DNA of 63,353 nt, taken from IMG/VR virus record IMGVR_UViG_3300012324_000010; one strand, written 5' to 3'. Positions 1-63,353 of this stretch are shown in pieces (the first letter of the stretch is position 1; each line of letters begins with the position of its first letter). This DNA is from a virus (lineage: Duplodnaviria > Heunggongvirae > Uroviricota > Caudoviricetes). The translations under genes were made by a program, and so were the position numbers. The notes below the pieces were generated by a model. It was not told the DNA's origin. It did not search any database and worked only from the letters and a program-made list of their open reading frames with translations.

Positions 1-124
1 ATATCATACCATGAATATTTTTAAATTTCAAATTTTTATCCCTCTTTTTGTGTTATTTTTAGTATTTTTACACTGTGGATACTTAGTGATTTTCAAGATG
101 AAAATATATATGATTTCAAATATG

Positions 125-170
125 AATACACCTTACTCAAACATCTATACATATCTGAGCAAGGTGTATT
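125..170 (-). terminator. Hairpin downstream of ftsK, probable terminator
   Basis: AATACACCTTACTCA ... TGAGCAAGGTGTATT imperfect inverted repeat just past the ftsK stop. Confidence 0.5.
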
Positions 171-193
171 ATTATGTTTACTCATGTCCCTTT

Positions 194-3100
194 TTAGAAC
201 ATTTTCTTAAACTCTTCTAGAGTTAGATTGTCAAATTCTTCATCACTCATAGAGTCAAGTTTATCCTTAATCTTCTTATAAGGATCTTTTCCTTCTTTTC
301 CTGAGTTCAGATCAAGTTTAAGTCTTCTTGCTGCTTCAGTGGTAGCTTTATCCCATCCTCCAAAGACAGAAGAATCAGGCTCAGGCATATCCACATACTC
401 TTCTTGACCACTACCAGGAACAGCGGTTTGAGTAGTCTGCTGTTCTACTCGTGGGGTATTAGCAATAATCTCACTCATGGAGTGCTCATCCAAACCATCC
501 TCTTCAAGAAGGAATCCACGGAAAACATGTTTTTCAGAGCCTTCTAGAAGCATTCCCTCACCTTTAAGCTCAAGATCTTCTAGTCCAGGTTCATCAATAA
601 TGACTTTAGAAGCAATCTGATCTTGTGTCTTCAAGCCTAGTCTTCCTGACTGCTGTTTGATGATGGTAGGAATGCTCTCCTTTGTAGGATACTGAGTTGA
701 AATAAGCATATGGATTCCCGCACTTCTGGACTCGCGAGCTAATTTAACTGCATAATAAAGGATTTCTTTTTGCAATTCCTTAGTCTCTGGATCACTGGCA
801 CCAGCGAACAGCATGGCCGCCTCGTCGATAATTATGAAAATATAAGGCTGTATCAAAGGATTAGGTGATCCATCTGGCATAGGACCTTGCTCAATGCCAA
901 TTCTTCTTGCTACAGCTAGCTTGTCAATGCTCTCAGAATCAGCAGGAGCATATCCATCACGTTGTGCAAACCTGAAGATACCATTGCGTCTCTTCATTTC
1001 TTCTGCTGCTTCTCTAAAGAGATCTCTAACATTAGTAAAGAAATCTTCTGAAGGAGTCCATGAATCAACATACCTAGTTACAGAATCTAATCCTTCAAAG
1101 TTTTGATAACCAATCTTCGGGTCAATGATCCAAATCTGAAGATCCTCAGGACCATTATTAGCAATCAGTTGGCAAATCATAGAGTAAATCAATACTGACT
1201 TACCAGAACCTGAAGAACCTGCTAGAACCAAGTGTGGCATATCTTTATTGAAGTCATGGGTAGCAAGAGAACCATTAGATTTCACACCTGGTGACCATGC
1301 AATCTTTGTCACTCCAGGTTCTCTTCCTGTAATGAGCTTGTCTTTATATTCAGAAAATAAGAACACTTTTTCTAGAGGGTGTGTAGGAGACGCTACAGCA
1401 GTAAACTGTGATACAGATCCATTGTTTTTCTTAATGTAGTTTGAGATTTCCCTTTTCTCTTTCCTGCTCATTTTCTTTTCATCTGTAATACCTTGATGCA
1501 CTTCCAGGAAGTTATTACCAGAAGTGGTTTTTAGACCTTCTGCTGCAGCTTTGCGAATAGTATTCATGGAAATACCAGCTGGAATATCAAAGACAATCTG
1601 ATTAGATGTTCCCATGACATCTTTGCTTAGCATGACAGAAGGAGATTTTCCTTCAGGGGATACCACTTTGTTCATAGCAAAAGAGTACTCCCAGTCCACA
1701 GAAAGGAGTTCTTTCTTATACCAAGAAGCTTTAATACCCCGTGGGAAGATGACTTCTGGGTTATTAGGAGATCCATTTCCTACAAAGATATCTATTACTG
1801 TTCTTCCATTGTGATCTACCCTAGATTTTGCTCTTACCCATGCTACACCTAAAGCATTTCTGATTTTGCTGATCTTGGAAGTAAAATCAGAGTCAGTAAC
1901 ACCTTCTGGAGCTACTACTGATACCCTCATGATTTGAATAGGAGAATCTTCTGCAGTCATCATAGAGTATGAATGCATGATGCATCTATTGATTCCTTTG
2001 ATGGATGCTAGCGGTTCTACAATATTTGCTCTAATAGCAATATTTTTCTGCTCTTCTGTTATGTCCCTTTCTACAAGAAGTTCACTTACAGAAATATATT
2101 CATCTGACCACCAGACTCTAAATCCTTCAGCAGATACAGTACCTTCAATGGATTCTCCTTGATTATTTCTTCGTGGAATGGGGGTGATAACTACCATTTC
2201 TTGATTGGCAATAGATGGACTGATGAGATCTGCATCTCCTGCATAGTCTGTAAATCGTCCGTTCATAGGATAAGAGAACGTTGCAGCCCATACATGTGGT
2301 TCTGGTTCAGGATATCCTTCTGGAGGTCCTCCTGGTTTTCCAGGTTGTCCAGGTACTGGAACTTCCATTTCAAAATAAGGTATGAGTTTATTTTTAAATT
2401 CCCAAATGTCATTCCATTTGTCTCGCGCTTGAATCTGTTTGTCAAACTCTTCCCTGTATACCTTGGTAAGGTTTCTAAACATGCCATAAACAAAAAGAGA
2501 AACAGTAAGAACAGCTATTCCAATGAAGATATAAGTCTTTACTGCATTCAAAGGCTCAATAGCTATCATTGTAGCCATAGATACACCTAATGCTATGCCT
2601 CCACCAATGAGTGCTGTGAAAAATCCTTGTATAGCAGCTTTGACAAAAGATCCGTTTCTAGGTATCTTGTTAAACATCACTGCTGGTGTGTGATCTACAC
2701 CACTAAGAAGAGTTGCTCTATGATACCTGTTAGCAGCAGTAATAACTTGCAAAATCATAAAGTAACATAGAGCAGATACAGCCATAGAAACCCACACAGG
2801 AATCATGAAATCACTATCCCATAAAGGTCTCACATAATCGTGGATAAGATAATCTATACTAGACATACATATTCCAAACCCTATTGCCCAGTATGCTGAT
2901 AATCTAGTAGGAGGGGAAAACATATGTGCTTGAAGATCTTTGTGTGTATCATCTTCTGGAGGTCCAAAACCTAGCATGACTAGAGGGGAAAATATATGAG
3001 ATCTATAATCCTTTTTTAAGATATCCATATATTGAGCTGTTTTCCATGCTCTAGAGTCAAAAGTCATCATTCCGTTAATAGGATCTTGATCTTCTGGACT

Positions 3101-3274
3101 TTTCCAAAAAAGAGGGATGATAAACAAGATAGCAAAAAATGCTAATCCACTGGGAACGTTAAAGCAAATAATGGAAGCTATAAGAAGGATTGTGGTAATA
3201 AAAATAGCAAACTTCTTCCCTGCAGGAAAAGTATCAAACATACTTTTGCTATTTCTTCTAGATGCTGATGGCAT
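194..3274 (-). CDS. Membrane-anchored FtsK/SpoIIIE-family ATPase (single motor domain)
   Basis: N-terminal TM helices; PHLVLAGSSGSGKS Walker A; IIDPK; EEMKRR; IFIIIDEAA Walker B; LARESRSAGIHMLISTQ. No obvious C-terminal gamma wHTH. Confidence 0.9.
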   Translation of the reverse strand: MPSASRRNSKSMFDTFPAGKKFAIFITTILLIASIICFNVPSGLAFFAILFIIPLFWKSPEDQDPINGMMTFDSRAWKTAQYMDILKKDYRSHIFSPLVMLGFGPPEDDTHKDLQAHMFSPPTRLSAYWAIGFGICMSSIDYLIHDYVRPLWDSDFMIPVWVSMAVSALCYFMILQVITAANRYHRATLLSGVDHTPAVMFNKIPRNGSFVKAAIQGFFTALIGGGIALGVSMATMIAIEPLNAVKTYIFIGIAVLTVSLFVYGMFRNLTKVYREEFDKQIQARDKWNDIWEFKNKLIPYFEMEVPVPGQPGKPGGPPEGYPEPEPHVWAATFSYPMNGRFTDYAGDADLISPSIANQEMVVITPIPRRNNQGESIEGTVSAEGFRVWWSDEYISVSELLVERDITEEQKNIAIRANIVEPLASIKGINRCIMHSYSMMTAEDSPIQIMRVSVVAPEGVTDSDFTSKISKIRNALGVAWVRAKSRVDHNGRTVIDIFVGNGSPNNPEVIFPRGIKASWYKKELLSVDWEYSFAMNKVVSPEGKSPSVMLSKDVMGTSNQIVFDIPAGISMNTIRKAAAEGLKTTSGNNFLEVHQGITDEKKMSRKEKREISNYIKKNNGSVSQFTAVASPTHPLEKVFLFSEYKDKLITGREPGVTKIAWSPGVKSNGSLATHDFNKDMPHLVLAGSSGSGKSVLIYSMICQLIANNGPEDLQIWIIDPKIGYQNFEGLDSVTRYVDSWTPSEDFFTNVRDLFREAAEEMKRRNGIFRFAQRDGYAPADSESIDKLAVARRIGIEQGPMPDGSPNPLIQPYIFIIIDEAAMLFAGASDPETKELQKEILYYAVKLARESRSAGIHMLISTQYPTKESIPTIIKQQSGRLGLKTQDQIASKVIIDEPGLEDLELKGEGMLLEGSEKHVFRGFLLEEDGLDEHSMSEIIANTPRVEQQTTQTAVPGSGQEEYVDMPEPDSSVFGGWDKATTEAARRLKLDLNSGKEGKDPYKKIKDKLDSMSDEEFDNLTLEEFKKMF
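509..607 (-). repeat. Dispersed 99-bp repeat, copy 1 (in ftsK)
   Basis: 88/99 identical, ungapped, to 16749-16847 by manual alignment. Confidence 0.9.
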
Positions 3275-3381
3275 AAAAATCTACCTTTACTTTGTGTGTT
3301 AATGGCATAGTTTTTTAATGATTATCATAACAATAGCAGCTTTATCTTGTTGTGGTAGTTTATGTCCCTTTTAATGGTTTG

Positions 3382-3423
3382 AAAAAATATATCCTCCTTG
3401 AAAAATACAAGAAGGATATATTT
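3382..3423 (-). terminator. Intrinsic terminator-like hairpin
   Basis: ATATATCCTCCTTG ... CAAGAAGGATATAT followed by a T-run on the minus strand, after ORF 3437-3802. Confidence 0.55.
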
Positions 3424-3436
3424 ACCAATTCATTTT

Positions 3437-3802
3437 TTATCTCCAGAAAAGAAGCTTGTTAAGCAAATTGCTAGAAGGTGGAGTGTTGCGCTCTTGTTGC
3501 AAAGCAATCTGCTTTTTCTTTTCTTCAGTAACCACATTCACCCTATGAGCAGAAGATATAGTTTTATTGAGCCAAGAAAGATAATCATAAATATCACCTA
3601 GATTTTTACTAGATAGATAAGACATCTTTTCATCTACTCTGCGGCGAAATGACATCCATTGATCCCATTGGGAGGAAGTAACATAATCTTTATGATAATC
3701 ATTTTCTTCACAAACAATCTCCCAATTGGTAATGATATCTTGACATTGCTGATCTAGTGGCAGTTCATCATTGACATCAATAAGTTCTCTATACTGATAC
3801 AT
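3437..3802 (-). CDS. Hypothetical protein
   Basis: 121 aa ORF overlapping the stop of the upstream gene, followed by a terminator. Confidence 0.7.
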   Translation of the reverse strand: MYQYRELIDVNDELPLDQQCQDIITNWEIVCEENDYHKDYVTSSQWDQWMSFRRRVDEKMSYLSSKNLGDIYDYLSWLNKTISSAHRVNVVTEEKKKQIALQQERNTPPSSNLLNKLLFWR

Positions 3803-5033
3803 TGTCTTTCTCCATACAATAGTGTGCTACATTGATAATATCTTCATCTTGAGGTTTGTGATTATGATATCCCCTTAGCTCTATAATCTTACCATCTTTA
3901 ACATGAAGAACATATTGCCTTTCATCATCTTGAAGAGCATAAAGTTCCATAGAACCTTCTTCTATACCCTTTTGATACACCTCTCCACCTACACAGATTC
4001 CAAGGGTATCTCCTAATCCTGCAAGATCAATTGAAGAACGAAGAGCATAAATAGCATACTTGTGATAGGTATCATCAGGTTCTCTATTAAAGTCATAAAT
4101 AACTCCAGAAGACTTCTCCAATGTCTCCTTGAAGCGGGCTTCTCTATGTGTAGCAACGATAGCATCCATGTCTCGTGATACTCTATCGCATCTTAGTTTG
4201 ATTCTTTCCATGTCTCCATTTGCTTTAATGGTGGGAACATCTGGATTATCTGAGATTTCTACCAAAGAACACATGACATCAAGAGCCTTGTTTATGCCAT
4301 AGTTGTCACACCAATGAAGAAAACGTTTCAAGCTAAGATTAATACTTTTATCTCTAAATGCAAAAGGAATATAATCACTAGAACATGGTGGAAGATGAGA
4401 GATGTAATCTCCAAGCTGAGAGATATATTCAATAGGTTCATCTGAGTCTAAAAAAGCATGAGATAAGTTCTTTAGAGTATATACATCCAGCCGAGGAAAA
4501 GAAGAAATATACCCACCAATAAGCCGGGAAACCAACTCTTTATAGTTGCGTGAAATATATGCATCATAATGTATCTCACCTGTATAGAAACCATCAGTGG
4601 CACTATCTACATCGTTTTCCCATAGGTAAGGCGCACAAGCATGAAAGACAATACATACTGCTTGAAGAAGATCATCACTTATATCCTTCTCATGTGACTC
4701 TTCATCTCCAGGTAAGGATTCATAAATGGGTATTTCCCCATAGTTTCTTATCCGTACATACTTTTCTACTTTTCTTCCTTCTTCAGCAGGATCAGGCACT
4801 CTTAAAGACTGATAAGCTTCTTTGGCAGTAGAAGTTTGAAGATCAGTATAGTTGGTATTCATCCATGGCATAGACTCTACAATGAATTTAGAAAGTTTAA
4901 TGATACTTTCTTCTTCCATGGCATGCATAAACTCTCTAGCGCGCAGGTTGTTATGACAGATGAGCCTGGAGCCATCTGTGTAAAATTCAAATCCACCAAT
5001 AGTATAATGTTTCATGACCCTATGATACAACAC
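3789..5033 (-). CDS. PcfJ-like domain protein (ATG start possibly 5015)
   Basis: C-terminal LRSSIDLAGLGDTLGICVGG..Y and IIELRGYHN resemble the PcfJ motifs EGxxMxHCVgxY and QxRGxxN. Confidence 0.6.
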   Translation of the reverse strand: MLYHRVMKHYTIGGFEFYTDGSRLICHNNLRAREFMHAMEEESIIKLSKFIVESMPWMNTNYTDLQTSTAKEAYQSLRVPDPAEEGRKVEKYVRIRNYGEIPIYESLPGDEESHEKDISDDLLQAVCIVFHACAPYLWENDVDSATDGFYTGEIHYDAYISRNYKELVSRLIGGYISSFPRLDVYTLKNLSHAFLDSDEPIEYISQLGDYISHLPPCSSDYIPFAFRDKSINLSLKRFLHWCDNYGINKALDVMCSLVEISDNPDVPTIKANGDMERIKLRCDRVSRDMDAIVATHREARFKETLEKSSGVIYDFNREPDDTYHKYAIYALRSSIDLAGLGDTLGICVGGEVYQKGIEEGSMELYALQDDERQYVLHVKDGKIIELRGYHNHKPQDEDIINVAHYCMEKDNVSV

Positions 5034-5291
5034 CTAGTTATGGGATTCAAGAGGAAAAACTTTTCCTCCAAACACTCCTGTGGATACATTGTTTTTTATA
5101 GCATAATCTAAGCATTCTTCTTTTACAGGACATACAGAACATGCTTCTAGAATGTCTTTATCATTGAAAGTTTTTTCCATCCCAATACATGATGCTTCAT
5201 CCATCCACCCAGGTGTATGTGATAAAAATGTATGAAGAACATCAATATATGCTTCATCTACCACGCTATCGTTATGAGGAAGTCTAGGCAT
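5034..5291 (-). CDS. WhiB-family Fe-S transcriptional regulator
   Basis: WMDEASC ... CSVCPVKEECLDYA ... GVFGG: four Cys plus a G[V/I]WGG-like turn. Confidence 0.9.
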   Translation of the reverse strand: MPRLPHNDSVVDEAYIDVLHTFLSHTPGWMDEASCIGMEKTFNDKDILEACSVCPVKEECLDYAIKNNVSTGVFGGKVFPLESHN

Positions 5292-5969
5292 TTACTCTTC
5301 TCCTTTTACTCTTCTTCTATGTGAGGTGCGTGTAGAGTTTTTCTTTCTTAAGGAAGTACCAGTAAAAGTAATCAAAGTATAAGAAGATAAAACTCTATCC
5401 CAAGATGATTCACCCATATAATCTTGCAGGGTAATCTCCAGCTCGCTATCCCCTGTTCTAATAGGTGATAGGTTGGTAGACAAAATAGTAAGCTTTCCTT
5501 GAGACCATCTATTGTCAATAATAGCCCATAGACCATTTTTTCTTACATCAGTAATAGAAGTGGTAGAAGCTCCAATATCATCCAAAAGCAAAATATCTGG
5601 AGTGGAGTACTTAGCAATAGGGTTAATATTGTCAAAAGAGTAAGACAGTTCTGATAATACCTGTGGAGCACCTACATACAAAGCATTAGAGACAGTAGAA
5701 TCTTCTAGAAACTTCTTGCATACCTCCACTCCCATAACAGTTTTTCCTAGACCAGAAGGACCATAGAGAACCAAAAACTTTGTGGGGTTATTAAGATATT
5801 TTTGAAACTTTTTTATTTGTACAGAAGTAAGATTTCCTGACCATTTAGACTCAATGAGACTATCTAGGTGGTATCCTTGCAAAGCATCAGGAACAGAAGC
5901 ATCCCAGCGCTCTACCTGACTTTTGCGCCAGGAAGCATCTCGCGCAGAAACAATATCACTAATAGACAT
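5292..5969 (-). CDS. DnaC/IstB-like AAA+ ATPase (helicase-loader-like)
   Basis: LVLYGPSGLGKT, LLLDDIG, IIDNRW, TILSTNL, DRV, FTGTSLR. Confidence 0.85.
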   Translation of the reverse strand: MSISDIVSARDASWRKSQVERWDASVPDALQGYHLDSLIESKWSGNLTSVQIKKFQKYLNNPTKFLVLYGPSGLGKTVMGVEVCKKFLEDSTVSNALYVGAPQVLSELSYSFDNINPIAKYSTPDILLLDDIGASTTSITDVRKNGLWAIIDNRWSQGKLTILSTNLSPIRTGDSELEITLQDYMGESSWDRVLSSYTLITFTGTSLRKKNSTRTSHRRRVKGEE

Positions 5970-5996
5970 AACTGTTTTTCTCTACCTCTCTATTAC

Positions 5997-6875
5997 CTAA
6001 ATAAGCTGTTGTCTGTCATCTGGATGAAAATCAAACTGTGGTTCCAGCCTAGCATAAATCTCATCAAAGTTTGTATCAGGTTCTGAGTCCATGATCTTAG
6101 ATACAGTCTCCCAATACCCCTGGGGTGCTTGATTATGGAATTTAACTACCTCTTTAAGATTGTATCCCTGCATAAGAAGATCACTGGCTTCTTCATCTAC
6201 ATCCATATATTCTTTACCCACTGTAGAAGAGACTTTTTCTCCCACATCATAAAAATCTGTCTTTTTAGGTGTGGTGTATTTATTTTTGCTCTTATTATAA
6301 TCCACAGCAGTAAATTGGTTTTCTTTTGCTACTGCAGGATAGAGAGAAGAAGACCCTGTTGTTTTAATCCTAGAAGAAAGTTCATAAATATCAGGTGTAA
6401 AAGGAAGTTCTTCTTTAATGTCTTTAAGAGACTCTTTGTGTGACATAATGCATACAACAAGTGCTGCAGGATCAGCATCACCCAATCCTCCAGTAATATC
6501 ATCAATGATGGGAATCATTTCCTGTGCTTTATTTTCAGCTTGCATGTGTGTCAAAGTAGGATAAGAATGCTTAATAAACCTCTGTGCGCATTCCTTTACA
6601 GCTAAATCTTTCATGACATACTCTACCCTATCTAGAGGATCTACATCCAATCCAATAGAAGGTAGCACAGAAGCAAGGTTGAGATAATATTGCATATGGT
6701 AAAAGTCTGCACCGTTGTCTTCAGCTAATAAAACAACCTCATCAAACTTGGAAGTATCCTTATCATTGATACCCATAGCAGACATCCACTCTTTGAGTGC
6801 ATCAGAACACTTTCTATCTTTGCGGGTATCATCTCTAGCTACCACAGTAGCCCTTTGAGGTTTATACCGTGCCAT
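5997..6875 (-). CDS. Hypothetical protein between dnaE and the DnaC-like gene
   Basis: 292 aa ORF with AAGGAG RBS, directly after dnaE. Confidence 0.75.
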   Translation of the reverse strand: MARYKPQRATVVARDDTRKDRKCSDALKEWMSAMGINDKDTSKFDEVVLLAEDNGADFYHMQYYLNLASVLPSIGLDVDPLDRVEYVMKDLAVKECAQRFIKHSYPTLTHMQAENKAQEMIPIIDDITGGLGDADPAALVVCIMSHKESLKDIKEELPFTPDIYELSSRIKTTGSSSLYPAVAKENQFTAVDYNKSKNKYTTPKKTDFYDVGEKVSSTVGKEYMDVDEEASDLLMQGYNLKEVVKFHNQAPQGYWETVSKIMDSEPDTNFDEIYARLEPQFDFHPDDRQQLI

Positions 6876-6877
6876 TT

Positions 6878-9800
6878 TTACTCCTTGTCATCATTTAGTC
6901 TCTTTTTGACATCTACCTTGATTATCTTATTGCATAGTGCCTTAGGAGTAAAGTCATCACCATCTCCTGTGGAATCATTTTCAATAGCCCCTTCTACCTT
7001 GATAAATGCACCTTCATGTGATTCATCAATGGGTTCTTTAAACCTTAATGCTGGAACAGAAGCTCTATCAGTTTCAATCATAAAGGAACAATAAGGGTTT
7101 CCTTTCCCTGATACTCTATTGGAAATATTGTAGATATATCCACAGAATTGAGCATTTCTAGATGCTTGTGTGTATTCATCAATAGGAGGGTAGATTGTGA
7201 ACATATTTTGGAAATATGGTTCATCTCGCAAAGCTTCAAAAGGATGTGTTCCAATAAGGACACCCATGATATCTCTTTCCCATTGAGATCTAACAGTGTC
7301 ATCTACTTCAATATCTTCACCATCAACAGTGATGATAATAGGATCTTCAGATACATCAACTTCATGTCCCTTGTGAGAAGAGGAGATCATGGAACCAAAA
7401 AGACCTTGCTTTAGATCCATAACAGACTTATGAGATTTGGAAGCATCAATGATTTCTTCTGCTTTAGATATCACGGCTGCACGATTAGCACCCATGGAGT
7501 CAAAGGCTCCTGCCTTGGCCATATTAATAATCATAGATTTAGACAACTTGCATCTAGCAGCAAAATCTACCACTGATTTAAAAGGACCATTAGCATTTCT
7601 TTCATCAATGATTTCTTCTGCTTTCTTTGCTCCCATCCCTTTAATAATGTGCAAAGGAAGATAAATAGAATCACTTGTGGTAACAGATCTCATTTCAGAA
7701 CGTTGCACATCAGGAGCATAAACCCCTATTCCTTCTCGTTTAATCCATGAGACTGTTTCAAACACATCATCAGGATTGCTCATTCTTTGATCAATCACAG
7801 CACCTGAGAATTGAGCAGGATAATGTGCTTTAAGCCATGCTGTGCGATAAGTAATCATTCCATAGGCAACAGAGTGACTGCGATTAAAAGCATATGCACC
7901 AAAGGGTTCAATAACATCCCATAGTTCATTTCCTAGTTTTCCACCATAGCGCTTATTCACCTCTGGAATGAACTTCTTTTTGTGTTTTTCCATCTTTTGA
8001 GGATCTTTTTTAGCCATTGCTTTTCGCAAATCATCTGCTTCTCCACCAGTATATCCAGCCATGAGACGAGCAATATGCATGATGTCCTCTTGATAGATGA
8101 TCAGGTTATAGTTCTCACCAAGAACTTCTTCCATATCATGGTGCATGGCAACTGATTCATGCTCTCCTAGTCTGCGTTCACAATATTCATCGTGAGTTCC
8201 CATTCCCATTGGTCCTGGACGGTATAGCGCTAGGATAGCGGGAATGTGTTTAAACTCACTAGGTTGCATATGTCTTAGAAGTGATTGAATACCAGAAGAG
8301 TTGTGAGTTACAATACCATTAGCAATGAAGTTATTTACAGGATAATCCATCATAAGATCATAGGTTTTTTCTTTCCCATTATCTTCAATGGATTCCACTT
8401 TTTCCCATGTGGTCCCCACAGGAGAAATAATATGATCATGAGATGTGGTTTCATGAACATAAGTTTCTACCATTTGTCCATAAGACATAATGGTTACAAT
8501 CTTGTCCCCATTGTCATTTCTTGCTTGTGCTTTTTCTTCTGCTTTTACCCCTGTGCTATAAGCTTCATCAGGGTAGAAACATACATATCTATCCCACTTA
8601 TCATTGATAACATGAGGATAATAAGTCAAGCCGTCAACATTGACTGGGTTTTTACCTTGGTATCTTTCCCATCCAGGGTTAAGGGAAAGATAAAGATCAA
8701 TAATATCTTCTAGCCCTCTTACCCCAGAAGCATAGGTAAAGTCATCTTTGACAGTGAGGATATAGTCATCATCAGTCAAGTCTCCTGCCTTTACCCAACC
8801 CTGTTTAGTCCATATGTGATGTTCTGGAGTACAAGTAATACTGTGGTGAGAAGTAGAGACCTTAATGGTATCTTTAACACCAGAAAATACTACCTTATCA
8901 ACACAGTGGTTGCCAATGTATCCTCTGCCAAAAAAGAGACTTCGTGCTTCTTTGGTACTAAGATCAGAGTTGCGCAAAGAATACATCATGTCAATCCTCT
9001 GCCCATCTACAATGGTATCTCCAGTAACACAACCTAGCTGGAATACACCTCCACCATTTCCATGAGAGAGCATGTTATATACTTCTTCATCATCATAAGC
9101 AAGATCAGAAGAGTCAACTTCTTCCCCTAGATCTAGGAGAATATTTCTTTCAGTGTCTTCACATTCATCCAAGTTGATAAGACCCAAAAGATCAAATTTA
9201 ACTCCACCAATAGACTCAGTATCAGTTCCATCAAATTGACATACTGGAAGTTGGGTTTTATCAGATTTTCTCAAAGGGAAGTTGTCATCTAGAGGAGTAT
9301 CTGTAATAAGAATTCCTGAAGCATGAACACCATAGCTCATGATTCTTCCAATAAATTTAGCAGCAGTTTTAACAATAGAGTTATAGTGTGGAGTAGAAAT
9401 AATCTTTTTCTCTATTTCTTTAGGAGCTTTTCCACGTTTTGCAAAATCTACTAGTGATTCTCCATAGTCTTCACACCAGGTAGCAATCTCATCTCTAAAC
9501 TTATTAGCATCACCAGGAGAAAGTCCATAGACTTTAGCTGCTCTTAGAAGAGAATCTCGCATACCCATTTTAGAATAGTTAGATAGGTGTGCTACATGTC
9601 CTTTTCCATATTCTTCTTCTACTAACTCTAGTGCTTTTTGTCTTTTTGATTTAGGAATGTCCACATCAATATCAGGCATGGAGATTCTATCAGGGTTCAA
9701 AAAACGCTCAAAAAGAAGTCCATGCTCTAAAGGATCCACATCAACAATGCCTAGGCAGTAGACCACAACAGATCCAGGAGCAGAATTGTGAATAGCACCA

Positions 9801-11377
9801 ATAGAGCTAACATAACTATTGTCATCTTCTACTGTGATATCATAAACTTTTTCTACATTAGAAACCTTTTCAATATCACTTACTTTCCTATACACATACC
9901 CACAAGATAGAAACTCTACTGGTTCTGCAATAAAGTCTCCTACTTTAATATGTGATGATGGTATCCATTGTGGAGTTTGATATCCTATCTTTCCAGGAAC
10001 ATAAAGACCACTTTTTAGCCCTATTGCGCTTTCACTGGGAACTGCATAGATAAGATGCTTTTGTGTTGTAGTGACATAGGATGTAGAACCACTATGGGTA
10101 GCACTGATGCGAACAAGTTCTTCTCCTTCTCCTGTCTCATATTCCATAGTGTTGAGAACCTTTTTTATCTCCCCGGTATGGGTAAGAACCTTGTCCCCTA
10201 TAGTCATATCCTCAATAGACTTTTCTCCTGCAGAAGTCTTTACTACTGTTCCAGCAGTAACACATCCTCTACCAGGACCAGTATGAATTCCATTGCGTGC
10301 TAGCAAGGAAATGATGTTTTCCATAATAAGGAAGTAAGAAGAAAACTGCATTTTTTCAATGACAGAAAGTTCATAGTCAATGCGCTTGGTAACTTCTTCT
10401 GGAATATCACCATTTTCATCACCGTAACGCTTCATATCTTGAGCACCAGCATAAACACGCTCACGCAAAACTTCCACATCAGACTTTTCACCATAGTGTC
10501 CTGCGGGCATAAGATACTTTTTATTATCCCCCATATTCATGGAGAATTCTGTTTTTTCTGCTAGCTCTACAGTGTTAGAAATCGCACCAGGGAAATCTTC
10601 TTCTGGAAAAAGTTCTAGCATCTTTTTTCCAGATTGTAGGAAGTTCTGATCTGATTCAAAACGAAAACGTTTTTCATCAGTTTTCTTTGCACGAGTTCCT
10701 GTGCAGAGAAGGGAATCATGAATATCAGACTCATCTTCTGTACAGTAATGAGAGTCAGTAGTAGCAATCATCTTAAGATCAAATCTTTGTGCAAGATCTC
10801 TTTGATCTCCTAGAATCTTCAATTGATCTTTGATTCCATGATTCTGCAATTCCACATACACATTATCTTTTCCAAAGATATCAATGAGGGTAGATACTTC
10901 TCTTTCTGCAGATTTAACATCTCCCCTAAGAAGGTACTGATTGACAATTCCACCAAGACATGAAGTGGTAACAGTAATACCCTTGTGGTATTTGTCTAGA
11001 ACATCATAATCAATGCGGGGTTTGTAGTAGTATCCATCTTCCCAAGCTACAGTTTGCATTTTAAGAAGGTTTCTATACCCCTCATTGTTATTAGCTAGAA
11101 GGATAAGGTGATAGTATTTTTCTCCAATTTTGTCTGGAGCTTTATAAGTTCTATCTGTAGCAAAATACATCTCACATCCAGGGGTGAATCCAATGCCAGC
11201 ATCTTTGGCTGCTTTATACATGCTAGGAATAGCTGACATGGAACCGTGATCAGTAACAGAGACAGACTTTTGTCCTAAATCTACAATGCGTTGGACAATC
11301 TCTTGTGGAGAGGATAGTCCATCCAAAGTGGAAAAATGTGAATGAACGTGATGATTGACAAAATCTACCTGTGGCAT
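6878..11377 (-). CDS. dnaE: DNA polymerase III alpha subunit with two inteins (likely start MPQVDF at 11377)
   Basis: PHP motifs HVHSHFS, VTDHG, TTDSHY; GPGRG/SAPGS; FERFLNPDRISMPDIDVD; HASG; KFDLLGL; YAFNRSHS. Confidence 0.97.
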   Translation of the reverse strand: MPQVDFVNHHVHSHFSTLDGLSSPQEIVQRIVDLGQKSVSVTDHGSMSAIPSMYKAAKDAGIGFTPGCEMYFATDRTYKAPDKIGEKYYHLILLANNNEGYRNLLKMQTVAWEDGYYYKPRIDYDVLDKYHKGITVTTSCLGGIVNQYLLRGDVKSAEREVSTLIDIFGKDNVYVELQNHGIKDQLKILGDQRDLAQRFDLKMIATTDSHYCTEDESDIHDSLLCTGTRAKKTDEKRFRFESDQNFLQSGKKMLELFPEEDFPGAISNTVELAEKTEFSMNMGDNKKYLMPAGHYGEKSDVEVLRERVYAGAQDMKRYGDENGDIPEEVTKRIDYELSVIEKMQFSSYFLIMENIISLLARNGIHTGPGRGCVTAGTVVKTSAGEKSIEDMTIGDKVLTHTGEIKKVLNTMEYETGEGEELVRISATHSGSTSYVTTTQKHLIYAVPSESAIGLKSGLYVPGKIGYQTPQWIPSSHIKVGDFIAEPVEFLSCGYVYRKVSDIEKVSNVEKVYDITVEDDNSYVSSIGAIHNSAPGSVVVYCLGIVDVDPLEHGLLFERFLNPDRISMPDIDVDIPKSKRQKALELVEEEYGKGHVAHLSNYSKMGMRDSLLRAAKVYGLSPGDANKFRDEIATWCEDYGESLVDFAKRGKAPKEIEKKIISTPHYNSIVKTAAKFIGRIMSYGVHASGILITDTPLDDNFPLRKSDKTQLPVCQFDGTDTESIGGVKFDLLGLINLDECEDTERNILLDLGEEVDSSDLAYDDEEVYNMLSHGNGGGVFQLGCVTGDTIVDGQRIDMMYSLRNSDLSTKEARSLFFGRGYIGNHCVDKVVFSGVKDTIKVSTSHHSITCTPEHHIWTKQGWVKAGDLTDDDYILTVKDDFTYASGVRGLEDIIDLYLSLNPGWERYQGKNPVNVDGLTYYPHVINDKWDRYVCFYPDEAYSTGVKAEEKAQARNDNGDKIVTIMSYGQMVETYVHETTSHDHIISPVGTTWEKVESIEDNGKEKTYDLMMDYPVNNFIANGIVTHNSSGIQSLLRHMQPSEFKHIPAILALYRPGPMGMGTHDEYCERRLGEHESVAMHHDMEEVLGENYNLIIYQEDIMHIARLMAGYTGGEADDLRKAMAKKDPQKMEKHKKKFIPEVNKRYGGKLGNELWDVIEPFGAYAFNRSHSVAYGMITYRTAWLKAHYPAQFSGAVIDQRMSNPDDVFETVSWIKREGIGVYAPDVQRSEMRSVTTSDSIYLPLHIIKGMGAKKAEEIIDERNANGPFKSVVDFAARCKLSKSMIINMAKAGAFDSMGANRAAVISKAEEIIDASKSHKSVMDLKQGLFGSMISSSHKGHEVDVSEDPIIITVDGEDIEVDDTVRSQWERDIMGVLIGTHPFEALRDEPYFQNMFTIYPPIDEYTQASRNAQFCGYIYNISNRVSGKGNPYCSFMIETDRASVPALRFKEPIDESHEGAFIKVEGAIENDSTGDGDDFTPKALCNKIIKVDVKKRLNDDKE
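8300..9031 (-). other. Intein 2 in DnaE (244 aa)
   Basis: GVFQLG|CVTGDT ... CTPEHHIWT ... TYDLMM ... NNFIANGIVTHN|SSG. Confidence 0.93.
9785..10264 (-). other. Intein 1 in DnaE (160 aa mini-intein)
   Basis: GPGRG|CVTAGT ... TTQKHLI ... VYDITVEDDNSYV ... IHN|SAPGS; no homing endonuclease. Confidence 0.93.
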
Positions 11378-11417
11378 TGAATTCTCTTTCTGGTTGTTGT
11401 GTATATGCTTCCTGTGC

Positions 11418-12881
11418 TTACTCAAAGAATGTATCAATCCATTCTATCACTTCATTGTAGGAAGAAAAATCAGCTTTTCCTGGATTGTCATCTACTAATC
11501 GTGCTAATGCTGAAATATGAATAACGTTATCCATATCACATTTATTGTGAAGATAATCAAAAGTTTCACTATCTTGAGCAATAACTATTGTGCTCTCTAT
11601 ACCCTCTAGAACCTCTTGTACAGTCCTAGAATCATCTTCTGGTACTTCTGTATCATAAAGAGGATAAATAGCCCCAGAAACGCTCTCAGTGGTGTTATTG
11701 ACAGTGATGGAGATGGGAATAGTGAAAGATTCATCCATGCGTTCATAAGGTGCTGTGAGATCACAGCTAATCACTGAGAAATCTTCATTTTCTACAATGT
11801 CAAGAAAATCATCTGTGACAAAATAACCTTCATTATCATGTCCGTAATATGTTCTAATATCCTTTTTTTCTTTCCTCAACTTCGGTGACCTAGACCACAA
11901 TGAATCATGATTATCCATATAATTAGACATGTCTTCCCATGCTTTTTCAATAACGCTCATATAAGTATCACTGGTGATTTTTTCTGTTAAGTCAGTTCCA
12001 TCTACAGTTTCATCAGCATCAATAGAAAAAACATCAAAAGTTCCATCATCAAAACGCACTACCACCTTGGCATAATCTAGCCCTGTAGCATTGAGATACC
12101 ACAGCACCTGTGCTCTATAATGGGTAGGAACTCCCCATTGCCATGTCCATGTTCTAGAAGAGGTTTTACACTCTACAATACCTTCTGGATTGCCTTTGTC
12201 ATCAACAATGATTCCATCTACGTTGATAACTTGCAAAGGGTGTTTTCCCCTCCATGTTTTTTTAGACACTGCAACATTGTATCCATGGGTAAGAGACAAC
12301 CATACTAGTGATACTGGCTCCCATTGGTGACCACGGTATAGCACTCCTTCTTGTGGAATGGAAGCATGAATTACAGGAGTCATTTTTTCAATAGCCATAT
12401 CTGTAATCATTTCTTCTCTTTCAGCATCATCCATCATGATAGGAGATCCATTATGAGACATCCAATGAAATCCTAGAACTTTAGATACACTAGATCCACC
12501 AATACCCTTGCGGCGCAAGTTGTGCCAATCAGCAGAAAGCTCTGGAACACCATCAATAACAGTGGCATCACCAAGAGTATCTTCATCATAATCGATAAGA
12601 ATACCTGACTCTTCTGCAATTTCACATGCTAAAGTTGCAGCTGCATCATGGATAGAATCTTTAGCTTTTTTTGATTCCCTAGTCAAAGCAGCATTTCTCA
12701 TAATAGAGATTTTAGATTCTTTATCTTTTTGAGAATCCTTCCACTGCTGATCATAGTCTTCCCATGTTTTATGAGATGAAACAACATCTTCATGCTGGGA
12801 AATAGCTACAAGAGTTTCCAACACTTCTTCTTTATCTGTAGAACCTACTACATGATTGTAGTCATAAACAACTTTTTCCAT
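11418..12881 (-). CDS. YqaJ-like (lambda-exonuclease family) nuclease; the longer ORF-track call runs into the IS
   Basis: WHNLRRKGIGGSS, RGHQWEP, NVDGII, VECKT, HYRAQVLWYL. Confidence 0.88.
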   Translation of the reverse strand: MEKVVYDYNHVVGSTDKEEVLETLVAISQHEDVVSSHKTWEDYDQQWKDSQKDKESKISIMRNAALTRESKKAKDSIHDAAATLACEIAEESGILIDYDEDTLGDATVIDGVPELSADWHNLRRKGIGGSSVSKVLGFHWMSHNGSPIMMDDAEREEMITDMAIEKMTPVIHASIPQEGVLYRGHQWEPVSLVWLSLTHGYNVAVSKKTWRGKHPLQVINVDGIIVDDKGNPEGIVECKTSSRTWTWQWGVPTHYRAQVLWYLNATGLDYAKVVVRFDDGTFDVFSIDADETVDGTDLTEKITSDTYMSVIEKAWEDMSNYMDNHDSLWSRSPKLRKEKKDIRTYYGHDNEGYFVTDDFLDIVENEDFSVISCDLTAPYERMDESFTIPISITVNNTTESVSGAIYPLYDTEVPEDDSRTVQEVLEGIESTIVIAQDSETFDYLHNKCDMDNVIHISALARLVDDNPGKADFSSYNEVIEWIDTFFE

Positions 12882-12888
12882 TTCTAAT

Positions 12889-14276
12889 AGACCCACAGGG
12901 CACCACGGGGCTTGTCCCCGTGTGGGGAATGTGGATACCTCCATTCTATCATAGGCAATTTGTGCAAACTTTCCACTTGTATTATATACTATCATTGTTG
13001 ATTGGAAAAGGAAAGGTTGTGTAAAAAGATGCAGCAAGTTATCATAGCTCAAGTGCAGATACACCCAGGTGATTATGCACAGCTATGTGATGATAGCATG
13101 TATGCATATATGCAATCTTGCAATGAAGTTTCTAGTTTTATCTTTAAAAATAAAACTCTTCATTTTGCTTCAATCAGCAACAAGATCTACAAGGATCTCA
13201 GAAGAAAATATGGTCTTAATGCACAAGAGACACAATCTAGCATTAGAACTGTGATTGCTTCTTATAAAACCATTCATGCTACTGAGAAAAAGTGGTCTAT
13301 TCAACCACAATATTCACAACCACAACTCAAACTTCTTTTCAATAGAGACTATTCTTTCAAAAGTGATGGAACCATATCCTTGTCATTGAAAGATAAAAAT
13401 AGAGTGAGAGTCAATGTTTCTGATAAGGCAAACATTGAAAACTGGAAGGATATTGGGGTTAAATATGGCACTGCTACTCTAAGGGAAAAGAATGGTAAAT
13501 ACTACTTAGATATTCCTATTGCTATCAATGTAGAACAACACACACCTTGTACTGTTGTAGGAATTGATGTAGGAATGAGATTTTTGGCTACAACTTATGA
13601 CTCCTCTGGTCATAGTAAGTTTTTCAAAGGAGGTGAAGTTAAAAATAAGCGCGCTCATTATAAGGCTCTTCGTTCACAGTTGCAAAGAAAGCAAACACCT
13701 TCTGCTAGAAAGAGACTAAAAAGCATAGGAAAAAGAGAAAACGGCTGGATGACTGATATAAACCATCAGGTATCAAGGGCACTTGTTGACTCCTATAGCA
13801 AACCAACTCTTTTTGTTTTAGAAGATTTAACTGGCATTAAAGACAACTCTGTGAAAGTTTGTAAAAATAATAGATACTATCATGTATCTTGGGCATATTA
13901 CCAGCTAAGACAGTTTATTGAGTACAAAGCTAAACTAGCAGGACACACTACTATTGCAGTAGATCCACACTACACATCACAAATGTGTCCAAAGTGTATG
14001 GTAGTTGATAAAAGATCACGTAATAAAAAGATGCATGAGTTTAGATGTATAAACTGTGGATATAGATCTAATGATGATAGAGTTGCTGCTATGAACTTAC
14101 ACCTGTTGGGAAGGTTGCATCTTCTCACAGGAATGCTAGGGCAAGACCTTAGTATTCAGGGCTTAGTCAACAGCCCTTATGTTTCCACAATTCAAGGTGG
14201 GAGCAAATCTTAAAAGATTTGCGCTATCACCACTGGTGAGAAACAAACCACGGGGCTTGCCCCCGTGGTGGTTGAT
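12889..14276 (+). mobile_element. IS200/IS605-family, TnpB-only (IS1341-like) element; ends approximate
   Basis: Near-identical subterminal hairpins ACCACGGGG-CTTG(T/C)-CCCCGTG at 12902-12922 and 14247-14267 flank tnpB; no tnpA; no terminal inverted repeats. Confidence 0.85.
13029..14213 (+). CDS. tnpB: RNA-guided endonuclease TnpB
   Basis: RuvC VGIDVG, FVLEDL, NDDRVAAMNL; YTSQMCPKC ... CINC zinc finger; catalytic D-E-D present. Confidence 0.93.
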   Translation: MQQVIIAQVQIHPGDYAQLCDDSMYAYMQSCNEVSSFIFKNKTLHFASISNKIYKDLRRKYGLNAQETQSSIRTVIASYKTIHATEKKWSIQPQYSQPQLKLLFNRDYSFKSDGTISLSLKDKNRVRVNVSDKANIENWKDIGVKYGTATLREKNGKYYLDIPIAINVEQHTPCTVVGIDVGMRFLATTYDSSGHSKFFKGGEVKNKRAHYKALRSQLQRKQTPSARKRLKSIGKRENGWMTDINHQVSRALVDSYSKPTLFVLEDLTGIKDNSVKVCKNNRYYHVSWAYYQLRQFIEYKAKLAGHTTIAVDPHYTSQMCPKCMVVDKRSRNKKMHEFRCINCGYRSNDDRVAAMNLHLLGRLHLLTGMLGQDLSIQGLVNSPYVSTIQGGSKS

Positions 14277-14292
14277 AGATGATACACCCTTA
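14140..14292 (+). ncRNA. Predicted TnpB omegaRNA/reRNA (5' boundary uncertain; guide from flank AGATGATACACCCTTA)
   Basis: Inferred from the established architecture of TnpB elements: scaffold covers the tnpB 3' end and right-end hairpin, guide comes from the flank. Confidence 0.5.
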
Positions 14293-14351
14293 TATTAAAT
14301 GATAAATACTATATTTTCTACCTTCACATTCTACTACAGAAGGCACAAAAG

Positions 14352-14912
14352 TTAAAAAGAAGGACGTTGCATCCTCAAAGGTGTTTGTTTCCCATTATCA
14401 TTGCTGTACCCTCTAGGAAGCCATTTCCCAGGGGTGGGAAGTTTGGAAGAATAACCATAATGATGCTTTCTCCTCCAACCTAGTGCTTTTGTCTGCAAAG
14501 AAGTAGGAATAGTATCACTTTTCCTCCTATTGCACTGAGGACAAAGCATTACTAGATTATCCATGGTAGTAGCCCCACCTTTACTATGTGGATACCAATG
14601 ATCACCATGGAGATCTACACCAGTATATCCACACCTGAAAAATAGTCCTGTTCCCTCACATCTATTTTCACACTGTCTAGATAGCTGAGATTTTTCTTTT
14701 GCAGTAAAAACTCTTTTTGCATCCCTATGGGAATCATCTTTTTTTCTGTGTGCAATAACAGTAAAGAAATGTTCTATCTTGCTTGCCACTCCAACAATGA
14801 TGAAGATGAAAAACACAGTGATCGTTGCCATAATAACAAAAGGGGGAATAGCAGGTATTAGAGTAGTAAGATAGTGAAAAATCTCTCCTGCTTCATGCAA
14901 ACTAATATACAT
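14352..14912 (-). CDS. Membrane-anchored HNH endonuclease
   Basis: N-terminal TM; RCEG..C; DHWYPHSKGGATTMDNLVMLCPQCNRRKSD. Confidence 0.88.
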   Translation of the reverse strand: MYISLHEAGEIFHYLTTLIPAIPPFVIMATITVFFIFIIVGVASKIEHFFTVIAHRKKDDSHRDAKRVFTAKEKSQLSRQCENRCEGTGLFFRCGYTGVDLHGDHWYPHSKGGATTMDNLVMLCPQCNRRKSDTIPTSLQTKALGWRRKHHYGYSSKLPTPGKWLPRGYSNDNGKQTPLRMQRPSF

Positions 14913-14958
14913 GTGCTAAAACTTTCTTATTGGAAATAATATGCAAAAAACCTATCTA

Positions 14959-15447
14959 CTACTGTACAAAATTTAATACATATTGGTTATCCCTTTGCAC
15001 TACCCATGCAGTAGACATGACACGTGCTGGGTTATACACAGGATTAAATGATGTATCCCAGTCTCCTCGAATAGCTTGATCATTTCCCTTAAACAACTTA
15101 TATACTTCAACATCATTATCACCAGAAACATGGTTGCCATCATAAAGGAAACCAGTAATGTCAAATGGTGCTGCAATATTGTAAATATCACACAAAGCAC
15201 CATAAAGCTTCTTAGTCATATCATGCGCAGGGGAAACAGGGTTTTCAAAAACACCTTCAATGGTTAGGTGCATTTCCTTAAACCACTGAGAATCAGGATG
15301 AGAATAAGAAACGTTCATCCACTCATAATCTTCTACAATCTTATTGACAGGATTCTTGATGTCATCCCAGTTAGGATTAGACCTTCCTGGAAGAGTGTAG
15401 CGAAGCTTAATATTGAAATTATCAATCATAGGGTTGTTGTTAGTCAC
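14959..15447 (-). CDS. Hypothetical protein
   Basis: 162 aa, GTG start with AAGGAG RBS. Confidence 0.7.
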   Translation of the reverse strand: MTNNNPMIDNFNIKLRYTLPGRSNPNWDDIKNPVNKIVEDYEWMNVSYSHPDSQWFKEMHLTIEGVFENPVSPAHDMTKKLYGALCDIYNIAAPFDITGFLYDGNHVSGDNDVEVYKLFKGNDQAIRGDWDTSFNPVYNPARVMSTAWVVQRDNQYVLNFVQ

Positions 15448-15583
15448 TTTTTTCTCCTTGTCTATGTTTTCTTATGTGATAAAAACAAGAATAGACAAAG
15501 AGAATGAAACTTTCAAATTTTTACATTTTTCAACCCTAATATAGGGGTAGGAGATATTTGTGTCCCTTTATATATAAGAGATG

Positions 15584-15626
15584 AAAACACTCCCCTTGCA
15601 GCATAAAATGTACAAGAGGAGTATTT
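15584..15626 (-). terminator. Terminator-like hairpin
   Basis: AAACACTCCCCTTG ... CAAGAGGAGTATTT after ORF 15642-17468. Confidence 0.5.
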
Positions 15627-15641
15627 AAAAACTAGAAAGTT

Positions 15642-17468
15642 TTATAATGACGCTGCTTCAATAATATCATCAAGAAGATCATTGGTTTTTGCACCAATAG
15701 TAACAACATCAACATCATTGTCTGATGCTTCACGAAGAAGGTTGTTAACAGTATCTACAATGAGATTATATCCTTGAGAACCTTTGTCAAACTTCTTAGA
15801 GATTTCACTAGTGATAACCTCAGGACCAACTACTACCACAGCACATCCAGGATGCTTATAAGCTTCATTGAGAACAGTACGTGCATCTAGTGGAGAAATA
15901 TCACCCTCAGGAAGATCAACAAACTGCTCTTTAACAGTGGATGGCAAAATAGCATGTCCAGACTTATTCTCTGTAAAATCAAAGACATACACTTCACGGT
16001 TGTCTAGTACAAGAGAAATCTCTTTGGTGAAAGTATCATTGTCTTCACAATCTTCAAAAACAATAGGGGTTACATTGATTGCAGCACCCTGTGGTTGAGA
16101 AGAAGTCTCACCATTGACCAAAACTGTGTTGTCTTCATTTGACTTTGCATCAGGATTGTCAATTTCCCCTTCTGCAGGTCCTCTGTCTAGATCATCTTTT
16201 TCTAGATCATCAAAAACATCATCTTCTCTTTCTGCTTCATCACTTGATGAATCATCTTCATTTTCTAGTGGAGAGAAGTAAGAGTCAAGATCATCAATGA
16301 CATCATTACTATTGTCATCTTCATCTACCTGAGAATAACCATTGTCTTCTGCTACCTCAACAACAGAATCTTTGCTAAAGTCTTCAGGATCTTGTCCCTT
16401 TTCTACTTCCTCATCAAAAGCTTCTTCGCTGTCAATAAATGCAAAGTCTTCATCATCTGGAACCTCATTAGCATCCCCACGCTCTTCTGTAGATGGTTCA
16501 AACTCTGCAGAACCATCTTGAGTTTCTTCAGGATGCTCATCTTCTTTGTCACTTACCAGAAAATCAAAGTCTTCCTCTGTGACATCATGCTCATCAGCAT
16601 TCACATCATCTTGAGTATTCTCTTCTTCAGGAGGAAGAGGAACATTAGAAGCGTCAGGAAGAGATACAGGTGAAGCACCTGGAGGAAGTGGAGCAACATA
16701 GTCATTGTCATCCTCTTCTACAATATTGTCTTCTTCTTCATCATCCTCAAGGAATCCACGGAAGTCATGTTTTTCAGAACCCTCTACAAGCACTCCCTTA
16801 CCTTCAAGTTCAAGATCTTCTAGACCAGGTTCATCAACAATGACTTTTTCTGCATCATTATTCTCTTCAGCATTATCCTCTTCTAGAGTGTTCTCTTCAG
16901 CATTATCCTCTTCTAGAGATTCAGTGTCTTCTTTCGCATCTTCAGAATCATTGACTTCTGGTGTTTTTTCATCAAGATCTTTATCTTCTTCACTGTTGTC
17001 TTCATTTAGGGAATCCTCGTCCTCAGAAGAAGTATCTACAGTTCTCTCATCATCTTCTGATGAGAAGTTATCATTAGAAAAGGAGTCATCTTCTTTATCA
17101 GGTGATTTTTGGGCTTCTTCATAAGCATCTTTTTCAGGAGAAAAATCACCACGAAGCCTATCCATAGAATTAGAGATATCTTCATTGTCTTCTAAGATAT
17201 CCCCAGTAGTAGAATCAGACTCTTCTGCCTTTGTTTCATTTGCATCTTCTTTATCCTGTGCATTGTTTTCCTGTGAAGAATCCTTAATATCTTCTACATT
17301 GTCAGCAATAGCATCTTTTGCTTCATTGAATTTATCAGAAGCAGCACCTGAAATATCTTCTGCTTTATCTTTGATAGCATCACCAATAGACTCTGCAGAA
17401 TAACTAGATGTGCGGTTGTCATTGGTTGAGTTTTTGGAACTCTTTTTTGATTTGAAAAATGAAAACAT
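15642..17468 (-). CDS. Very acidic, largely disordered protein with an embedded FtsK-derived peptide and a possible degenerate P-loop C-terminal domain
   Basis: D/E-rich; contains KVIVDEPGLEDLELEGKGVLVEGSEKHDFRGFL; alpha/beta-like C-terminus. Confidence 0.75.
   Translation of the reverse strand: MFSFFKSKKSSKNSTNDNRTSSYSAESIGDAIKDKAEDISGAASDKFNEAKDAIADNVEDIKDSSQENNAQDKEDANETKAEESDSTTGDILEDNEDISNSMDRLRGDFSPEKDAYEEAQKSPDKEDDSFSNDNFSSEDDERTVDTSSEDEDSLNEDNSEEDKDLDEKTPEVNDSEDAKEDTESLEEDNAEENTLEEDNAEENNDAEKVIVDEPGLEDLELEGKGVLVEGSEKHDFRGFLEDDEEEDNIVEEDDNDYVAPLPPGASPVSLPDASNVPLPPEEENTQDDVNADEHDVTEEDFDFLVSDKEDEHPEETQDGSAEFEPSTEERGDANEVPDDEDFAFIDSEEAFDEEVEKGQDPEDFSKDSVVEVAEDNGYSQVDEDDNSNDVIDDLDSYFSPLENEDDSSSDEAEREDDVFDDLEKDDLDRGPAEGEIDNPDAKSNEDNTVLVNGETSSQPQGAAINVTPIVFEDCEDNDTFTKEISLVLDNREVYVFDFTENKSGHAILPSTVKEQFVDLPEGDISPLDARTVLNEAYKHPGCAVVVVGPEVITSEISKKFDKGSQGYNLIVDTVNNLLREASDNDVDVVTIGAKTNDLLDDIIEAASL
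16749..16847 (-). repeat. Dispersed 99-bp repeat, copy 2
   Basis: 88/99 identical to 509-607, same reading frame. Confidence 0.9.
16861..16918 (-). repeat. 30-bp-period tandem duplication (LEEDNAEEN x2)
   Basis: TTCTCTTCAGCATTATCCTCTTCTAGAG twice, next to repeat copy 2. Confidence 0.85.
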
Positions 17469-17620
17469 AGATTATCCTTTTCATATTCTTGTTTCTTTTG
17501 TACTAATGGTGATAGAAGATTGGAAAAACCGCACTTCACAACCGTTGCAAATAACTTTAACACATAATATGACCATATTGTATCTTGAGGTTTTTTCACC
17601 TTATTGAAAAACTGTTTCCT

Positions 17621-18772
17621 TTACTTCTTCTCACTTTTAGTTGCAGATGTGCTAGATGTTGTTTTGCTAGGTTCCTGGGAAGAAGTTGATGTAGTTGAAG
17701 ATTCTGCAGAACCATCTTTAGCATCTGATTCTCCCTGTGGAATAACTCTTTTATCTTCTTGCATATCAATCTGTGCTTTGGTATAAGGATCATTAGGATC
17801 TAGAACAATACTGGATACAATGTCTTCACAGGAAGATCTGCGCTCTTTGATAGATTCATCCTGACTATCTTGAGGAGTGTTATCAAGATAGCTCTTACAT
17901 CTGCGCACAGAAACTATATTCCTTACCTTGTCAGATTTAGCTAACTCTTCACCTTTTTCTTTTTTAAGCTTATCTTTATCAATCATCATATTTTCACAAG
18001 ATTCAAGTTCTGATACAGCTTTCAATGTAGCAACATTGTCAAATGTATCATCACTGAAGTTTTGAGAAATAGTTTGACTTATCTGTCCATTGAGATTATT
18101 GATTTCACCATTAGTGTTTTCAATTCCATCTCTAATACCATTGAAGTTATAACTAGCAATGCTATTGAGATTGCTTTGCAAAGACTCTAATGCTGAAGCA
18201 TACCCTTCAAAAGCAGAAGCTATACCACGAGATGCAGTACTGACATTTCCATCTACTTCATTTCCTACTTTAAGATTACTATCTCCTGGCATAGTGTTTT
18301 TCTCATCTTGTTGAGCTTTAGCTAGAGAAGTTTCTGGAAGTTGAGAGAAATCATCAGCAATATCATCTAGTCTTTTAAGATTTCTATTAATATCCCAAGA
18401 AATAAACTTTCTTGCTTTGACTGGGTTTGTTTCATTACCAGTGGGTTTAAGCTCTAGTCTATTTTCTCCTAGATCTTCTACCAATGAACATGTCTTATCA
18501 GCCCATGCTACTTGCTGTAGATTAACAAGATCTACTTGTAAGTTTTGAGGTGCTTCTGGAGTAGTAGATATTGCTACTGTCTCTTCTTGTTCTTTTCCAT
18601 CTTCTCCTCCAGATACAGCTGCAACTCCAATAACCAATCCAATAATAGCAACTATTCCTGCTGGAATAGCCCAGTTATTTTTCTTCTTCTCTTTTTTATC
18701 TTTGTCTTTTTTCTCACTAACATCCTCATCATCAAAGAGAATGGATAGATCATTGAAGTCCATATCACTCAT
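17621..18772 (-). CDS. Single-TM helical extracytoplasmic protein
   Basis: TM WAIPAGIVAIIGLVIGVAAV; helical body; S/T-rich tail; AAGGAG RBS. Confidence 0.75.
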   Translation of the reverse strand: MSDMDFNDLSILFDDEDVSEKKDKDKKEKKKNNWAIPAGIVAIIGLVIGVAAVSGGEDGKEQEETVAISTTPEAPQNLQVDLVNLQQVAWADKTCSLVEDLGENRLELKPTGNETNPVKARKFISWDINRNLKRLDDIADDFSQLPETSLAKAQQDEKNTMPGDSNLKVGNEVDGNVSTASRGIASAFEGYASALESLQSNLNSIASYNFNGIRDGIENTNGEINNLNGQISQTISQNFSDDTFDNVATLKAVSELESCENMMIDKDKLKKEKGEELAKSDKVRNIVSVRRCKSYLDNTPQDSQDESIKERRSSCEDIVSSIVLDPNDPYTKAQIDMQEDKRVIPQGESDAKDGSAESSTTSTSSQEPSKTTSSTSATKSEKK

Positions 18773-18814
18773 TTATGTGCTCTCCTTGGTCTTATAGTCA
18801 TCTTCATGTCCCTT

Positions 18815-21052
18815 TTAATCACTAATATGGACAAAGTTCTTTTTCTCTTTTACCCAATGAGGAAGATAGTCTTTAACATCTTCATAGGGTTCTGTACTAG
18901 CTACAATTACTGTAGCATAGCTTAATGGCAACCGTGCATTCTCAGCCAAAGGCCAATGAAAAAGACAATCAGTAAAAAGAATAAGAACATCAGGTGAAGG
19001 GTAGTTTCTTCCCCTAAATTTTACTCCTTTTTTAGCAACCCTAGCAACAGTATCACCAAATTTAGCACTAGATCCATCAAAAGTTTTTCCAATATTTTTG
19101 ACAATACTATGAGCAGGAGAAGTAGAATAAGCCACATATTTAATAGAGTTATCAGCAGCAGCCATGACCACAGGTTGAGAATACTGAATGAGTATCTTTT
19201 GCACTACTCCTGCAAACTCACTAATGGTTTTCTTTTTTCTTCTTAGCATTGAAGGAGAAGCATCCACTAAAACAGTAACCTCTGGAGGGTAAGTAACAAA
19301 CCCCATCATAATAGGCATATCAGGTTGCTGGTTAGGGTTTTGCTTTGCATAAGACAGATCTGATTGTCCAGCCATTTGAGCGCGAGACACACTTAAAGTA
19401 ACTAGTTTTCTTAAAACTTTTTGCCAGGGAACTACTGGTTTCCTTAGCTTTTCATTAGACCAAGCAATAAAACTATCACCAGCGGTAAATCCACCATTTT
19501 TAGGTAAAGAGTCATTATGTTCCTGGATGCTTTCTGCTAGTTCTTTATCTAGTTCTGATCTTTCTTCTGCAGATATACCCACAGCAGAAGTGTCTTGCCT
19601 ATGTTGTGGAATATCAAAGTTGTGTTCTCCAGATTCGCCAACAGAATCTTTTGCTCTATCCATAAGATGTTGATATTCTTTTTTCAGTTCATCATGATCC
19701 TCTTGTGTCCCTTGAGGTGTAGAGTCATCCATCTCATCAGCAAGATGTGCTTCTATTCCAGTCATATCATCTTTCTGGTTGAGATCTGGAGAAGAACTAG
19801 ATTGCGGAGAGGTTTGGACACTAGGTTTACCTTCTTTCCCCTCCCAAGGATTTTCTACTTCTTCTGACTCTTCTTTATTCAGTGATTGACTTTGAGGAGA
19901 GCTTTTTTCTCTTTGTGGAATATCACTATGCATATCATCATAAGACTGTGAAATAGACTGCTCTATAGAGGAAAGATCATCTTCTTTTTCTCCTGATGAA
20001 TGGTTTTCTTTATCTGTACCATTTTCTTGTTGTTGAGGATTATCTATACGGTGAGGTTGTGTATTTACTGGTGGCGGAGTACTCATATCACTATCTGTAT
20101 TAGCAGGTGATGCATGGTGCTCATCATGAGAATAGTCACCCCTAAAAGGAGAAGGTGGTTGCTGCATGAAAGAGTTTTTATCAGAGCTGTTTTCTGCATC
20201 TCCATGTGAAGAGTTTTTATCATCACTATAAGAAGAATCATGTGAGCTATTTTCTTCCTCTTTGTTATTGTGAGAGCTTGTCTCATCACCTTGCTCAGGA
20301 GAAGAAGAATCACCAGGGGTGTTTTCTCCTTGGGAAGACCCCGTATTCCTCCCACTGTCACCAGCTTTACCTTCTCCTGATTCTCCACCTACTGGAGGAG
20401 AAAAAGATTCTTCATCACCATCTTGTTGCTGGTTATTGTTTTCATCTTGTGCATTAGAAGATTCATCTTGGTTATCATCTTCCTCATTGTGATTAAGATG
20501 TTCCTCTTCTTCCCTTTCATTTTTGTCTATGATCATTTGAATATATTTTTCAGCAGTCAAGCCAGAATCAAAACCAAAATCTTCTGGAATAAGCCACCCT
20601 TCAGGAAGATGAGGTGGATTGGTAGCATCATAGGATGCAAGATATGACTTATCAATAACTTTGGAAGCAATATCTATCCATTGATATTCAGAAACAGAAG
20701 AAAACTTCTTATTAATATCATCATTGATCTCCAAAGATTGACCTAGACCAATGATGTCTCTTCTTACTACAGGGTGATCTTCTTCATAACGCTGTGCTCT
20801 ACTATCCATAGACCTTAAAGACTGCTGCAATGCAAATTCCAATGCAATAGCAATATCCATAAGATTATGAGATTGTATGAACTCTAACCCTACTGTCATG
20901 ACCAGGGAAGAAGAACCCATAATAGACAAAGAATCATCATAAACATAGGTAAAATCGCACTTTGTAAGATATACATGCCACCAAGGAGACCACACTACAA
21001 CAAGATTTTGCGCTCTGGATACTTTGTGTGCAGCTGCACTAGGAGTAATCAT
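18815..21052 (-). CDS. DUF2201-type protein (metallopeptidase-like N-domain, disordered linker, VWA domain)
   Basis: LEINDDI, GLTAEKY, PVVPWQKVL, SY..NP, VLVDASPSM (DxSxS MIDAS), LILFTD. Confidence 0.75.
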   Translation of the reverse strand: MITPSAAAHKVSRAQNLVVVWSPWWHVYLTKCDFTYVYDDSLSIMGSSSLVMTVGLEFIQSHNLMDIAIALEFALQQSLRSMDSRAQRYEEDHPVVRRDIIGLGQSLEINDDINKKFSSVSEYQWIDIASKVIDKSYLASYDATNPPHLPEGWLIPEDFGFDSGLTAEKYIQMIIDKNEREEEEHLNHNEEDDNQDESSNAQDENNNQQQDGDEESFSPPVGGESGEGKAGDSGRNTGSSQGENTPGDSSSPEQGDETSSHNNKEEENSSHDSSYSDDKNSSHGDAENSSDKNSFMQQPPSPFRGDYSHDEHHASPANTDSDMSTPPPVNTQPHRIDNPQQQENGTDKENHSSGEKEDDLSSIEQSISQSYDDMHSDIPQREKSSPQSQSLNKEESEEVENPWEGKEGKPSVQTSPQSSSSPDLNQKDDMTGIEAHLADEMDDSTPQGTQEDHDELKKEYQHLMDRAKDSVGESGEHNFDIPQHRQDTSAVGISAEERSELDKELAESIQEHNDSLPKNGGFTAGDSFIAWSNEKLRKPVVPWQKVLRKLVTLSVSRAQMAGQSDLSYAKQNPNQQPDMPIMMGFVTYPPEVTVLVDASPSMLRRKKKTISEFAGVVQKILIQYSQPVVMAAADNSIKYVAYSTSPAHSIVKNIGKTFDGSSAKFGDTVARVAKKGVKFRGRNYPSPDVLILFTDCLFHWPLAENARLPLSYATVIVASTEPYEDVKDYLPHWVKEKKNFVHISD

Positions 21053-21978
21053 CTAAAAGCCCCCTTAGTTAAAGAAATAGAAGAAGTATAATCAACCCCA
21101 CTATTATATTGCTTGACATATTTTTCTGGATTAAGTATTCCTTGTGTTACAGCTGAAAAACGCAACTCTTTTTCTACATCAGCAGTATAGACTTCATCCA
21201 CTTTATCCTCATAAGGAACAATGGTATATCTGTCAGAAAAATGTATCCAACGCAAAGAAGTGACCTTTCTAATAGCATGTGCAATGCTTAAAGAACTATC
21301 TCCTTGTGGAACATAAACATTAATACCCTTATTGTCTATCCATACATTGTCAGTATTGTTGAGCTTGTCTATCTCCTCTTCATTGAAAAACTTTCTTGCA
21401 TCAGGAAAATTCACATAAGGAACCTGTGATACATAAATAGGAGACAAACTTTCTTTTTCTCCCATAAGGATTTTTCCATAGACAGATTTTAATCCTACTG
21501 TACCTTTCTTTTCATCAATATAGTAAGGCATGATGCTTGCAGGAAGGGTGAGAACATCACCTCCAAAAATAAAGTTGATATAATCACGCACAGAAGTAAA
21601 TCTTCTCCATTGCTGGTTGTCTTTTCCAGGATGGTACAAGTTAGAAATGATGGTTGCTGCTGCTTCTTTTTCTTCTCCCCTTAAAGCATGGGTATAGACT
21701 TTTATACCATGATGGGTAACTTCTACAGCATTGTGGTATTTACTATACACTGCATAACACATGGAGTAAAACTTATTGATATCAAAAGAAGTCATAGGAA
21801 TATAATGAGGATAAATACCAATATTCCACACATTGTTAGAAGTAGAGATAAATACCTTTGAGTTAAAAACATAAGTCTTATCTTGTGTCCCTATATCCTT
21901 GTAAAGAAGAGGGTGAATATCCTTTACTTGGATAAGGTCAAAAAAATCATCATAGTAAATCTTATCCCATAAACTCAC
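21049..21978 (-). CDS. Hypothetical protein
   Basis: 309 aa ORF overlapping both neighbours by 4 nt. Confidence 0.7.
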   Translation of the reverse strand: MSLWDKIYYDDFFDLIQVKDIHPLLYKDIGTQDKTYVFNSKVFISTSNNVWNIGIYPHYIPMTSFDINKFYSMCYAVYSKYHNAVEVTHHGIKVYTHALRGEEKEAAATIISNLYHPGKDNQQWRRFTSVRDYINFIFGGDVLTLPASIMPYYIDEKKGTVGLKSVYGKILMGEKESLSPIYVSQVPYVNFPDARKFFNEEEIDKLNNTDNVWIDNKGINVYVPQGDSSLSIAHAIRKVTSLRWIHFSDRYTIVPYEDKVDEVYTADVEKELRFSAVTQGILNPEKYVKQYNSGVDYTSSISLTKGAFR

Positions 21979-23312
21979 TTTTTACCCCTCCCTCTCACAC
22001 TCATTTTCTCCACATCATCATAAGATCTTGGGAATATATCATTTTTCATCCAATAAGGAGTATGCAGTGCTGATGCAGTATTGATGACAACATTTCTTCT
22101 TGTTTGAGCATCACTAAACTGTGGATCTGGCCTATCATAAGCTAAAAACTTATTATCCACCATGGAAAAAGCCATAAGTCTTGTTGCAGCTTGAGATACA
22201 GCATTATCACCAGGAAACCACCACGCTGCATTAGCAAGACCAATATGACTCAAAGCTTTTTGTCTAGAATACTCATCAGGACAATATTGACGAGAAATAT
22301 CTGCTACACCACCATAAATACCACGGTAGAGCATCTTTCTATTGCTTCTCCATCTAGTATCTACAAAAATAACAGAAATATCCAAATTGGAATTAGCAAT
22401 CACACCCACCCATGATGCAGCTTTATGAACAATATCATCCAAAGAGTGCATAGTGCTCATGCGAGAAGTAGAAAGTTCTAAAATCACTAAAGATCCATTA
22501 TTTGTCACCACAATAGCATCACCATGACTTCTTCTAGTGCGCATATTGTCTGTAGGAGTATGGAACAAATGTTCAGCTCCAAAATAATCTCCCCACACTC
22601 CTGCTACATTATCTCCTTGCTCACATAGTCTTAAACACATTTCTGTTAAAAATAGGTTGTGACGCAAAGCTGTAGCACCACTAGAACCAGGAGGAGGAGA
22701 TACATCATCTCTTCCTCCCAGAGTCAATGCACGAGCTAGAGCATCCATGTTGTCAAAATAAGCCTTTGATTCAGGACTATTAATCTTCATCCACCATAGC
22801 TTTCCTAACTTTTCTTGATGTATCCATCCATCATAAGGGGTAAGAAGAACACCAGCATGATATAAAGTCATACATGCTTCATCCACCTCTTGTGAAGACA
22901 AACCTGTTAAAGCTTGTATTTGTGGTTGAGTGGCAACGTTGAACTGACTTAACACAGCAAAAACCCTCTGGCAGTTATAGTGATATAGCTCATAATCAGC
23001 CATCATAACAGGAGAAGTTTTTGATACTTGCTTTAAAGAGATATCCCCTGTAGGGGTGGGAACTAAAGCAGGAAACTCTACCTGCGGAGTAGAAAAATCC
23101 AACTTTCTCACATCATCATATTTGATACTGCGCAAAAGCTCTTGTCTTTCCCAAAAAGGATAGTTGCAGCGAGAAGAATAATCAGCAGCCCACAATGGAT
23201 TATTTTTAGCATTATCCTGCAAGAACTGCTGATTTCCAGGAGTAATAAAATCTCCACCATCACCACGAGTTAAGACATCATCAATATATCCATCATAATA
23301 TGTTTCTGACAA
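21975..23312 (-). CDS. Replication-relaxation-like protein (wHTH plus PD-(D/E)xK-like), candidate relaxase
   Basis: wHTH-like ATQPQIQALTG..L..AGVL; LRHNLFLTE; HGDAIVV..VILEL; adjacent to a VirD4-like gene. Confidence 0.55.
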   Translation of the reverse strand: MSETYYDGYIDDVLTRGDGGDFITPGNQQFLQDNAKNNPLWAADYSSRCNYPFWERQELLRSIKYDDVRKLDFSTPQVEFPALVPTPTGDISLKQVSKTSPVMMADYELYHYNCQRVFAVLSQFNVATQPQIQALTGLSSQEVDEACMTLYHAGVLLTPYDGWIHQEKLGKLWWMKINSPESKAYFDNMDALARALTLGGRDDVSPPPGSSGATALRHNLFLTEMCLRLCEQGDNVAGVWGDYFGAEHLFHTPTDNMRTRRSHGDAIVVTNNGSLVILELSTSRMSTMHSLDDIVHKAASWVGVIANSNLDISVIFVDTRWRSNRKMLYRGIYGGVADISRQYCPDEYSRQKALSHIGLANAAWWFPGDNAVSQAATRLMAFSMVDNKFLAYDRPDPQFSDAQTRRNVVINTASALHTPYWMKNDIFPRSYDDVEKMSVRGRGKK

Positions 23313-23365
23313 TAGTTTTAACTCCTTGTGTATAGGTATTATATATTTTTTAAATAGTTGAAATG

Positions 23366-26300
23366 TTAAGCCCAGGTAAGACCTGCATCATCATTACCAC
23401 TGTCATAACCATCCATCATATCACCATGATGAGAATCAATATAATTGGTAGAGTCATCATATATTTCATTGGAAGAATGGAAGTCTTCTGCTTTTTTCTT
23501 CTTGTCCTCAGAAATCTGTTCCTTTTCTTCATAAAGAAGCTTCTCAAAAGCATCTTCTACTGTATGTGAAGAGTTAAGTGCTTCTACCAAAGTAGGGAAA
23601 TATGGAACCTTCATAGTAAAAGCGTTGCGTCTTATACCACCAATTCTCAAATCAGCAATACAATATCCTGTAGGCATAGAACTAATGTTTTCTTGAGCAT
23701 ATCTAGTTTTATCTCCTAGCTGCTCCATAACTACAGTTCTATCCTGATTGTCTTCCAGTGAGAAATACAGCTTAGAAGTCATTCCCCTTACAGTAGCTAC
23801 AGCTTCTGAAGGAAGCTGTGTATAGCGTTGGAATCCTACAGCATGAGAAGTTCCATAAGAGCGTCCAATATCAGATACCTCAGCAACAATATCACCTAGT
23901 TGTGAATCATCTTTCTTGTTGTTTGTACCTGTAATATTCTTCAACTCATCAACAAAGATTGGGGTGAATTTATTCTGCTTAGCCCATCCAGCACAGTTGT
24001 CTTTGATGGAAGACCACAGCATGTAATGGAAAAACATAGAGAACATAGGAATATTCTCAGAAGAAATAGAAGAGTTTCTATGTGTAAGATCTACAATCAC
24101 AGGACCTTCATAATGAACAAAGGAAGAAAGGGGAACCTCTTCACGTTTTTCACCTGAATGGGTAGTAGTCTCCCATAGACCAGAAGAAGAAGCCAACATA
24201 GGAATCTTGTTTCTCAAAGGATTAAGAGCTTCTGTGGTATTGTACAAGGAAATCAACTGATCCAAAGCAGGGGTGATCTCACTAATGCGCATGACTTCTC
24301 TTTCACCCCTCTTAGAAATCTGTTCAGCTTTCTTCTGTGGATTGATAAGAATAGACTTGTAACCAGTAGCAATCCTTTCTATGATTCCTTCTGATTTATT
24401 CTTTCCTCCACCAGGAGCTACCACTTTGCGAGAAGTATCTACCAAATTCAAAGTAGGATCAGAACCAATAAGAAGATTCATCACTTCCATAATATTAGGT
24501 CTATCAGGGTTGGAGACTCTAGAAGATATACCTAAAACATCTCTTTCTTTTCTATTAAGCAACATAGCAATAGTCAAAGAAGAGTGAGCTACCATTTTAG
24601 AACGAGAACCAAAAGATCCTGCTCCCCACAATTTTTCCATACCAGCAATAATGGTACTTATATTTCTTTTAATATCTTTAATATCAGCCCCATCTTCAAA
24701 ACGAGGACCTTCAAAGCACACTCTCTTTTCTGTGTCCCTATTATGAACCATAAGGACTAGAGGATCATACTCTTCAACATTGGAGATGATTCCATCAATA
24801 TCCTCACTCTTAGTCTCTAGCCAAAATGGTGTAAAAGTGTACTCATTACTATTTCTAGATAAACGAGAAACACCTGCATAGAGATTAGAAAGAGCATTAG
24901 TCTTACCACTACCACGAGCACCAGCTAAGGCAATACCATTATTGAGGTCTTTTACAGTAAACATAACTGGATCAAAAGTTCTTACACTAGTTCCCAAAAG
25001 TGCAACTTTATCTTTGGCAATATCACCTTTAATATCTTGAACAACAGAAGAAGACATGGCAACTTGTGGAATAGCTTGAGAGGAGATATTGGATACACCT
25101 TTTCCATCTCTAGGCATAGAAGCAAATTGCATCATAGATGTTTGATAGAGAGGAATAACCTCTCGGTGAGAAGGTTCTGGAACATACTGACTTTGATCAT
25201 AAGATCCACTAAACTTAAATTTACTTGTAGGAATCAATTTATGAAGTGATAAAGCTAGTGTCCTTCTTAAAGAAACCCTGGTAAAAGCAGGAACAGGAGG
25301 GTTAGCTTCTGTCTGTGCAGACATACTCATCCACTGTGAAGACATAATAGGAAGTCCAATGACTGCAATCATAGAAATGGCCACAAGAGTCAAAGGCATC
25401 CATAGTGGAACAAAACCTACAAAACCTAAAAGTGTAAGGAGCAGTGAAGGTATTATACAAAATATACCAGCACGGCGGTGCAAGGTTTCATATTTTACTG
25501 ATGATGTGCGAGTTCCAATAGATGGCATATTTGAACTTACAGTGCGCAAAACAGAATTTGATATTGAATAATCACCATTGTCAGAATAAGCGGTGATAGT
25601 ACCTCTACATGGTGATTTACTCAAGAAAATATTGACATTTCTTGCTGTCAAATCAAGCTTTGCTGCATCTCCACCTTCTGCAACATTATCAGAAAGTATC
25701 TTCTTTTTCATTAGATGCTCTTCCCTATTGCTCATTGGTTCATAAGAAACAATGACGCTAGCACCTTCTTTAATTCCAGAACTAGATTGCAGCCTAGAAA
25801 TAACACCACCTACAGTAGAGTTATTTGGTGAATCATTAAAGTTTGCTGTGTCATAATCTTCTCTCACCAAGGTCATAGGAGCCTGGGAAACAAATCCAAT
25901 GTCATCAAAATCTACAGGTTCTACAGAACAGTTAGCACCAGCAGCCCAAGATGAAAGAACATTTTCATCATAATGTTTTTCATCCATACCAATATACATA
26001 TGTGCTTGCTCATCTTCAGGGTTGAGCCTTATCATTATAAGGTATCTAGGACGGTTAAATTGGAATCCAAAGTTAATACCAGTAGAGGTGTTTTTCATAA
26101 TGTTGGCCATATTGTCCATTTGTCCAACAGAGTTATTTGTTTCATTATCAGAAATGATTCCTTCATATACAACTTCTGACCAAACAATCTTTCCACACAT
26201 AAGCCTGCGGTATTTACTATACAACCATCTGAAGAAGTACTGAGCCAATGTCATCACAACAAATACACCAACAACAGCGGTGATAATACTAAAGATGACA

Positions 26301-26455
26301 TTGATGATAAACATTGCAATGTCTCCAGCGCCATGATCTCCTAGAGAGAAGTTGAGAAAAGAGAACTCAGAATCACCAATAGCACCTTGAGCTTTAGTAA
26401 TCCATCCCCATAGTTTGTCTAGGAATCCTGTATCCCTTGCTATATTTGATGACAT
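23366..26455 (-). CDS. VirD4/TraD-like coupling ATPase
   Basis: TM segments; GARGSGKT Walker A; IFVDE Walker B; GRSYG ... FQRYTQL. Confidence 0.72.
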   Translation of the reverse strand: MSSNIARDTGFLDKLWGWITKAQGAIGDSEFSFLNFSLGDHGAGDIAMFIINVIFSIITAVVGVFVVMTLAQYFFRWLYSKYRRLMCGKIVWSEVVYEGIISDNETNNSVGQMDNMANIMKNTSTGINFGFQFNRPRYLIMIRLNPEDEQAHMYIGMDEKHYDENVLSSWAAGANCSVEPVDFDDIGFVSQAPMTLVREDYDTANFNDSPNNSTVGGVISRLQSSSGIKEGASVIVSYEPMSNREEHLMKKKILSDNVAEGGDAAKLDLTARNVNIFLSKSPCRGTITAYSDNGDYSISNSVLRTVSSNMPSIGTRTSSVKYETLHRRAGIFCIIPSLLLTLLGFVGFVPLWMPLTLVAISMIAVIGLPIMSSQWMSMSAQTEANPPVPAFTRVSLRRTLALSLHKLIPTSKFKFSGSYDQSQYVPEPSHREVIPLYQTSMMQFASMPRDGKGVSNISSQAIPQVAMSSSVVQDIKGDIAKDKVALLGTSVRTFDPVMFTVKDLNNGIALAGARGSGKTNALSNLYAGVSRLSRNSNEYTFTPFWLETKSEDIDGIISNVEEYDPLVLMVHNRDTEKRVCFEGPRFEDGADIKDIKRNISTIIAGMEKLWGAGSFGSRSKMVAHSSLTIAMLLNRKERDVLGISSRVSNPDRPNIMEVMNLLIGSDPTLNLVDTSRKVVAPGGGKNKSEGIIERIATGYKSILINPQKKAEQISKRGEREVMRISEITPALDQLISLYNTTEALNPLRNKIPMLASSSGLWETTTHSGEKREEVPLSSFVHYEGPVIVDLTHRNSSISSENIPMFSMFFHYMLWSSIKDNCAGWAKQNKFTPIFVDELKNITGTNNKKDDSQLGDIVAEVSDIGRSYGTSHAVGFQRYTQLPSEAVATVRGMTSKLYFSLEDNQDRTVVMEQLGDKTRYAQENISSMPTGYCIADLRIGGIRRNAFTMKVPYFPTLVEALNSSHTVEDAFEKLLYEEKEQISEDKKKKAEDFHSSNEIYDDSTNYIDSHHGDMMDGYDSGNDDAGLTWA

Positions 26456-26491
26456 ATCTTTCCTTTACACTTGATATATTATGTCCCTTTT

Positions 26492-27715
26492 TTATCTTAG
26501 GCTTTCTTCAAAATCTAGCATAGAATCATACTGTTGGTTCATAGTACCTTGTTTGTTCAGCCTTACATTAAGCTCAACAACAGTAGCGAAGGGTTCTTCT
26601 CCATGCTGAACTCTTCTATAGTTGATAAAATGCAATCTTAATCTATTCCATGCTGTAGAATACACCTCAGCCATTGTTTCAATAACAATGTCAAAACCAT
26701 GCTCACCTTGGTTACCATTACTAAATGCTTCCCTAATAGCATTGTCAATCTTGTCAAAAGCAACTTTGCGAAGATTTTCTTTGCTCATAGAAATAGACAT
26801 AGCAGTGGCCATCCAAGATATTCTTGCAGCACCACCAGGGTTTCCTTCAGCAATAGCTTTTACAGGAAGCTCAAGAATTGATGCAGACCTGTTAAAGCGC
26901 TCCACCAAGGGGATGACCACATCATAAATATTGCGTGTTTCTCTGAGGAGATCGGAGACAACGGTATCACCTTCTCTAGATCTTTGTGAATATTTTTCTG
27001 CAATAGAAGTTAGCCTAGGATAGATACGTTCATTCCATGTTCCTCCAGGAGAGCTATAAGAAGCATCAGAATCATAGATATCATCACCCAACACACTCAA
27101 AGCAAATCCATACTCATCAGCTTGTGTTTTAAGCATTTTTACTGATTCTTTCTTTTGAATCTCAGCACATCTTAATAGAGCTTTGTCATATTCTTCTTGT
27201 GCAGACTCTGCAGAAGTATCAAAATCTTTTTCATCTAACATGTGATACCCATCAGTTACAGAATTGTCAGCAATCTTATGATAAGTCTTAATCTGAGCTT
27301 CTGTGTATTTGAAATCATTAATCTCTAGAAAATCAATCCAACGAGCATACTCATCAAAATAACCAAAAGCATCAATGAGATAGAACATTCTAATGCACCA
27401 CTCTTGATTGGATTCATTTTCTTTCTTAGAGGTAAGCTCAGGATCAATCCAATAGATGGGGTGTCCTAGAAAAGCAGGAGAAACATTTTTAGGAGCTAGT
27501 CTAATATTTCCATAAGCTTTCTTCACATCAGGAATAGGCATGAAAGGATATCCCCAAGAATTGAGCGCAAACTGTGTTGGTCTTAATCCTGATATCTTTT
27601 GAAACTTCTCTACTTTTGCATACACTTCCAAAGTGGAAAGAATCCTTGCATCCTTCTCCATGACTTTGGCACCTAGTCCAAAATCACCAAAGAACTCATA
27701 ACTTTTATCACTCAT
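26492..27715 (-). CDS. Hypothetical protein in the transfer region
   Basis: 407 aa; HPIYWIDP ... EWCIRM ... WIDFL globular N-half, helical C-half. Confidence 0.7.
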   Translation of the reverse strand: MSDKSYEFFGDFGLGAKVMEKDARILSTLEVYAKVEKFQKISGLRPTQFALNSWGYPFMPIPDVKKAYGNIRLAPKNVSPAFLGHPIYWIDPELTSKKENESNQEWCIRMFYLIDAFGYFDEYARWIDFLEINDFKYTEAQIKTYHKIADNSVTDGYHMLDEKDFDTSAESAQEEYDKALLRCAEIQKKESVKMLKTQADEYGFALSVLGDDIYDSDASYSSPGGTWNERIYPRLTSIAEKYSQRSREGDTVVSDLLRETRNIYDVVIPLVERFNRSASILELPVKAIAEGNPGGAARISWMATAMSISMSKENLRKVAFDKIDNAIREAFSNGNQGEHGFDIVIETMAEVYSTAWNRLRLHFINYRRVQHGEEPFATVVELNVRLNKQGTMNQQYDSMLDFEESLR

Positions 27716-27808
27716 ATTTTTATGTCCCTTGTTGTTGTAGGAATTTATTTCATCTAGTCTTTAAGAGTATCAATAAAGGACATATTTTTGCTTTTGTGCA
27801 GTTTTGTT

Positions 27809-29122
27809 TTATAGCCTAGACAAAGACACAGAACTTAGTAGCTTTTCCAAAGAACTCTTAAGCTGCTTAGTGGGTCTTTCAACACTAATGAAAACAGTTT
27901 TCCCTTTAATGGAGATATCAGATCTATCTGGATCATCAATGATTCCTCTCCACCGTGAAGAAAGGATTTTCCTTCCATAATGAGACTGCACCAAATGTTC
28001 TACAACATCCTCTACAGAAGTATCCTTTTTCACCTCTAAAATGGATTCTAAGCGACTTTTATCCTCTTTGCTATTGATTACACCAGAAGATGATTGAGAA
28101 GACATTACAGGCACACAGGAAGCGATTTTAGAAGCAGTCATTAAAGCTGGGGTAGAAGCAGAAAGAGAAGAACATACCATAGACAATTCAGCAATAGCCC
28201 TAGACAAAGAAGCTGTTTGAGATCTATCCTTCCCATCCATCAGGGAAAAGATATCATCCATAATAGATTGAACTAGAGAGACAGGATGAATAGAGTCTTC
28301 TTTGCATGCTTGTTGAGACAAGGAAAGCACCTGTGTGATATCTCCCTGAATAAAAAGCTGTGCTATCTCATCAGCAAAATTTAACTCTTTTGCACCTTGT
28401 GATACACCATGAAAAATGATTCCAGATAAAGTGGTAATAGCTTGTCTAGCAGAACCTTGTGATCTCCTTACAGCATAGTCAATATCATCTTGGGAAACTT
28501 CATTCCACAAATGCTCATTTTCTGCATTCTTTTCTACCAAGCGGTGAAGAACTTTTTCTACATCTTCATCAGTTAAAGGATTAACAGGAATGATAGGAAC
28601 ACGAGAAACAATGGTATCTGGAATAACCTCTGGATTGGTAGTAGTAGCAATAAATAATACGTTATGAGGTGGTTGCTCCATAGGCTTTAAAAGAGTAGAA
28701 AAAGCTTCTTTAGTCAGCATATGAATCTCATCTAAAATATAAACTCTAAAACCTGTATTGATAGCCAAATTCATAGATGATAAAACTTGCTTAATATCAT
28801 TAATACCACGCTTTTCTGCTGCGTTAATCTCCTCAATTGCAGGATGAGCACCTTTGAGAGCAAGAAGACAAGAAGAGCACTCATTGCATGGATCACCAGT
28901 ATGAGGATCTCTATTAGTACAATTGACACTCCTAGCAATAATCCTTGCTGCTGAAGTCTTACCACAACCTTTAGGACCAGCAAGAATATACCCTTGTCCA
29001 GAGATCTTTCCAGAACCTAGCCTTTTTCCTACACCCTCAATAAAAACTTGTCCTACCATATCAGAAAAAGTCATGGGGCGTGCTTCATCAGCCACATTGA
29101 CCATGATATCTGTATTGCTCAT
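27809..29122 (-). CDS. dnaX: DNA polymerase III gamma/tau clamp-loader subunit
   Basis: RPMTFSDMVGQ, GPKGCGKTS, C..PCNECSSC, ILDEIHML, LLKPMEQPP, FIATTT. Confidence 0.92.
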   Translation of the reverse strand: MSNTDIMVNVADEARPMTFSDMVGQVFIEGVGKRLGSGKISGQGYILAGPKGCGKTSAARIIARSVNCTNRDPHTGDPCNECSSCLLALKGAHPAIEEINAAEKRGINDIKQVLSSMNLAINTGFRVYILDEIHMLTKEAFSTLLKPMEQPPHNVLFIATTTNPEVIPDTIVSRVPIIPVNPLTDEDVEKVLHRLVEKNAENEHLWNEVSQDDIDYAVRRSQGSARQAITTLSGIIFHGVSQGAKELNFADEIAQLFIQGDITQVLSLSQQACKEDSIHPVSLVQSIMDDIFSLMDGKDRSQTASLSRAIAELSMVCSSLSASTPALMTASKIASCVPVMSSQSSSGVINSKEDKSRLESILEVKKDTSVEDVVEHLVQSHYGRKILSSRWRGIIDDPDRSDISIKGKTVFISVERPTKQLKSSLEKLLSSVSLSRL

Positions 29123-29197
29123 TTGTTCTCCTTTATCAAGGTGTGTTTTTGGGTGTTTTCATCTCTATAAAGATTAACATGCTAGATCTAACAAAAG

Positions 29198-29232
29198 AAA
29201 AACACCCAGGAAATCAACTCCTGAGTGTTTTT
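29198..29232. terminator. Bidirectional terminator-like hairpin
   Basis: AAAAACACCCAGG ... CCTGAGTGTTTTT. Confidence 0.6.
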
Positions 29233-29247
29233 GTCTCTACCTTTTAC

Positions 29248-32220
29248 CTAACTTCTGCGGCCACGGTTTCCTTCATCCTTGATAGCATTTGTACCATTCT
29301 TTCTACGCTCTTCTTCTTCAGCTTCAGCCTTTCTATTCAAAGCTTCCCTAGAAATGCGGTTTAGCATATCTGTCAAAGAATCATTAAGGGTGTCTTTAGC
29401 ATCATTGACTCTTCTTTCTGCGTCCCCACTTTCTGCTCTACTGTTAAGCATAGCTCTTCTAGATGCTTCAGACATTGTTCCAGCTGCATAGTTGGCAATC
29501 TCTTTGATTCGAGATTCAGCCTTGTCCATAGAGCTAACAGCTCCTCTTTCTAGATCGTCTTTGTACTCTCTGAGCATATTGTCTAGATTTCTCTGTGATT
29601 CTTGTGAGAACTCAAATTCAACATTGTTTCTGTCTCCCACATTCTGAGCAAGATACTTCACAGATTGAGCCATTCCCATAGCACCAGCTGCTCCACCTGC
29701 TCCTAGCCATGCATTGTTGAAGTTGTCAGCAATGTTTTGTGGTGCAGTGTAAGACTGTGATGTTGATGCAGGGCTAGCTGTTGCTCCTCCACCAAATGCA
29801 CTGTCAATATCATTGGAGTTGTATCCTTGGTTGTTATACATTTGCTGTCTAGAATCTTGTGTCCTGCTCTCCATGTCATCTTGGTGTTGTCTGCGCATAT
29901 CTTCTTCTTGTCTATGCTGATCCTCCTGGAATCTTTGTTGCATGTGTTCTTCTCTTTGACGTTGCATCTCATCTTCATGCATGCGTTGCCTATCAGCATA
30001 TTCTTGCTGGCGCATATTCTCTTCTTGCATTCTTTGCTCTGCATATCCTTGATGTCCATTATGGAAATCATCACCCTGATTTTGTCCAGGTTGAGGTATG
30101 TAATCATTGCTCTGATTAACTGAAGAAGTGCTTCCATTATCATTAGCAAACTGTTGATAGGAAGTTTCTTCTGCATTGTTATGCATCTGCTGCTGTGCAT
30201 AATTTTGCTGTCTGTGAGATTCTTCTCCTTGCACATTGTTTTCATGTCCAAGATTGTTGCTTCCAAATGCAGCATCAATGGATGAAGAATCATGATGAGG
30301 AATATTATCATTGTTATCACTAAATGTAGAGTCAAGACCATCATCATTAGTATTGTTGTCCCTAAATGTAGCATCAAGACCATCATTGACCATAGCTGCT
30401 GCAGCACCAGCTGTTGCAGCCTTGCCCAAGGTAGAGACTCTATCATCAGAAACGTTATCATCTGCGTTCTGTGCAGCGTTAGCATTTTCAGAAACAGATT
30501 GAGCGTCTTCATTAATGTCAGATCCTGTGAGATCAGCTTCCATAGCTTGCTGACCAATATTGGTATCCACATTTCCTTCATAACCGTAGAATGTATTAGC
30601 ATTCAATGGCTGAGTAGCAAATGCTTCATCAATAGCTTCAGAGGATGTATCAAATCTTCCATCCTCCATGATCTCTGGATGATAAGCACCAGAAGCATAA
30701 GTAGCAAGATTATCTTCTGTAGCAGCAATAATATTCTCTTCTGTCATATTCTCAGGATCAAACTCATCAGTTAGTGATCGTGGAAGAATATTTCCATGTG
30801 GAGAACCAGAGTTGATGATCTCTGCTGCATGGACATAATCATCTTGTTTTTCTATGAAGCTGGAAACAGCGTTTCCTTCTTCATCACGTGCAATCTTATC
30901 TTCCACAGGCTCTTCTCCAGTAGAGCGGTATCCTGTTTCAGAAGCATTAATATCTTCCATGTCTTTAGCAGCTTTCTTAGCATGCTCTTCGGCAACCTCG
31001 TTGTCAATAGGTATGCGACCATGAACTCGTGCAGCATGATCTGTTTCACGTTCTTCATCACTAGCAACAGGTTGTGTATAAGCAGGGTTCAAAGAACCAT
31101 TAACTGTACTATTTCTATTTTCTTCATTGGTTCTAGAAATATCAAGAGCATACATAGCAGTGGTTGCTCCAGTAACACCACGTGCAGCATATCCACCCAG
31201 TGTTTCCTTGTGAGCTTCACGGAACTTATCAGAAGTTCTAATGGCACTATCATCATGTGCATTGATGTAATCAACACCATTCATCTCATTGCCATTGTCA
31301 TCATAGACTTTGAATCCATTTCTCTCCATGGACTCTTTACCTTCATCGACATGGTTTTCTAGCATTTGTCCATGAGCAAGAGCAGCATTGTGCTTTCTGT
31401 CTGCAAGTTTTTCTACAACCTCATCAGGTGTATCATACCCAGCTTTGTCCCTTTTATCTTTAAGGCTGTCAACACGTAGATTCTTGATAGCATCACGCTT
31501 TTGAGCCAAAGACTTAGAATCATCATCTGCAATATCCAAAGCATTGCGCTTATCATCATCATTAAGATTCTTAAGCATATCAGAATCAAGTCCTAGGTTG
31601 GCCAGCCTAGCTGCATTCTTCTTATTAATAAGATCATGTGCTTTCTCCCTAGTATCTTTAGGAGTCATTCCTTTTTCTTTTAGACCCTTGAGATTGTCTT
31701 TGCGCTTCTTTCCATCAGCACCACGATCCATAATAGACTTCATCATGTCAAGATCATCTTTGCCACGGAGTGCTTTATTGAGGAGTTTTCCACCTCTTCT
31801 ATTTCCACCACCAAGAAGTGATTTCCTCATGGCAAAGCTGCGTAGCTCATTTTGGTTAAGATGTCTCAAGCCCCTAAGGAAGTTAGCTCCTCCTTTAGCT
31901 GTTTTCCCAAGAGAGTTAAAAGGAGCTTTAGTTGTCATTTTTACAATGCTTCCTACACTAGCACCTTTAAATATAGTTGCACCAATATATTTAAGCAGCA
32001 AATACAGAACAAAGATTAAGCCTACCAAGGTAGCAAGCTGAATGATTGACTGAATCATGACAAACTTATTTGCTGTTCCAGGAACCAGTCTTCCTAGATT
32101 AGCTATGGAAGAAGCTAGAGCTAGAACAATATTAGTAATAGCCAAAAGTAGTTGAACTGTAAATATTCCTACCACCATGAGGGTGGCAAAAATGAGTGTC
32201 TGTTTAAAAATTCTATTCAT
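29248..32220 (-). CDS. Membrane protein with a long hydrophilic Q/N/D-rich tail (VirB6/TrbL C-half-like)
   Basis: Two N-terminal TM helices then low-complexity and coiled-coil sequence; start overlaps the upstream stop (TAATG). Confidence 0.6.
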   Translation of the reverse strand: MNRIFKQTLIFATLMVVGIFTVQLLLAITNIVLALASSIANLGRLVPGTANKFVMIQSIIQLATLVGLIFVLYLLLKYIGATIFKGASVGSIVKMTTKAPFNSLGKTAKGGANFLRGLRHLNQNELRSFAMRKSLLGGGNRRGGKLLNKALRGKDDLDMMKSIMDRGADGKKRKDNLKGLKEKGMTPKDTREKAHDLINKKNAARLANLGLDSDMLKNLNDDDKRNALDIADDDSKSLAQKRDAIKNLRVDSLKDKRDKAGYDTPDEVVEKLADRKHNAALAHGQMLENHVDEGKESMERNGFKVYDDNGNEMNGVDYINAHDDSAIRTSDKFREAHKETLGGYAARGVTGATTAMYALDISRTNEENRNSTVNGSLNPAYTQPVASDEERETDHAARVHGRIPIDNEVAEEHAKKAAKDMEDINASETGYRSTGEEPVEDKIARDEEGNAVSSFIEKQDDYVHAAEIINSGSPHGNILPRSLTDEFDPENMTEENIIAATEDNLATYASGAYHPEIMEDGRFDTSSEAIDEAFATQPLNANTFYGYEGNVDTNIGQQAMEADLTGSDINEDAQSVSENANAAQNADDNVSDDRVSTLGKAATAGAAAAMVNDGLDATFRDNNTNDDGLDSTFSDNNDNIPHHDSSSIDAAFGSNNLGHENNVQGEESHRQQNYAQQQMHNNAEETSYQQFANDNGSTSSVNQSNDYIPQPGQNQGDDFHNGHQGYAEQRMQEENMRQQEYADRQRMHEDEMQRQREEHMQQRFQEDQHRQEEDMRRQHQDDMESRTQDSRQQMYNNQGYNSNDIDSAFGGGATASPASTSQSYTAPQNIADNFNNAWLGAGGAAGAMGMAQSVKYLAQNVGDRNNVEFEFSQESQRNLDNMLREYKDDLERGAVSSMDKAESRIKEIANYAAGTMSEASRRAMLNSRAESGDAERRVNDAKDTLNDSLTDMLNRISREALNRKAEAEEEERRKNGTNAIKDEGNRGRRS

Positions 32221-35200
32221 TATCTCGCACCCTTCGGTTTAGAACTTCTAAATGCCATGAGGATTAGGTTAATAGCTAATCCTCCACCTGCAATCATTAA
32301 GTAGATTGCAAAGACCATGTTGATAATGGTCAAAAGCATAATAGGAATGATGTAAAGAACAATCATAGCCACGCCAATAAGCATAATGATAAGAGAAATA
32401 ACAGTTGTGGTTCCATCTGTATGGAGACCTGCTCTGTATTCCCAGAAATCCTTAGCAGTGTTGTATCCAGATGAGTTTACAGATTCATCAAGTGCTGCTG
32501 CTGGATCTAACCTAGGATTGTCCTCAGGGTCAATAGGTTCAAGGGTTTCTCCTTCAACTTTCTCTTTACCTGATTCAATAGCACCACCTACCTTGTCCGC
32601 TAACCATTGTCCTGCTTTCTTTACGTCATTTACAACGCTTATCATAGGGCTTGCACCAGGAATGTTCTTTAAAGCTTCACCAGTTGCTCCTGCCACTGCA
32701 GAAGAGATAGAGTCAATAAGAGAAGGTGGTGGCAGAGGAGTATAATCCCAGCGCTCAGCCCATTGATTCTTACTGTTCCAACCAGATAGACTTTCAGATC
32801 CAATTGAATCTAGATAGAAAACAAATGGGTTTTGGCAATCTTCATCATTGAGCCTACGGTACTTAGGAGAAGGAATCTTTACCTTTTCCTTTTCTTTATC
32901 TTCATTTTCTTTATCTTCTTTGTCCCCTGTATCACTTTCTCCTCCATCATCAGTTCCTTCGGAATCTTTGTCTTCGGAATCCTTATCTTCAGATTCTTTG
33001 TCTTCAGAGTCTTTATCTTTATCCTTGTCAGAGTCCTTGTTATCTTCTGTATCTTCTTCTTGCTCTTGCTCCTTTGCTTCTCCGCCGTCTCCACCTTTAG
33101 CGTTCTCAAAGAACTCATTATATTTATCTGATGTAGATCCAACACTTCCTACTCCAGATACAATTCCTGCTGATTTATCCAATGACTCTTTAGTATACCT
33201 ATTGAGTTCCACTTCAACCTCATAAGGAGGAAGATCACTATCTTTGTCAGATAGTCCTGCAGGACCCATTGAAGTGATTCCCTTCATAGAGGAATCAATG
33301 TGAGAATTTGCACTGTCAGGAGTCCATACACAAGAAGCAAAATAGTATAGACCTGGATCAGAGCTGGAAAAAGACTTACTCTTTCCACCGTCAATGAAGT
33401 TGGTTGCTCTTTCTAGAGCTGCATACTCATTATCACCTTGCCAGCGTCCCTCTGAAGTCACCAAGACACCAGACTGTCCACTGACAAGACCGCTGCTTAG
33501 ATTAGATTCTGCAGCACTAGATATGTGAGTACCATTTGCATATTTATCAGGAGAAACACCCCTGCTATCAATGATATTTCCAGAACCTGCAGCTTCCTTC
33601 CATATTCCAGCACTACGCGCCATAAGGAGAACCTCACCTGCTGGTCTGCTAGCCTTTTGTTCAAAGTCACGGCAATAAGAGTTTCCAGATTGGAAACTTG
33701 TTCCACCCCATAGGTAAGAATATGGCTTGATAACCAATCTTACATAGGTGTAATCTAGAGAAGATAGAGTGGTAGACACTGCTGAGGAATCTTCTGCAAA
33801 TTGTGTTCCTCTAAATGCTAGATTTACAGAGTCAATATATCTATCACATGCTGGCCTTAGATCATTTCCAGAAAAAGCATTGTCAACTGATGAAGATACT
33901 TTGTCTATTGGGTAAATGATCAATGCAGAGCCAATGTTAAAACCTGCAGAAGCAACCTGATTTCCTAGGAAGTATGCAAGTGACAAGAACCATCCTAGTG
34001 ACAATGGCTCCCAAGAAGTAAAGTCCCCTGCAGCTCTTTCTCTCTTATCAGAGCCATCATTGTTCATGTCAATATCAACGCTTTCATCTTTTGCATTGCT
34101 GATCTCATTGACTAGATCACTGGTGTAATCCTCATTATGATTCTTTGATGACTGATAAGCAACAAAGAGGAACATCATCACAGCTACCATTGTCTTCATA
34201 ACAGAAGATGCTACATGCATTACTCTTTGCCGTGGAGTCATGCGAATTCTGGTATCAATAGCTGTCATAAAGGAGAATATAAAGGAAATAGTAGCCAAAG
34301 CAGTAGCAATGGAAGTCACCATGCTCTTGCTTCCAGCAGAACCTCCAACAAGCAATGCAAAAGTAGCATTAGCCACCTTGATTCCCAGTGTTGGAATAGA
34401 ATCTCCCACTAGAAGAAGGAGTCCATTGACAAGGAAGCTGAAAAAGAACTGTGCAAGGTTAAAAAGACCATTGCTAAACAAAGCATTGAATGAGCCCTGG
34501 ATACTGCCAATGGGTTGATCAAACCTAAAGTTAGGGGAAGCAATGTTGAACCCTCCCCAGCGGTTAATAATTAGAAACTGGGAAGCATTGGATTTTCCAT
34601 AGGTGGAAATGTTTTTAGACATAGCCAAAGGAGATGAGAGCTGAGTATCTACATTCCTACCAGGTCCACCGTCTACTACAACATTATCACTGTTTCCTCT
34701 TCCTGATTCAGCATTACCTGAAGATCTTTCACCTCCACTAAGGCTTCCTCCAGAGTTGTTGTTTTCAGAATTGGAGTTATTGTTTCCAGAGTTATTTCCA
34801 GAGTTGGAGTTATTGTTTCCAGAGTTATTTCCAGAGTTGGAGTTATTGTTTCCAGAGTTATTGCTACCGGAGTTGTTTCCAGAGTTGGAGTTATTACCGG
34901 AGTTATTGTTTCCAGAGTTGGAGTTATTATTACCAGAGTTATTGTTTCCAGAGTTGGAGTTATTATTACCGTTGGAGTTATTATTACCGGAGTTATTGTT
35001 TCCAGAGTTGGAGTTGTTGTCACCGGAGTTGTTGTCACCGGAGTTGGAGTTGTTATTTCCAGAGTTATTATTCCCGGAGTTGTTGTCCTTAGAGTTGTTA
35101 TTTCCAGAATTGGAGTTATTCTTTCCACCAGGGTTAGCTATAGGCTTAGCTTTTTTGATAATAAGATCTACACGCTCTTTATAACCATCCTCGGTCATGG

Positions 35201-35801
35201 TAAGACCATTATCATTAAAAAGATCGCCTTTAACACTAAGCTGCTGAATATTGATAACTTTTACTTTTCCACCACTTTTTTCACGCAAAGCATCAGCAAA
35301 AATCTTAGTAGAATAATCTTTGCCAGATCTAGCATCATCTACTACGGGTGATACCCAGAATACTTTCTTAGCACCAGAAGCATTGATTGCCTTCATAGCA
35401 CTATCTAAACTTTTTTCTATTTCTTTTCTATTGCTCTTCAGATCACCAGTTCCAGCTTCAATAATGACACAACGGCCAGAAAGATTAGATGATTTAATTT
35501 GACGTGCAATCTGATTAACGTTACGCCCATTGTAGACTTGTGACTCAAAATCTTTGATTCCAAGTTCACTTTCAGCTTTTCCTTCTATATCAGCACGCAT
35601 ATCTTGCACACCTTGATGGTCACCAATAAGTGTCATAGATGTACATCCATCACTGCCATTTATCTGTGCAGTAGCTGAATCTGTAGCAAAAATAGCGCTA
35701 AAGCTTGCCACTAGACCAATAAGAAACACTAAGGAGACAACAATATTTCGCCACTGAGCAGTGGCTTTATTCTTCCAGGGGGAAGATGCAGTAGTAATCA
35801 T
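32220..35801 (-). CDS. Large exported/polytopic protein: SGNH-like domain, N/S/G repeat, VirB6/TrbL-like membrane region
   Basis: Signal or TM; LIGDHQG..GR..IIEAGTGD..VFWVSP SGNH-like blocks; several TMs; large extracytoplasmic loop. Confidence 0.55.
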   Translation of the reverse strand: MITTASSPWKNKATAQWRNIVVSLVFLIGLVASFSAIFATDSATAQINGSDGCTSMTLIGDHQGVQDMRADIEGKAESELGIKDFESQVYNGRNVNQIARQIKSSNLSGRCVIIEAGTGDLKSNRKEIEKSLDSAMKAINASGAKKVFWVSPVVDDARSGKDYSTKIFADALREKSGGKVKVINIQQLSVKGDLFNDNGLTMTEDGYKERVDLIIKKAKPIANPGGKNNSNSGNNNSKDNNSGNNNSGNNNSNSGDNNSGDNNSNSGNNNSGNNNSNGNNNSNSGNNNSGNNNSNSGNNNSGNNSNSGNNSGSNNSGNNNSNSGNNSGNNNSNSGNNSGNNNSNSENNNSGGSLSGGERSSGNAESGRGNSDNVVVDGGPGRNVDTQLSSPLAMSKNISTYGKSNASQFLIINRWGGFNIASPNFRFDQPIGSIQGSFNALFSNGLFNLAQFFFSFLVNGLLLLVGDSIPTLGIKVANATFALLVGGSAGSKSMVTSIATALATISFIFSFMTAIDTRIRMTPRQRVMHVASSVMKTMVAVMMFLFVAYQSSKNHNEDYTSDLVNEISNAKDESVDIDMNNDGSDKRERAAGDFTSWEPLSLGWFLSLAYFLGNQVASAGFNIGSALIIYPIDKVSSSVDNAFSGNDLRPACDRYIDSVNLAFRGTQFAEDSSAVSTTLSSLDYTYVRLVIKPYSYLWGGTSFQSGNSYCRDFEQKASRPAGEVLLMARSAGIWKEAAGSGNIIDSRGVSPDKYANGTHISSAAESNLSSGLVSGQSGVLVTSEGRWQGDNEYAALERATNFIDGGKSKSFSSSDPGLYYFASCVWTPDSANSHIDSSMKGITSMGPAGLSDKDSDLPPYEVEVELNRYTKESLDKSAGIVSGVGSVGSTSDKYNEFFENAKGGDGGEAKEQEQEEDTEDNKDSDKDKDKDSEDKESEDKDSEDKDSEGTDDGGESDTGDKEDKENEDKEKEKVKIPSPKYRRLNDEDCQNPFVFYLDSIGSESLSGWNSKNQWAERWDYTPLPPPSLIDSISSAVAGATGEALKNIPGASPMISVVNDVKKAGQWLADKVGGAIESGKEKVEGETLEPIDPEDNPRLDPAAALDESVNSSGYNTAKDFWEYRAGLHTDGTTTVISLIIMLIGVAMIVLYIIPIMLLTIINMVFAIYLMIAGGGLAINLILMAFRSSKPKGAR
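34750..35121 (-). repeat. Coding tandem repeat encoding (SGNNNSN)-like units
   Basis: Repeated CCAGAGTTGGAGTTATTGTTT and related units. Confidence 0.92.
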
Positions 35802-35946
35802 AAAATCCTCACGTTAAATCATCAGTCAAGCTATATTAATCACATAGCACAAGCGGCAAATAAAAAAGTATCTAATTAACAAAAATATCAATCATTAGAA
35901 TAACAAAAAGAAACACACTCCTGCACGAGGTGGATTTGTGTCCCTA

Positions 35947-36564
35947 TTAGTTGGTTGTAGCTGTATCTTTATAGGTGGAGTTATCATAAACTTTTTGCTC
36001 ACCAGTAGGATAGAAATACAAAGGAGTAGTAAAGTTTTCCTCTATGTACATACTTTGTGGTGGAGCACCATAGAGAGGTTGTGTTCCTATCCATCTCTTA
36101 CAGTTTACTTCTTGTCCTTCATTAGACAATGCATAACTAATGAGCTTGCATTCTGATTGTTTTCCTGATTGAGCAGAGTTAGCTGATAACTTCTTACGCA
36201 ACACAACAATAACGTAGGTAACCAAATCCTCACCTGTAGTATCTGACATAGGTGACCACGCACCTAGTTTAGCTCCTAGAAAGCCAGGAATAAGAACAAA
36301 AGTAACAAAGACAATGGGGAAATAGATACCAGGAATGTGTAAAACCTTAAACATAAGAAGGAATCCAATAATAAACCCTAAAAGTCCAAATCCACCACCC
36401 CACCAAATAGTAACCCAAGGAATCCTTACAGTAGTAATCTTTCCAAATCGCATCTTGAAAGAACTTGGACCTCTATCAAAAAGAGCAGAAGTTCTAATTG
36501 TTCCATACCTGAAAGCTACTTCTTGCATATCATACTGATCTACACCTTTGTCATCTTTTGCCAT
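35947..36564 (-). CDS. Two-TM TcpE/PrgI/VirB3-like conjugation protein
   Basis: 205 aa, two adjacent TMs followed by GEDLVTY; sits between pilin-like and VirB6-like genes. Confidence 0.45.
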   Translation of the reverse strand: MAKDDKGVDQYDMQEVAFRYGTIRTSALFDRGPSSFKMRFGKITTVRIPWVTIWWGGGFGLLGFIIGFLLMFKVLHIPGIYFPIVFVTFVLIPGFLGAKLGAWSPMSDTTGEDLVTYVIVVLRKKLSANSAQSGKQSECKLISYALSNEGQEVNCKRWIGTQPLYGAPPQSMYIEENFTTPLYFYPTGEQKVYDNSTYKDTATTN

Positions 36565-36813
36565 GTGCAGCTCAACTACCTTTCCTATTCAGTGTCCTTT
36601 TATAGATGTATAAATGGAGTAGAAATATTTTTCTCATAAACTTTTTCTAAGAAAAGATATTACCAAAATCATAGTCAACATTGCTCTGGTAGAAATATGT
36701 TCTATCCTTAAAAAACACCTTGAAGATAAATGGTGTAGTATAGAAGATGTACCTACTGTCTAGTAGAGACAACAGTACAAATACTTGTACATCTTTAGTA
36801 AGGAGAAAGCAAA

Positions 36814-37065
36814 ATGGCTACAGCAACTTTTGAACAGAGACTAGATTCTATGAAGGAAAACAGAAAGTCTCATAACATGAACTCAGGTCTCTACCATGCT
36901 AATATCAACGTTCTTGACAAAGACACCCTAGAGGATGCAGTAGAGCACCCAGAAAAGTACCCTAATCTTACTGTCAGGGTATCTGGATATGCTGTAAACT
37001 TTGTCAAGCTCACCAAAGAGCAGCAAAGAGACATCATCTCTCGCACATTCCACCAAGGAGCATAA
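36814..37065 (+). CDS. grcA: Autonomous glycyl radical cofactor
   Basis: HANINVL ... [51 protein letters not shown]. Confidence 0.95.
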
Positions 37066-37081
37066 TGATTTAAAAAGCAAT

Positions 37082-37114
37082 AAAAAACACCCAGTTTTTA
37101 TACTGGGTGTTTTT
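37082..37114. terminator. Bidirectional intrinsic terminator between convergent genes
   Basis: AAAAACACCCAGT ... ACTGGGTGTTTTT perfect stem. Confidence 0.8.
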
Positions 37115-37130
37115 GTATATAGGGTATGTA

Positions 37131-37517
37131 TTAAGAGAACGCACCCTTGATTGTCTGCAGGACAGCCCAACCAACCTTCAAAGCTGCATCAATGACATCC
37201 ATTGTGGTGTTGATGTTAAGACCACCAACAATAGCAGCAAGAGCTGCGATGATTCCTACTGGACCACCCATCTTCTGAACAGCCTGTCTAGAACCACCTG
37301 GTTTACCAAGGTTCCATACCAAGAAACATGCCCAAGCCACAGCAAGAGCAATAGCAATAACACGGATAAGTCTCTCCACACCTTTGGAGAACTTAACATT
37401 CAAACCGTCAAAGCTTTCTTCAGATCCACCGATAGTAACTGTTTCTTGTGCTAGATAATGAACCTGATCTCCAGCAGCAAGAATTGTATCGGGGGATGCT
37501 ACATCTAGAATACTCAT
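37131..37517 (-). CDS. Small two-TM VirB2/pilin-like protein
   Basis: 128 aa, two hydrophobic helices with a short basic loop, in the transfer region. Confidence 0.5.
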   Translation of the reverse strand: MSILDVASPDTILAAGDQVHYLAQETVTIGGSEESFDGLNVKFSKGVERLIRVIAIALAVAWACFLVWNLGKPGGSRQAVQKMGGPVGIIAALAAIVGGLNINTTMDVIDAALKVGWAVLQTIKGAFS

Positions 37518-37764
37518 AATCTTTTATTCTTTTCCCTTCAGTTATTTTTTAATAGTTTTTCCCTTGTGTCCCCTACCCCCGTTAAGAACAAAGGAGAAGG
37601 GAGGAGTATGCTTTATAATGAACAATAACTATTCACCTGCACAATCATTAACAATAACAAACACATTTTCGACATGTTTTTTACAAATAAAAACATGTGC
37701 TTATCATTGCATAGATATAAATCTATTATAACAAACACATGTTCTCATTCGTTGTTATTAAAAA

Positions 37765-40116
37765 CTATCTACTATCTCCTGCTATCCTTTCTGACAATCT
37801 TCGGAAAATATTTTTCTTTCCCTTTTTAGGAGTATGAGTATAAGATGTCTTTGCTACAAAGAATTCTTGCAAAGAACTAAATCCTAATCTTGTTAGCATG
37901 ATTCCACATCTATCATAAATAGCTTTCTTTACCTCCTGTGGAGCATTGTTGAGATATGTATCCCCAGACACAGAGTTTTCTTCCCTCAATGCATCAATAG
38001 GAGGAATGGTAGCAATAATCCTAAAAGGTTTGAGCCTATCTTGTCCTATATAATACTGTTCTGAACGTGATTTGTTTAATACCACAGAAATAGAATGAGG
38101 ATTACGTGGTTTCTCACTAGAGCCAGGAACAGAAGAAGCTAGAACATCTAGTGCTGTTCTAGTTTGATCAATGCACCCCATATTTCCCACAACAACTACA
38201 CGGTGAGCTGTTTTCTTAGCAAGGATTTTATCTAGGGAAGAATATTCACCTACAGTGAGATTTCCATGGTCTACAATGACATCATCACCTTGTCTAGAAG
38301 CATAGGTGATAGCCATCAAAATAGCCATAGGAATAGATGTGCTAGTAGCATTCATAGACAATGGAGGACAAGCTAGAACATTGACTCCAGTTTCAGAATC
38401 TCTATAAATATTATCCTCAATACATTGTCTTACCTCTTCATTTCCCAATGATGCACGAGGAGAGTTGTCTAGAAGATAAGCAAGATTTCCTATGTGTTTT
38501 TTACCTGTTCCATATGCTGCTGCTAGTTTTGGAGAGTTATAATCTGATTCAATAAGCCATGTTCTTCCTGGGGTGTATCCAGGATTTTCTTTTGCTTCAT
38601 AAGCTCTAGCAAGAGACAATGAACTTGCCATTCCAATAGATACTAGAGTCTTTCCTACACCACCTTTACCTGCTGTGCATAGGATGATTCTTCCCACGCC
38701 TTTGGTGACATACTCATTGTCTTCTCCACCTTCAGCATGAACTGCACCACCAGAATACTCTTCAGTATTTCCAAACTGAGATCTAATATTCTCTTCTACT
38801 TTTTGTTCAGTTCTTCCTCTGTCAGTAAGGTAGTCATGATAGTTCTTTCTCGTTCCATCTTCACGCATTGTCTCTTCACTTCTGCTGCGAGACTGAACAT
38901 CTAGCTTATGAGCTTCACGATCATCTCTATCCATCTCCCTTGCACGCTTTTTGCTTCCTACAATAGCTTCTAGCTGTGAAAGAGGAGAACTATCTTCTTC
39001 CTTATCATCACTTTCTCTTTGACGCATCTTTTCTTTATCACGGATGGACTCTTTTCTTCTATTGCTCATCTGAGTGATAATCTCCATGGAATCTTCTTCC
39101 ATGGGTGAAGACTCATCAATTCCTTTTTCTTTCCTATATTCTTCTGGATCTCTTAGATCTTCAGAGGAAGAGTCTTTTTTATCATTATGATAAAAAGTAG
39201 AAGAATAATCATCATTATGTGATGCTTGAGAAGATTGAGGATTCTCCACCCCCATTTTCTCAGGAGAAATACCAGAATACTCTTCTTTTTCTTCATAGCT
39301 TGCAGGTGAAGCAGAAGAAGGATTGTCAAGACCGCTAAGAATATCATCTAGTTCTTGCTTGGGTTCATCTTTATAGCTTCCAGTAAGAGTTTCTTCTTCA
39401 GTGGGAACTAACTCAGCATCATAAATGACTTCTTCATCTTGTGCATCACTAGAATCTTCTGTATTTTCATATTCTTTCTCATTATCTTCATTGTGCTTGT
39501 GAGACTGTGATTCTTTATGAGAGTTTACTTGTTCATCTAGTGCATCAATGTCATCTAGTACTGAAGATGTCTCCTGTTTACCTTGATCATCTTCATTATC
39601 TTCATCTTCATTGCCTTGTTGCTTTGAGACAGGAGTTGACTGTGATTGACTAGCTTCTACTTCTGACAAATCCCCTAAAATATCAGAAAGAAGATCATCA
39701 GTAGAAGAATCATCATCAGAACTTCCACCCTCTACATCAGGAACATATTTTCCTGATTCCATCCAATTGATGATTTCTGATTCTGAAAGAGAAGAAAGAT
39801 CAATATGCTGGTATCCAGTATGCACAGTAATGCCAATTCTACCTAGTTTTTCAACTTCTTTTCTTCTCGTCTTCAAAGAATCAGAAGCTACACACAGAGC
39901 ATCTCCAATACGATAGTTATGAGGTTGTGTTTTATCCATGATAAAAGAACCTCTCACAATCTCCATTGGGCTGGAGTTCTCTATGCTGTAGAAATAGATA
40001 TTATCTTTTTTTACTCCAGTAGCATTCATAATCCTGGTGAGAGTTCTGTCCCCATGCTCAGAATCATCATGAGGGTTGTCAAAACCTACAAAAATGAGTG
40101 TATCAATGTTGTTCAT
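37765..40116 (-). CDS. ParA/MinD/CpaE-family ATPase with a long acidic linker
   Basis: GKGGVGKT deviant Walker A; LIESD; VIVDHG; VVLNK; amphipathic C-terminus. Confidence 0.8.
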   Translation of the reverse strand: MNNIDTLIFVGFDNPHDDSEHGDRTLTRIMNATGVKKDNIYFYSIENSSPMEIVRGSFIMDKTQPHNYRIGDALCVASDSLKTRRKEVEKLGRIGITVHTGYQHIDLSSLSESEIINWMESGKYVPDVEGGSSDDDSSTDDLLSDILGDLSEVEASQSQSTPVSKQQGNEDEDNEDDQGKQETSSVLDDIDALDEQVNSHKESQSHKHNEDNEKEYENTEDSSDAQDEEVIYDAELVPTEEETLTGSYKDEPKQELDDILSGLDNPSSASPASYEEKEEYSGISPEKMGVENPQSSQASHNDDYSSTFYHNDKKDSSSEDLRDPEEYRKEKGIDESSPMEEDSMEIITQMSNRRKESIRDKEKMRQRESDDKEEDSSPLSQLEAIVGSKKRAREMDRDDREAHKLDVQSRSRSEETMREDGTRKNYHDYLTDRGRTEQKVEENIRSQFGNTEEYSGGAVHAEGGEDNEYVTKGVGRIILCTAGKGGVGKTLVSIGMASSLSLARAYEAKENPGYTPGRTWLIESDYNSPKLAAAYGTGKKHIGNLAYLLDNSPRASLGNEEVRQCIEDNIYRDSETGVNVLACPPLSMNATSTSIPMAILMAITYASRQGDDVIVDHGNLTVGEYSSLDKILAKKTAHRVVVVGNMGCIDQTRTALDVLASSVPGSSEKPRNPHSISVVLNKSRSEQYYIGQDRLKPFRIIATIPPIDALREENSVSGDTYLNNAPQEVKKAIYDRCGIMLTRLGFSSLQEFFVAKTSYTHTPKKGKKNIFRRLSERIAGDSR

Positions 40117-40128
40117 ATTTATGTCCCT

Positions 40129-41529
40129 TTACTTGTCTGAAGAGGATTTTGTTTTCTTAGTTGAATGTTTATGGCTTTTATGCTTTGAAGATTTGCTCTT
40201 CTTAGAAGATGATGTGGTACTAGAAGATTTATCTTCTGATGTGCTAGTTGGAGTGTCAGTATCCTGGCTCAAAGATGGTGCTCCAGGAACTGAACCTACA
40301 TTGCTTTCAGAAGGGCTTAGATTCTCCCCTGTGGGTTGCTCTTGCTCTGAAGGATCATTGATACTATCACCATCTTCACTTTCTCCATCTTTACCTGTTA
40401 CCACAGGCATAACTGCATTCATTCTAGGTCTCAATGTTTGCCACATTCCACCTGGTCCCCAAGCTAGAATATCAGCTTCACCCTCATCAAAGTTTCCTAG
40501 GAGGATATCCATGACTTGCAAGGGGGCAAATTTTCCATCAGAAGAAGAACCAGAAATATCATCACTATTTGAAGATCCGCTAGAAACAGTAGATGACATA
40601 GAGAACTGAACCCTAGCAACAATACGTTGTTCTCCTGTCTCCTTATCCTCATATTGATAAGCCCATACATCCTCTGGGTTTCCCTCTAGGCTGAATCCAC
40701 CTACACCAGGGTATACTGCTTCAACCCTATTGTCTCCTGTAAGAGACTTCAAAGTATCACTATCATTTTGAGCATAAGCAGAAGCCCATCTGGTGATATT
40801 ATTGATTGTACCTTCATTGAGCTGAGCTTCCTCAAAATCTTCTCCAGTAGGTTTAGATCCTTCTACATCAGCTGTAACCAATCTATCCATAGGTAGTATG
40901 GTAGGAGGTGATACTAGATAAGGAAGCTGCTGAGGATCATCAATATTAGGAATGATAAGATATACACCAAACTCATATTGCCTTCCATCAATAACACCAG
41001 AGTATCTTAAAACCTCATTTTTAGGCTTAGAGAAAAGCTCTTTATCTTTTTTATCTATGTCCCCACCGTTAAAATCTGTTTGGTAAGCTTCTACTAAGCT
41101 TAATCCTTCCACGTCAACAGGGCTAGAGTTTCCACTTCCATCTGATCCTTGTTGTGCTGTCCATTCCACATTAGACATAAGATTTACCGGAGGTGTCTGG
41201 TGTGCAAAATACGTTCTAATAATAGATTCTCCCAGTGAATCATAACGAGACTTAAAAGCAGGAGATGCATTTTGTTCTACTTGTGTTTTCAAACTAGATG
41301 TTTTTCCATTTGACACCAAAGATACTCCAGCAGCTACTGTAAAAAAAGTAAAAATAGCAATAAGAAGTGCAATGATAGATTTTCTTCTTATTTCTACACT
41401 TCTTTGAGAAGAACCTCTTAAAGGTTTAATTCCTTGAAACTCTAAAGCTTTTTCGCTGGTAACAAAAGGAAGATCTTTTTCTCCAAAATCGTCTCTATCT
41501 GGACGTTGCTTCTTTTTACCAAAGGCCAT
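40129..41529 (-). CDS. Bitopic TcpC/VirB8-like conjugation protein
   Basis: One TM followed by two NTF2-like-looking halves (WASAYAQNDSDTLKSLTGD). Confidence 0.5.
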   Translation of the reverse strand: MAFGKKKQRPDRDDFGEKDLPFVTSEKALEFQGIKPLRGSSQRSVEIRRKSIIALLIAIFTFFTVAAGVSLVSNGKTSSLKTQVEQNASPAFKSRYDSLGESIIRTYFAHQTPPVNLMSNVEWTAQQGSDGSGNSSPVDVEGLSLVEAYQTDFNGGDIDKKDKELFSKPKNEVLRYSGVIDGRQYEFGVYLIIPNIDDPQQLPYLVSPPTILPMDRLVTADVEGSKPTGEDFEEAQLNEGTINNITRWASAYAQNDSDTLKSLTGDNRVEAVYPGVGGFSLEGNPEDVWAYQYEDKETGEQRIVARVQFSMSSTVSSGSSNSDDISGSSSDGKFAPLQVMDILLGNFDEGEADILAWGPGGMWQTLRPRMNAVMPVVTGKDGESEDGDSINDPSEQEQPTGENLSPSESNVGSVPGAPSLSQDTDTPTSTSEDKSSSTTSSSKKSKSSKHKSHKHSTKKTKSSSDK

Positions 41530-41630
41530 GAACGTACTCCAAACTTTGTGTCCCTTTAATATATCTATGAAAAATAGCGTGTCTTATCAATATAAAACAC
41601 GCTACCACAATTTAGTCTTTATTAGAGAAG

Positions 41631-41885
41631 CTAGGAAAAAGGAATCACCCTTCCCTCTTCATCACGAGGTTTGCTATTGCACCAAGAATCAAGATCTTCT
41701 TTTAGATCATCAAAACTACTCCATGTCTTTTCTGTATCCACATCATGGTATTCACGATCAGGTTGGGTAATATCAGGAGAAATAGAACACTTTCCATTGT
41801 CATTAAGATAGAAAGTCATTATCCCACTTTTAGTTCCATCTACAGTATTTACTGTTATTCTATTTTCATAGTTTAAGCATTGCAT
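41631..41885 (-). CDS. Small hypothetical protein
   Basis: 84 aa, overlaps the upstream gene end. Confidence 0.55.
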   Translation of the reverse strand: MQCLNYENRITVNTVDGTKSGIMTFYLNDNGKCSISPDITQPDREYHDVDTEKTWSSFDDLKEDLDSWCNSKPRDEEGRVIPFS

Positions 41886-42700
41886 TTATCCAGCTGCCCC
41901 TTTAAAGTATTGAGTTCATCTTGTGTAATAGTCATACCATACTTCGCTTTGATATAAGCATATCTATCAGCATAATCACAATGATATTTAGAACCTTGTG
42001 GAGGGAACCATTCATCAATAGATTGATCACCTTTACTTCTATTAAGTGAACTATCACTAATGACAAGATTAGCCTTATCATTGGCAAACATATTGCGCAA
42101 AGATTCTTCTGCTTGAGACATTCCAGAACGCCATCCTAAAGACAATGCTACTACATGGTCAATGTCAAAATCACCTTTGTTTTTGCTCTTGGCATAAGTG
42201 ATTTTTCCAGACTTGTTCTTTTTACCATATCTGTCTTCAAATACGCCTGAGGTTATCTTGCAGCTCTTAGTGTATTTAACATTTTTACCTTGCTCAATCA
42301 AAACAGCATTGCGCACACTGCATTTCTTGTTAGGAAAATATTTCCACCCAGCATCTAGTGATTCCTGCATAGAAACCTTGTTCCATGTTCCAGAGTGAAT
42401 GAAGAACTTATTTCTTTTGTATCCTGGATCTTCTTGGAAATCATGAACATTGTTGTCAAGAATCTCTAAAGCCTTATTGTTGTAGTCAGCATAAGGTCTT
42501 TGTGGATTATCTCCTGAATCTTTGAAATATTTATCCCAATGAGGAGCATCTGCACGTTCATTTCCAGTGGAGTTGCCAATCTTTTCTCCTGCAGAATCTC
42601 CAGCTTCCATGATTTTATCTAGCCAGTTTTCCTGGTAGCCAAACCACACTACAGCAACAATGACAGCAATGGCAGACAGTTGCTTAATAAGTTCTCTCAT
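41873..42700 (-). CDS. Exported DUF1524-type HNH nuclease
   Basis: N-terminal TM; DIDHVVAL, FANDKANL, NRSKGDQSIDEWFPP, CDYA. Confidence 0.88.
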   Translation of the reverse strand: MRELIKQLSAIAVIVAVVWFGYQENWLDKIMEAGDSAGEKIGNSTGNERADAPHWDKYFKDSGDNPQRPYADYNNKALEILDNNVHDFQEDPGYKRNKFFIHSGTWNKVSMQESLDAGWKYFPNKKCSVRNAVLIEQGKNVKYTKSCKITSGVFEDRYGKKNKSGKITYAKSKNKGDFDIDHVVALSLGWRSGMSQAEESLRNMFANDKANLVISDSSLNRSKGDQSIDEWFPPQGSKYHCDYADRYAYIKAKYGMTITQDELNTLKGQLDKCNA

Positions 42701-42709
42701 TATATCTTT

Positions 42710-43606
42710 TTATTCCTCTTCTGATGCATTCCACAATTCAAAAGCATCTAGCCAGTCTTGTGCGTTAGTTTTTGTAATATAAGATATTGTATCAAGAATA
42801 GTTGGATCTTTCCAAGCACCTTCATTATCTTTTAAGATAAGATCCATGGTGAAATTGTTGATCCTTCCATCTGAAGCATCAATAAAGTCTTCTTTATCCA
42901 TTTGTGCTGAGATATTCATCCAGTTAGTCAAAATGGTAGCAGGGGAAGGATTGCCTTCTCTATAATCATCAACAGGTTCAATGTATTCTAATGAAGTTCC
43001 CTCTTCTACCATATTTTCATATTCTTCTTGCTCTCTTAAAGCTTGAGTAGAACGCTCTCTTGCTTCATTGAAAGCAGAACCCATATCAAGCTGTGATAAG
43101 AAAGGTATCTCTGGCATAGGCCACTTCCATAATGCTATGTCCCTATAACGAAATTGGAAGTTAAGCAATAGAAGAAAACCTAAAACTGTAGCACCAATAC
43201 CGCCAGGAATACCAAGGAAAAGAGGTGCTACAGCAACAACAATCATTGCTATTGCATAAGCAGAGTGTCTAGCAAGCCTTGCTTTTCTTTCAGGAGAATA
43301 ATAATACCTGCACACCCATGGTTTTACCATCAAAGGTTCTACATATTCATTTCCTTCTTCATCAACATCAATTTGACTTTCAGGAATATCCTCTTCATCA
43401 TAATGAGCAGGGTAAAATACAGAAAAGGTAGAAGCAAAAATAGATTTACTAGACTCTTCCAAACGCTTATCAGCATCTTTCAATGCATTTTCAACGCCTT
43501 TTCTTCTTCTAGAACCCTTTGCACTATTTTGATCAGCAGAAGATTCTTCATGCACAAAATCTTCTGTAGTAGAATCTTTTTCTGTTAAGTCTTTATTACT
43601 ATCCAT
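42710..43606 (-). CDS. Two-TM membrane protein with a possible HigA/XRE-like C-terminal domain
   Basis: Two TMs; PSPATIL ... TKTNAQDWLDAFELWN. Confidence 0.55.
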   Translation of the reverse strand: MDSNKDLTEKDSTTEDFVHEESSADQNSAKGSRRRKGVENALKDADKRLEESSKSIFASTFSVFYPAHYDEEDIPESQIDVDEEGNEYVEPLMVKPWVCRYYYSPERKARLARHSAYAIAMIVVAVAPLFLGIPGGIGATVLGFLLLLNFQFRYRDIALWKWPMPEIPFLSQLDMGSAFNEARERSTQALREQEEYENMVEEGTSLEYIEPVDDYREGNPSPATILTNWMNISAQMDKEDFIDASDGRINNFTMDLILKDNEGAWKDPTILDTISYITKTNAQDWLDAFELWNASEEE

Positions 43607-44786
43607 AGTTTTCTATGTCCCCTGGTGTTGATTGAGTTGTTGCAGAAGTATCTATGGTATCAAAAATACCATGGGTTGTATTTTCATCGTAGATGAGATT
43701 CCCCATTTCATCTTCACCTATAAGATCAATTGTTGTAGAGGATATATCTTGTGGATTCAATGTGGAAGCAAGTTTTATCAAAGGTAAAATATCAGAAGTA
43801 GACAATCCATCAATGGTGGTATTGGGAAGAACTTTAGTCATAACATCTTTGACAGTGGAAAGCTGTGTGGCGGTGGAAGCTGCTTTGATCTTTTCCACAA
43901 TCGCTTCTGCTACCTTTTGTTGTCTTTTCACTCTATCCAAATCACTTTTAGCAGTTCCTTCTACTTTTCTTGCCCTTGCATAGTTTAAAGCTGTTCTACC
44001 ATCTACATGATGTGTTCCTGATGTATCAAAAATCTTTCCTAATGTATCATCTACCACAGGTCCTGAAGTAGTGATATCTACACCCCCAAGAGAATCAATC
44101 ACTGTAGAAAAAGATTCAAAATTAAAAGCTACAGCACCATCAATAACCTCTCCAGTCATTGATGCTACAACATCTTCTAGGCAATCAATCCCATAATCAT
44201 CATAGATGCTATTTATCTTAACAACTGAAGAACTATCACCATTGGTACAAGATTGGGTTGTAACACCTGTGTCCCTGGGAATAGAAGCAATAGAGACAAT
44301 ATGATCACTATCAGGATTCATTTTCACCACTGCTAGAGCATCTGTTCTGTTTCCAGGAACATCTTGTGATGTTCCATCTCCTTGATCTTTATCAGGTCTA
44401 GTATCCATGCCAGCAACAATAATGGTTTTTTCTCCTGTAGGAGAAGATATATCATCCATTGTTTCTTCAGAAGAAATAGCTTGAGACACCACAGGTGATT
44501 GCAAAGCAGCAACACAACCTGTACCAAGTAAAACAACCCCTCCTAATGCTGCACCACTTAAAAACAAGGGAACAGACTTATTTTTATTTTTTCCTTGGAG
44601 TTTTTCACCTGTTACTTTATAAAAAGCTCTATGTTCAGAGTAACCATTGTTAATAAGCCTTATTACTTCATCAGCTCTGACTTTCTTATATTCCTGATGA
44701 CTCATTTCTAATGGAATGGAAGTTGGAACTTTAATAGAGTTATATATACGTGTATAGTGCTGCTGAGGGGTTTCACGCTGTGGCAT
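43599..44786 (-). CDS. LytR-CpsA-Psr (LCP) family protein
   Basis: GMDTR, RTDAL, SIPRDT, KINS, ALNYARAR, DLDRVKRQQ. Confidence 0.93.
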   Translation of the reverse strand: MPQRETPQQHYTRIYNSIKVPTSIPLEMSHQEYKKVRADEVIRLINNGYSEHRAFYKVTGEKLQGKNKNKSVPLFLSGAALGGVVLLGTGCVAALQSPVVSQAISSEETMDDISSPTGEKTIIVAGMDTRPDKDQGDGTSQDVPGNRTDALAVVKMNPDSDHIVSIASIPRDTGVTTQSCTNGDSSSVVKINSIYDDYGIDCLEDVVASMTGEVIDGAVAFNFESFSTVIDSLGGVDITTSGPVVDDTLGKIFDTSGTHHVDGRTALNYARARKVEGTAKSDLDRVKRQQKVAEAIVEKIKAASTATQLSTVKDVMTKVLPNTTIDGLSTSDILPLIKLASTLNPQDISSTTIDLIGEDEMGNLIYDENTTHGIFDTIDTSATTQSTPGDIENYG

Positions 44787-44848
44787 AGATTACACGCTCA
44801 TTTCCTTTGTCTTGTTGTGCAAATAACTACTCATAGAATATAGTTGAT

Positions 44849-45685
44849 TTATTCTTCTGTAGAAGAATCACTATTGTTTTCTACTTTATCTGCAGGTATA
44901 ACAATCTCGCGCAAAGGTTTTCCAGACAACATGAGTTGAGTCCAGTTTGCAGGAAGATCTTCAGGGTGGGTAATCACTTCATCACCTACAATAACAGCTG
45001 TATCACCATTTCCTTCTCTTCCTAGTCCAAAGTGCTCTGCAAAGAACTCACCATTGGTAGTAGTTTGTGTTGCAGCTTCATTAGTAGAGACTGGACATTT
45101 AACATCCTTTGCCATTCCCATCATATTAGATACCTTCTTGACATCTTCATTTCCAGAAACTTTATCTCCAGTGTTGACAATTCCAGTCAAGGTAAAGATT
45201 CCAGTTTTTGTCTTCTCAGCACCAATGCGGCAAATAGATGCCCTAGTAATAGAATCTGTAGATAGTTGCTTATCTTCTTTTCCTACAGGGTAGTAATAAA
45301 CAGTGATTTTATTATGATTGACAGCATTCATAAATTCACTAGGCTTACCATTGACAATCTGTGATTCACGAGAAAGAACTGAAGGATCACCTACAATGGA
45401 TACTACAGGCTTTGCAGGATCAGGATTAGCACCAAACACCAAAGCTGTACCTTCTGATAGCCTTCCTAGAATATCAGTAGATACATTATCTGGAGATTTC
45501 ACTTGCTTTTCATCATCTTCTTTACTAGAAGAAAATGATGGAAGAGAATCTTTTACTCCAGAAAGCATAGGTGTTTTAAGGAGAAAAAATCCAGCAAGAG
45601 CAACAAGTGCAATGACAATAAGTACTACTAGGGTATTTTTTACCCATGGCTGTGACATTCCTGTAGTTTTTCTGCGTCGTGACAT
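44849..45685 (-). CDS. Membrane-anchored DsbA-like fold protein lacking CxxC
   Basis: TM; PVVSIVGDPSVLS where DxxCPxC is expected; KITVYYYPV; TAVIVGDE. Confidence 0.45.
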   Translation of the reverse strand: MSRRRKTTGMSQPWVKNTLVVLIVIALVALAGFFLLKTPMLSGVKDSLPSFSSSKEDDEKQVKSPDNVSTDILGRLSEGTALVFGANPDPAKPVVSIVGDPSVLSRESQIVNGKPSEFMNAVNHNKITVYYYPVGKEDKQLSTDSITRASICRIGAEKTKTGIFTLTGIVNTGDKVSGNEDVKKVSNMMGMAKDVKCPVSTNEAATQTTTNGEFFAEHFGLGREGNGDTAVIVGDEVITHPEDLPANWTQLMLSGKPLREIVIPADKVENNSDSSTEE

Positions 45686-45709
45686 ACTTTATACCCCTTA
45701 TGTAACCTT

Positions 45710-46699
45710 TCATTGTAGATTTATATCTGGAACAGAACGTTCAATCTCACTAATCACTGATGTGATTGGTGAATAAAATGCAACGTTGTTTGTTGCACAT
45801 TTATGGTTATCAATATCATTTTGTGAAGCTGATGTAGATGATAATACCCCAATAATACCCTCTTTATCAAAAATGGGGGAACCAGAATCACCTGGAAGAG
45901 CACACAAGTATGCTTTTGACATTACAGCAATGATTTCTTTTTGGTGTGGTTCTGTAACTCTCAACTGTGTTCTTACATTATCTTCACCCTTTTTCCCACA
46001 ATCAAACCCTGTAGTATATCCTCTTTTGCACACAGTTTTGTCTTGAGGTCTGGGGTAAGTATCCAAAGCCATAGTGATCTTAGTGGAATGTGAAGGTCTT
46101 TGTGCTTTGGGATCAAGTTTAATTGCAGCCCAATCAGTAGAACCCGTCTTTTCATTCATTTTGGATGAATAAACTATCTTCCCTAAATAATGAGCTGTGG
46201 AAAAATCACCTCCTTGAGGAGCTGAATAAATAGACTGTCCAGGTTTCCCACAGTGCCCCGCAGTAATAGCATAGGAATACTTGTTGTTTTTGCTAGGAAT
46301 TGAAAAAGATACAGTGCATGCATCAAAAGATACTGTGGTTTTAGTTCTTTTCTTCACAACAGCTATAGGGGTTGCTGGAAGAAGTCCAGAACTTCCTATA
46401 GCACTGCTAGTAGGAGGTTTTAGTTGATAGATAGAACCTTCTATTTCAGGAGAAGGTGCTCTAGTGGTGGCATTTTGCTCAGGTGGAGGGGTTGTGGCAT
46501 CTACTGCTGAAGGCATATCTTGCTCTTCAATAATAGGAGCCTGTGGCTGGGAACCAATAGCAGTAATAGTAGGATCATTGTTATCTTCATTAACAAAAGG
46601 AAGAGAACTTATAGGAATGCTTCCTGTATAAACCAATGCTGACAAAACTAGGAACACACATATGATGACTACAGTGATATTTTTCAAAAGATCTTTCAT
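45710..46699 (-). CDS. Exported trypsin-like (S1) serine protease
   Basis: ITAGHC, DWAAI, CKRGYTTG, PGDSGSP catalytic triad; likely start MKDLL. Confidence 0.93.
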   Translation of the reverse strand: MKDLLKNITVVIICVFLVLSALVYTGSIPISSLPFVNEDNNDPTITAIGSQPQAPIIEEQDMPSAVDATTPPPEQNATTRAPSPEIEGSIYQLKPPTSSAIGSSGLLPATPIAVVKKRTKTTVSFDACTVSFSIPSKNNKYSYAITAGHCGKPGQSIYSAPQGGDFSTAHYLGKIVYSSKMNEKTGSTDWAAIKLDPKAQRPSHSTKITMALDTYPRPQDKTVCKRGYTTGFDCGKKGEDNVRTQLRVTEPHQKEIIAVMSKAYLCALPGDSGSPIFDKEGIIGVLSSTSASQNDIDNHKCATNNVAFYSPITSVISEIERSVPDINLQ

Positions 46700-46759
46700 A
46701 TGTGTGTCCCCTTTGTACAATGCTATTTTCCCAACTGGCATAGTATACCAGCTACAGCA

Positions 46760-47461
46760 TTACTCCTGTGGAGGAAGTTGTCCTCCTTCTACTGAAGTGG
46801 AATCTTCTTTTTTGATACTTGTGTCAGGAACTTTTTCTCCAGGTTTATTCATCACATCAACATAAGAATCTGTATGGAGGGTCATCTTCCCCATGAATCC
46901 TTGAGACATATCATTATACTTGCGAATATCATTCATCATGGAGTTAGCAGTATCAGTAAACTCTTTACACATACCCTTGTAATCAATGGTATCTACTTCC
47001 AGTGAATAAGTAGAAATATCACATGCTGCATAATAAGGAGCAATCTTCACTGCTTCTTTCTCCCTTTCTCCATGCTTATCAAAAGTAGGAGAGCTAGAAT
47101 CAAAATGTCCAATAACATTGGATAAGATGCGAGTGGATTTAACAGACATGTCTTCTTTGCCAATCTTTTCTTCCATTTCATCTGCTTTGTCTCGCAAATC
47201 TTGAGGAAGTTGTGGATCAGAAAAACTATCATGAACACTAACTAAAGATGTATTAAACTCGTCAATGGAGTTGTCAGTTTCTTTCTTTGATTGTTCAACG
47301 GCAGCAAAAATGATTGCATAAGCAATGATAATGCATGCAATGACAAATATTGTCAATATTGTTTTCCAATGACTCTTATTTCTACCTGATGATACAGGAA
47401 TAGAGTTATAAGAATACTGATCTTCTGTTGAACCAAAAGGGTTATATTTTACTTCCTTCAC
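46760..47461 (-). CDS. Single-TM hypothetical protein
   Basis: 233 aa, one TM, helical ectodomain. Confidence 0.7.
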   Translation of the reverse strand: MKEVKYNPFGSTEDQYSYNSIPVSSGRNKSHWKTILTIFVIACIIIAYAIIFAAVEQSKKETDNSIDEFNTSLVSVHDSFSDPQLPQDLRDKADEMEEKIGKEDMSVKSTRILSNVIGHFDSSSPTFDKHGEREKEAVKIAPYYAACDISTYSLEVDTIDYKGMCKEFTDTANSMMNDIRKYNDMSQGFMGKMTLHTDSYVDVMNKPGEKVPDTSIKKEDSTSVEGGQLPPQE

Positions 47462-47467
47462 TTTTTA

Positions 47468-48991
47468 TTATCCTCCACATGGTGTTTGAGTAAGAGAAAT
47501 GGTATCTACAGTCCATTCAGGATTAGTGGAAACTGCATCAGGGGTATAGAAGAACACAGAACCCTGAGATCTCTTTTGTCCATCTCCAGAATAGCAGAAA
47601 TCAATCTCAGCTTTAGATTCTTTTTGTGTTCCTCCTGGATAAGTCCATCCGGCCAAAGAGAAAGTATCAACTGTAGCATTATTAGGGAAGTTAGCACCTT
47701 GTGCTGCAAGAATCTTATTGGAAAGTTGCTGAGTGTTCATCTTCATAAGGCTGGAAATATCAGGATCTTTACCAGAAGACTTTACTCCCTCTGCATAAGC
47801 AGCATCTTTTTCTTTGCCCATTTCAGCTTCATTGTAGACAGAATATCCATAGACACATAGCACTGCAAGGGCAATGGTAAGAATAAAAGACCAAATAGAA
47901 GTAATCACTTTGAAAAACTTTTTCTTCCTGGGGATGACAACATAGATCCTAGGAAGCTTCTCCACTTTGCGTCCATTGCTTCTTACCTGTTGTTTGACCT
48001 TATAGTCATCATAGGTATCAAGAATCTTATCAGCATCACGTTGGCTAAGATGAGCTTTTTCTTTTACTTCTTCTAGATCATCAGAAGATGAGATGGTGTC
48101 ATAATCTTTATCTTCTAAGTCTGTAGAGACTTGTGCTTTAGATTTTCTAGAAAACCAAGAATGCTTCTTTTTCTTCTTATCCTTTATGTGAGATGAGTCA
48201 TCTTCTTTGTTGAAATCATTATCATTTTTTACTTTGTCAGAAGAATCATGATTGACATCTTTTTCTTCATCTAGATTGCTAGGTGGAAAGTAGGATTTTT
48301 GGGAAACAGCAGGAAAAGTTGTCTGGTTTGTATCAGTATAGCTGGATTCCTTTTCAGTGCTTTTCTGTGCAGGAGAATGGGAATTGCTGCTGTGTGTTTT
48401 CTTCTTGCTAGAAAAGAAAGAAGATATACCTTGGGTGGAGTCTTTTTTCTTAGCATGCTTTCCACGAGAAGAAGTACGAGATTGTGATGAAGATTCTCTT
48501 TTGTGTGATGAAGATTCATTGCTAGGAGTAATGTTTTCATCCTTCGTTCTTTCAGGATGAGGAGGAGTGTTCTTCTGTGTAATCTTTTCAGGATGAGAAG
48601 GAGTTTTCTTCTGTGCAACCTTTTTACTATGTATATCCCTCTGTGTGCTCTTCTGAGGTCTTGTAGTATCATCTTTAGGGGTTTTCCTAGGAGGAATGCT
48701 AGAAGGCATAGCACTGGGCTTAGGAGCTTTCTGTGGAGCTTTCTGAGCAGAAGATACAGGTGTCTTAGATGAAGGTGTAGATAAGTTGGGGTTGTTTTTT
48801 ACAGGTCTAGAAGAAGGTTTATTATTAGAAATATTTCCCTTCTTATGTGCAGGGTTGGGAGAATTGTGTGCTCTTCGTGCAGCTTGTCTTCTTTGCTGTG
48901 CTAGACGTGATGCACGAGATTGAGCAGATCGAAATGCTTCATCAGGAGACACCATTGGTGCTCTTCCACTACGGTGAAAACTATTAGCCAC
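47468..48991 (-). CDS. Bitopic protein with a long basic disordered N-terminus
   Basis: S/K/P-rich N-terminus, TM at about residue 365-385, small C-terminal domain. Confidence 0.72.
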   Translation of the reverse strand: MANSFHRSGRAPMVSPDEAFRSAQSRASRLAQQRRQAARRAHNSPNPAHKKGNISNNKPSSRPVKNNPNLSTPSSKTPVSSAQKAPQKAPKPSAMPSSIPPRKTPKDDTTRPQKSTQRDIHSKKVAQKKTPSHPEKITQKNTPPHPERTKDENITPSNESSSHKRESSSQSRTSSRGKHAKKKDSTQGISSFFSSKKKTHSSNSHSPAQKSTEKESSYTDTNQTTFPAVSQKSYFPPSNLDEEKDVNHDSSDKVKNDNDFNKEDDSSHIKDKKKKKHSWFSRKSKAQVSTDLEDKDYDTISSSDDLEEVKEKAHLSQRDADKILDTYDDYKVKQQVRSNGRKVEKLPRIYVVIPRKKKFFKVITSIWSFILTIALAVLCVYGYSVYNEAEMGKEKDAAYAEGVKSSGKDPDISSLMKMNTQQLSNKILAAQGANFPNNATVDTFSLAGWTYPGGTQKESKAEIDFCYSGDGQKRSQGSVFFYTPDAVSTNPEWTVDTISLTQTPCGG

Positions 48992-49048
48992 GATATATTG
49001 TCCCTTTTCTTGTATTCTTTAACCTATTAATCATTATCACCATACAGC

Positions 49049-49083
49049 AAAAACCCCTACATAGCAAAAAGCTATATAGGGGT
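49049..49083 (-). terminator. Terminator-like hairpin
   Basis: ACCCCTACATAGC-AAAAA-GCTATATAGGGGT. Confidence 0.6.
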
Positions 49084-49101
49084 GAGATATTTGCCTTTTA
49101 A

Positions 49102-49530
49102 CTATTCAGACAAATAGGTAACAACAGAATCAGACTCCATCATCACAGCCTTGCTTAACGCAAACTTCTCCATGCTTCCACTATGGATAAGGATATCATC
49201 AATATTCCTGGTAGATACTAAACCTACCACTGCTCCAATATTGTATTTCTCACCCTGGGTGGCAATATTGTCCATGTGAATGAAATCATACTTTTCTGGG
49301 TTGTCTTCTTCTACTACATCACAAGCAATAATGGAGTGGGCATCATTGCTCTTTCCTTCAGAACGATGAAGAAGCTCATGGGAAACCCCAGCTAGATCAG
49401 AAGAAATCTCAGCATTAGGATCAACATGACTAATAACTGTCTTAACAACCTTTTCTACTTCTTCTTTATTCCCATCTACAACAACTAGCAGTGGGGAAGA
49501 ACCATCAAAGATATCAAAAATTTTATCCAT
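49102..49530 (-). CDS. Small protein resembling an inactivated FtsK-type ATPase core
   Basis: VSHELLHR, SIIACD, NIATQGEKYNIGAVVG occur in FtsK motif order; no Walker A. Confidence 0.5.
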   Translation of the reverse strand: MDKIFDIFDGSSPLLVVVDGNKEEVEKVVKTVISHVDPNAEISSDLAGVSHELLHRSEGKSNDAHSIIACDVVEEDNPEKYDFIHMDNIATQGEKYNIGAVVGLVSTRNIDDILIHSGSMEKFALSKAVMMESDSVVTYLSE

Positions 49531-49623
49531 TGTAATACTCTCGATCTAGTAGGAATGTATATTGTGTATTTTCTTATATTACCACATTATGTGGTGTGTA
49601 TCAAAGAAAGATGCATAAGCATT

Positions 49624-50469
49624 TTAAATCCCATCTAATGGTCTTAATGCTTTATCAAAGAACTTAGATAAAGCTCCACTAAAAGGAAGTCTAGGAAGTT
49701 CTTCTTTGTCTTTTTCTGAACGTTTCCTCCATTCTTTCTTGAGATATTGACTAACCATAGCAACCTGTCCAATGGTAGCTACAGCAGATCCGTGCTTATT
49801 TTCTTGTCCAGCAATCTCATTAGATAGCTCTACAATGTCTTCTACAGGAATGTTTTGTGCAATCTCTCTATTTTCTACATTTCCATTCTCATCTACAGCT
49901 GTGATATAACCCACAGCAGATTTCCCATCAGGAGATATCCTATATGTCAATGTTGAATCTTCAGATGTGGTCATAACAACTTTTTTTACCCCTGTTTTTT
50001 CATCAGTGGTAATATCTGCAGTAGAAATCTTATTTCTATCTACTTGTTCTCCACCCAGTTCATATTCTATGTGTTGGAGTTTTAGTTCTCTTTCTTCTGC
50101 TGGTCCAATAACAGAGACAATATCATCATCTACTGCAATGACAATCTCATTTCCCTGTCTAGACATAGCCACTTGAGCACCTGTGTCATAAGATGTTCCA
50201 TAAAGGGTTTTTCCATCTTTGGAAATATCATCCCATTTTCCACCATCTTCAAAAAAGACGGAGGTAAATTCTACTGGAAGCTCATCAATGAGATCACGAT
50301 CTACTTTTGTTCTCATATCAGCCATAGGATCTAATGCTCTTTTAGCAACATCTTTGTACCTGCTTTTATCTTGAGGTTTGATGTCTTTTTTAAAAACTGG
50401 TCTCCCCAGGGGGTCTTTACCAACTATTCTCCAGCCATCAATATTATTTTTTTTATCTCCACGAGCCAT
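49624..50469 (-). CDS. Hypothetical protein (likely start MARGDK)
   Basis: Long ORF; AAAGGGACA motif upstream of the ATG. Confidence 0.7.
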   Translation of the reverse strand: MARGDKKNNIDGWRIVGKDPLGRPVFKKDIKPQDKSRYKDVAKRALDPMADMRTKVDRDLIDELPVEFTSVFFEDGGKWDDISKDGKTLYGTSYDTGAQVAMSRQGNEIVIAVDDDIVSVIGPAEERELKLQHIEYELGGEQVDRNKISTADITTDEKTGVKKVVMTTSEDSTLTYRISPDGKSAVGYITAVDENGNVENREIAQNIPVEDIVELSNEIAGQENKHGSAVATIGQVAMVSQYLKKEWRKRSEKDKEELPRLPFSGALSKFFDKALRPLDGI

Positions 50470-50535
50470 TTTATATTTATGTCCCTTTTCTATCTTTGTA
50501 CCGTTTTCTCTACGCAATAAAACAATAAGAGAAAA

Positions 50536-51159
50536 CTAGAGCTTAGTATAAGGGAAGAAGTCCTCTACCCTTTTCTTTCTACTTCCTGTTGTCTTGAAAA
50601 TAATATCTATATTCTTTTTTACTTTTTTATATCCAAACAAAGCTGCATACACTAAAGCAGAAAAAGTAATTAAAGTAGGAATGATGAAGAAATACTCCAC
50701 ATCAGGGAAAGCAGCATTCCCCACACCTCCCACAATAAGGGAAAGGATAAGGATAGAGATGACAATCCCCATAGTCTTCATGATCTCTTTTCTTGCTGCA
50801 TGATATCTATCAAGTTCTTCTGATACCTGAGCTTTCCATCTTTTCCACCCTCCCTGTCTTTGAGACAAAAGTTCAATGTATTCATCATATTTTTGAACAC
50901 TATTAGGGCTAATACCACTGGATACTAAAGCAGGGTTTACTACTAAAGAAGCACTATCATTACCATGTGGTGCAGACATGACTTCTGCTAGCTTAATACG
51001 TTTATTGTATAGCTTTCTTGCTACATTCTTCTGCACTTTAATCTCATATTTTGACATTGAATACCCTGGTCTAAAAGGAGGAAGAAAACTTCCTATCCTT
51101 TCAATCATGCTTCCTTGAGATAGCATCTCTTCTGCTTGCTGAGCACTTACTGTTGCCAT
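50536..51159 (-). CDS. Two-TM membrane protein
   Basis: 207 aa, two C-terminal TMs, GAGG RBS. Confidence 0.72.
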   Translation of the reverse strand: MATVSAQQAEEMLSQGSMIERIGSFLPPFRPGYSMSKYEIKVQKNVARKLYNKRIKLAEVMSAPHGNDSASLVVNPALVSSGISPNSVQKYDEYIELLSQRQGGWKRWKAQVSEELDRYHAARKEIMKTMGIVISILILSLIVGGVGNAAFPDVEYFFIIPTLITFSALVYAALFGYKKVKKNIDIIFKTTGSRKKRVEDFFPYTKL

Positions 51160-51186
51160 ATACTTATACCTCTTTTATGTCCCTTT

Positions 51187-51711
51187 TTAAAATCTTCCTA
51201 CTTTGGACAATGCAATGATTTTAGCATCATCCCATTTTCCACTATCAGCAATATATCTAGCATATACCTTAAAGTTGGCCAAGTTATATTCTGGATGCTC
51301 TTTTTTAAACCTCATAAACTGTCTAATGGATACTTCATGAGGTTTAATATCATATTCCTGCGCAATAGAAGATAGCACTTGTGAAAACTTTTCAGCAGTA
51401 GCATCATCTCCTCTCCTATTCCTTCTTGTCATCTCAGAAGAAGGAACAGGAAGAACCTTTTTAGCATTCATCCAGCTTCCAGCATGATCATGAATATCCC
51501 ACCAATGAGGATCTTCTTTTCTTCTATACTTCTCATACTCTTTTCTAGACATGCTTATTACTCCACTGACAGAAGAAGATCTTTCTTTTTGAAGACGTGC
51601 ATAAGCATAAAGCATGGCCATAACAATATCTTGAGAAGTATATTTTTGTCCATCATCATGGATTTTTTCAGAAGAAAGCATATCTTCCCATGCTTTATCT
51701 GTAGTGCTCAT
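51187..51711 (-). CDS. Homing-endonuclease-associated repeat protein (two repeats, no nuclease domain)
   Basis: YTSQDIVMAM ... EYEKY ... AGSWMNAK and a second copy ending SGKWDDAK. Confidence 0.6.
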   Translation of the reverse strand: MSTTDKAWEDMLSSEKIHDDGQKYTSQDIVMAMLYAYARLQKERSSSVSGVISMSRKEYEKYRRKEDPHWWDIHDHAGSWMNAKKVLPVPSSEMTRRNRRGDDATAEKFSQVLSSIAQEYDIKPHEVSIRQFMRFKKEHPEYNLANFKVYARYIADSGKWDDAKIIALSKVGRF

Positions 51712-51805
51712 AGATAAACATACTCCTTTTTATACTAGGAAAATGATATTTTAACCTATTGTAGCATTGATAAAAAAGGAATATATTACAATAGTGCATA
51801 TATAC

Positions 51806-51836
51806 AAAAACACCCCCCTTTTATAAAAAGGAGGTG
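51806..51836 (-). terminator. Terminator-like hairpin
   Basis: CACCCCCCTTTT-AT-AAAAAGGAGGTG followed by a T-run on the minus strand. Confidence 0.55.
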
Positions 51837-51864
51837 CCTTTGCATATAAATAAGATGTTATTGC

Positions 51865-54054
51865 TTAAACAAATAACTGTGCTATCTTATCTAAAAATGA
51901 CATCTTTACTTTTCCTCCAGTGTTTACCTGAGGTCCTTTCACAGAAGCTCCTTGAGACTGAATGGAGTCTTCTTTTATTCTCTGTGGAGAATAGTGTTGG
52001 GAAGGAACCTGGGAATCATCATAACCTCCAGTTACAATTGGTTCAGTTTTCACTGGTGAAGACTTTTCTGAAGGCTGTGTATCTTGGGTATCAAAAGTTT
52101 CTTCAGGTGTGGTGTCAGGAGAAGAATCTACAGGTTCTTCTACAGGTTCTTCTGTATCTACAGGTTCTTCTACAGGAGTCACATCCTGTGTTGGGGTGGA
52201 TGTCTCTGGTGGCAAGGAAGGTTGAGAAATGCTTTCTTCTGGTTGTGATTCATCTTTAACAGTCACTTCAAAAGAGACTGTTTTTGTAGATTTGTCAGGG
52301 TATTCCACTTCCACATCAAAAGACTTCTTATCTCCATCATGAGCATCATGAGGAGGTGTCACTGTAGCCTTTCCAGAATCTTCTTCTATATCAATCTTCC
52401 ATCCTTGAAGATTATCACTATTTTTAAGTTTAAATTGTGTTCCTTTAGGAATGTCTTCATCTCCAGATTGCTCTACCTCCACTGGAACACCAGGTTTGGT
52501 TTCAGCATCAGGGTAAGAAGGTTTGTGCTCATCTGATTCTGAAGTGAATTTTCCATGGAGTTTAAGATCAAAGTCTTTAGCATTGGAATAAGAAACATTC
52601 CACACATACTCTGTAGTTTTTTCTTCAGGGGTAAATTCCACTTCTACATCTGCAGTCTCTCCCGGTGCAATAGAGGTATCAGCTGTAAATGTCTTTCCAT
52701 CTGGTCCAGTGATGTTAGGATTTGACAAACGAGTATTTCCCTCATTTTTCAAAGTGATAATACCTTTTGTTTTCTTCCCACTTTCCATCATTGCAGGGGT
52801 ATCTTTAGTGGTTTCTTTACCATTGATAGTGATTACACCACTAGGTTTTCTTTCTGCTTTAATGGCATTTCCTTCAGCATCAAGAAGACCTTGTACTTTA
52901 ACAGTAGACTGTCCTCCATTTTTAGTATTCTTAGTAGGAGAAACTTCTACTCTGCTTGCTCCATAGTCAGCAGGATCTCCAATATCAACATAGCCAATAT
53001 TGTCAACAAAAACTATTGCAGTAACATCTTCTGGAACATTTGAGACCTCAATGATAAACCCTTTACCATCTTTTTTAACATTGGTCTTTATCTGAGATGC
53101 AAACTTCTTCAACTCTTCTTCACTAAAGGGTTCTTCACCAAAATCTTTTGCAGACTGTGCTCTAGTGGTTACTTTCCATGTGCTAGGATCTGATACATTC
53201 CATGGTGTAAGAGATTCATTGGGAGTAAGTTTTACATATCCTTTTCCACCCTCCATGTTTCGAGGGAAGTTGTGCTGTATCCTAAGAGAGATTCCACCTT
53301 TGTCATTGTCAATGGAAGGAGCAGCCATCCAGTGTCTAAAATATCTCACTGGATATTCAGAAATAGCCTGCTTCCAGGTAAGAGTTGCATTTCCATCTTT
53401 AGTTACAGGGGTGTAACTTGGTGTTTTCTTGTCTTCGGAATATGTCCTGAAATAATATTTAATAGGTTGATTGTTATGAACCTTGGTTTGAGACTCTTCT
53501 TTAGGGTACATACCATCTCCTGAGCCATAAAAAGACTTAGGTGCATAAAAATGAACAGGAACAGAGATCTTACCAGTTACATCATTGACATTATCCAAGC
53601 CAGTAATTCTGATTCCAGAATAAGCTATATTTCCATCTTCCCGCACTTGAGATATTGATTTCACGCGCAAAGTAGGAACCCCATTGTATTTGATCTCATT
53701 ATCTATTTGACCAAAAGATAATCCTCCACCTGAAAGATCTTTTTCATTGGCACCAATGAAAAAATCAACGAATCCACCAGGTTTAAAATCATCTAGAGTA
53801 GCTTCTAGTTTTACTGTCCAACCATCAGTGATAGAAAATCCATTCTTGATTGCATCATAATGGCCATCTAGACGAGAGCCATCTGGTTTATAGATTCCTT
53901 GATAATCAAGAGCAGAAGCTGGAACCAGATCTTTTTGTGTCCCTGATTCCATGGGAGTAGATGGTGTAGTGTCTTCAGCTGCAAAAGCAACATTAGGAGA
54001 CATTGTTGCCAATGCAGATGTTGCAAGAATAGCTGCTATATATTTATTCTTCAT
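51865..54054 (-). CDS. Secreted surface protein with Ig-like and Rib/YPDG-like domains
   Basis: Signal peptide (AFA-AE); ITLKNEGNT..SIAPGET Ig-like; PSY ... VTPP ... VEYPDKST Rib-like; P/E/T stalk; VNTGG tail. Confidence 0.75.
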   Translation of the reverse strand: MKNKYIAAILATSALATMSPNVAFAAEDTTPSTPMESGTQKDLVPASALDYQGIYKPDGSRLDGHYDAIKNGFSITDGWTVKLEATLDDFKPGGFVDFFIGANEKDLSGGGLSFGQIDNEIKYNGVPTLRVKSISQVREDGNIAYSGIRITGLDNVNDVTGKISVPVHFYAPKSFYGSGDGMYPKEESQTKVHNNQPIKYYFRTYSEDKKTPSYTPVTKDGNATLTWKQAISEYPVRYFRHWMAAPSIDNDKGGISLRIQHNFPRNMEGGKGYVKLTPNESLTPWNVSDPSTWKVTTRAQSAKDFGEEPFSEEELKKFASQIKTNVKKDGKGFIIEVSNVPEDVTAIVFVDNIGYVDIGDPADYGASRVEVSPTKNTKNGGQSTVKVQGLLDAEGNAIKAERKPSGVITINGKETTKDTPAMMESGKKTKGIITLKNEGNTRLSNPNITGPDGKTFTADTSIAPGETADVEVEFTPEEKTTEYVWNVSYSNAKDFDLKLHGKFTSESDEHKPSYPDAETKPGVPVEVEQSGDEDIPKGTQFKLKNSDNLQGWKIDIEEDSGKATVTPPHDAHDGDKKSFDVEVEYPDKSTKTVSFEVTVKDESQPEESISQPSLPPETSTPTQDVTPVEEPVDTEEPVEEPVDSSPDTTPEETFDTQDTQPSEKSSPVKTEPIVTGGYDDSQVPSQHYSPQRIKEDSIQSQGASVKGPQVNTGGKVKMSFLDKIAQLFV

Positions 54055-54281
54055 AGTTTTTTGCAATCTTTCTTGTTAAAAAAATCAAACATGTATCTTT
54101 TTCAGTATAAAGAAAACAACACATAGTTTGCACAGGTCAAAACAAGAAAATATTAATACTACAAACAGAAAAGATTCAACCATCATAAACTACCTTCTTA
54201 TTAAGAAACAAGCAAGTAGATTATGAACTATTGCTACTCTATAGCAAACATTTTTCTAGAAGATAAACCAAGAAATATCTA

Positions 54282-55222
54282 TTAAAGAGTAAGCTTCCAG
54301 TTATCTAGAATAGGGTCTACTCCCGAATAGAAATGAATATCTTTTGCAGTATGTACAACAACAATCTTAGCAATGATATCCTCAGCTATTTCACTAAGCT
54401 CCCTATGTGGCCTAGGTTCAGTGCGAAGGTAGTTGGGCAATGCTTTTCTAGCAATAGAATCTAGAGGAAAGTAGCCTGCAGTCACAGTTTCTCTGGTTTT
54501 AACATTCAACCAGTAAAGAGCATCATATGTATCCTTCCAATGCTAGGGGTGTATTTAGAATCTCCTCCTTTTTCATCTAGCTGCTTAAGAAGCTTAGATT
54601 TGATGATATCTACTGACTCTTCATCAAGATGAGAGGAGAATGTCTCAGGGGTAAGATTATTAATAGACTCCTTGCACAACTCAACAAAATCATCAATAGT
54701 ATTAAGATTGAGCTTTTTGGTATATTTAAAATACTCAGACAAAGTAGAAGGAATATTGACATACACCCTATTTTCTTCATCAGCATGAGGAGTCATTGGA
54801 GTCTTTTCTATAGCAACAGGAAAAGTAGCAATATCATATCCATTAACATCAAAAGCTTCTACAATCACATCAGTGATATTCTTTTGTGCATGAGACACCA
54901 AAGACAAACGCACATTATCTAGTGGATTGATACTGTCATCAATGGTTTTAAAAGAGACTTTAGAGTTGTCTACGTTGAGATTGATAATCTTGCTTCCTAG
55001 ATTGTCTAGGAAAGAATATGCAGACTCACCTAAAGATTGAACAAAATCATTGCTGTCTTTTCCTGAAAAATCACTTTCAGCAGAATCAATGAAGCTCAAA
55101 AGATGACCTTGCAAGTTATGCAGATCCTCTTCTTCCAAAATCACATCTAGATTCTTAGGAAGAGAATAAGTGATAGCATGCGAGCAAATAACAGCGAATT
55201 TATGGATATTAATAGTTTCCAT
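54282..55222 (-). pseudogene. Hypothetical gene, probably split by a 1-nt frameshift near 54540
   Basis: ORF from ATG 55222 stops at 54506, while the -1 frame is open from 54542 (HWKDTYDALYWLNVK...) to 54282. Confidence 0.5.
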
Positions 55223-55272
55223 GATAGATAGTTCTCCTTGATATATTCTACCTCTACAAAGCACAAATACCA

Positions 55273-55692
55273 CTAGAAGCAAATAGGATAACTGTCAATA
55301 TTGTTTCCCCTATCCTTAAAATAATCCACAACCATATAATAGATATTATACTGAGTATGCCGCATTAGAGATAAAAACACATTTTCCAATGGATTACAAC
55401 TTCCATATACAGTCTCAAAAGAAATCTTCTTGTTGTTCATATTAGGAGGGATAATATCATAGTCTAGATCATCAAGAAAATACACAACATCTGTGTTAAT
55501 ACGATCAAGAAAAATATCACTATCAGTTATAGTGGGATCATTTTCTATGGATCTAGCTACATTCAACAGTCTCTTCTGCAGAGTGATCAAATCTTCCTTT
55601 TCTAGAATAATATCTAGATTTTCAGGGAGCACTTCAGTAAAAATATCAAAGCAGACAGAGATAAACTCCTTGGTGCTCATGTCATTCATCAT
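55273..55692 (-). CDS. Hypothetical protein, paralog of the N-domain of the downstream gene
   Basis: LPENLDIILEKEDL vs LPKNLDVILEEEDL; NPLENVFLSL vs NPLDNVRLSL. Confidence 0.8.
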   Translation of the reverse strand: MMNDMSTKEFISVCFDIFTEVLPENLDIILEKEDLITLQKRLLNVARSIENDPTITDSDIFLDRINTDVVYFLDDLDYDIIPPNMNNKKISFETVYGSCNPLENVFLSLMRHTQYNIYYMVVDYFKDRGNNIDSYPICF

Positions 55693-55880
55693 TGTTTTCC
55701 TTTGTGTATTGGTTTTACTGGACATATTATCAATGGTAGTGGAAAATAAAATGATAATCAAGTAGTTTCTGCATTTTTTCTTGTCTTTAAAACTTGTGTC
55801 CCTTTGTTGCACATATAAAAAATCCCTCCCCTTCTCAAGAAACTATCTTAAAAAGGGAAAGGATTTTCTCTTATTAAAGA

Positions 55881-58103
55881 CTACTCACTCTTCCAAGAAG
55901 AAGGCTTTCCTCTTTGAGTTACTTTAGGGCGTGGAGTGGGTTGAGCTTTTTTAGAATCTACTAGGAAAGACTTTCCTGCAGAAAACTCTACTACCTGCTT
56001 TTCACCCTTGCGCAAAGGATGAACCATCACACCAAATCCACCTTTACCTTTTACTGGAATATCAGATACTTCTACAACTTTCCATCCATCATCACTGATG
56101 GTAAGGAGACTATCTTCATCACTAGCAGGAGTGGCACCAATGAAGAAATCATCATCTTTAAACTTCATTCCAGCCACACCTTGTCCGGCAATACCTTGGC
56201 CATTAATCTTTGATGGGTCAAGTTTCAAGACTTTACCAGAGGAAGAAAGCATAAGAAGATAACTTCCTTTACCAATCACACCAGCATAAGTGATTTCATC
56301 CACATTAGGGGCAAAGGGAACAGGATCTGAACTCTTTTTTGGAAGACCTTTACCATTGAATAGTTTCAAAGATCCATCCTTAAAGACTGCAAAGGCAGTA
56401 CCTTGAGAAATATCAGTGCCTGTATTAGACAAGAATCCAGAAGAATCAATACCCCAGTGTCCATCAGGCAAAGAAGCAGCAGAAGATGGAGAAGTTCTCT
56501 TCTTCTTTTCAATCTTCTTTCCACTAATAGTGGTAAAGCGAGTAGAAGTCCATTCATCTTTAGAAAAGATATCAATCATATCCTGGGTTTGCTTAAGGAT
56601 GATGTTCTTCTGCTTGACTTTAGAGCCTAAAATAGCTTTATTATCTTTAATAGTTTTAGCTAGCTTCTTAATCTTCTTTTCTAGTTCAACCTCATCTTGT
56701 TTAGTCAAACGCCGCAAAGTCAAAGAAAGAACATAATCAGCCTGTACTTCATCAATGTCAAAGTTATCCATCAAAGACTTCTTAGCCTTAGCAGAGTTAT
56801 CAGAGTTTCTAATAATAGAAACAGCCTTATCAATATCCAGCAAAATCTTAGACATACCCTCTAGAAGATGCTTAGACTTTTCATCTTTATCAATAGCCTG
56901 CGCTGTAATATTCTTTAGCACCTCATAGCGAGAATAAATGAAATCATTGATGACATCTTTCATGCTCATCATGGATAGAACCTTGTCATGATTGAGCACA
57001 TTCATCTTAATAGGGAAAGAAATCTCCAACCCTACACCCAAGCCATAAAGATCTTCTAGAGTATCTTGAGGAGAGAAACCTCTTTTTACACCAATTTCAA
57101 TCTTTGTACCTAGTTTTTTGGAAGATAGCTCTTTGACACCTTTGCATGATGAAATCTTTCCATCAGTAATAGCCTTGTGAATCTTATCAATAACAGAAGT
57201 AGCTGAAACACCATAAGGCATTTCTGTGATAATAATATCACCATTTTCAAACTCAGCTTTAGCCCTTAGCTTGATATTAGCTTCGCCAGTCTCATAATAC
57301 TTCTTAATGAGATCATTTCCATGGGAATCTTTAGAGAGAACAATACCTCCTGTCTTCCAATCAGGACCAGGCATAATCTCCATCATCTCTTCAGTAGAAA
57401 GGGAAGGATCTTTAATCATAGCTTCTACCAACTGCATGACCTCTACAGGGTTATGCTGTGGAATCTTATAGGTGTATCCTACAGAAATTCCATCACCACC
57501 ATTGACAATAAGGTTAGGGAATCTGGTAGGAAGGAACTTAGGCTCTACAGTATCATGATCTTCACTAGTAATCATGGGAACTGCACCATGGACTAGATCT
57601 TCTACCATTGACCAGCCATAAACTGACAAACGCTCATAGGTATAACGCATAGCAGCAGCATCATCACCATAGGTAAGACCAAAGTTACCAGAACCCTCAA
57701 TAAGTCTTACCCTAGACCACAAACGTGCCATATTCACAGAAGCTTGATAGATAGCAGCATCACCGTGTGGGTGAAGCTCAGCCATGGTATCAGCAGTAAG
57801 CTTAGAAGATTTCACAAAAGACTTATCAGGTCGCAAGTTATCTAGGAAACCCTGATACAAAAGCCTACGCTGAACAGGCAAAAGACCATCTAGACAAGAA
57901 GCAAAAGATCTGTTGGAAACAACTTCACCAGAATATTCAAGGAAGTTTTGCATCATTTGATCTTTAGCAGAAATCACTTTGACTGCTTCATCAATAAAGT
58001 TTCCTTTGGTTGCTTTTTTACCCTGTGCAGAAATGCGTGATTTAACCAAATTGGAAACAAGATCTACAGATTGCTGATTCCATTCAGTAAGATTATTTGT
58101 CAT
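55881..58103 (-). CDS. Type IIA topoisomerase subunit A (GyrA/ParC-like, short CTD)
   Basis: DGLLPVQRR, HPHGD, GNFG, AAAMRYT (catalytic Tyr), PQHN, GPDW.TGG; no canonical GyrA-box seen. Confidence 0.93.
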   Translation of the reverse strand: MTNNLTEWNQQSVDLVSNLVKSRISAQGKKATKGNFIDEAVKVISAKDQMMQNFLEYSGEVVSNRSFASCLDGLLPVQRRLLYQGFLDNLRPDKSFVKSSKLTADTMAELHPHGDAAIYQASVNMARLWSRVRLIEGSGNFGLTYGDDAAAMRYTYERLSVYGWSMVEDLVHGAVPMITSEDHDTVEPKFLPTRFPNLIVNGGDGISVGYTYKIPQHNPVEVMQLVEAMIKDPSLSTEEMMEIMPGPDWKTGGIVLSKDSHGNDLIKKYYETGEANIKLRAKAEFENGDIIITEMPYGVSATSVIDKIHKAITDGKISSCKGVKELSSKKLGTKIEIGVKRGFSPQDTLEDLYGLGVGLEISFPIKMNVLNHDKVLSMMSMKDVINDFIYSRYEVLKNITAQAIDKDEKSKHLLEGMSKILLDIDKAVSIIRNSDNSAKAKKSLMDNFDIDEVQADYVLSLTLRRLTKQDEVELEKKIKKLAKTIKDNKAILGSKVKQKNIILKQTQDMIDIFSKDEWTSTRFTTISGKKIEKKKRTSPSSAASLPDGHWGIDSSGFLSNTGTDISQGTAFAVFKDGSLKLFNGKGLPKKSSDPVPFAPNVDEITYAGVIGKGSYLLMLSSSGKVLKLDPSKINGQGIAGQGVAGMKFKDDDFFIGATPASDEDSLLTISDDGWKVVEVSDIPVKGKGGFGVMVHPLRKGEKQVVEFSAGKSFLVDSKKAQPTPRPKVTQRGKPSSWKSE

Positions 58104-60183
58104 AGTTATTCTCCTTTGAAATTCCATGGTGCTCCATCAAGGTTTTGCGTGGGGAAGAATCATCATCCATCAAAGCTTCCATAACTTCCCTGATGATTTC
58201 AACCTGCTTTTTAATATTGATCTCTTCTTCCTCTTTGGCTTGAGCATGTTCTACAGCTTCTTTAGCATCCTCAATAGATACTTGATGAATAACCCTTGTA
58301 TGAGGATTCATCACAGTATTTTCAAAGTCATCAGAGTTCATCTGTCCTAGACCTTTAAAACGCTCTACTGCATGCTCAGGAACAACTTTCTTTCCAAACA
58401 CTTCCTTTTTCTTCTCATCTCTTTCCTCAGGGGAATAAGCATACTCAATCTTGTTCTTACCCCTAATAGCATAAAGTGGAGACTTTGCTACATAGAGATA
58501 CCCTTCTGCAAGCAAGGCTGGCATCATCTTGTAAAAAATGGTAATAATCAGGTTTTCAATGTGCTTTCCATCAGCATCAGCATCAGCAGCAATAATGATC
58601 TTGTCATAGTTAGACTTCTTTGGATCACATTCTGTTCTAATACCTGCACCAATAGAATCAATGATTCCTGATACCTCAGCATTGGCACCGATCTTTTTAT
58701 CTACAGCCTTGATAACATTAAGGATCTTTCCCTTGATAGGGAACACTGCTTGAAAATCAGAATCACGTGCTGACTTAATAGTTCCACCTGCAGATTCACC
58801 CTCACAGATATAAAGTTCAGCACCCATACCTGGTTCTGAATACCTACAATCTGTAAGCTTTGCAGGAACAGTAACCTGCCTTCCAAAACGTTTTTCATCT
58901 TGCTTGCTTCTAGAACGCTTCTTAGCTGCTTCCATAGACTTCTTTTCACGAGATAGAGCCAAAGCAGCCTTGCCCCAGGCAACAAGAGCCTTATTGTTCT
59001 TCCTGGAAGACACCCAAGACTTCATCTCTTTATCTACAGCCTTCTTTAGCTGTCTTCCCAGTGGCTGTGAGGATACAGCAGCTTTCTCCTGTCCTTTCAT
59101 GGCAATATCAGCACCACGAACAGAAACTACCATATCCATAGTAGAGATGAAATCCTTATCCTCAAAGTTATCACCCTTCTTCTTGCCAATTCCACGCAAA
59201 CTAGGAACTTTAGAAGATAGTGCTGCAGCAATAGCATTAGCTGCATTATTGACGTGAGTTCCACCATCTACATTGTAGATACCGTTGACAAACCCATAAG
59301 TCTTTCCCTGTCCTAGTGGATTGATGCGAGCTGTAACCTCCCAAGAAAAAGCACGAGTTACACCCTTCCTAATATTAAATTCGCCTTCACCAGAAATGGT
59401 AAAAGTCTCATCATCTTCTACACCAGTAATATCTTTCAAAAGAGGAACAGTACCATTGTCTTTTTCACCTACAGTAGTAACAGTTTTCCCATCGCGGTGA
59501 ATATTTAATGTGGATCCAGGGGTGAGATGACCATGGTAGCGAATAAGATCCAAAACACTATCTAGATGAAATTCAAAGCCCTCTAGAAGCTCTTTATCAA
59601 AAGACCACCGCACAGAAGTACCATTAGGTTGGGTGGTTTTCTTTCCCTCTTTTTCTAGCTTCCTAGGTGAGGAATCCTCAACAAACTCTGCTAGAGGATC
59701 AAAGTCTTTACCCTTGAACTTTCCTGGCTTTCCCTGTTTGAACTGTTGAGTATAAGACTTCTTATCTCTTGTAGAAGTAACATCAAAACGAGTAGAGACA
59801 GCATTGGCTCCAGCACCACCCTCGCCGTTAGTACCAGCATTTGCTACCACAGCATCAGAACCATGGTGGAAGTTTCTACCAGCACCAGAAGTACCTAGGG
59901 TGAGAATAATACCGTTGGTGTCATACTTTTCAGACCAGTCAAAGGGAACACCACGCCCATTGTCTACAATTTCAAAGTCATTATCCCCATGAATATAAAC
60001 ATTTACCTCATTGGCAAAACCACCTGATACCTCATCAAAAGCGTTATCAGCAATCTCCCTAAATGCTGTATCCATGGGTTCATCACCCAAAGCACGAGAA
60101 GGGCGCAATCTAATATGTTCTAGTCCTTCTGGCTTATCAATATCATCAGTGGTATAACCTTGTGATTTCTTCTTCGTTGTCAT
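58093..60183 (-). CDS. Type IIA topoisomerase subunit B (GyrB/ParE-like)
   Basis: GLEHIRLRP, EIADNAFDE, DNGRGVP, GGTH, KLTDC, EGESA, PIKGKILN, DADADG, RFKGLG. Confidence 0.93.
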   Translation of the reverse strand: MTTKKKSQGYTTDDIDKPEGLEHIRLRPSRALGDEPMDTAFREIADNAFDEVSGGFANEVNVYIHGDNDFEIVDNGRGVPFDWSEKYDTNGIILTLGTSGAGRNFHHGSDAVVANAGTNGEGGAGANAVSTRFDVTSTRDKKSYTQQFKQGKPGKFKGKDFDPLAEFVEDSSPRKLEKEGKKTTQPNGTSVRWSFDKELLEGFEFHLDSVLDLIRYHGHLTPGSTLNIHRDGKTVTTVGEKDNGTVPLLKDITGVEDDETFTISGEGEFNIRKGVTRAFSWEVTARINPLGQGKTYGFVNGIYNVDGGTHVNNAANAIAAALSSKVPSLRGIGKKKGDNFEDKDFISTMDMVVSVRGADIAMKGQEKAAVSSQPLGRQLKKAVDKEMKSWVSSRKNNKALVAWGKAALALSREKKSMEAAKKRSRSKQDEKRFGRQVTVPAKLTDCRYSEPGMGAELYICEGESAGGTIKSARDSDFQAVFPIKGKILNVIKAVDKKIGANAEVSGIIDSIGAGIRTECDPKKSNYDKIIIAADADADGKHIENLIITIFYKMMPALLAEGYLYVAKSPLYAIRGKNKIEYAYSPEERDEKKKEVFGKKVVPEHAVERFKGLGQMNSDDFENTVMNPHTRVIHQVSIEDAKEAVEHAQAKEEEEINIKKQVEIIREVMEALMDDDSSPRKTLMEHHGISKENNYDK

Positions 60184-60487
60184 TGACACCCTCTTCTTAT
60201 ATGAGAATAGTACAGCTATATGTATTTCACAATAGAATATCTTTTTATAATCTGCAAAGATAACATTTCTTTTAAAGAATAGCACATTGCTAAATAGAAT
60301 CAATAGCATGCATTATATACATATCAAAAATGCATACAATACAAAGAGGTATAATCTCATTTTCACCCTTATAGTAAAAAGTTTTTCTCCTGTCAATAGT
60401 TTCTATAAAAATATACCTCTACCAGGTGTTTTACAGTATTTTCCACTGGATAAAAACTAATATTATACACCAATATTTATTATATAG

Positions 60488-60517
60488 TTGACATTTTATA
60501 TGCATAACCTGTATAGT
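60488..60517 (+). promoter_or_regulatory. SigA-like promoter
   Basis: TTGACA-N18-TATAGT upstream of ORF 60584. Confidence 0.65.
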
Positions 60518-60583
60518 TATACATATACGATATCCACTGTATGAAAAACATACATTTTATTCACCAGAAAGGAGGTCACCACA

Positions 60584-60865
60584 ATGGCCAGAAGCAATCT
60601 CTTTGAAGTAGTAGTAGGAATGGCAGCAGTAGACTACATCTTCAACAAAACAGGAAAAGGTACTGGAGGTGGTCCTCTTGCTGGAATGCGAGATATCATC
60701 TCTGATACTGCACGAGAAAATCATGTATCCAAGCGCACCAAAGCACGCATGCGCATGGATAATGGTATCAAGGTAGGAAATACCACACCTACCATCATTG
60801 AATCTGCACAACGTTCTGTAAGTGATGACTTTGATGATATCCCAGGGTACAACCCTTACCGTTAA
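60584..60865 (+). CDS. Small hypothetical protein in its own transcription unit
   Basis: AGAAAGGAGG RBS, promoter, downstream hairpin at 60886-60925. Confidence 0.8.
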   Translation: MARSNLFEVVVGMAAVDYIFNKTGKGTGGGPLAGMRDIISDTARENHVSKRTKARMRMDNGIKVGNTTPTIIESAQRSVSDDFDDIPGYNPYR

Positions 60866-60992
60866 GTGGTAGGTATCCTATATGCAAAAGACCCCTTCTT
60901 TGTACAACATGAGAAGGGGTATTTTACTATCTAGCTGTTTTTATGATTACTCCCATCATTTAACAAGTGGGTTGTACTATTAAAGGAATTGG

Positions 60993-61031
60993 AAAAAGCC
61001 ACACCTATAAAAATGAGGTGTGGCTTTAAAA
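60993..61031. terminator. Terminator hairpin
   Basis: AAAGCCACACCT ... AGGTGTGGCTTT perfect stem. Confidence 0.75.
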
Positions 61032-61043
61032 AGTTTCTATCTC

Positions 61044-61283
61044 TTAGAAGCCCAAGTGAGAAATAACGTGAGTAGCATCAGAAGCAAAGAGACCAAGAGC
61101 ATTGGTGAGATCAGTGTACCATGCACCAAAGAAGTTAACGGCATCAGTGTGGAAACTGTTAACAGCATTGGTGAGCTGATCCTGAGCACCCTGAATAGCA
61201 TAGTCAGCCTGCTCCTGAGCACGCTGAGCCTGAGCAGCAAAACGATCCTGGTAAGTGTTAACAACTTCGTTGAAGTGAGACAT
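61044..61283 (-). CDS. 79 aa helical amphipathic protein
   Basis: AGAAAGG RBS, own terminator, biased codon usage. Confidence 0.75.
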   Translation of the reverse strand: MSHFNEVVNTYQDRFAAQAQRAQEQADYAIQGAQDQLTNAVNSFHTDAVNFFGAWYTDLTNALGLFASDATHVISHLGF

Positions 61284-61660
61284 ATTAAAGCCTTTCTTTT
61301 AAAAATATATGTGTGCAAAGTTCCCACCTCTTTGGTGGAATGTTTATAACATTAGCATACAAAAGTAAAATAGACAAAAATGGGATTATATAAAATCGTT
61401 AGTGCTGTTTATAGTATATTTTTAAGAAACAGTTACTTTTTAGTTTCTAGGAGAAACTACTTGTTTTTCTTTGTTGGTTTGGTTTTAAGGAACAAGAGGA
61501 GACATAGATGATATAGAGGATAAAAAGTAAGGGTGCATTGTGTCCCTTTGAAAGGGAGTAGCCTTATCCTCACATGCTTTGGGAGCATTGGACCAAAAAG
61601 AACACATGGTGTATTTTTTGCGTATCCCCTGCATGCGTAGGGAATACGCAATATGCAGAT

Positions 61661-62137
61661 TCAGCCATCACACTGATTGATGACCTGCAATTTCTGCTCA
61701 ATACTTTGCGCAAGCCGTCGTGCCAAAATGAATTGTGAAGAGTCATTTCCATATCTACTGGCTATATCGTCAAGTCGTTCTTCTATCGTTACTCGTTGAC
61801 CGTCGGAAGAAGTTTGCATATCAGCAAGATTGAGTACAAAAAGTTCATCAGAATCATAAGGAGAATCTGGATTCCCGTGGTAGTAAACCTCACGCCAATG
61901 TTTGTAACCAATTTCGTGCAAATATTCCCCACCAAGCTCTTCATGTTGTCTCTGGTCGGAGGAAAAAGCATACCCTATATCGTGGATAAATCCCAGAATA
62001 AACATGGATCTTGCTTTATGCTCTGGCCATCCGAAGATCTCAACACTGATCTCTTGAGCACGTTCTGCGACCTATCTCATATGAAGTAGGCGATTGTTAG
62101 AAATACCAATCAACTGAGAATCATTTGAATCGGTCAT
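61661..62137 (-). pseudogene. HD-domain phosphohydrolase with an in-frame TAG at 62072-62074
   Basis: MTDSND...NRLLHMR*VAERAQ...GFIHDIGY...H...YHG...ADM; GAGG RBS before ATG 62137. Confidence 0.8.
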
Positions 62138-62570
62138 TTGATACCTCTCTTACAGGCGCTTTTCGTCCTGTTGAACTTTTAGTCTCATGACAAGGGAGTT
62201 CGTCCTTGCCTTCTCCGTCTCTTATTCTACGGGATTACTCTTATTGATGCAAGAAGTATTCTCTCTTGACTAGTTAGAGTTCGAGGTCTGTAAATCGTCC
62301 GTGTGTGTAATCGTCCAAGCTATCGTGGAGTACACGAGAGGTATTAGAGGAATCGTTGTCTTCTCCATCTAGCAGGTCAGCTAGTTGCTCTGCACATAGG
62401 TTTAATGCTTGAACTTCGCCTGTGATACCTTCATTGTTAAAAGGTGTTCCTTATAGTCAATGATTGATGTATCAGTATCTTCACCTGTTCTCGTCCATGA
62501 CGAGAAAATCCCCGCAAGGTTACACCTTGTGGGGTGAGGTTAGTGTTTAAGTAATGCGCTACTCATATGC

Positions 62571-62894
62571 TCATTGGCGTTCTTTAACTTTACACATATA
62601 CTCTCGGTGATAGTCCATGTTTTCTCTATGTGATTTAATACTGGTTATAGCAGTTGCCCAGCTGCAAAGAACAATCAAAGTAGAGGACACGACGGTCGCA
62701 ATGGCAATAGTATGTGCAGTAGTATTGGGTTCGCCAAATGCTAATAAGCCTGTGAATATGAGTATATTGAGTACTAGAGCAATGATGGAAGCACTAGAAC
62801 CTGCAATATAATTTTCCAGTGGTCCTCTTTTATTGCCGAATTTATCAAAAGAGGGAAATAGATTGTTTAGCATTTCTGATAGTTTGTCGAACAT
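62571..62894 (-). CDS. Two-TM membrane protein
   Basis: 107 aa, AAGGAAG RBS, downstream hairpin near 62505-62535. Confidence 0.7.
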   Translation of the reverse strand: MFDKLSEMLNNLFPSFDKFGNKRGPLENYIAGSSASIIALVLNILIFTGLLAFGEPNTTAHTIAIATVVSSTLIVLCSWATAITSIKSHRENMDYHREYMCKVKERQ

Positions 62895-62956
62895 GAATAG
62901 TCACTTCCTTGGGTGTAAAAGATAGGGTGAGATTATTTTCTTTTTTCTTTCAAGAT

Positions 62957-63244
62957 TTACAAGCCTGGACCATGCACCCATTCCCCTGCTGGCGGCGTGC
63001 CGTCTGCTGCCCATGCACGGGGCAGGTCAAAGCGAGGAACAACTTCGTTAAGCCCATACCCCCACTTACCAGCGTCTGGGTGAGGGTGGTCAATAATGGC
63101 TAAGGCTCTCCCGTCATCGGACTCTCGGTATCCGGCGATAATTCCCTCATTGACGGGTGGTTCGTCTAATCGCTCGAAGATGTAGCACCACATTCCTACA
63201 CAGTTGGCGCGTTCTTCTTCGGTCACGTCTGCAAGGGTTCTCAT
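62957..63244 (-). CDS. Higher-GC phage-like hypothetical protein, probably C-terminally truncated
   Basis: MRTLAD...CVGMWC...PRFDLPRAW..DGTPPAGEW; ends at the GC-to-AT junction. Confidence 0.65.
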   Translation of the reverse strand: MRTLADVTEEERANCVGMWCYIFERLDEPPVNEGIIAGYRESDDGRALAIIDHPHPDAGKWGYGLNEVVPRFDLPRAWAADGTPPAGEWVHGPGL

Positions 63245-63353
63245 GCTTTCTCCCAGCTATTTACCCATCGGCGGTGTGTGGTGTTATTTCCGCGTAAGCG
63301 AGTAGTTAACGCCCCTTTGCCAAAGGGTTCGGAGTATTCCCATTCCCCTGCTG
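63241..63353 (-). CDS. Partial paralog of the preceding gene (runs off the window)
   Basis: ...AGEWEYSEPFGKGALTTRLRGNNTTHRRWVNSWEKA*, ATGA overlap with 63244. Confidence 0.6.
   Translation of the reverse strand, partial: AGEWEYSEPFGKGALTTRLRGNNTTHRRWVNSWEKA

Follow-up and report, generated by a model that had tools for sequence, protein, structure and literature searches.

The window, 63,353 nt of DNA and one sixth of an uncultivated element of ~375 kb, is best explained, with a probability of roughly three in four, as part of an actinobacterial, probably Corynebacterium, megaplasmid of conjugative ancestry that is largely self-replicating, with its own DnaE, clamp loader, helicase-loader-like ATPase and type IIA topoisomerase. 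A megaplasmid-like replicon had been proposed in a sequence-only reading; the proposal is supported by the size of ~375 kb, by kinship with plasmids of isolates, and by relatives that carry VirB4 and a replisome without a recognisable virion module. A 374,554-bp contig carries proteins identical to those of the window, contigs of 332–383 kb (one of them the 382-kb L006) carry near-identical ones, and independent assemblies of the element end at a similar size, 359–383 kb. No cultured host genome containing the element was found.

The window has 38% GC (ranging from 0.34 to 0.41 over the 31 2-kb bins; third codon positions, 0.27), a coding share of 92%, 45 of its 46 genes on the minus strand and a largest gene-free gap of 734 bp. 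Matches to DnaE, DnaX, a DnaC-like ATPase and YqaJ bear out its description as low-GC, replisome-encoding DNA, and the type IIA topoisomerase pair, FtsK, WhiB and the RibLong/YPDG protein are confirmed by Pfam, NCBIfam and PHROGs (Table 1). Two relatives filed as viruses, G308 (IMGVR_UViG_3300014024_000069, 321,819 bp) and G001 (IMGVR_UViG_3300034069_002177, 202,737 bp), share with it a colinear core of FtsK, DnaC, DnaE, nuclease, coupling protein, DnaX, VirB6-like, ParA-like, TcpC-like, GyrB/A and WhiB genes, G308 matching 22 of the 47 window ORFs, largely in order. Unlike the window, both have 51% GC, CpG ratios of 0.91 and 1.08, and VirB4 within the cluster, and their proteins are just 23–45% identical to those of the window.

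Table 1. Features of the window, with coordinates, strand and basis of assignment.
Feature	Coordinates	Strand	Basis
FtsK/SpoIIIE ATPase, DNA translocase	194..3274	-	Pfam PF01580, 84.6 bits
PcfJ-like protein	3789..5033	-	PF14284 above cut-off
WhiB-family regulator	5034..5291	-	PF02467, 36 bits
DnaC/IstB-like AAA+ ATPase	5292..5969	-	phrog_50, E 9e-22
Conserved protein upstream of DnaC-like gene	5997..6875	-	C-terminal homologues in the same place in G001, L011, L012, G308
DNA polymerase III alpha (DnaE), two inteins	6878..11437	-	Pfam/NCBIfam
YqaJ/RecE-like exonuclease	11418..13064	-	PF09588
IS200/IS605-type insertion with tnpB (13002-14213)	12880..14274	+	PF07282, PF01385
Membrane-anchored HNH nuclease	14352..14912	-	Pfam
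Conserved protein with long low-complexity linker	18815..21052	-	Homologues in L010, G001, L011, L012, G308
Candidate relaxase: winged helix + PD-(D/E)xK nuclease (Replic_Relax/MOB_C-like)	21975..23312	-	AlphaFold2 model, homologues
Type IV coupling protein-like ATPase (TraG/VirD4-like)	23366..26455	-	Plasmid homologues, motifs
Conserved core protein of the family	26492..27715	-	Homologues in L010, G001, L012, G308, L072; weakly pACHL01
DnaX clamp-loader subunit	27809..29122	-	PF13177, TIGR02397
Two large membrane proteins, VirB6-like position	29248..35801	-	Membrane segments; second: homologues in L012, G308, L076-L078
Two small two-helix membrane proteins	35947..37517	-	35947-36564 conserved in G308, L076-L078
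ParA/MinD-like ATPase, long acidic N-terminal part	37765..40116	-	CbiA E 0.002; PHROG ParA E 2e-5
TcpC/VirB8-like channel protein	40129..41529	-	ESM Atlas TcpC cluster, 0.90
Envelope module: secreted GmrSD_C-type nuclease, LCP glycopolymer transferase, trypsin-like protease, membrane proteins	41873..49000	-	
Surface protein with YPDG/long-Rib domain	51865..54066	-	NF038186 above cut-off, PF18957
Type IIA topoisomerase B + A subunits	55881..60309	-	Pfam/NCBIfam, motif check, tree
GyrA/ParC-type subunit	55881-58127	-	Pfam/NCBIfam/PHROGs
GyrB/ParE-type subunit	58093-60309	-	Pfam/NCBIfam/PHROGs
Small gene of phage origin, 56% GC	62957..63244	-	Phage-record match

The claim that virion and chromosomal housekeeping genes are missing holds within the window. 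The 63 kb contain no rRNA or tRNA gene, Pfam, NCBIfam and PHROGs gave no ribosomal-protein or other housekeeping match among 47 ORFs, and PHROGs, run on 40 of them, gave no capsid, portal or large terminase, the sole virion-category match being a 'terminase' cross-match to two ATPase domains, that of FtsK (E 3e-7, where the FtsK match itself has 4e-50) and that of the coupling protein (E 0.002). Replication and topoisomerase genes, an LCP protein and surface proteins would also fit a chromosome or chromid fragment from an unknown low-GC bacterium, but this origin is very improbable: no translation or core metabolic gene occurs in the window or was recognised in G001 (203 kb), the independent assemblies stop at the similar sizes given above, and DnaE and the topoisomerase fall outside the chromosomal rows of their trees (no actinobacterial chromosomal DnaE being sampled).

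A jumbo phage or phage-plasmid whose very divergent virion module lies elsewhere on the 375-kb genome is improbable as well, though it has more in its favour. Relatives are filed as viruses in IMG/VR, virus labels make up 71% of the ESM Atlas cluster that ranks first for the TcpC-like protein, and the one-strand gene layout and YqaJ of the window are joined in G308 by rIIA/rIIB, RNA ligase, polynucleotide kinase, an M23/NlpC hydrolase and 19 tRNAs. Yet no capsid, portal, sheath, tube or tape-measure match was found either in G308 (232 of its 241 ORFs scanned) or in G001 (180 ORFs, all searched with Pfam and 113 with PHROGs), and neither has a recognisable terminase, negatives that rest on PHROGs and Pfam, the former of which very divergent capsid genes escape. 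The apparent virion hits in G308 are short cross-matches: the 'terminase' matches are pieces of ~95 residues inside a ClpB-like protein and VirB4, the 'tail' matches an NlpC/P60 domain, and the one 'minor head protein' match spans 84 residues (E 3e-6); G001 has one tail-chaperone match, below cut-off. Homologues of rIIB are also encoded by plasmids, in 12 records that comprise, among others, four from Variovorax (801–839 kb) and three mycobacterial ones, and since rIIA/rIIB are present in a 322-kb relative without recognisable virion genes, they are no proof of a phage. Searched against 50,697 phage records, the PD-(D/E)xK nuclease of the window matches none. G308 further encodes VirB4 (above the AAA_10 cut-off), DnaB, DnaG, a clamp and SSB, and G001 encodes VirB4, a replisome and type IV pilus genes.

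The megaplasmid explanation is strengthened by five isolate plasmids that were tested: pACHL01 (NC_011879.1), pYJN5-1, an Arthrobacter caoxuetaonis plasmid, Curtobacterium D40 and pEDY32-46I. All are large, circular and complete (375–608 kb; Micrococcales and Euzebya), and all resemble the window in carrying a nuclease homologue directly downstream of the coupling gene (E 2e-34 to 2e-12) and a DnaE of their own. None has a terminase (PF03237, PF03354) or rIIA/B, and MOB-suite types every one as non-mobilizable. They are nevertheless distant from the window, with 22–29% identity on the coupling protein and separate DnaE and nuclease clades, and, unlike it, all five lack a type IIA topoisomerase. 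pACHL01 also shares FtsK and carries a VirB4-like ATPase along with type IV and Tad pilus genes; it differs in composition, with 65% GC in its 40-kb locus and a CpG ratio of 1.01 over about 385 kb.

An actinobacterial host, suggested earlier from WhiB, is supported by that gene, by a gene matching Corynebacterium phage Darwin and by plasmid kin that all belong to Actinomycetota. WhiB is an actinobacterial marker, and the one of 14 control genomes in which the family occurs is Corynebacterium glutamicum. Darwin is the only match of the small gene near the end of the window among the same phage records; the host genus, probably Corynebacterium, is deduced from this captured gene.

The DnaE tree groups the window with G001, L011 and L012 (100/99), apart from three chromosomal and two actinophage DnaEs; its rows are few, none is an actinobacterial chromosomal DnaE, and compositional bias is flagged for the window. 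The DnaC/IstB-like ATPase, likely a helicase loader, is kept near DnaE in G001, L011, L012 and G308, and the product encoded just upstream might, speculatively, be a replication initiator. FtsK has ~5 N-terminal membrane segments and Walker motifs, with homologues near full length in G001 (30%) and G308 (35%) and a C-terminal one in pACHL01; it may act in segregation or transfer. The proposed ParA-like ATPase does find ParA-type matches, but these are weak and its Walker A is deviant. In the topoisomerase tree, likewise of few rows and with the window flagged for compositional bias, the window falls together with G308 and a Mycobacterium plasmid of 437 kb, outside the chromosomal rows. A motif check rejects DNA gyrase as the identity of this enzyme: L004 and the four chromosomal GyrA rows have the GyrA-box, which the window, like G001, G308 and the Mycobacterium plasmid, lacks. 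With its catalytic R-Y in place but no GyrA-box, the enzyme is predicted to act by decatenation and relaxation, not supercoiling.

Among the transfer-like genes, the coupling protein is confirmed as such by plasmid homologues, Walker A at 512, Walker B at 833 and membrane segments; it matches only 10 of 72,556 plasmid records, all Actinomycetota of 149–608 kb, and in seven of these the annotation reads T4SS conjugative DNA transfer family. The supposed relaxase stands as a candidate next to this gene, as a PD-(D/E)xK nuclease by its model rather than an HUH-type enzyme. Its AlphaFold2 model (pLDDT 81) matches MarR-type and restriction-enzyme folds at middling Z (7.6–8.9), with no Foldseek match at E 0.001; D265 and E279 are invariant in 47 homologues, and K297 is also a conserved catalytic-type residue. 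The winged-helix and restriction-like model together with these residues rules out an HUH relaxase (MOB_F/P/Q/V/H; HUH/3H motif, catalytic Tyr). The PF13814 cut-off is passed by one of six family members scanned (window, L011, L012, G001, G308, pACHL01), the L012 homologue; the protein of the window falls below it. MOB_C or Replic_Relax relaxases (pAD1 TraX type) carry the motif E-x-E. The window resembles systems that combine these with TcpC-type Gram-positive channels in pairing a winged helix with a restriction-like nuclease (D-x13-E) beside the coupling gene; it differs in having E-L-S in place of E-x-E, and nicking is proposed by analogy.

None of the relaxase-like, coupling or mating-pair-like genes has its own Pfam or NCBIfam match to a conjugation family, so their identities rest on homologues. 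Of the mating-pair-like genes postulated earlier, the TcpC-like one is a lead from such homologues (PF12642 at E 0.0025 in one of five aligned; no PDB match), whereas the window has no VirB4. The two large membrane proteins are VirB6-like by position and hydrophobicity, with no family match and a best ESM Atlas value of 0.76; the small two-helix proteins would occupy VirB3-like and pilin-like positions.

VirB4 follows the TcpC-like gene in all seven relatives examined and is absent from the whole 63-kb window, including this conserved site, which other strains bridge empty in sequencing runs. No VirB4 homologue on the 332–383-kb contigs is among the matches listed by a word-based search. With VirB4 missing from its conserved site, the self-transfer proposed earlier is no more than a possibility. 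In the sister L010 the transfer-like cluster is rearranged, which shows that it can be and that VirB4 may have moved; the chance that it now lies elsewhere on the replicon is about even. The less likely variant within the megaplasmid explanation, holding a minority share of its probability, is that VirB4 was lost and the element has no single-stranded DNA transfer of its own; it would then spread by vertical inheritance, by mobilisation in trans, or in double-stranded form with its membrane FtsK as a TraB-like translocator. The gap where every relative has the gene favours such a loss, as do the membrane anchor of FtsK and its plasmid_TraB match, weak and far below cut-off; the possible relocation argues against it, as do the open frames, all intact, of the genes for the coupling protein, the nuclease and the TcpC-like and VirB6-like proteins. 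Also against it, the second large membrane protein is hypervariable among strains in its outer part (about 33700–35400), which runs X1–X3 scarcely cover, if at all, at 88% likeness; such variation would be expected if a surface protein is still in use.

On the megaplasmid reading, theta replication would be carried out by the element's DnaE, DnaX, clamp, DnaB, DnaG and SSB, the last four found in G308, not in the window; the GyrA-box-less topoisomerase would unlink the daughter circles, and the ParA-like ATPase and FtsK would segregate them. Transfer would involve a nick in oriT, made in the manner of MOB_C relaxases by the winged-helix/PD-(D/E)xK protein; the coupling protein encoded next to it would pass the strand on to a channel of Gram-positive type (TcpC-like, VirB6-like, VirB4), with LCP, protease and hydrolases remodelling the envelope. 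VirB4 would have gone from its conserved site in the lineage of the window.

New here is the CpG loss in the element. The CpG odds ratio of the window is 0.24 against 0.71–1.08 in relatives, about three quarters of the expected CG dinucleotides are lost, and TpG/CpA are in excess. The loss may explain in part the low GC, from about 51% in relatives to 38%, and its likely cause is either deamination accompanying CpG methylation over a long time or selection against restriction sites that contain CG.

Compared by description alone, in the accessible part of their report, the Inocle elements, reportedly hosted by Streptococcus, resemble the window in size class, low GC, own polymerase and topoisomerase-type genes and IS elements. 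Inocles are described in that part as uncultivated, giant extrachromosomal elements, 245–368 kb on average with 24–32% GC, which encode DNA polymerase III and gyrase and also carry IS elements (Kiguchi et al., PMC12340149). WhiB and Actinobacteria have no occurrence in the same part of PMC12340149, and WhiB argues that the host of the window is a different one.

It is tempting, if rather doubtful, to read all these features jointly as a family of giant actinobacterial plasmids, widespread but so far undescribed (contigs ~160–800 kb), whose replisome is complete and private and whose relaxase is of the restriction-enzyme type. Its human-associated corynebacterial branch would owe a vertebrate-like CpG erosion to CpG methylation of its own, bringing it to 38% GC in a high-GC host, and would have dispensed with VirB4 for another transfer route. 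If so, the family's relaxase would be invisible to MOB typing and virus catalogues would list its members as jumbo phages. Papers citing Saheb Kashaf et al. report twenty 'novel jumbo phages' in their Skin Microbial Genome Collection, a size class that fits the element.

Several other genes are conserved or vary among strains. LCP and the protease hold the same position in G308, L076 and L078, G308 also has a Rib-repeat protein, and the product with the low-complexity linker weakly matches a DUF2201 protein of G001, its C-terminal domain apparently resembling the vWA/DUF2201 type. The IS200/IS605-type insertion is polymorphic, its 1395 nt being skipped in runs X1, X2 and X3 and falling in a gap in L008. 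A third DnaE intein site near 7880 is empty in the window; run X2 has ~1.1 kb extra at 7877–7883, and matching loose ends in run X1 read as an intein end.

The window is best read as part of a megaplasmid from Actinobacteria that encodes its own replisome together with a divergent conjugation module. A megaplasmid-like replicon had been proposed by the sequence-only reading, and the replication genes and kinship of the element support this; its replicative autonomy, transfer and host we infer. Family scans recovered the genes named in that reading, namely FtsK, WhiB, a DnaC-like ATPase, DnaE (with two intein domains), YqaJ, DnaX, both subunits of a type IIA topoisomerase and a YPDG/long-Rib surface protein without a match among phages; the ParA-like ATPase was also found, albeit by a weak match. 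TnpB and two nucleases, one of HNH type and one secreted, are encoded as well, as are an LCP transferase and a trypsin-like protease. In agreement with that reading, no housekeeping gene was detected in the 47 ORFs of the window; the sole virion-category match among the 40 ORFs scanned for such genes is a terminase cross-hit involving two ATPase domains. GC content stays at 0.34–0.41 across all 2-kb bins, coding sequence occupies 92% of the window, 45 of 46 genes lie on one strand, and the window holds no tRNA genes.

That the source is instead a jumbo phage whose divergent virion genes lie on the contig beyond the 63-kb window appears improbable, as no recognised capsid, portal or tail module emerged from profile scans of two whole colinear relatives, both filed as viruses. 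The first, G308 (IMGVR_UViG_3300014024_000069; 321,819 bp, CheckV 100%, linear ends), has homologues of 22 of the 47 window ORFs in largely conserved order. Besides rIIA/rIIB it encodes VirB4, DnaB, DnaG, a clamp-like protein, SSB, RecA, two WhiB proteins, a C5 methyltransferase and 19 tRNAs. PHROGs detected no capsid, portal, sheath, tube or tape measure among 232 of its 241 ORFs of at least 130 residues, with ORFs cut at 20-kb borders and the nine omitted ones being known homologues of window genes. Its terminase matches are short pieces in a ClpB-like protein and in VirB4, likely intein segments, its tail matches reflect an NlpC/P60 domain, and its minor-head match covers 84 residues only. 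The second, G001 (IMGVR_UViG_3300034069_002177; 202,737 bp), agrees with it as regards virion genes and also carries a type I-E Cas set and genes for type IV pili. Nor are the rII genes proof of a phage, since rIIB homologues also occur on 12 plasmid records, including 801–839-kb Variovorax plasmids; rIIB was not found on seven plasmid records examined. G001 is labelled a 'provirus' in IMG/VR, lacks Cas1/2 among its called ORFs and also has NAD salvage, RtcB and poly(A) polymerase-like genes, and a VirB4 near-identical to its own occurs on contigs of 495–805 kb. For locus L045, cultured phages offered no match at the DNA level.

The megaplasmid reading also draws on five large Actinomycetota plasmids from isolates, which share with the window the coupling protein, the adjacent nuclease and DnaE, and in which no terminase was found; the type IIA topoisomerase, on the other hand, is also missing from them. 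Exact window proteins are encoded on a contig of 374,554 bp and near-identical ones on contigs of 382,744, 382,215, 379,056, 378,967, 374,128, 364,313 and 359,681 bp; this convergence of independent contig sizes suggests a complete replicon of about 375–383 kb. In a DnaE tree of 14 rows, from which G308 and actinobacterial chromosomal sequences were left out, the window clusters with G001 and two relative loci, L011 and L012 (100/99), apart from three chromosomal rows, two from actinophages and five from plasmids. In a 14-row FastTree phylogeny of the topoisomerase A subunit the window falls in one group (100) with G308 and a Mycobacterium plasmid of 437 kb; compositional bias was flagged for the window in both trees. 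The window A subunit keeps the catalytic R-Y and lacks the GyrA-box, from which a role in decatenation is predicted. Topoisomerase matches in G002/L003 and L004 proved unrelated.

The transfer module centres on a 1029-residue coupling protein that has membrane segments and both Walker motifs (A and B) and matches 10 of 72,556 plasmid records, every one from Actinomycetota; seven of these are annotated as carrying a conjugative coupling protein, and all ten are typed as non-mobilizable. The neighbouring gene, earlier described as relaxase-like, encodes a nuclease modelled (pLDDT 81) as a winged helix joined to a domain resembling restriction enzymes, a fold that sets it apart from the HUH type. 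Fold matches are middling (Z 8.9 to a MarR-type protein; Z 8.7 to BstEII, rmsd 3.4 over 151 residues), and Foldseek returned no match to the model at E 0.001. Residues D265 and E279 are invariant across 47 homologues, and one homologue passes the Replic_Relax cut-off; taken with the modelled fold, these features make the nuclease a candidate MOB_C-like relaxase. A profile search located a nuclease homologue immediately after the coupling gene in all five isolate plasmids, which were reached by profile only, direct tblastn giving no match in plasmids or phages. The nuclease tree joins the window to its sister locus L010, then to G308 (87) and then to the G001 group; a second clade holds the isolate plasmids. 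Sequence searches of the PDB yielded no match for the coupling protein, weak winged-helix matches only for the nuclease profile and nothing useful for the TcpC-like profile.

In seven of seven relatives VirB4 is flanked by the TcpC-like and ParA-like genes; a six-frame search of the window did not find it (best E 0.19), and contigs of sequencing runs X3 and X4 bridge the VirB4-less site. In the window lineage VirB4 is thus moved or lost from its conserved site. Among the matches listed, no VirB4 or PilB homologue falls on 332–383-kb contigs, which is weak evidence. VirB4 clusters P0279 and P0285 (160 and 148 members, contigs up to ~178 kb, one with an intein) represent another abundant branch of the family.

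The host very probably belongs to Actinomycetota, and Corynebacterium is the genus we favour with some reserve. Among 14 control genomes the WhiB family was matched in Corynebacterium only. A gene of 56% GC near the window's end has as its sole match among 50,697 phage records Corynebacterium phage Darwin (40%), and it shares 84–90% protein and 86% DNA identity with small viral contigs (55–56% GC); this phage-derived gene, whose cluster has members on several of the long contigs, points to a shared corynebacterial host. VirB4 of another family branch is labelled Cutibacterium granulosum (MAG). GTDB scans returned no relative among 17 candidates for the nuclease alignment, and two chance matches only, of 11–13 residues, for the phage-derived gene. 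A class-wide search of 301 genomes around one chance match was uninformative, its two weak matches being dropped for their stops; the class is probably not actinobacterial, because WhiB was missing in five of five genomes checked.

The composition of the element departs from that of its relatives. The CpG odds ratio of the window is 0.24 (0.21 in bases 1–60,000 and 0.66 over the final 3.4 kb); the corresponding values are 0.71 in L010, 0.91 in G308, 1.08 in G001 and 1.01 in the examined part of the isolate plasmid pACHL01 (NC_011879.1); GC content is 51% in L010, G308 and G001. By codon position the ratio is 0.59, 0.07 and 0.16, and TCG is used once in 1,793 serine codons. Depletion is strongest in TCGA and CCGA/TCGG contexts (0.04–0.06), and GpC shows no overall depletion. 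TpG and CpA reach 1.46 and 1.65 where changes can be silent, and C/T polymorphism between strains is about twofold more frequent at C in CpG than at other C in four of four comparisons, which are non-independent and unpolarised. This excess and polymorphism fit CpG loss through methylation and deamination; no methyltransferase gene is present in the window, and restriction avoidance may also be the cause. The depletion may explain in part why the window is so AT-rich. Such values would form a graded natural series for studying how methylation or restriction avoidance may shape replicon composition independently of the host.

Replisome-bearing megaplasmids are already a known kind, represented by Inocle elements (PMC12340149) and likewise by pACHL01 as annotated. 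PMC12282955 and bioRxiv 2025.09.30.679422 give general context only. We found no published description of this plasmid family or of its CpG loss, although its sequence may already have been published, as a skin jumbo phage. If the present reading is correct, what has been treated as a jumbo phage, a recurrent element of ~375 kb, is a giant plasmid, and such catalogues would read differently: to its host it would be a resident source of genes, among them ones for surface and envelope-remodelling proteins, rather than a predator. Metagenome-only elements would thereby be tied to cultured plasmids such as pACHL01, now typed as non-mobilizable, in which the proposed PD-(D/E)xK relaxase and divergent transfer system could already be tested.

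The element is present in runs X3 and X4 (air metagenome); run X5, which covered only 3 of 30 bins, was left out of the count of positive runs. Four close loci show 93–97% DNA identity to the window, and strains differ in several features (see table). The variable outer domain is a candidate determinant of recipient recognition or exclusion. The best plasmid matches of the window TnpB (49%) sit on 169–198-kb Bifidobacterium plasmids.

Positions of individual features in the window
Feature	Position	Observation
Third dnaE intein site	7877-7883	Empty in window; ~1.1 kb insert in run X2, and in X1 judged from loose ends
tnpB-only IS200/IS605 insertion, 1395 nt	12880-14274	Strain-variable; missing from close locus L008 and runs X1-X3
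Duplicated 110-nt ftsK piece (original 498-607)	16738-16847	85% identity; within gene for acidic 608-residue protein
Nuclease gene (candidate relaxase)	21975-23312 (-)	
Coupling protein gene	23366-26455 (-)	
Hypervariable outer domain, Asn/Ser/Gly repeats	33700-35400	Within large VirB6-like membrane protein gene (32220-35801); differs among strains
Gene for protein resembling TcpC	40129-41529	
Two adjoining ORFs	54506-55812	Resemble paralogues by eye; no family match above cut-off
Likely real gene, 79-residue ORF	61044-61283	47% GC; terminator-like hairpin after it
HD-domain gene	61661-62137	Seems broken near start: 114 residues against 158 in cluster members
Phage-derived gene	62957-63244	

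Among the repeats listed for the window there are no CRISPR arrays or iterons, the direct and inverted repeats being coding low-complexity sequence or chance. The 9-base motif AAAGGGACA occurs in 15 minus-strand copies at 193–61549 and in none on the plus strand, and the copies are mostly intergenic, some at ribosome-binding distance.
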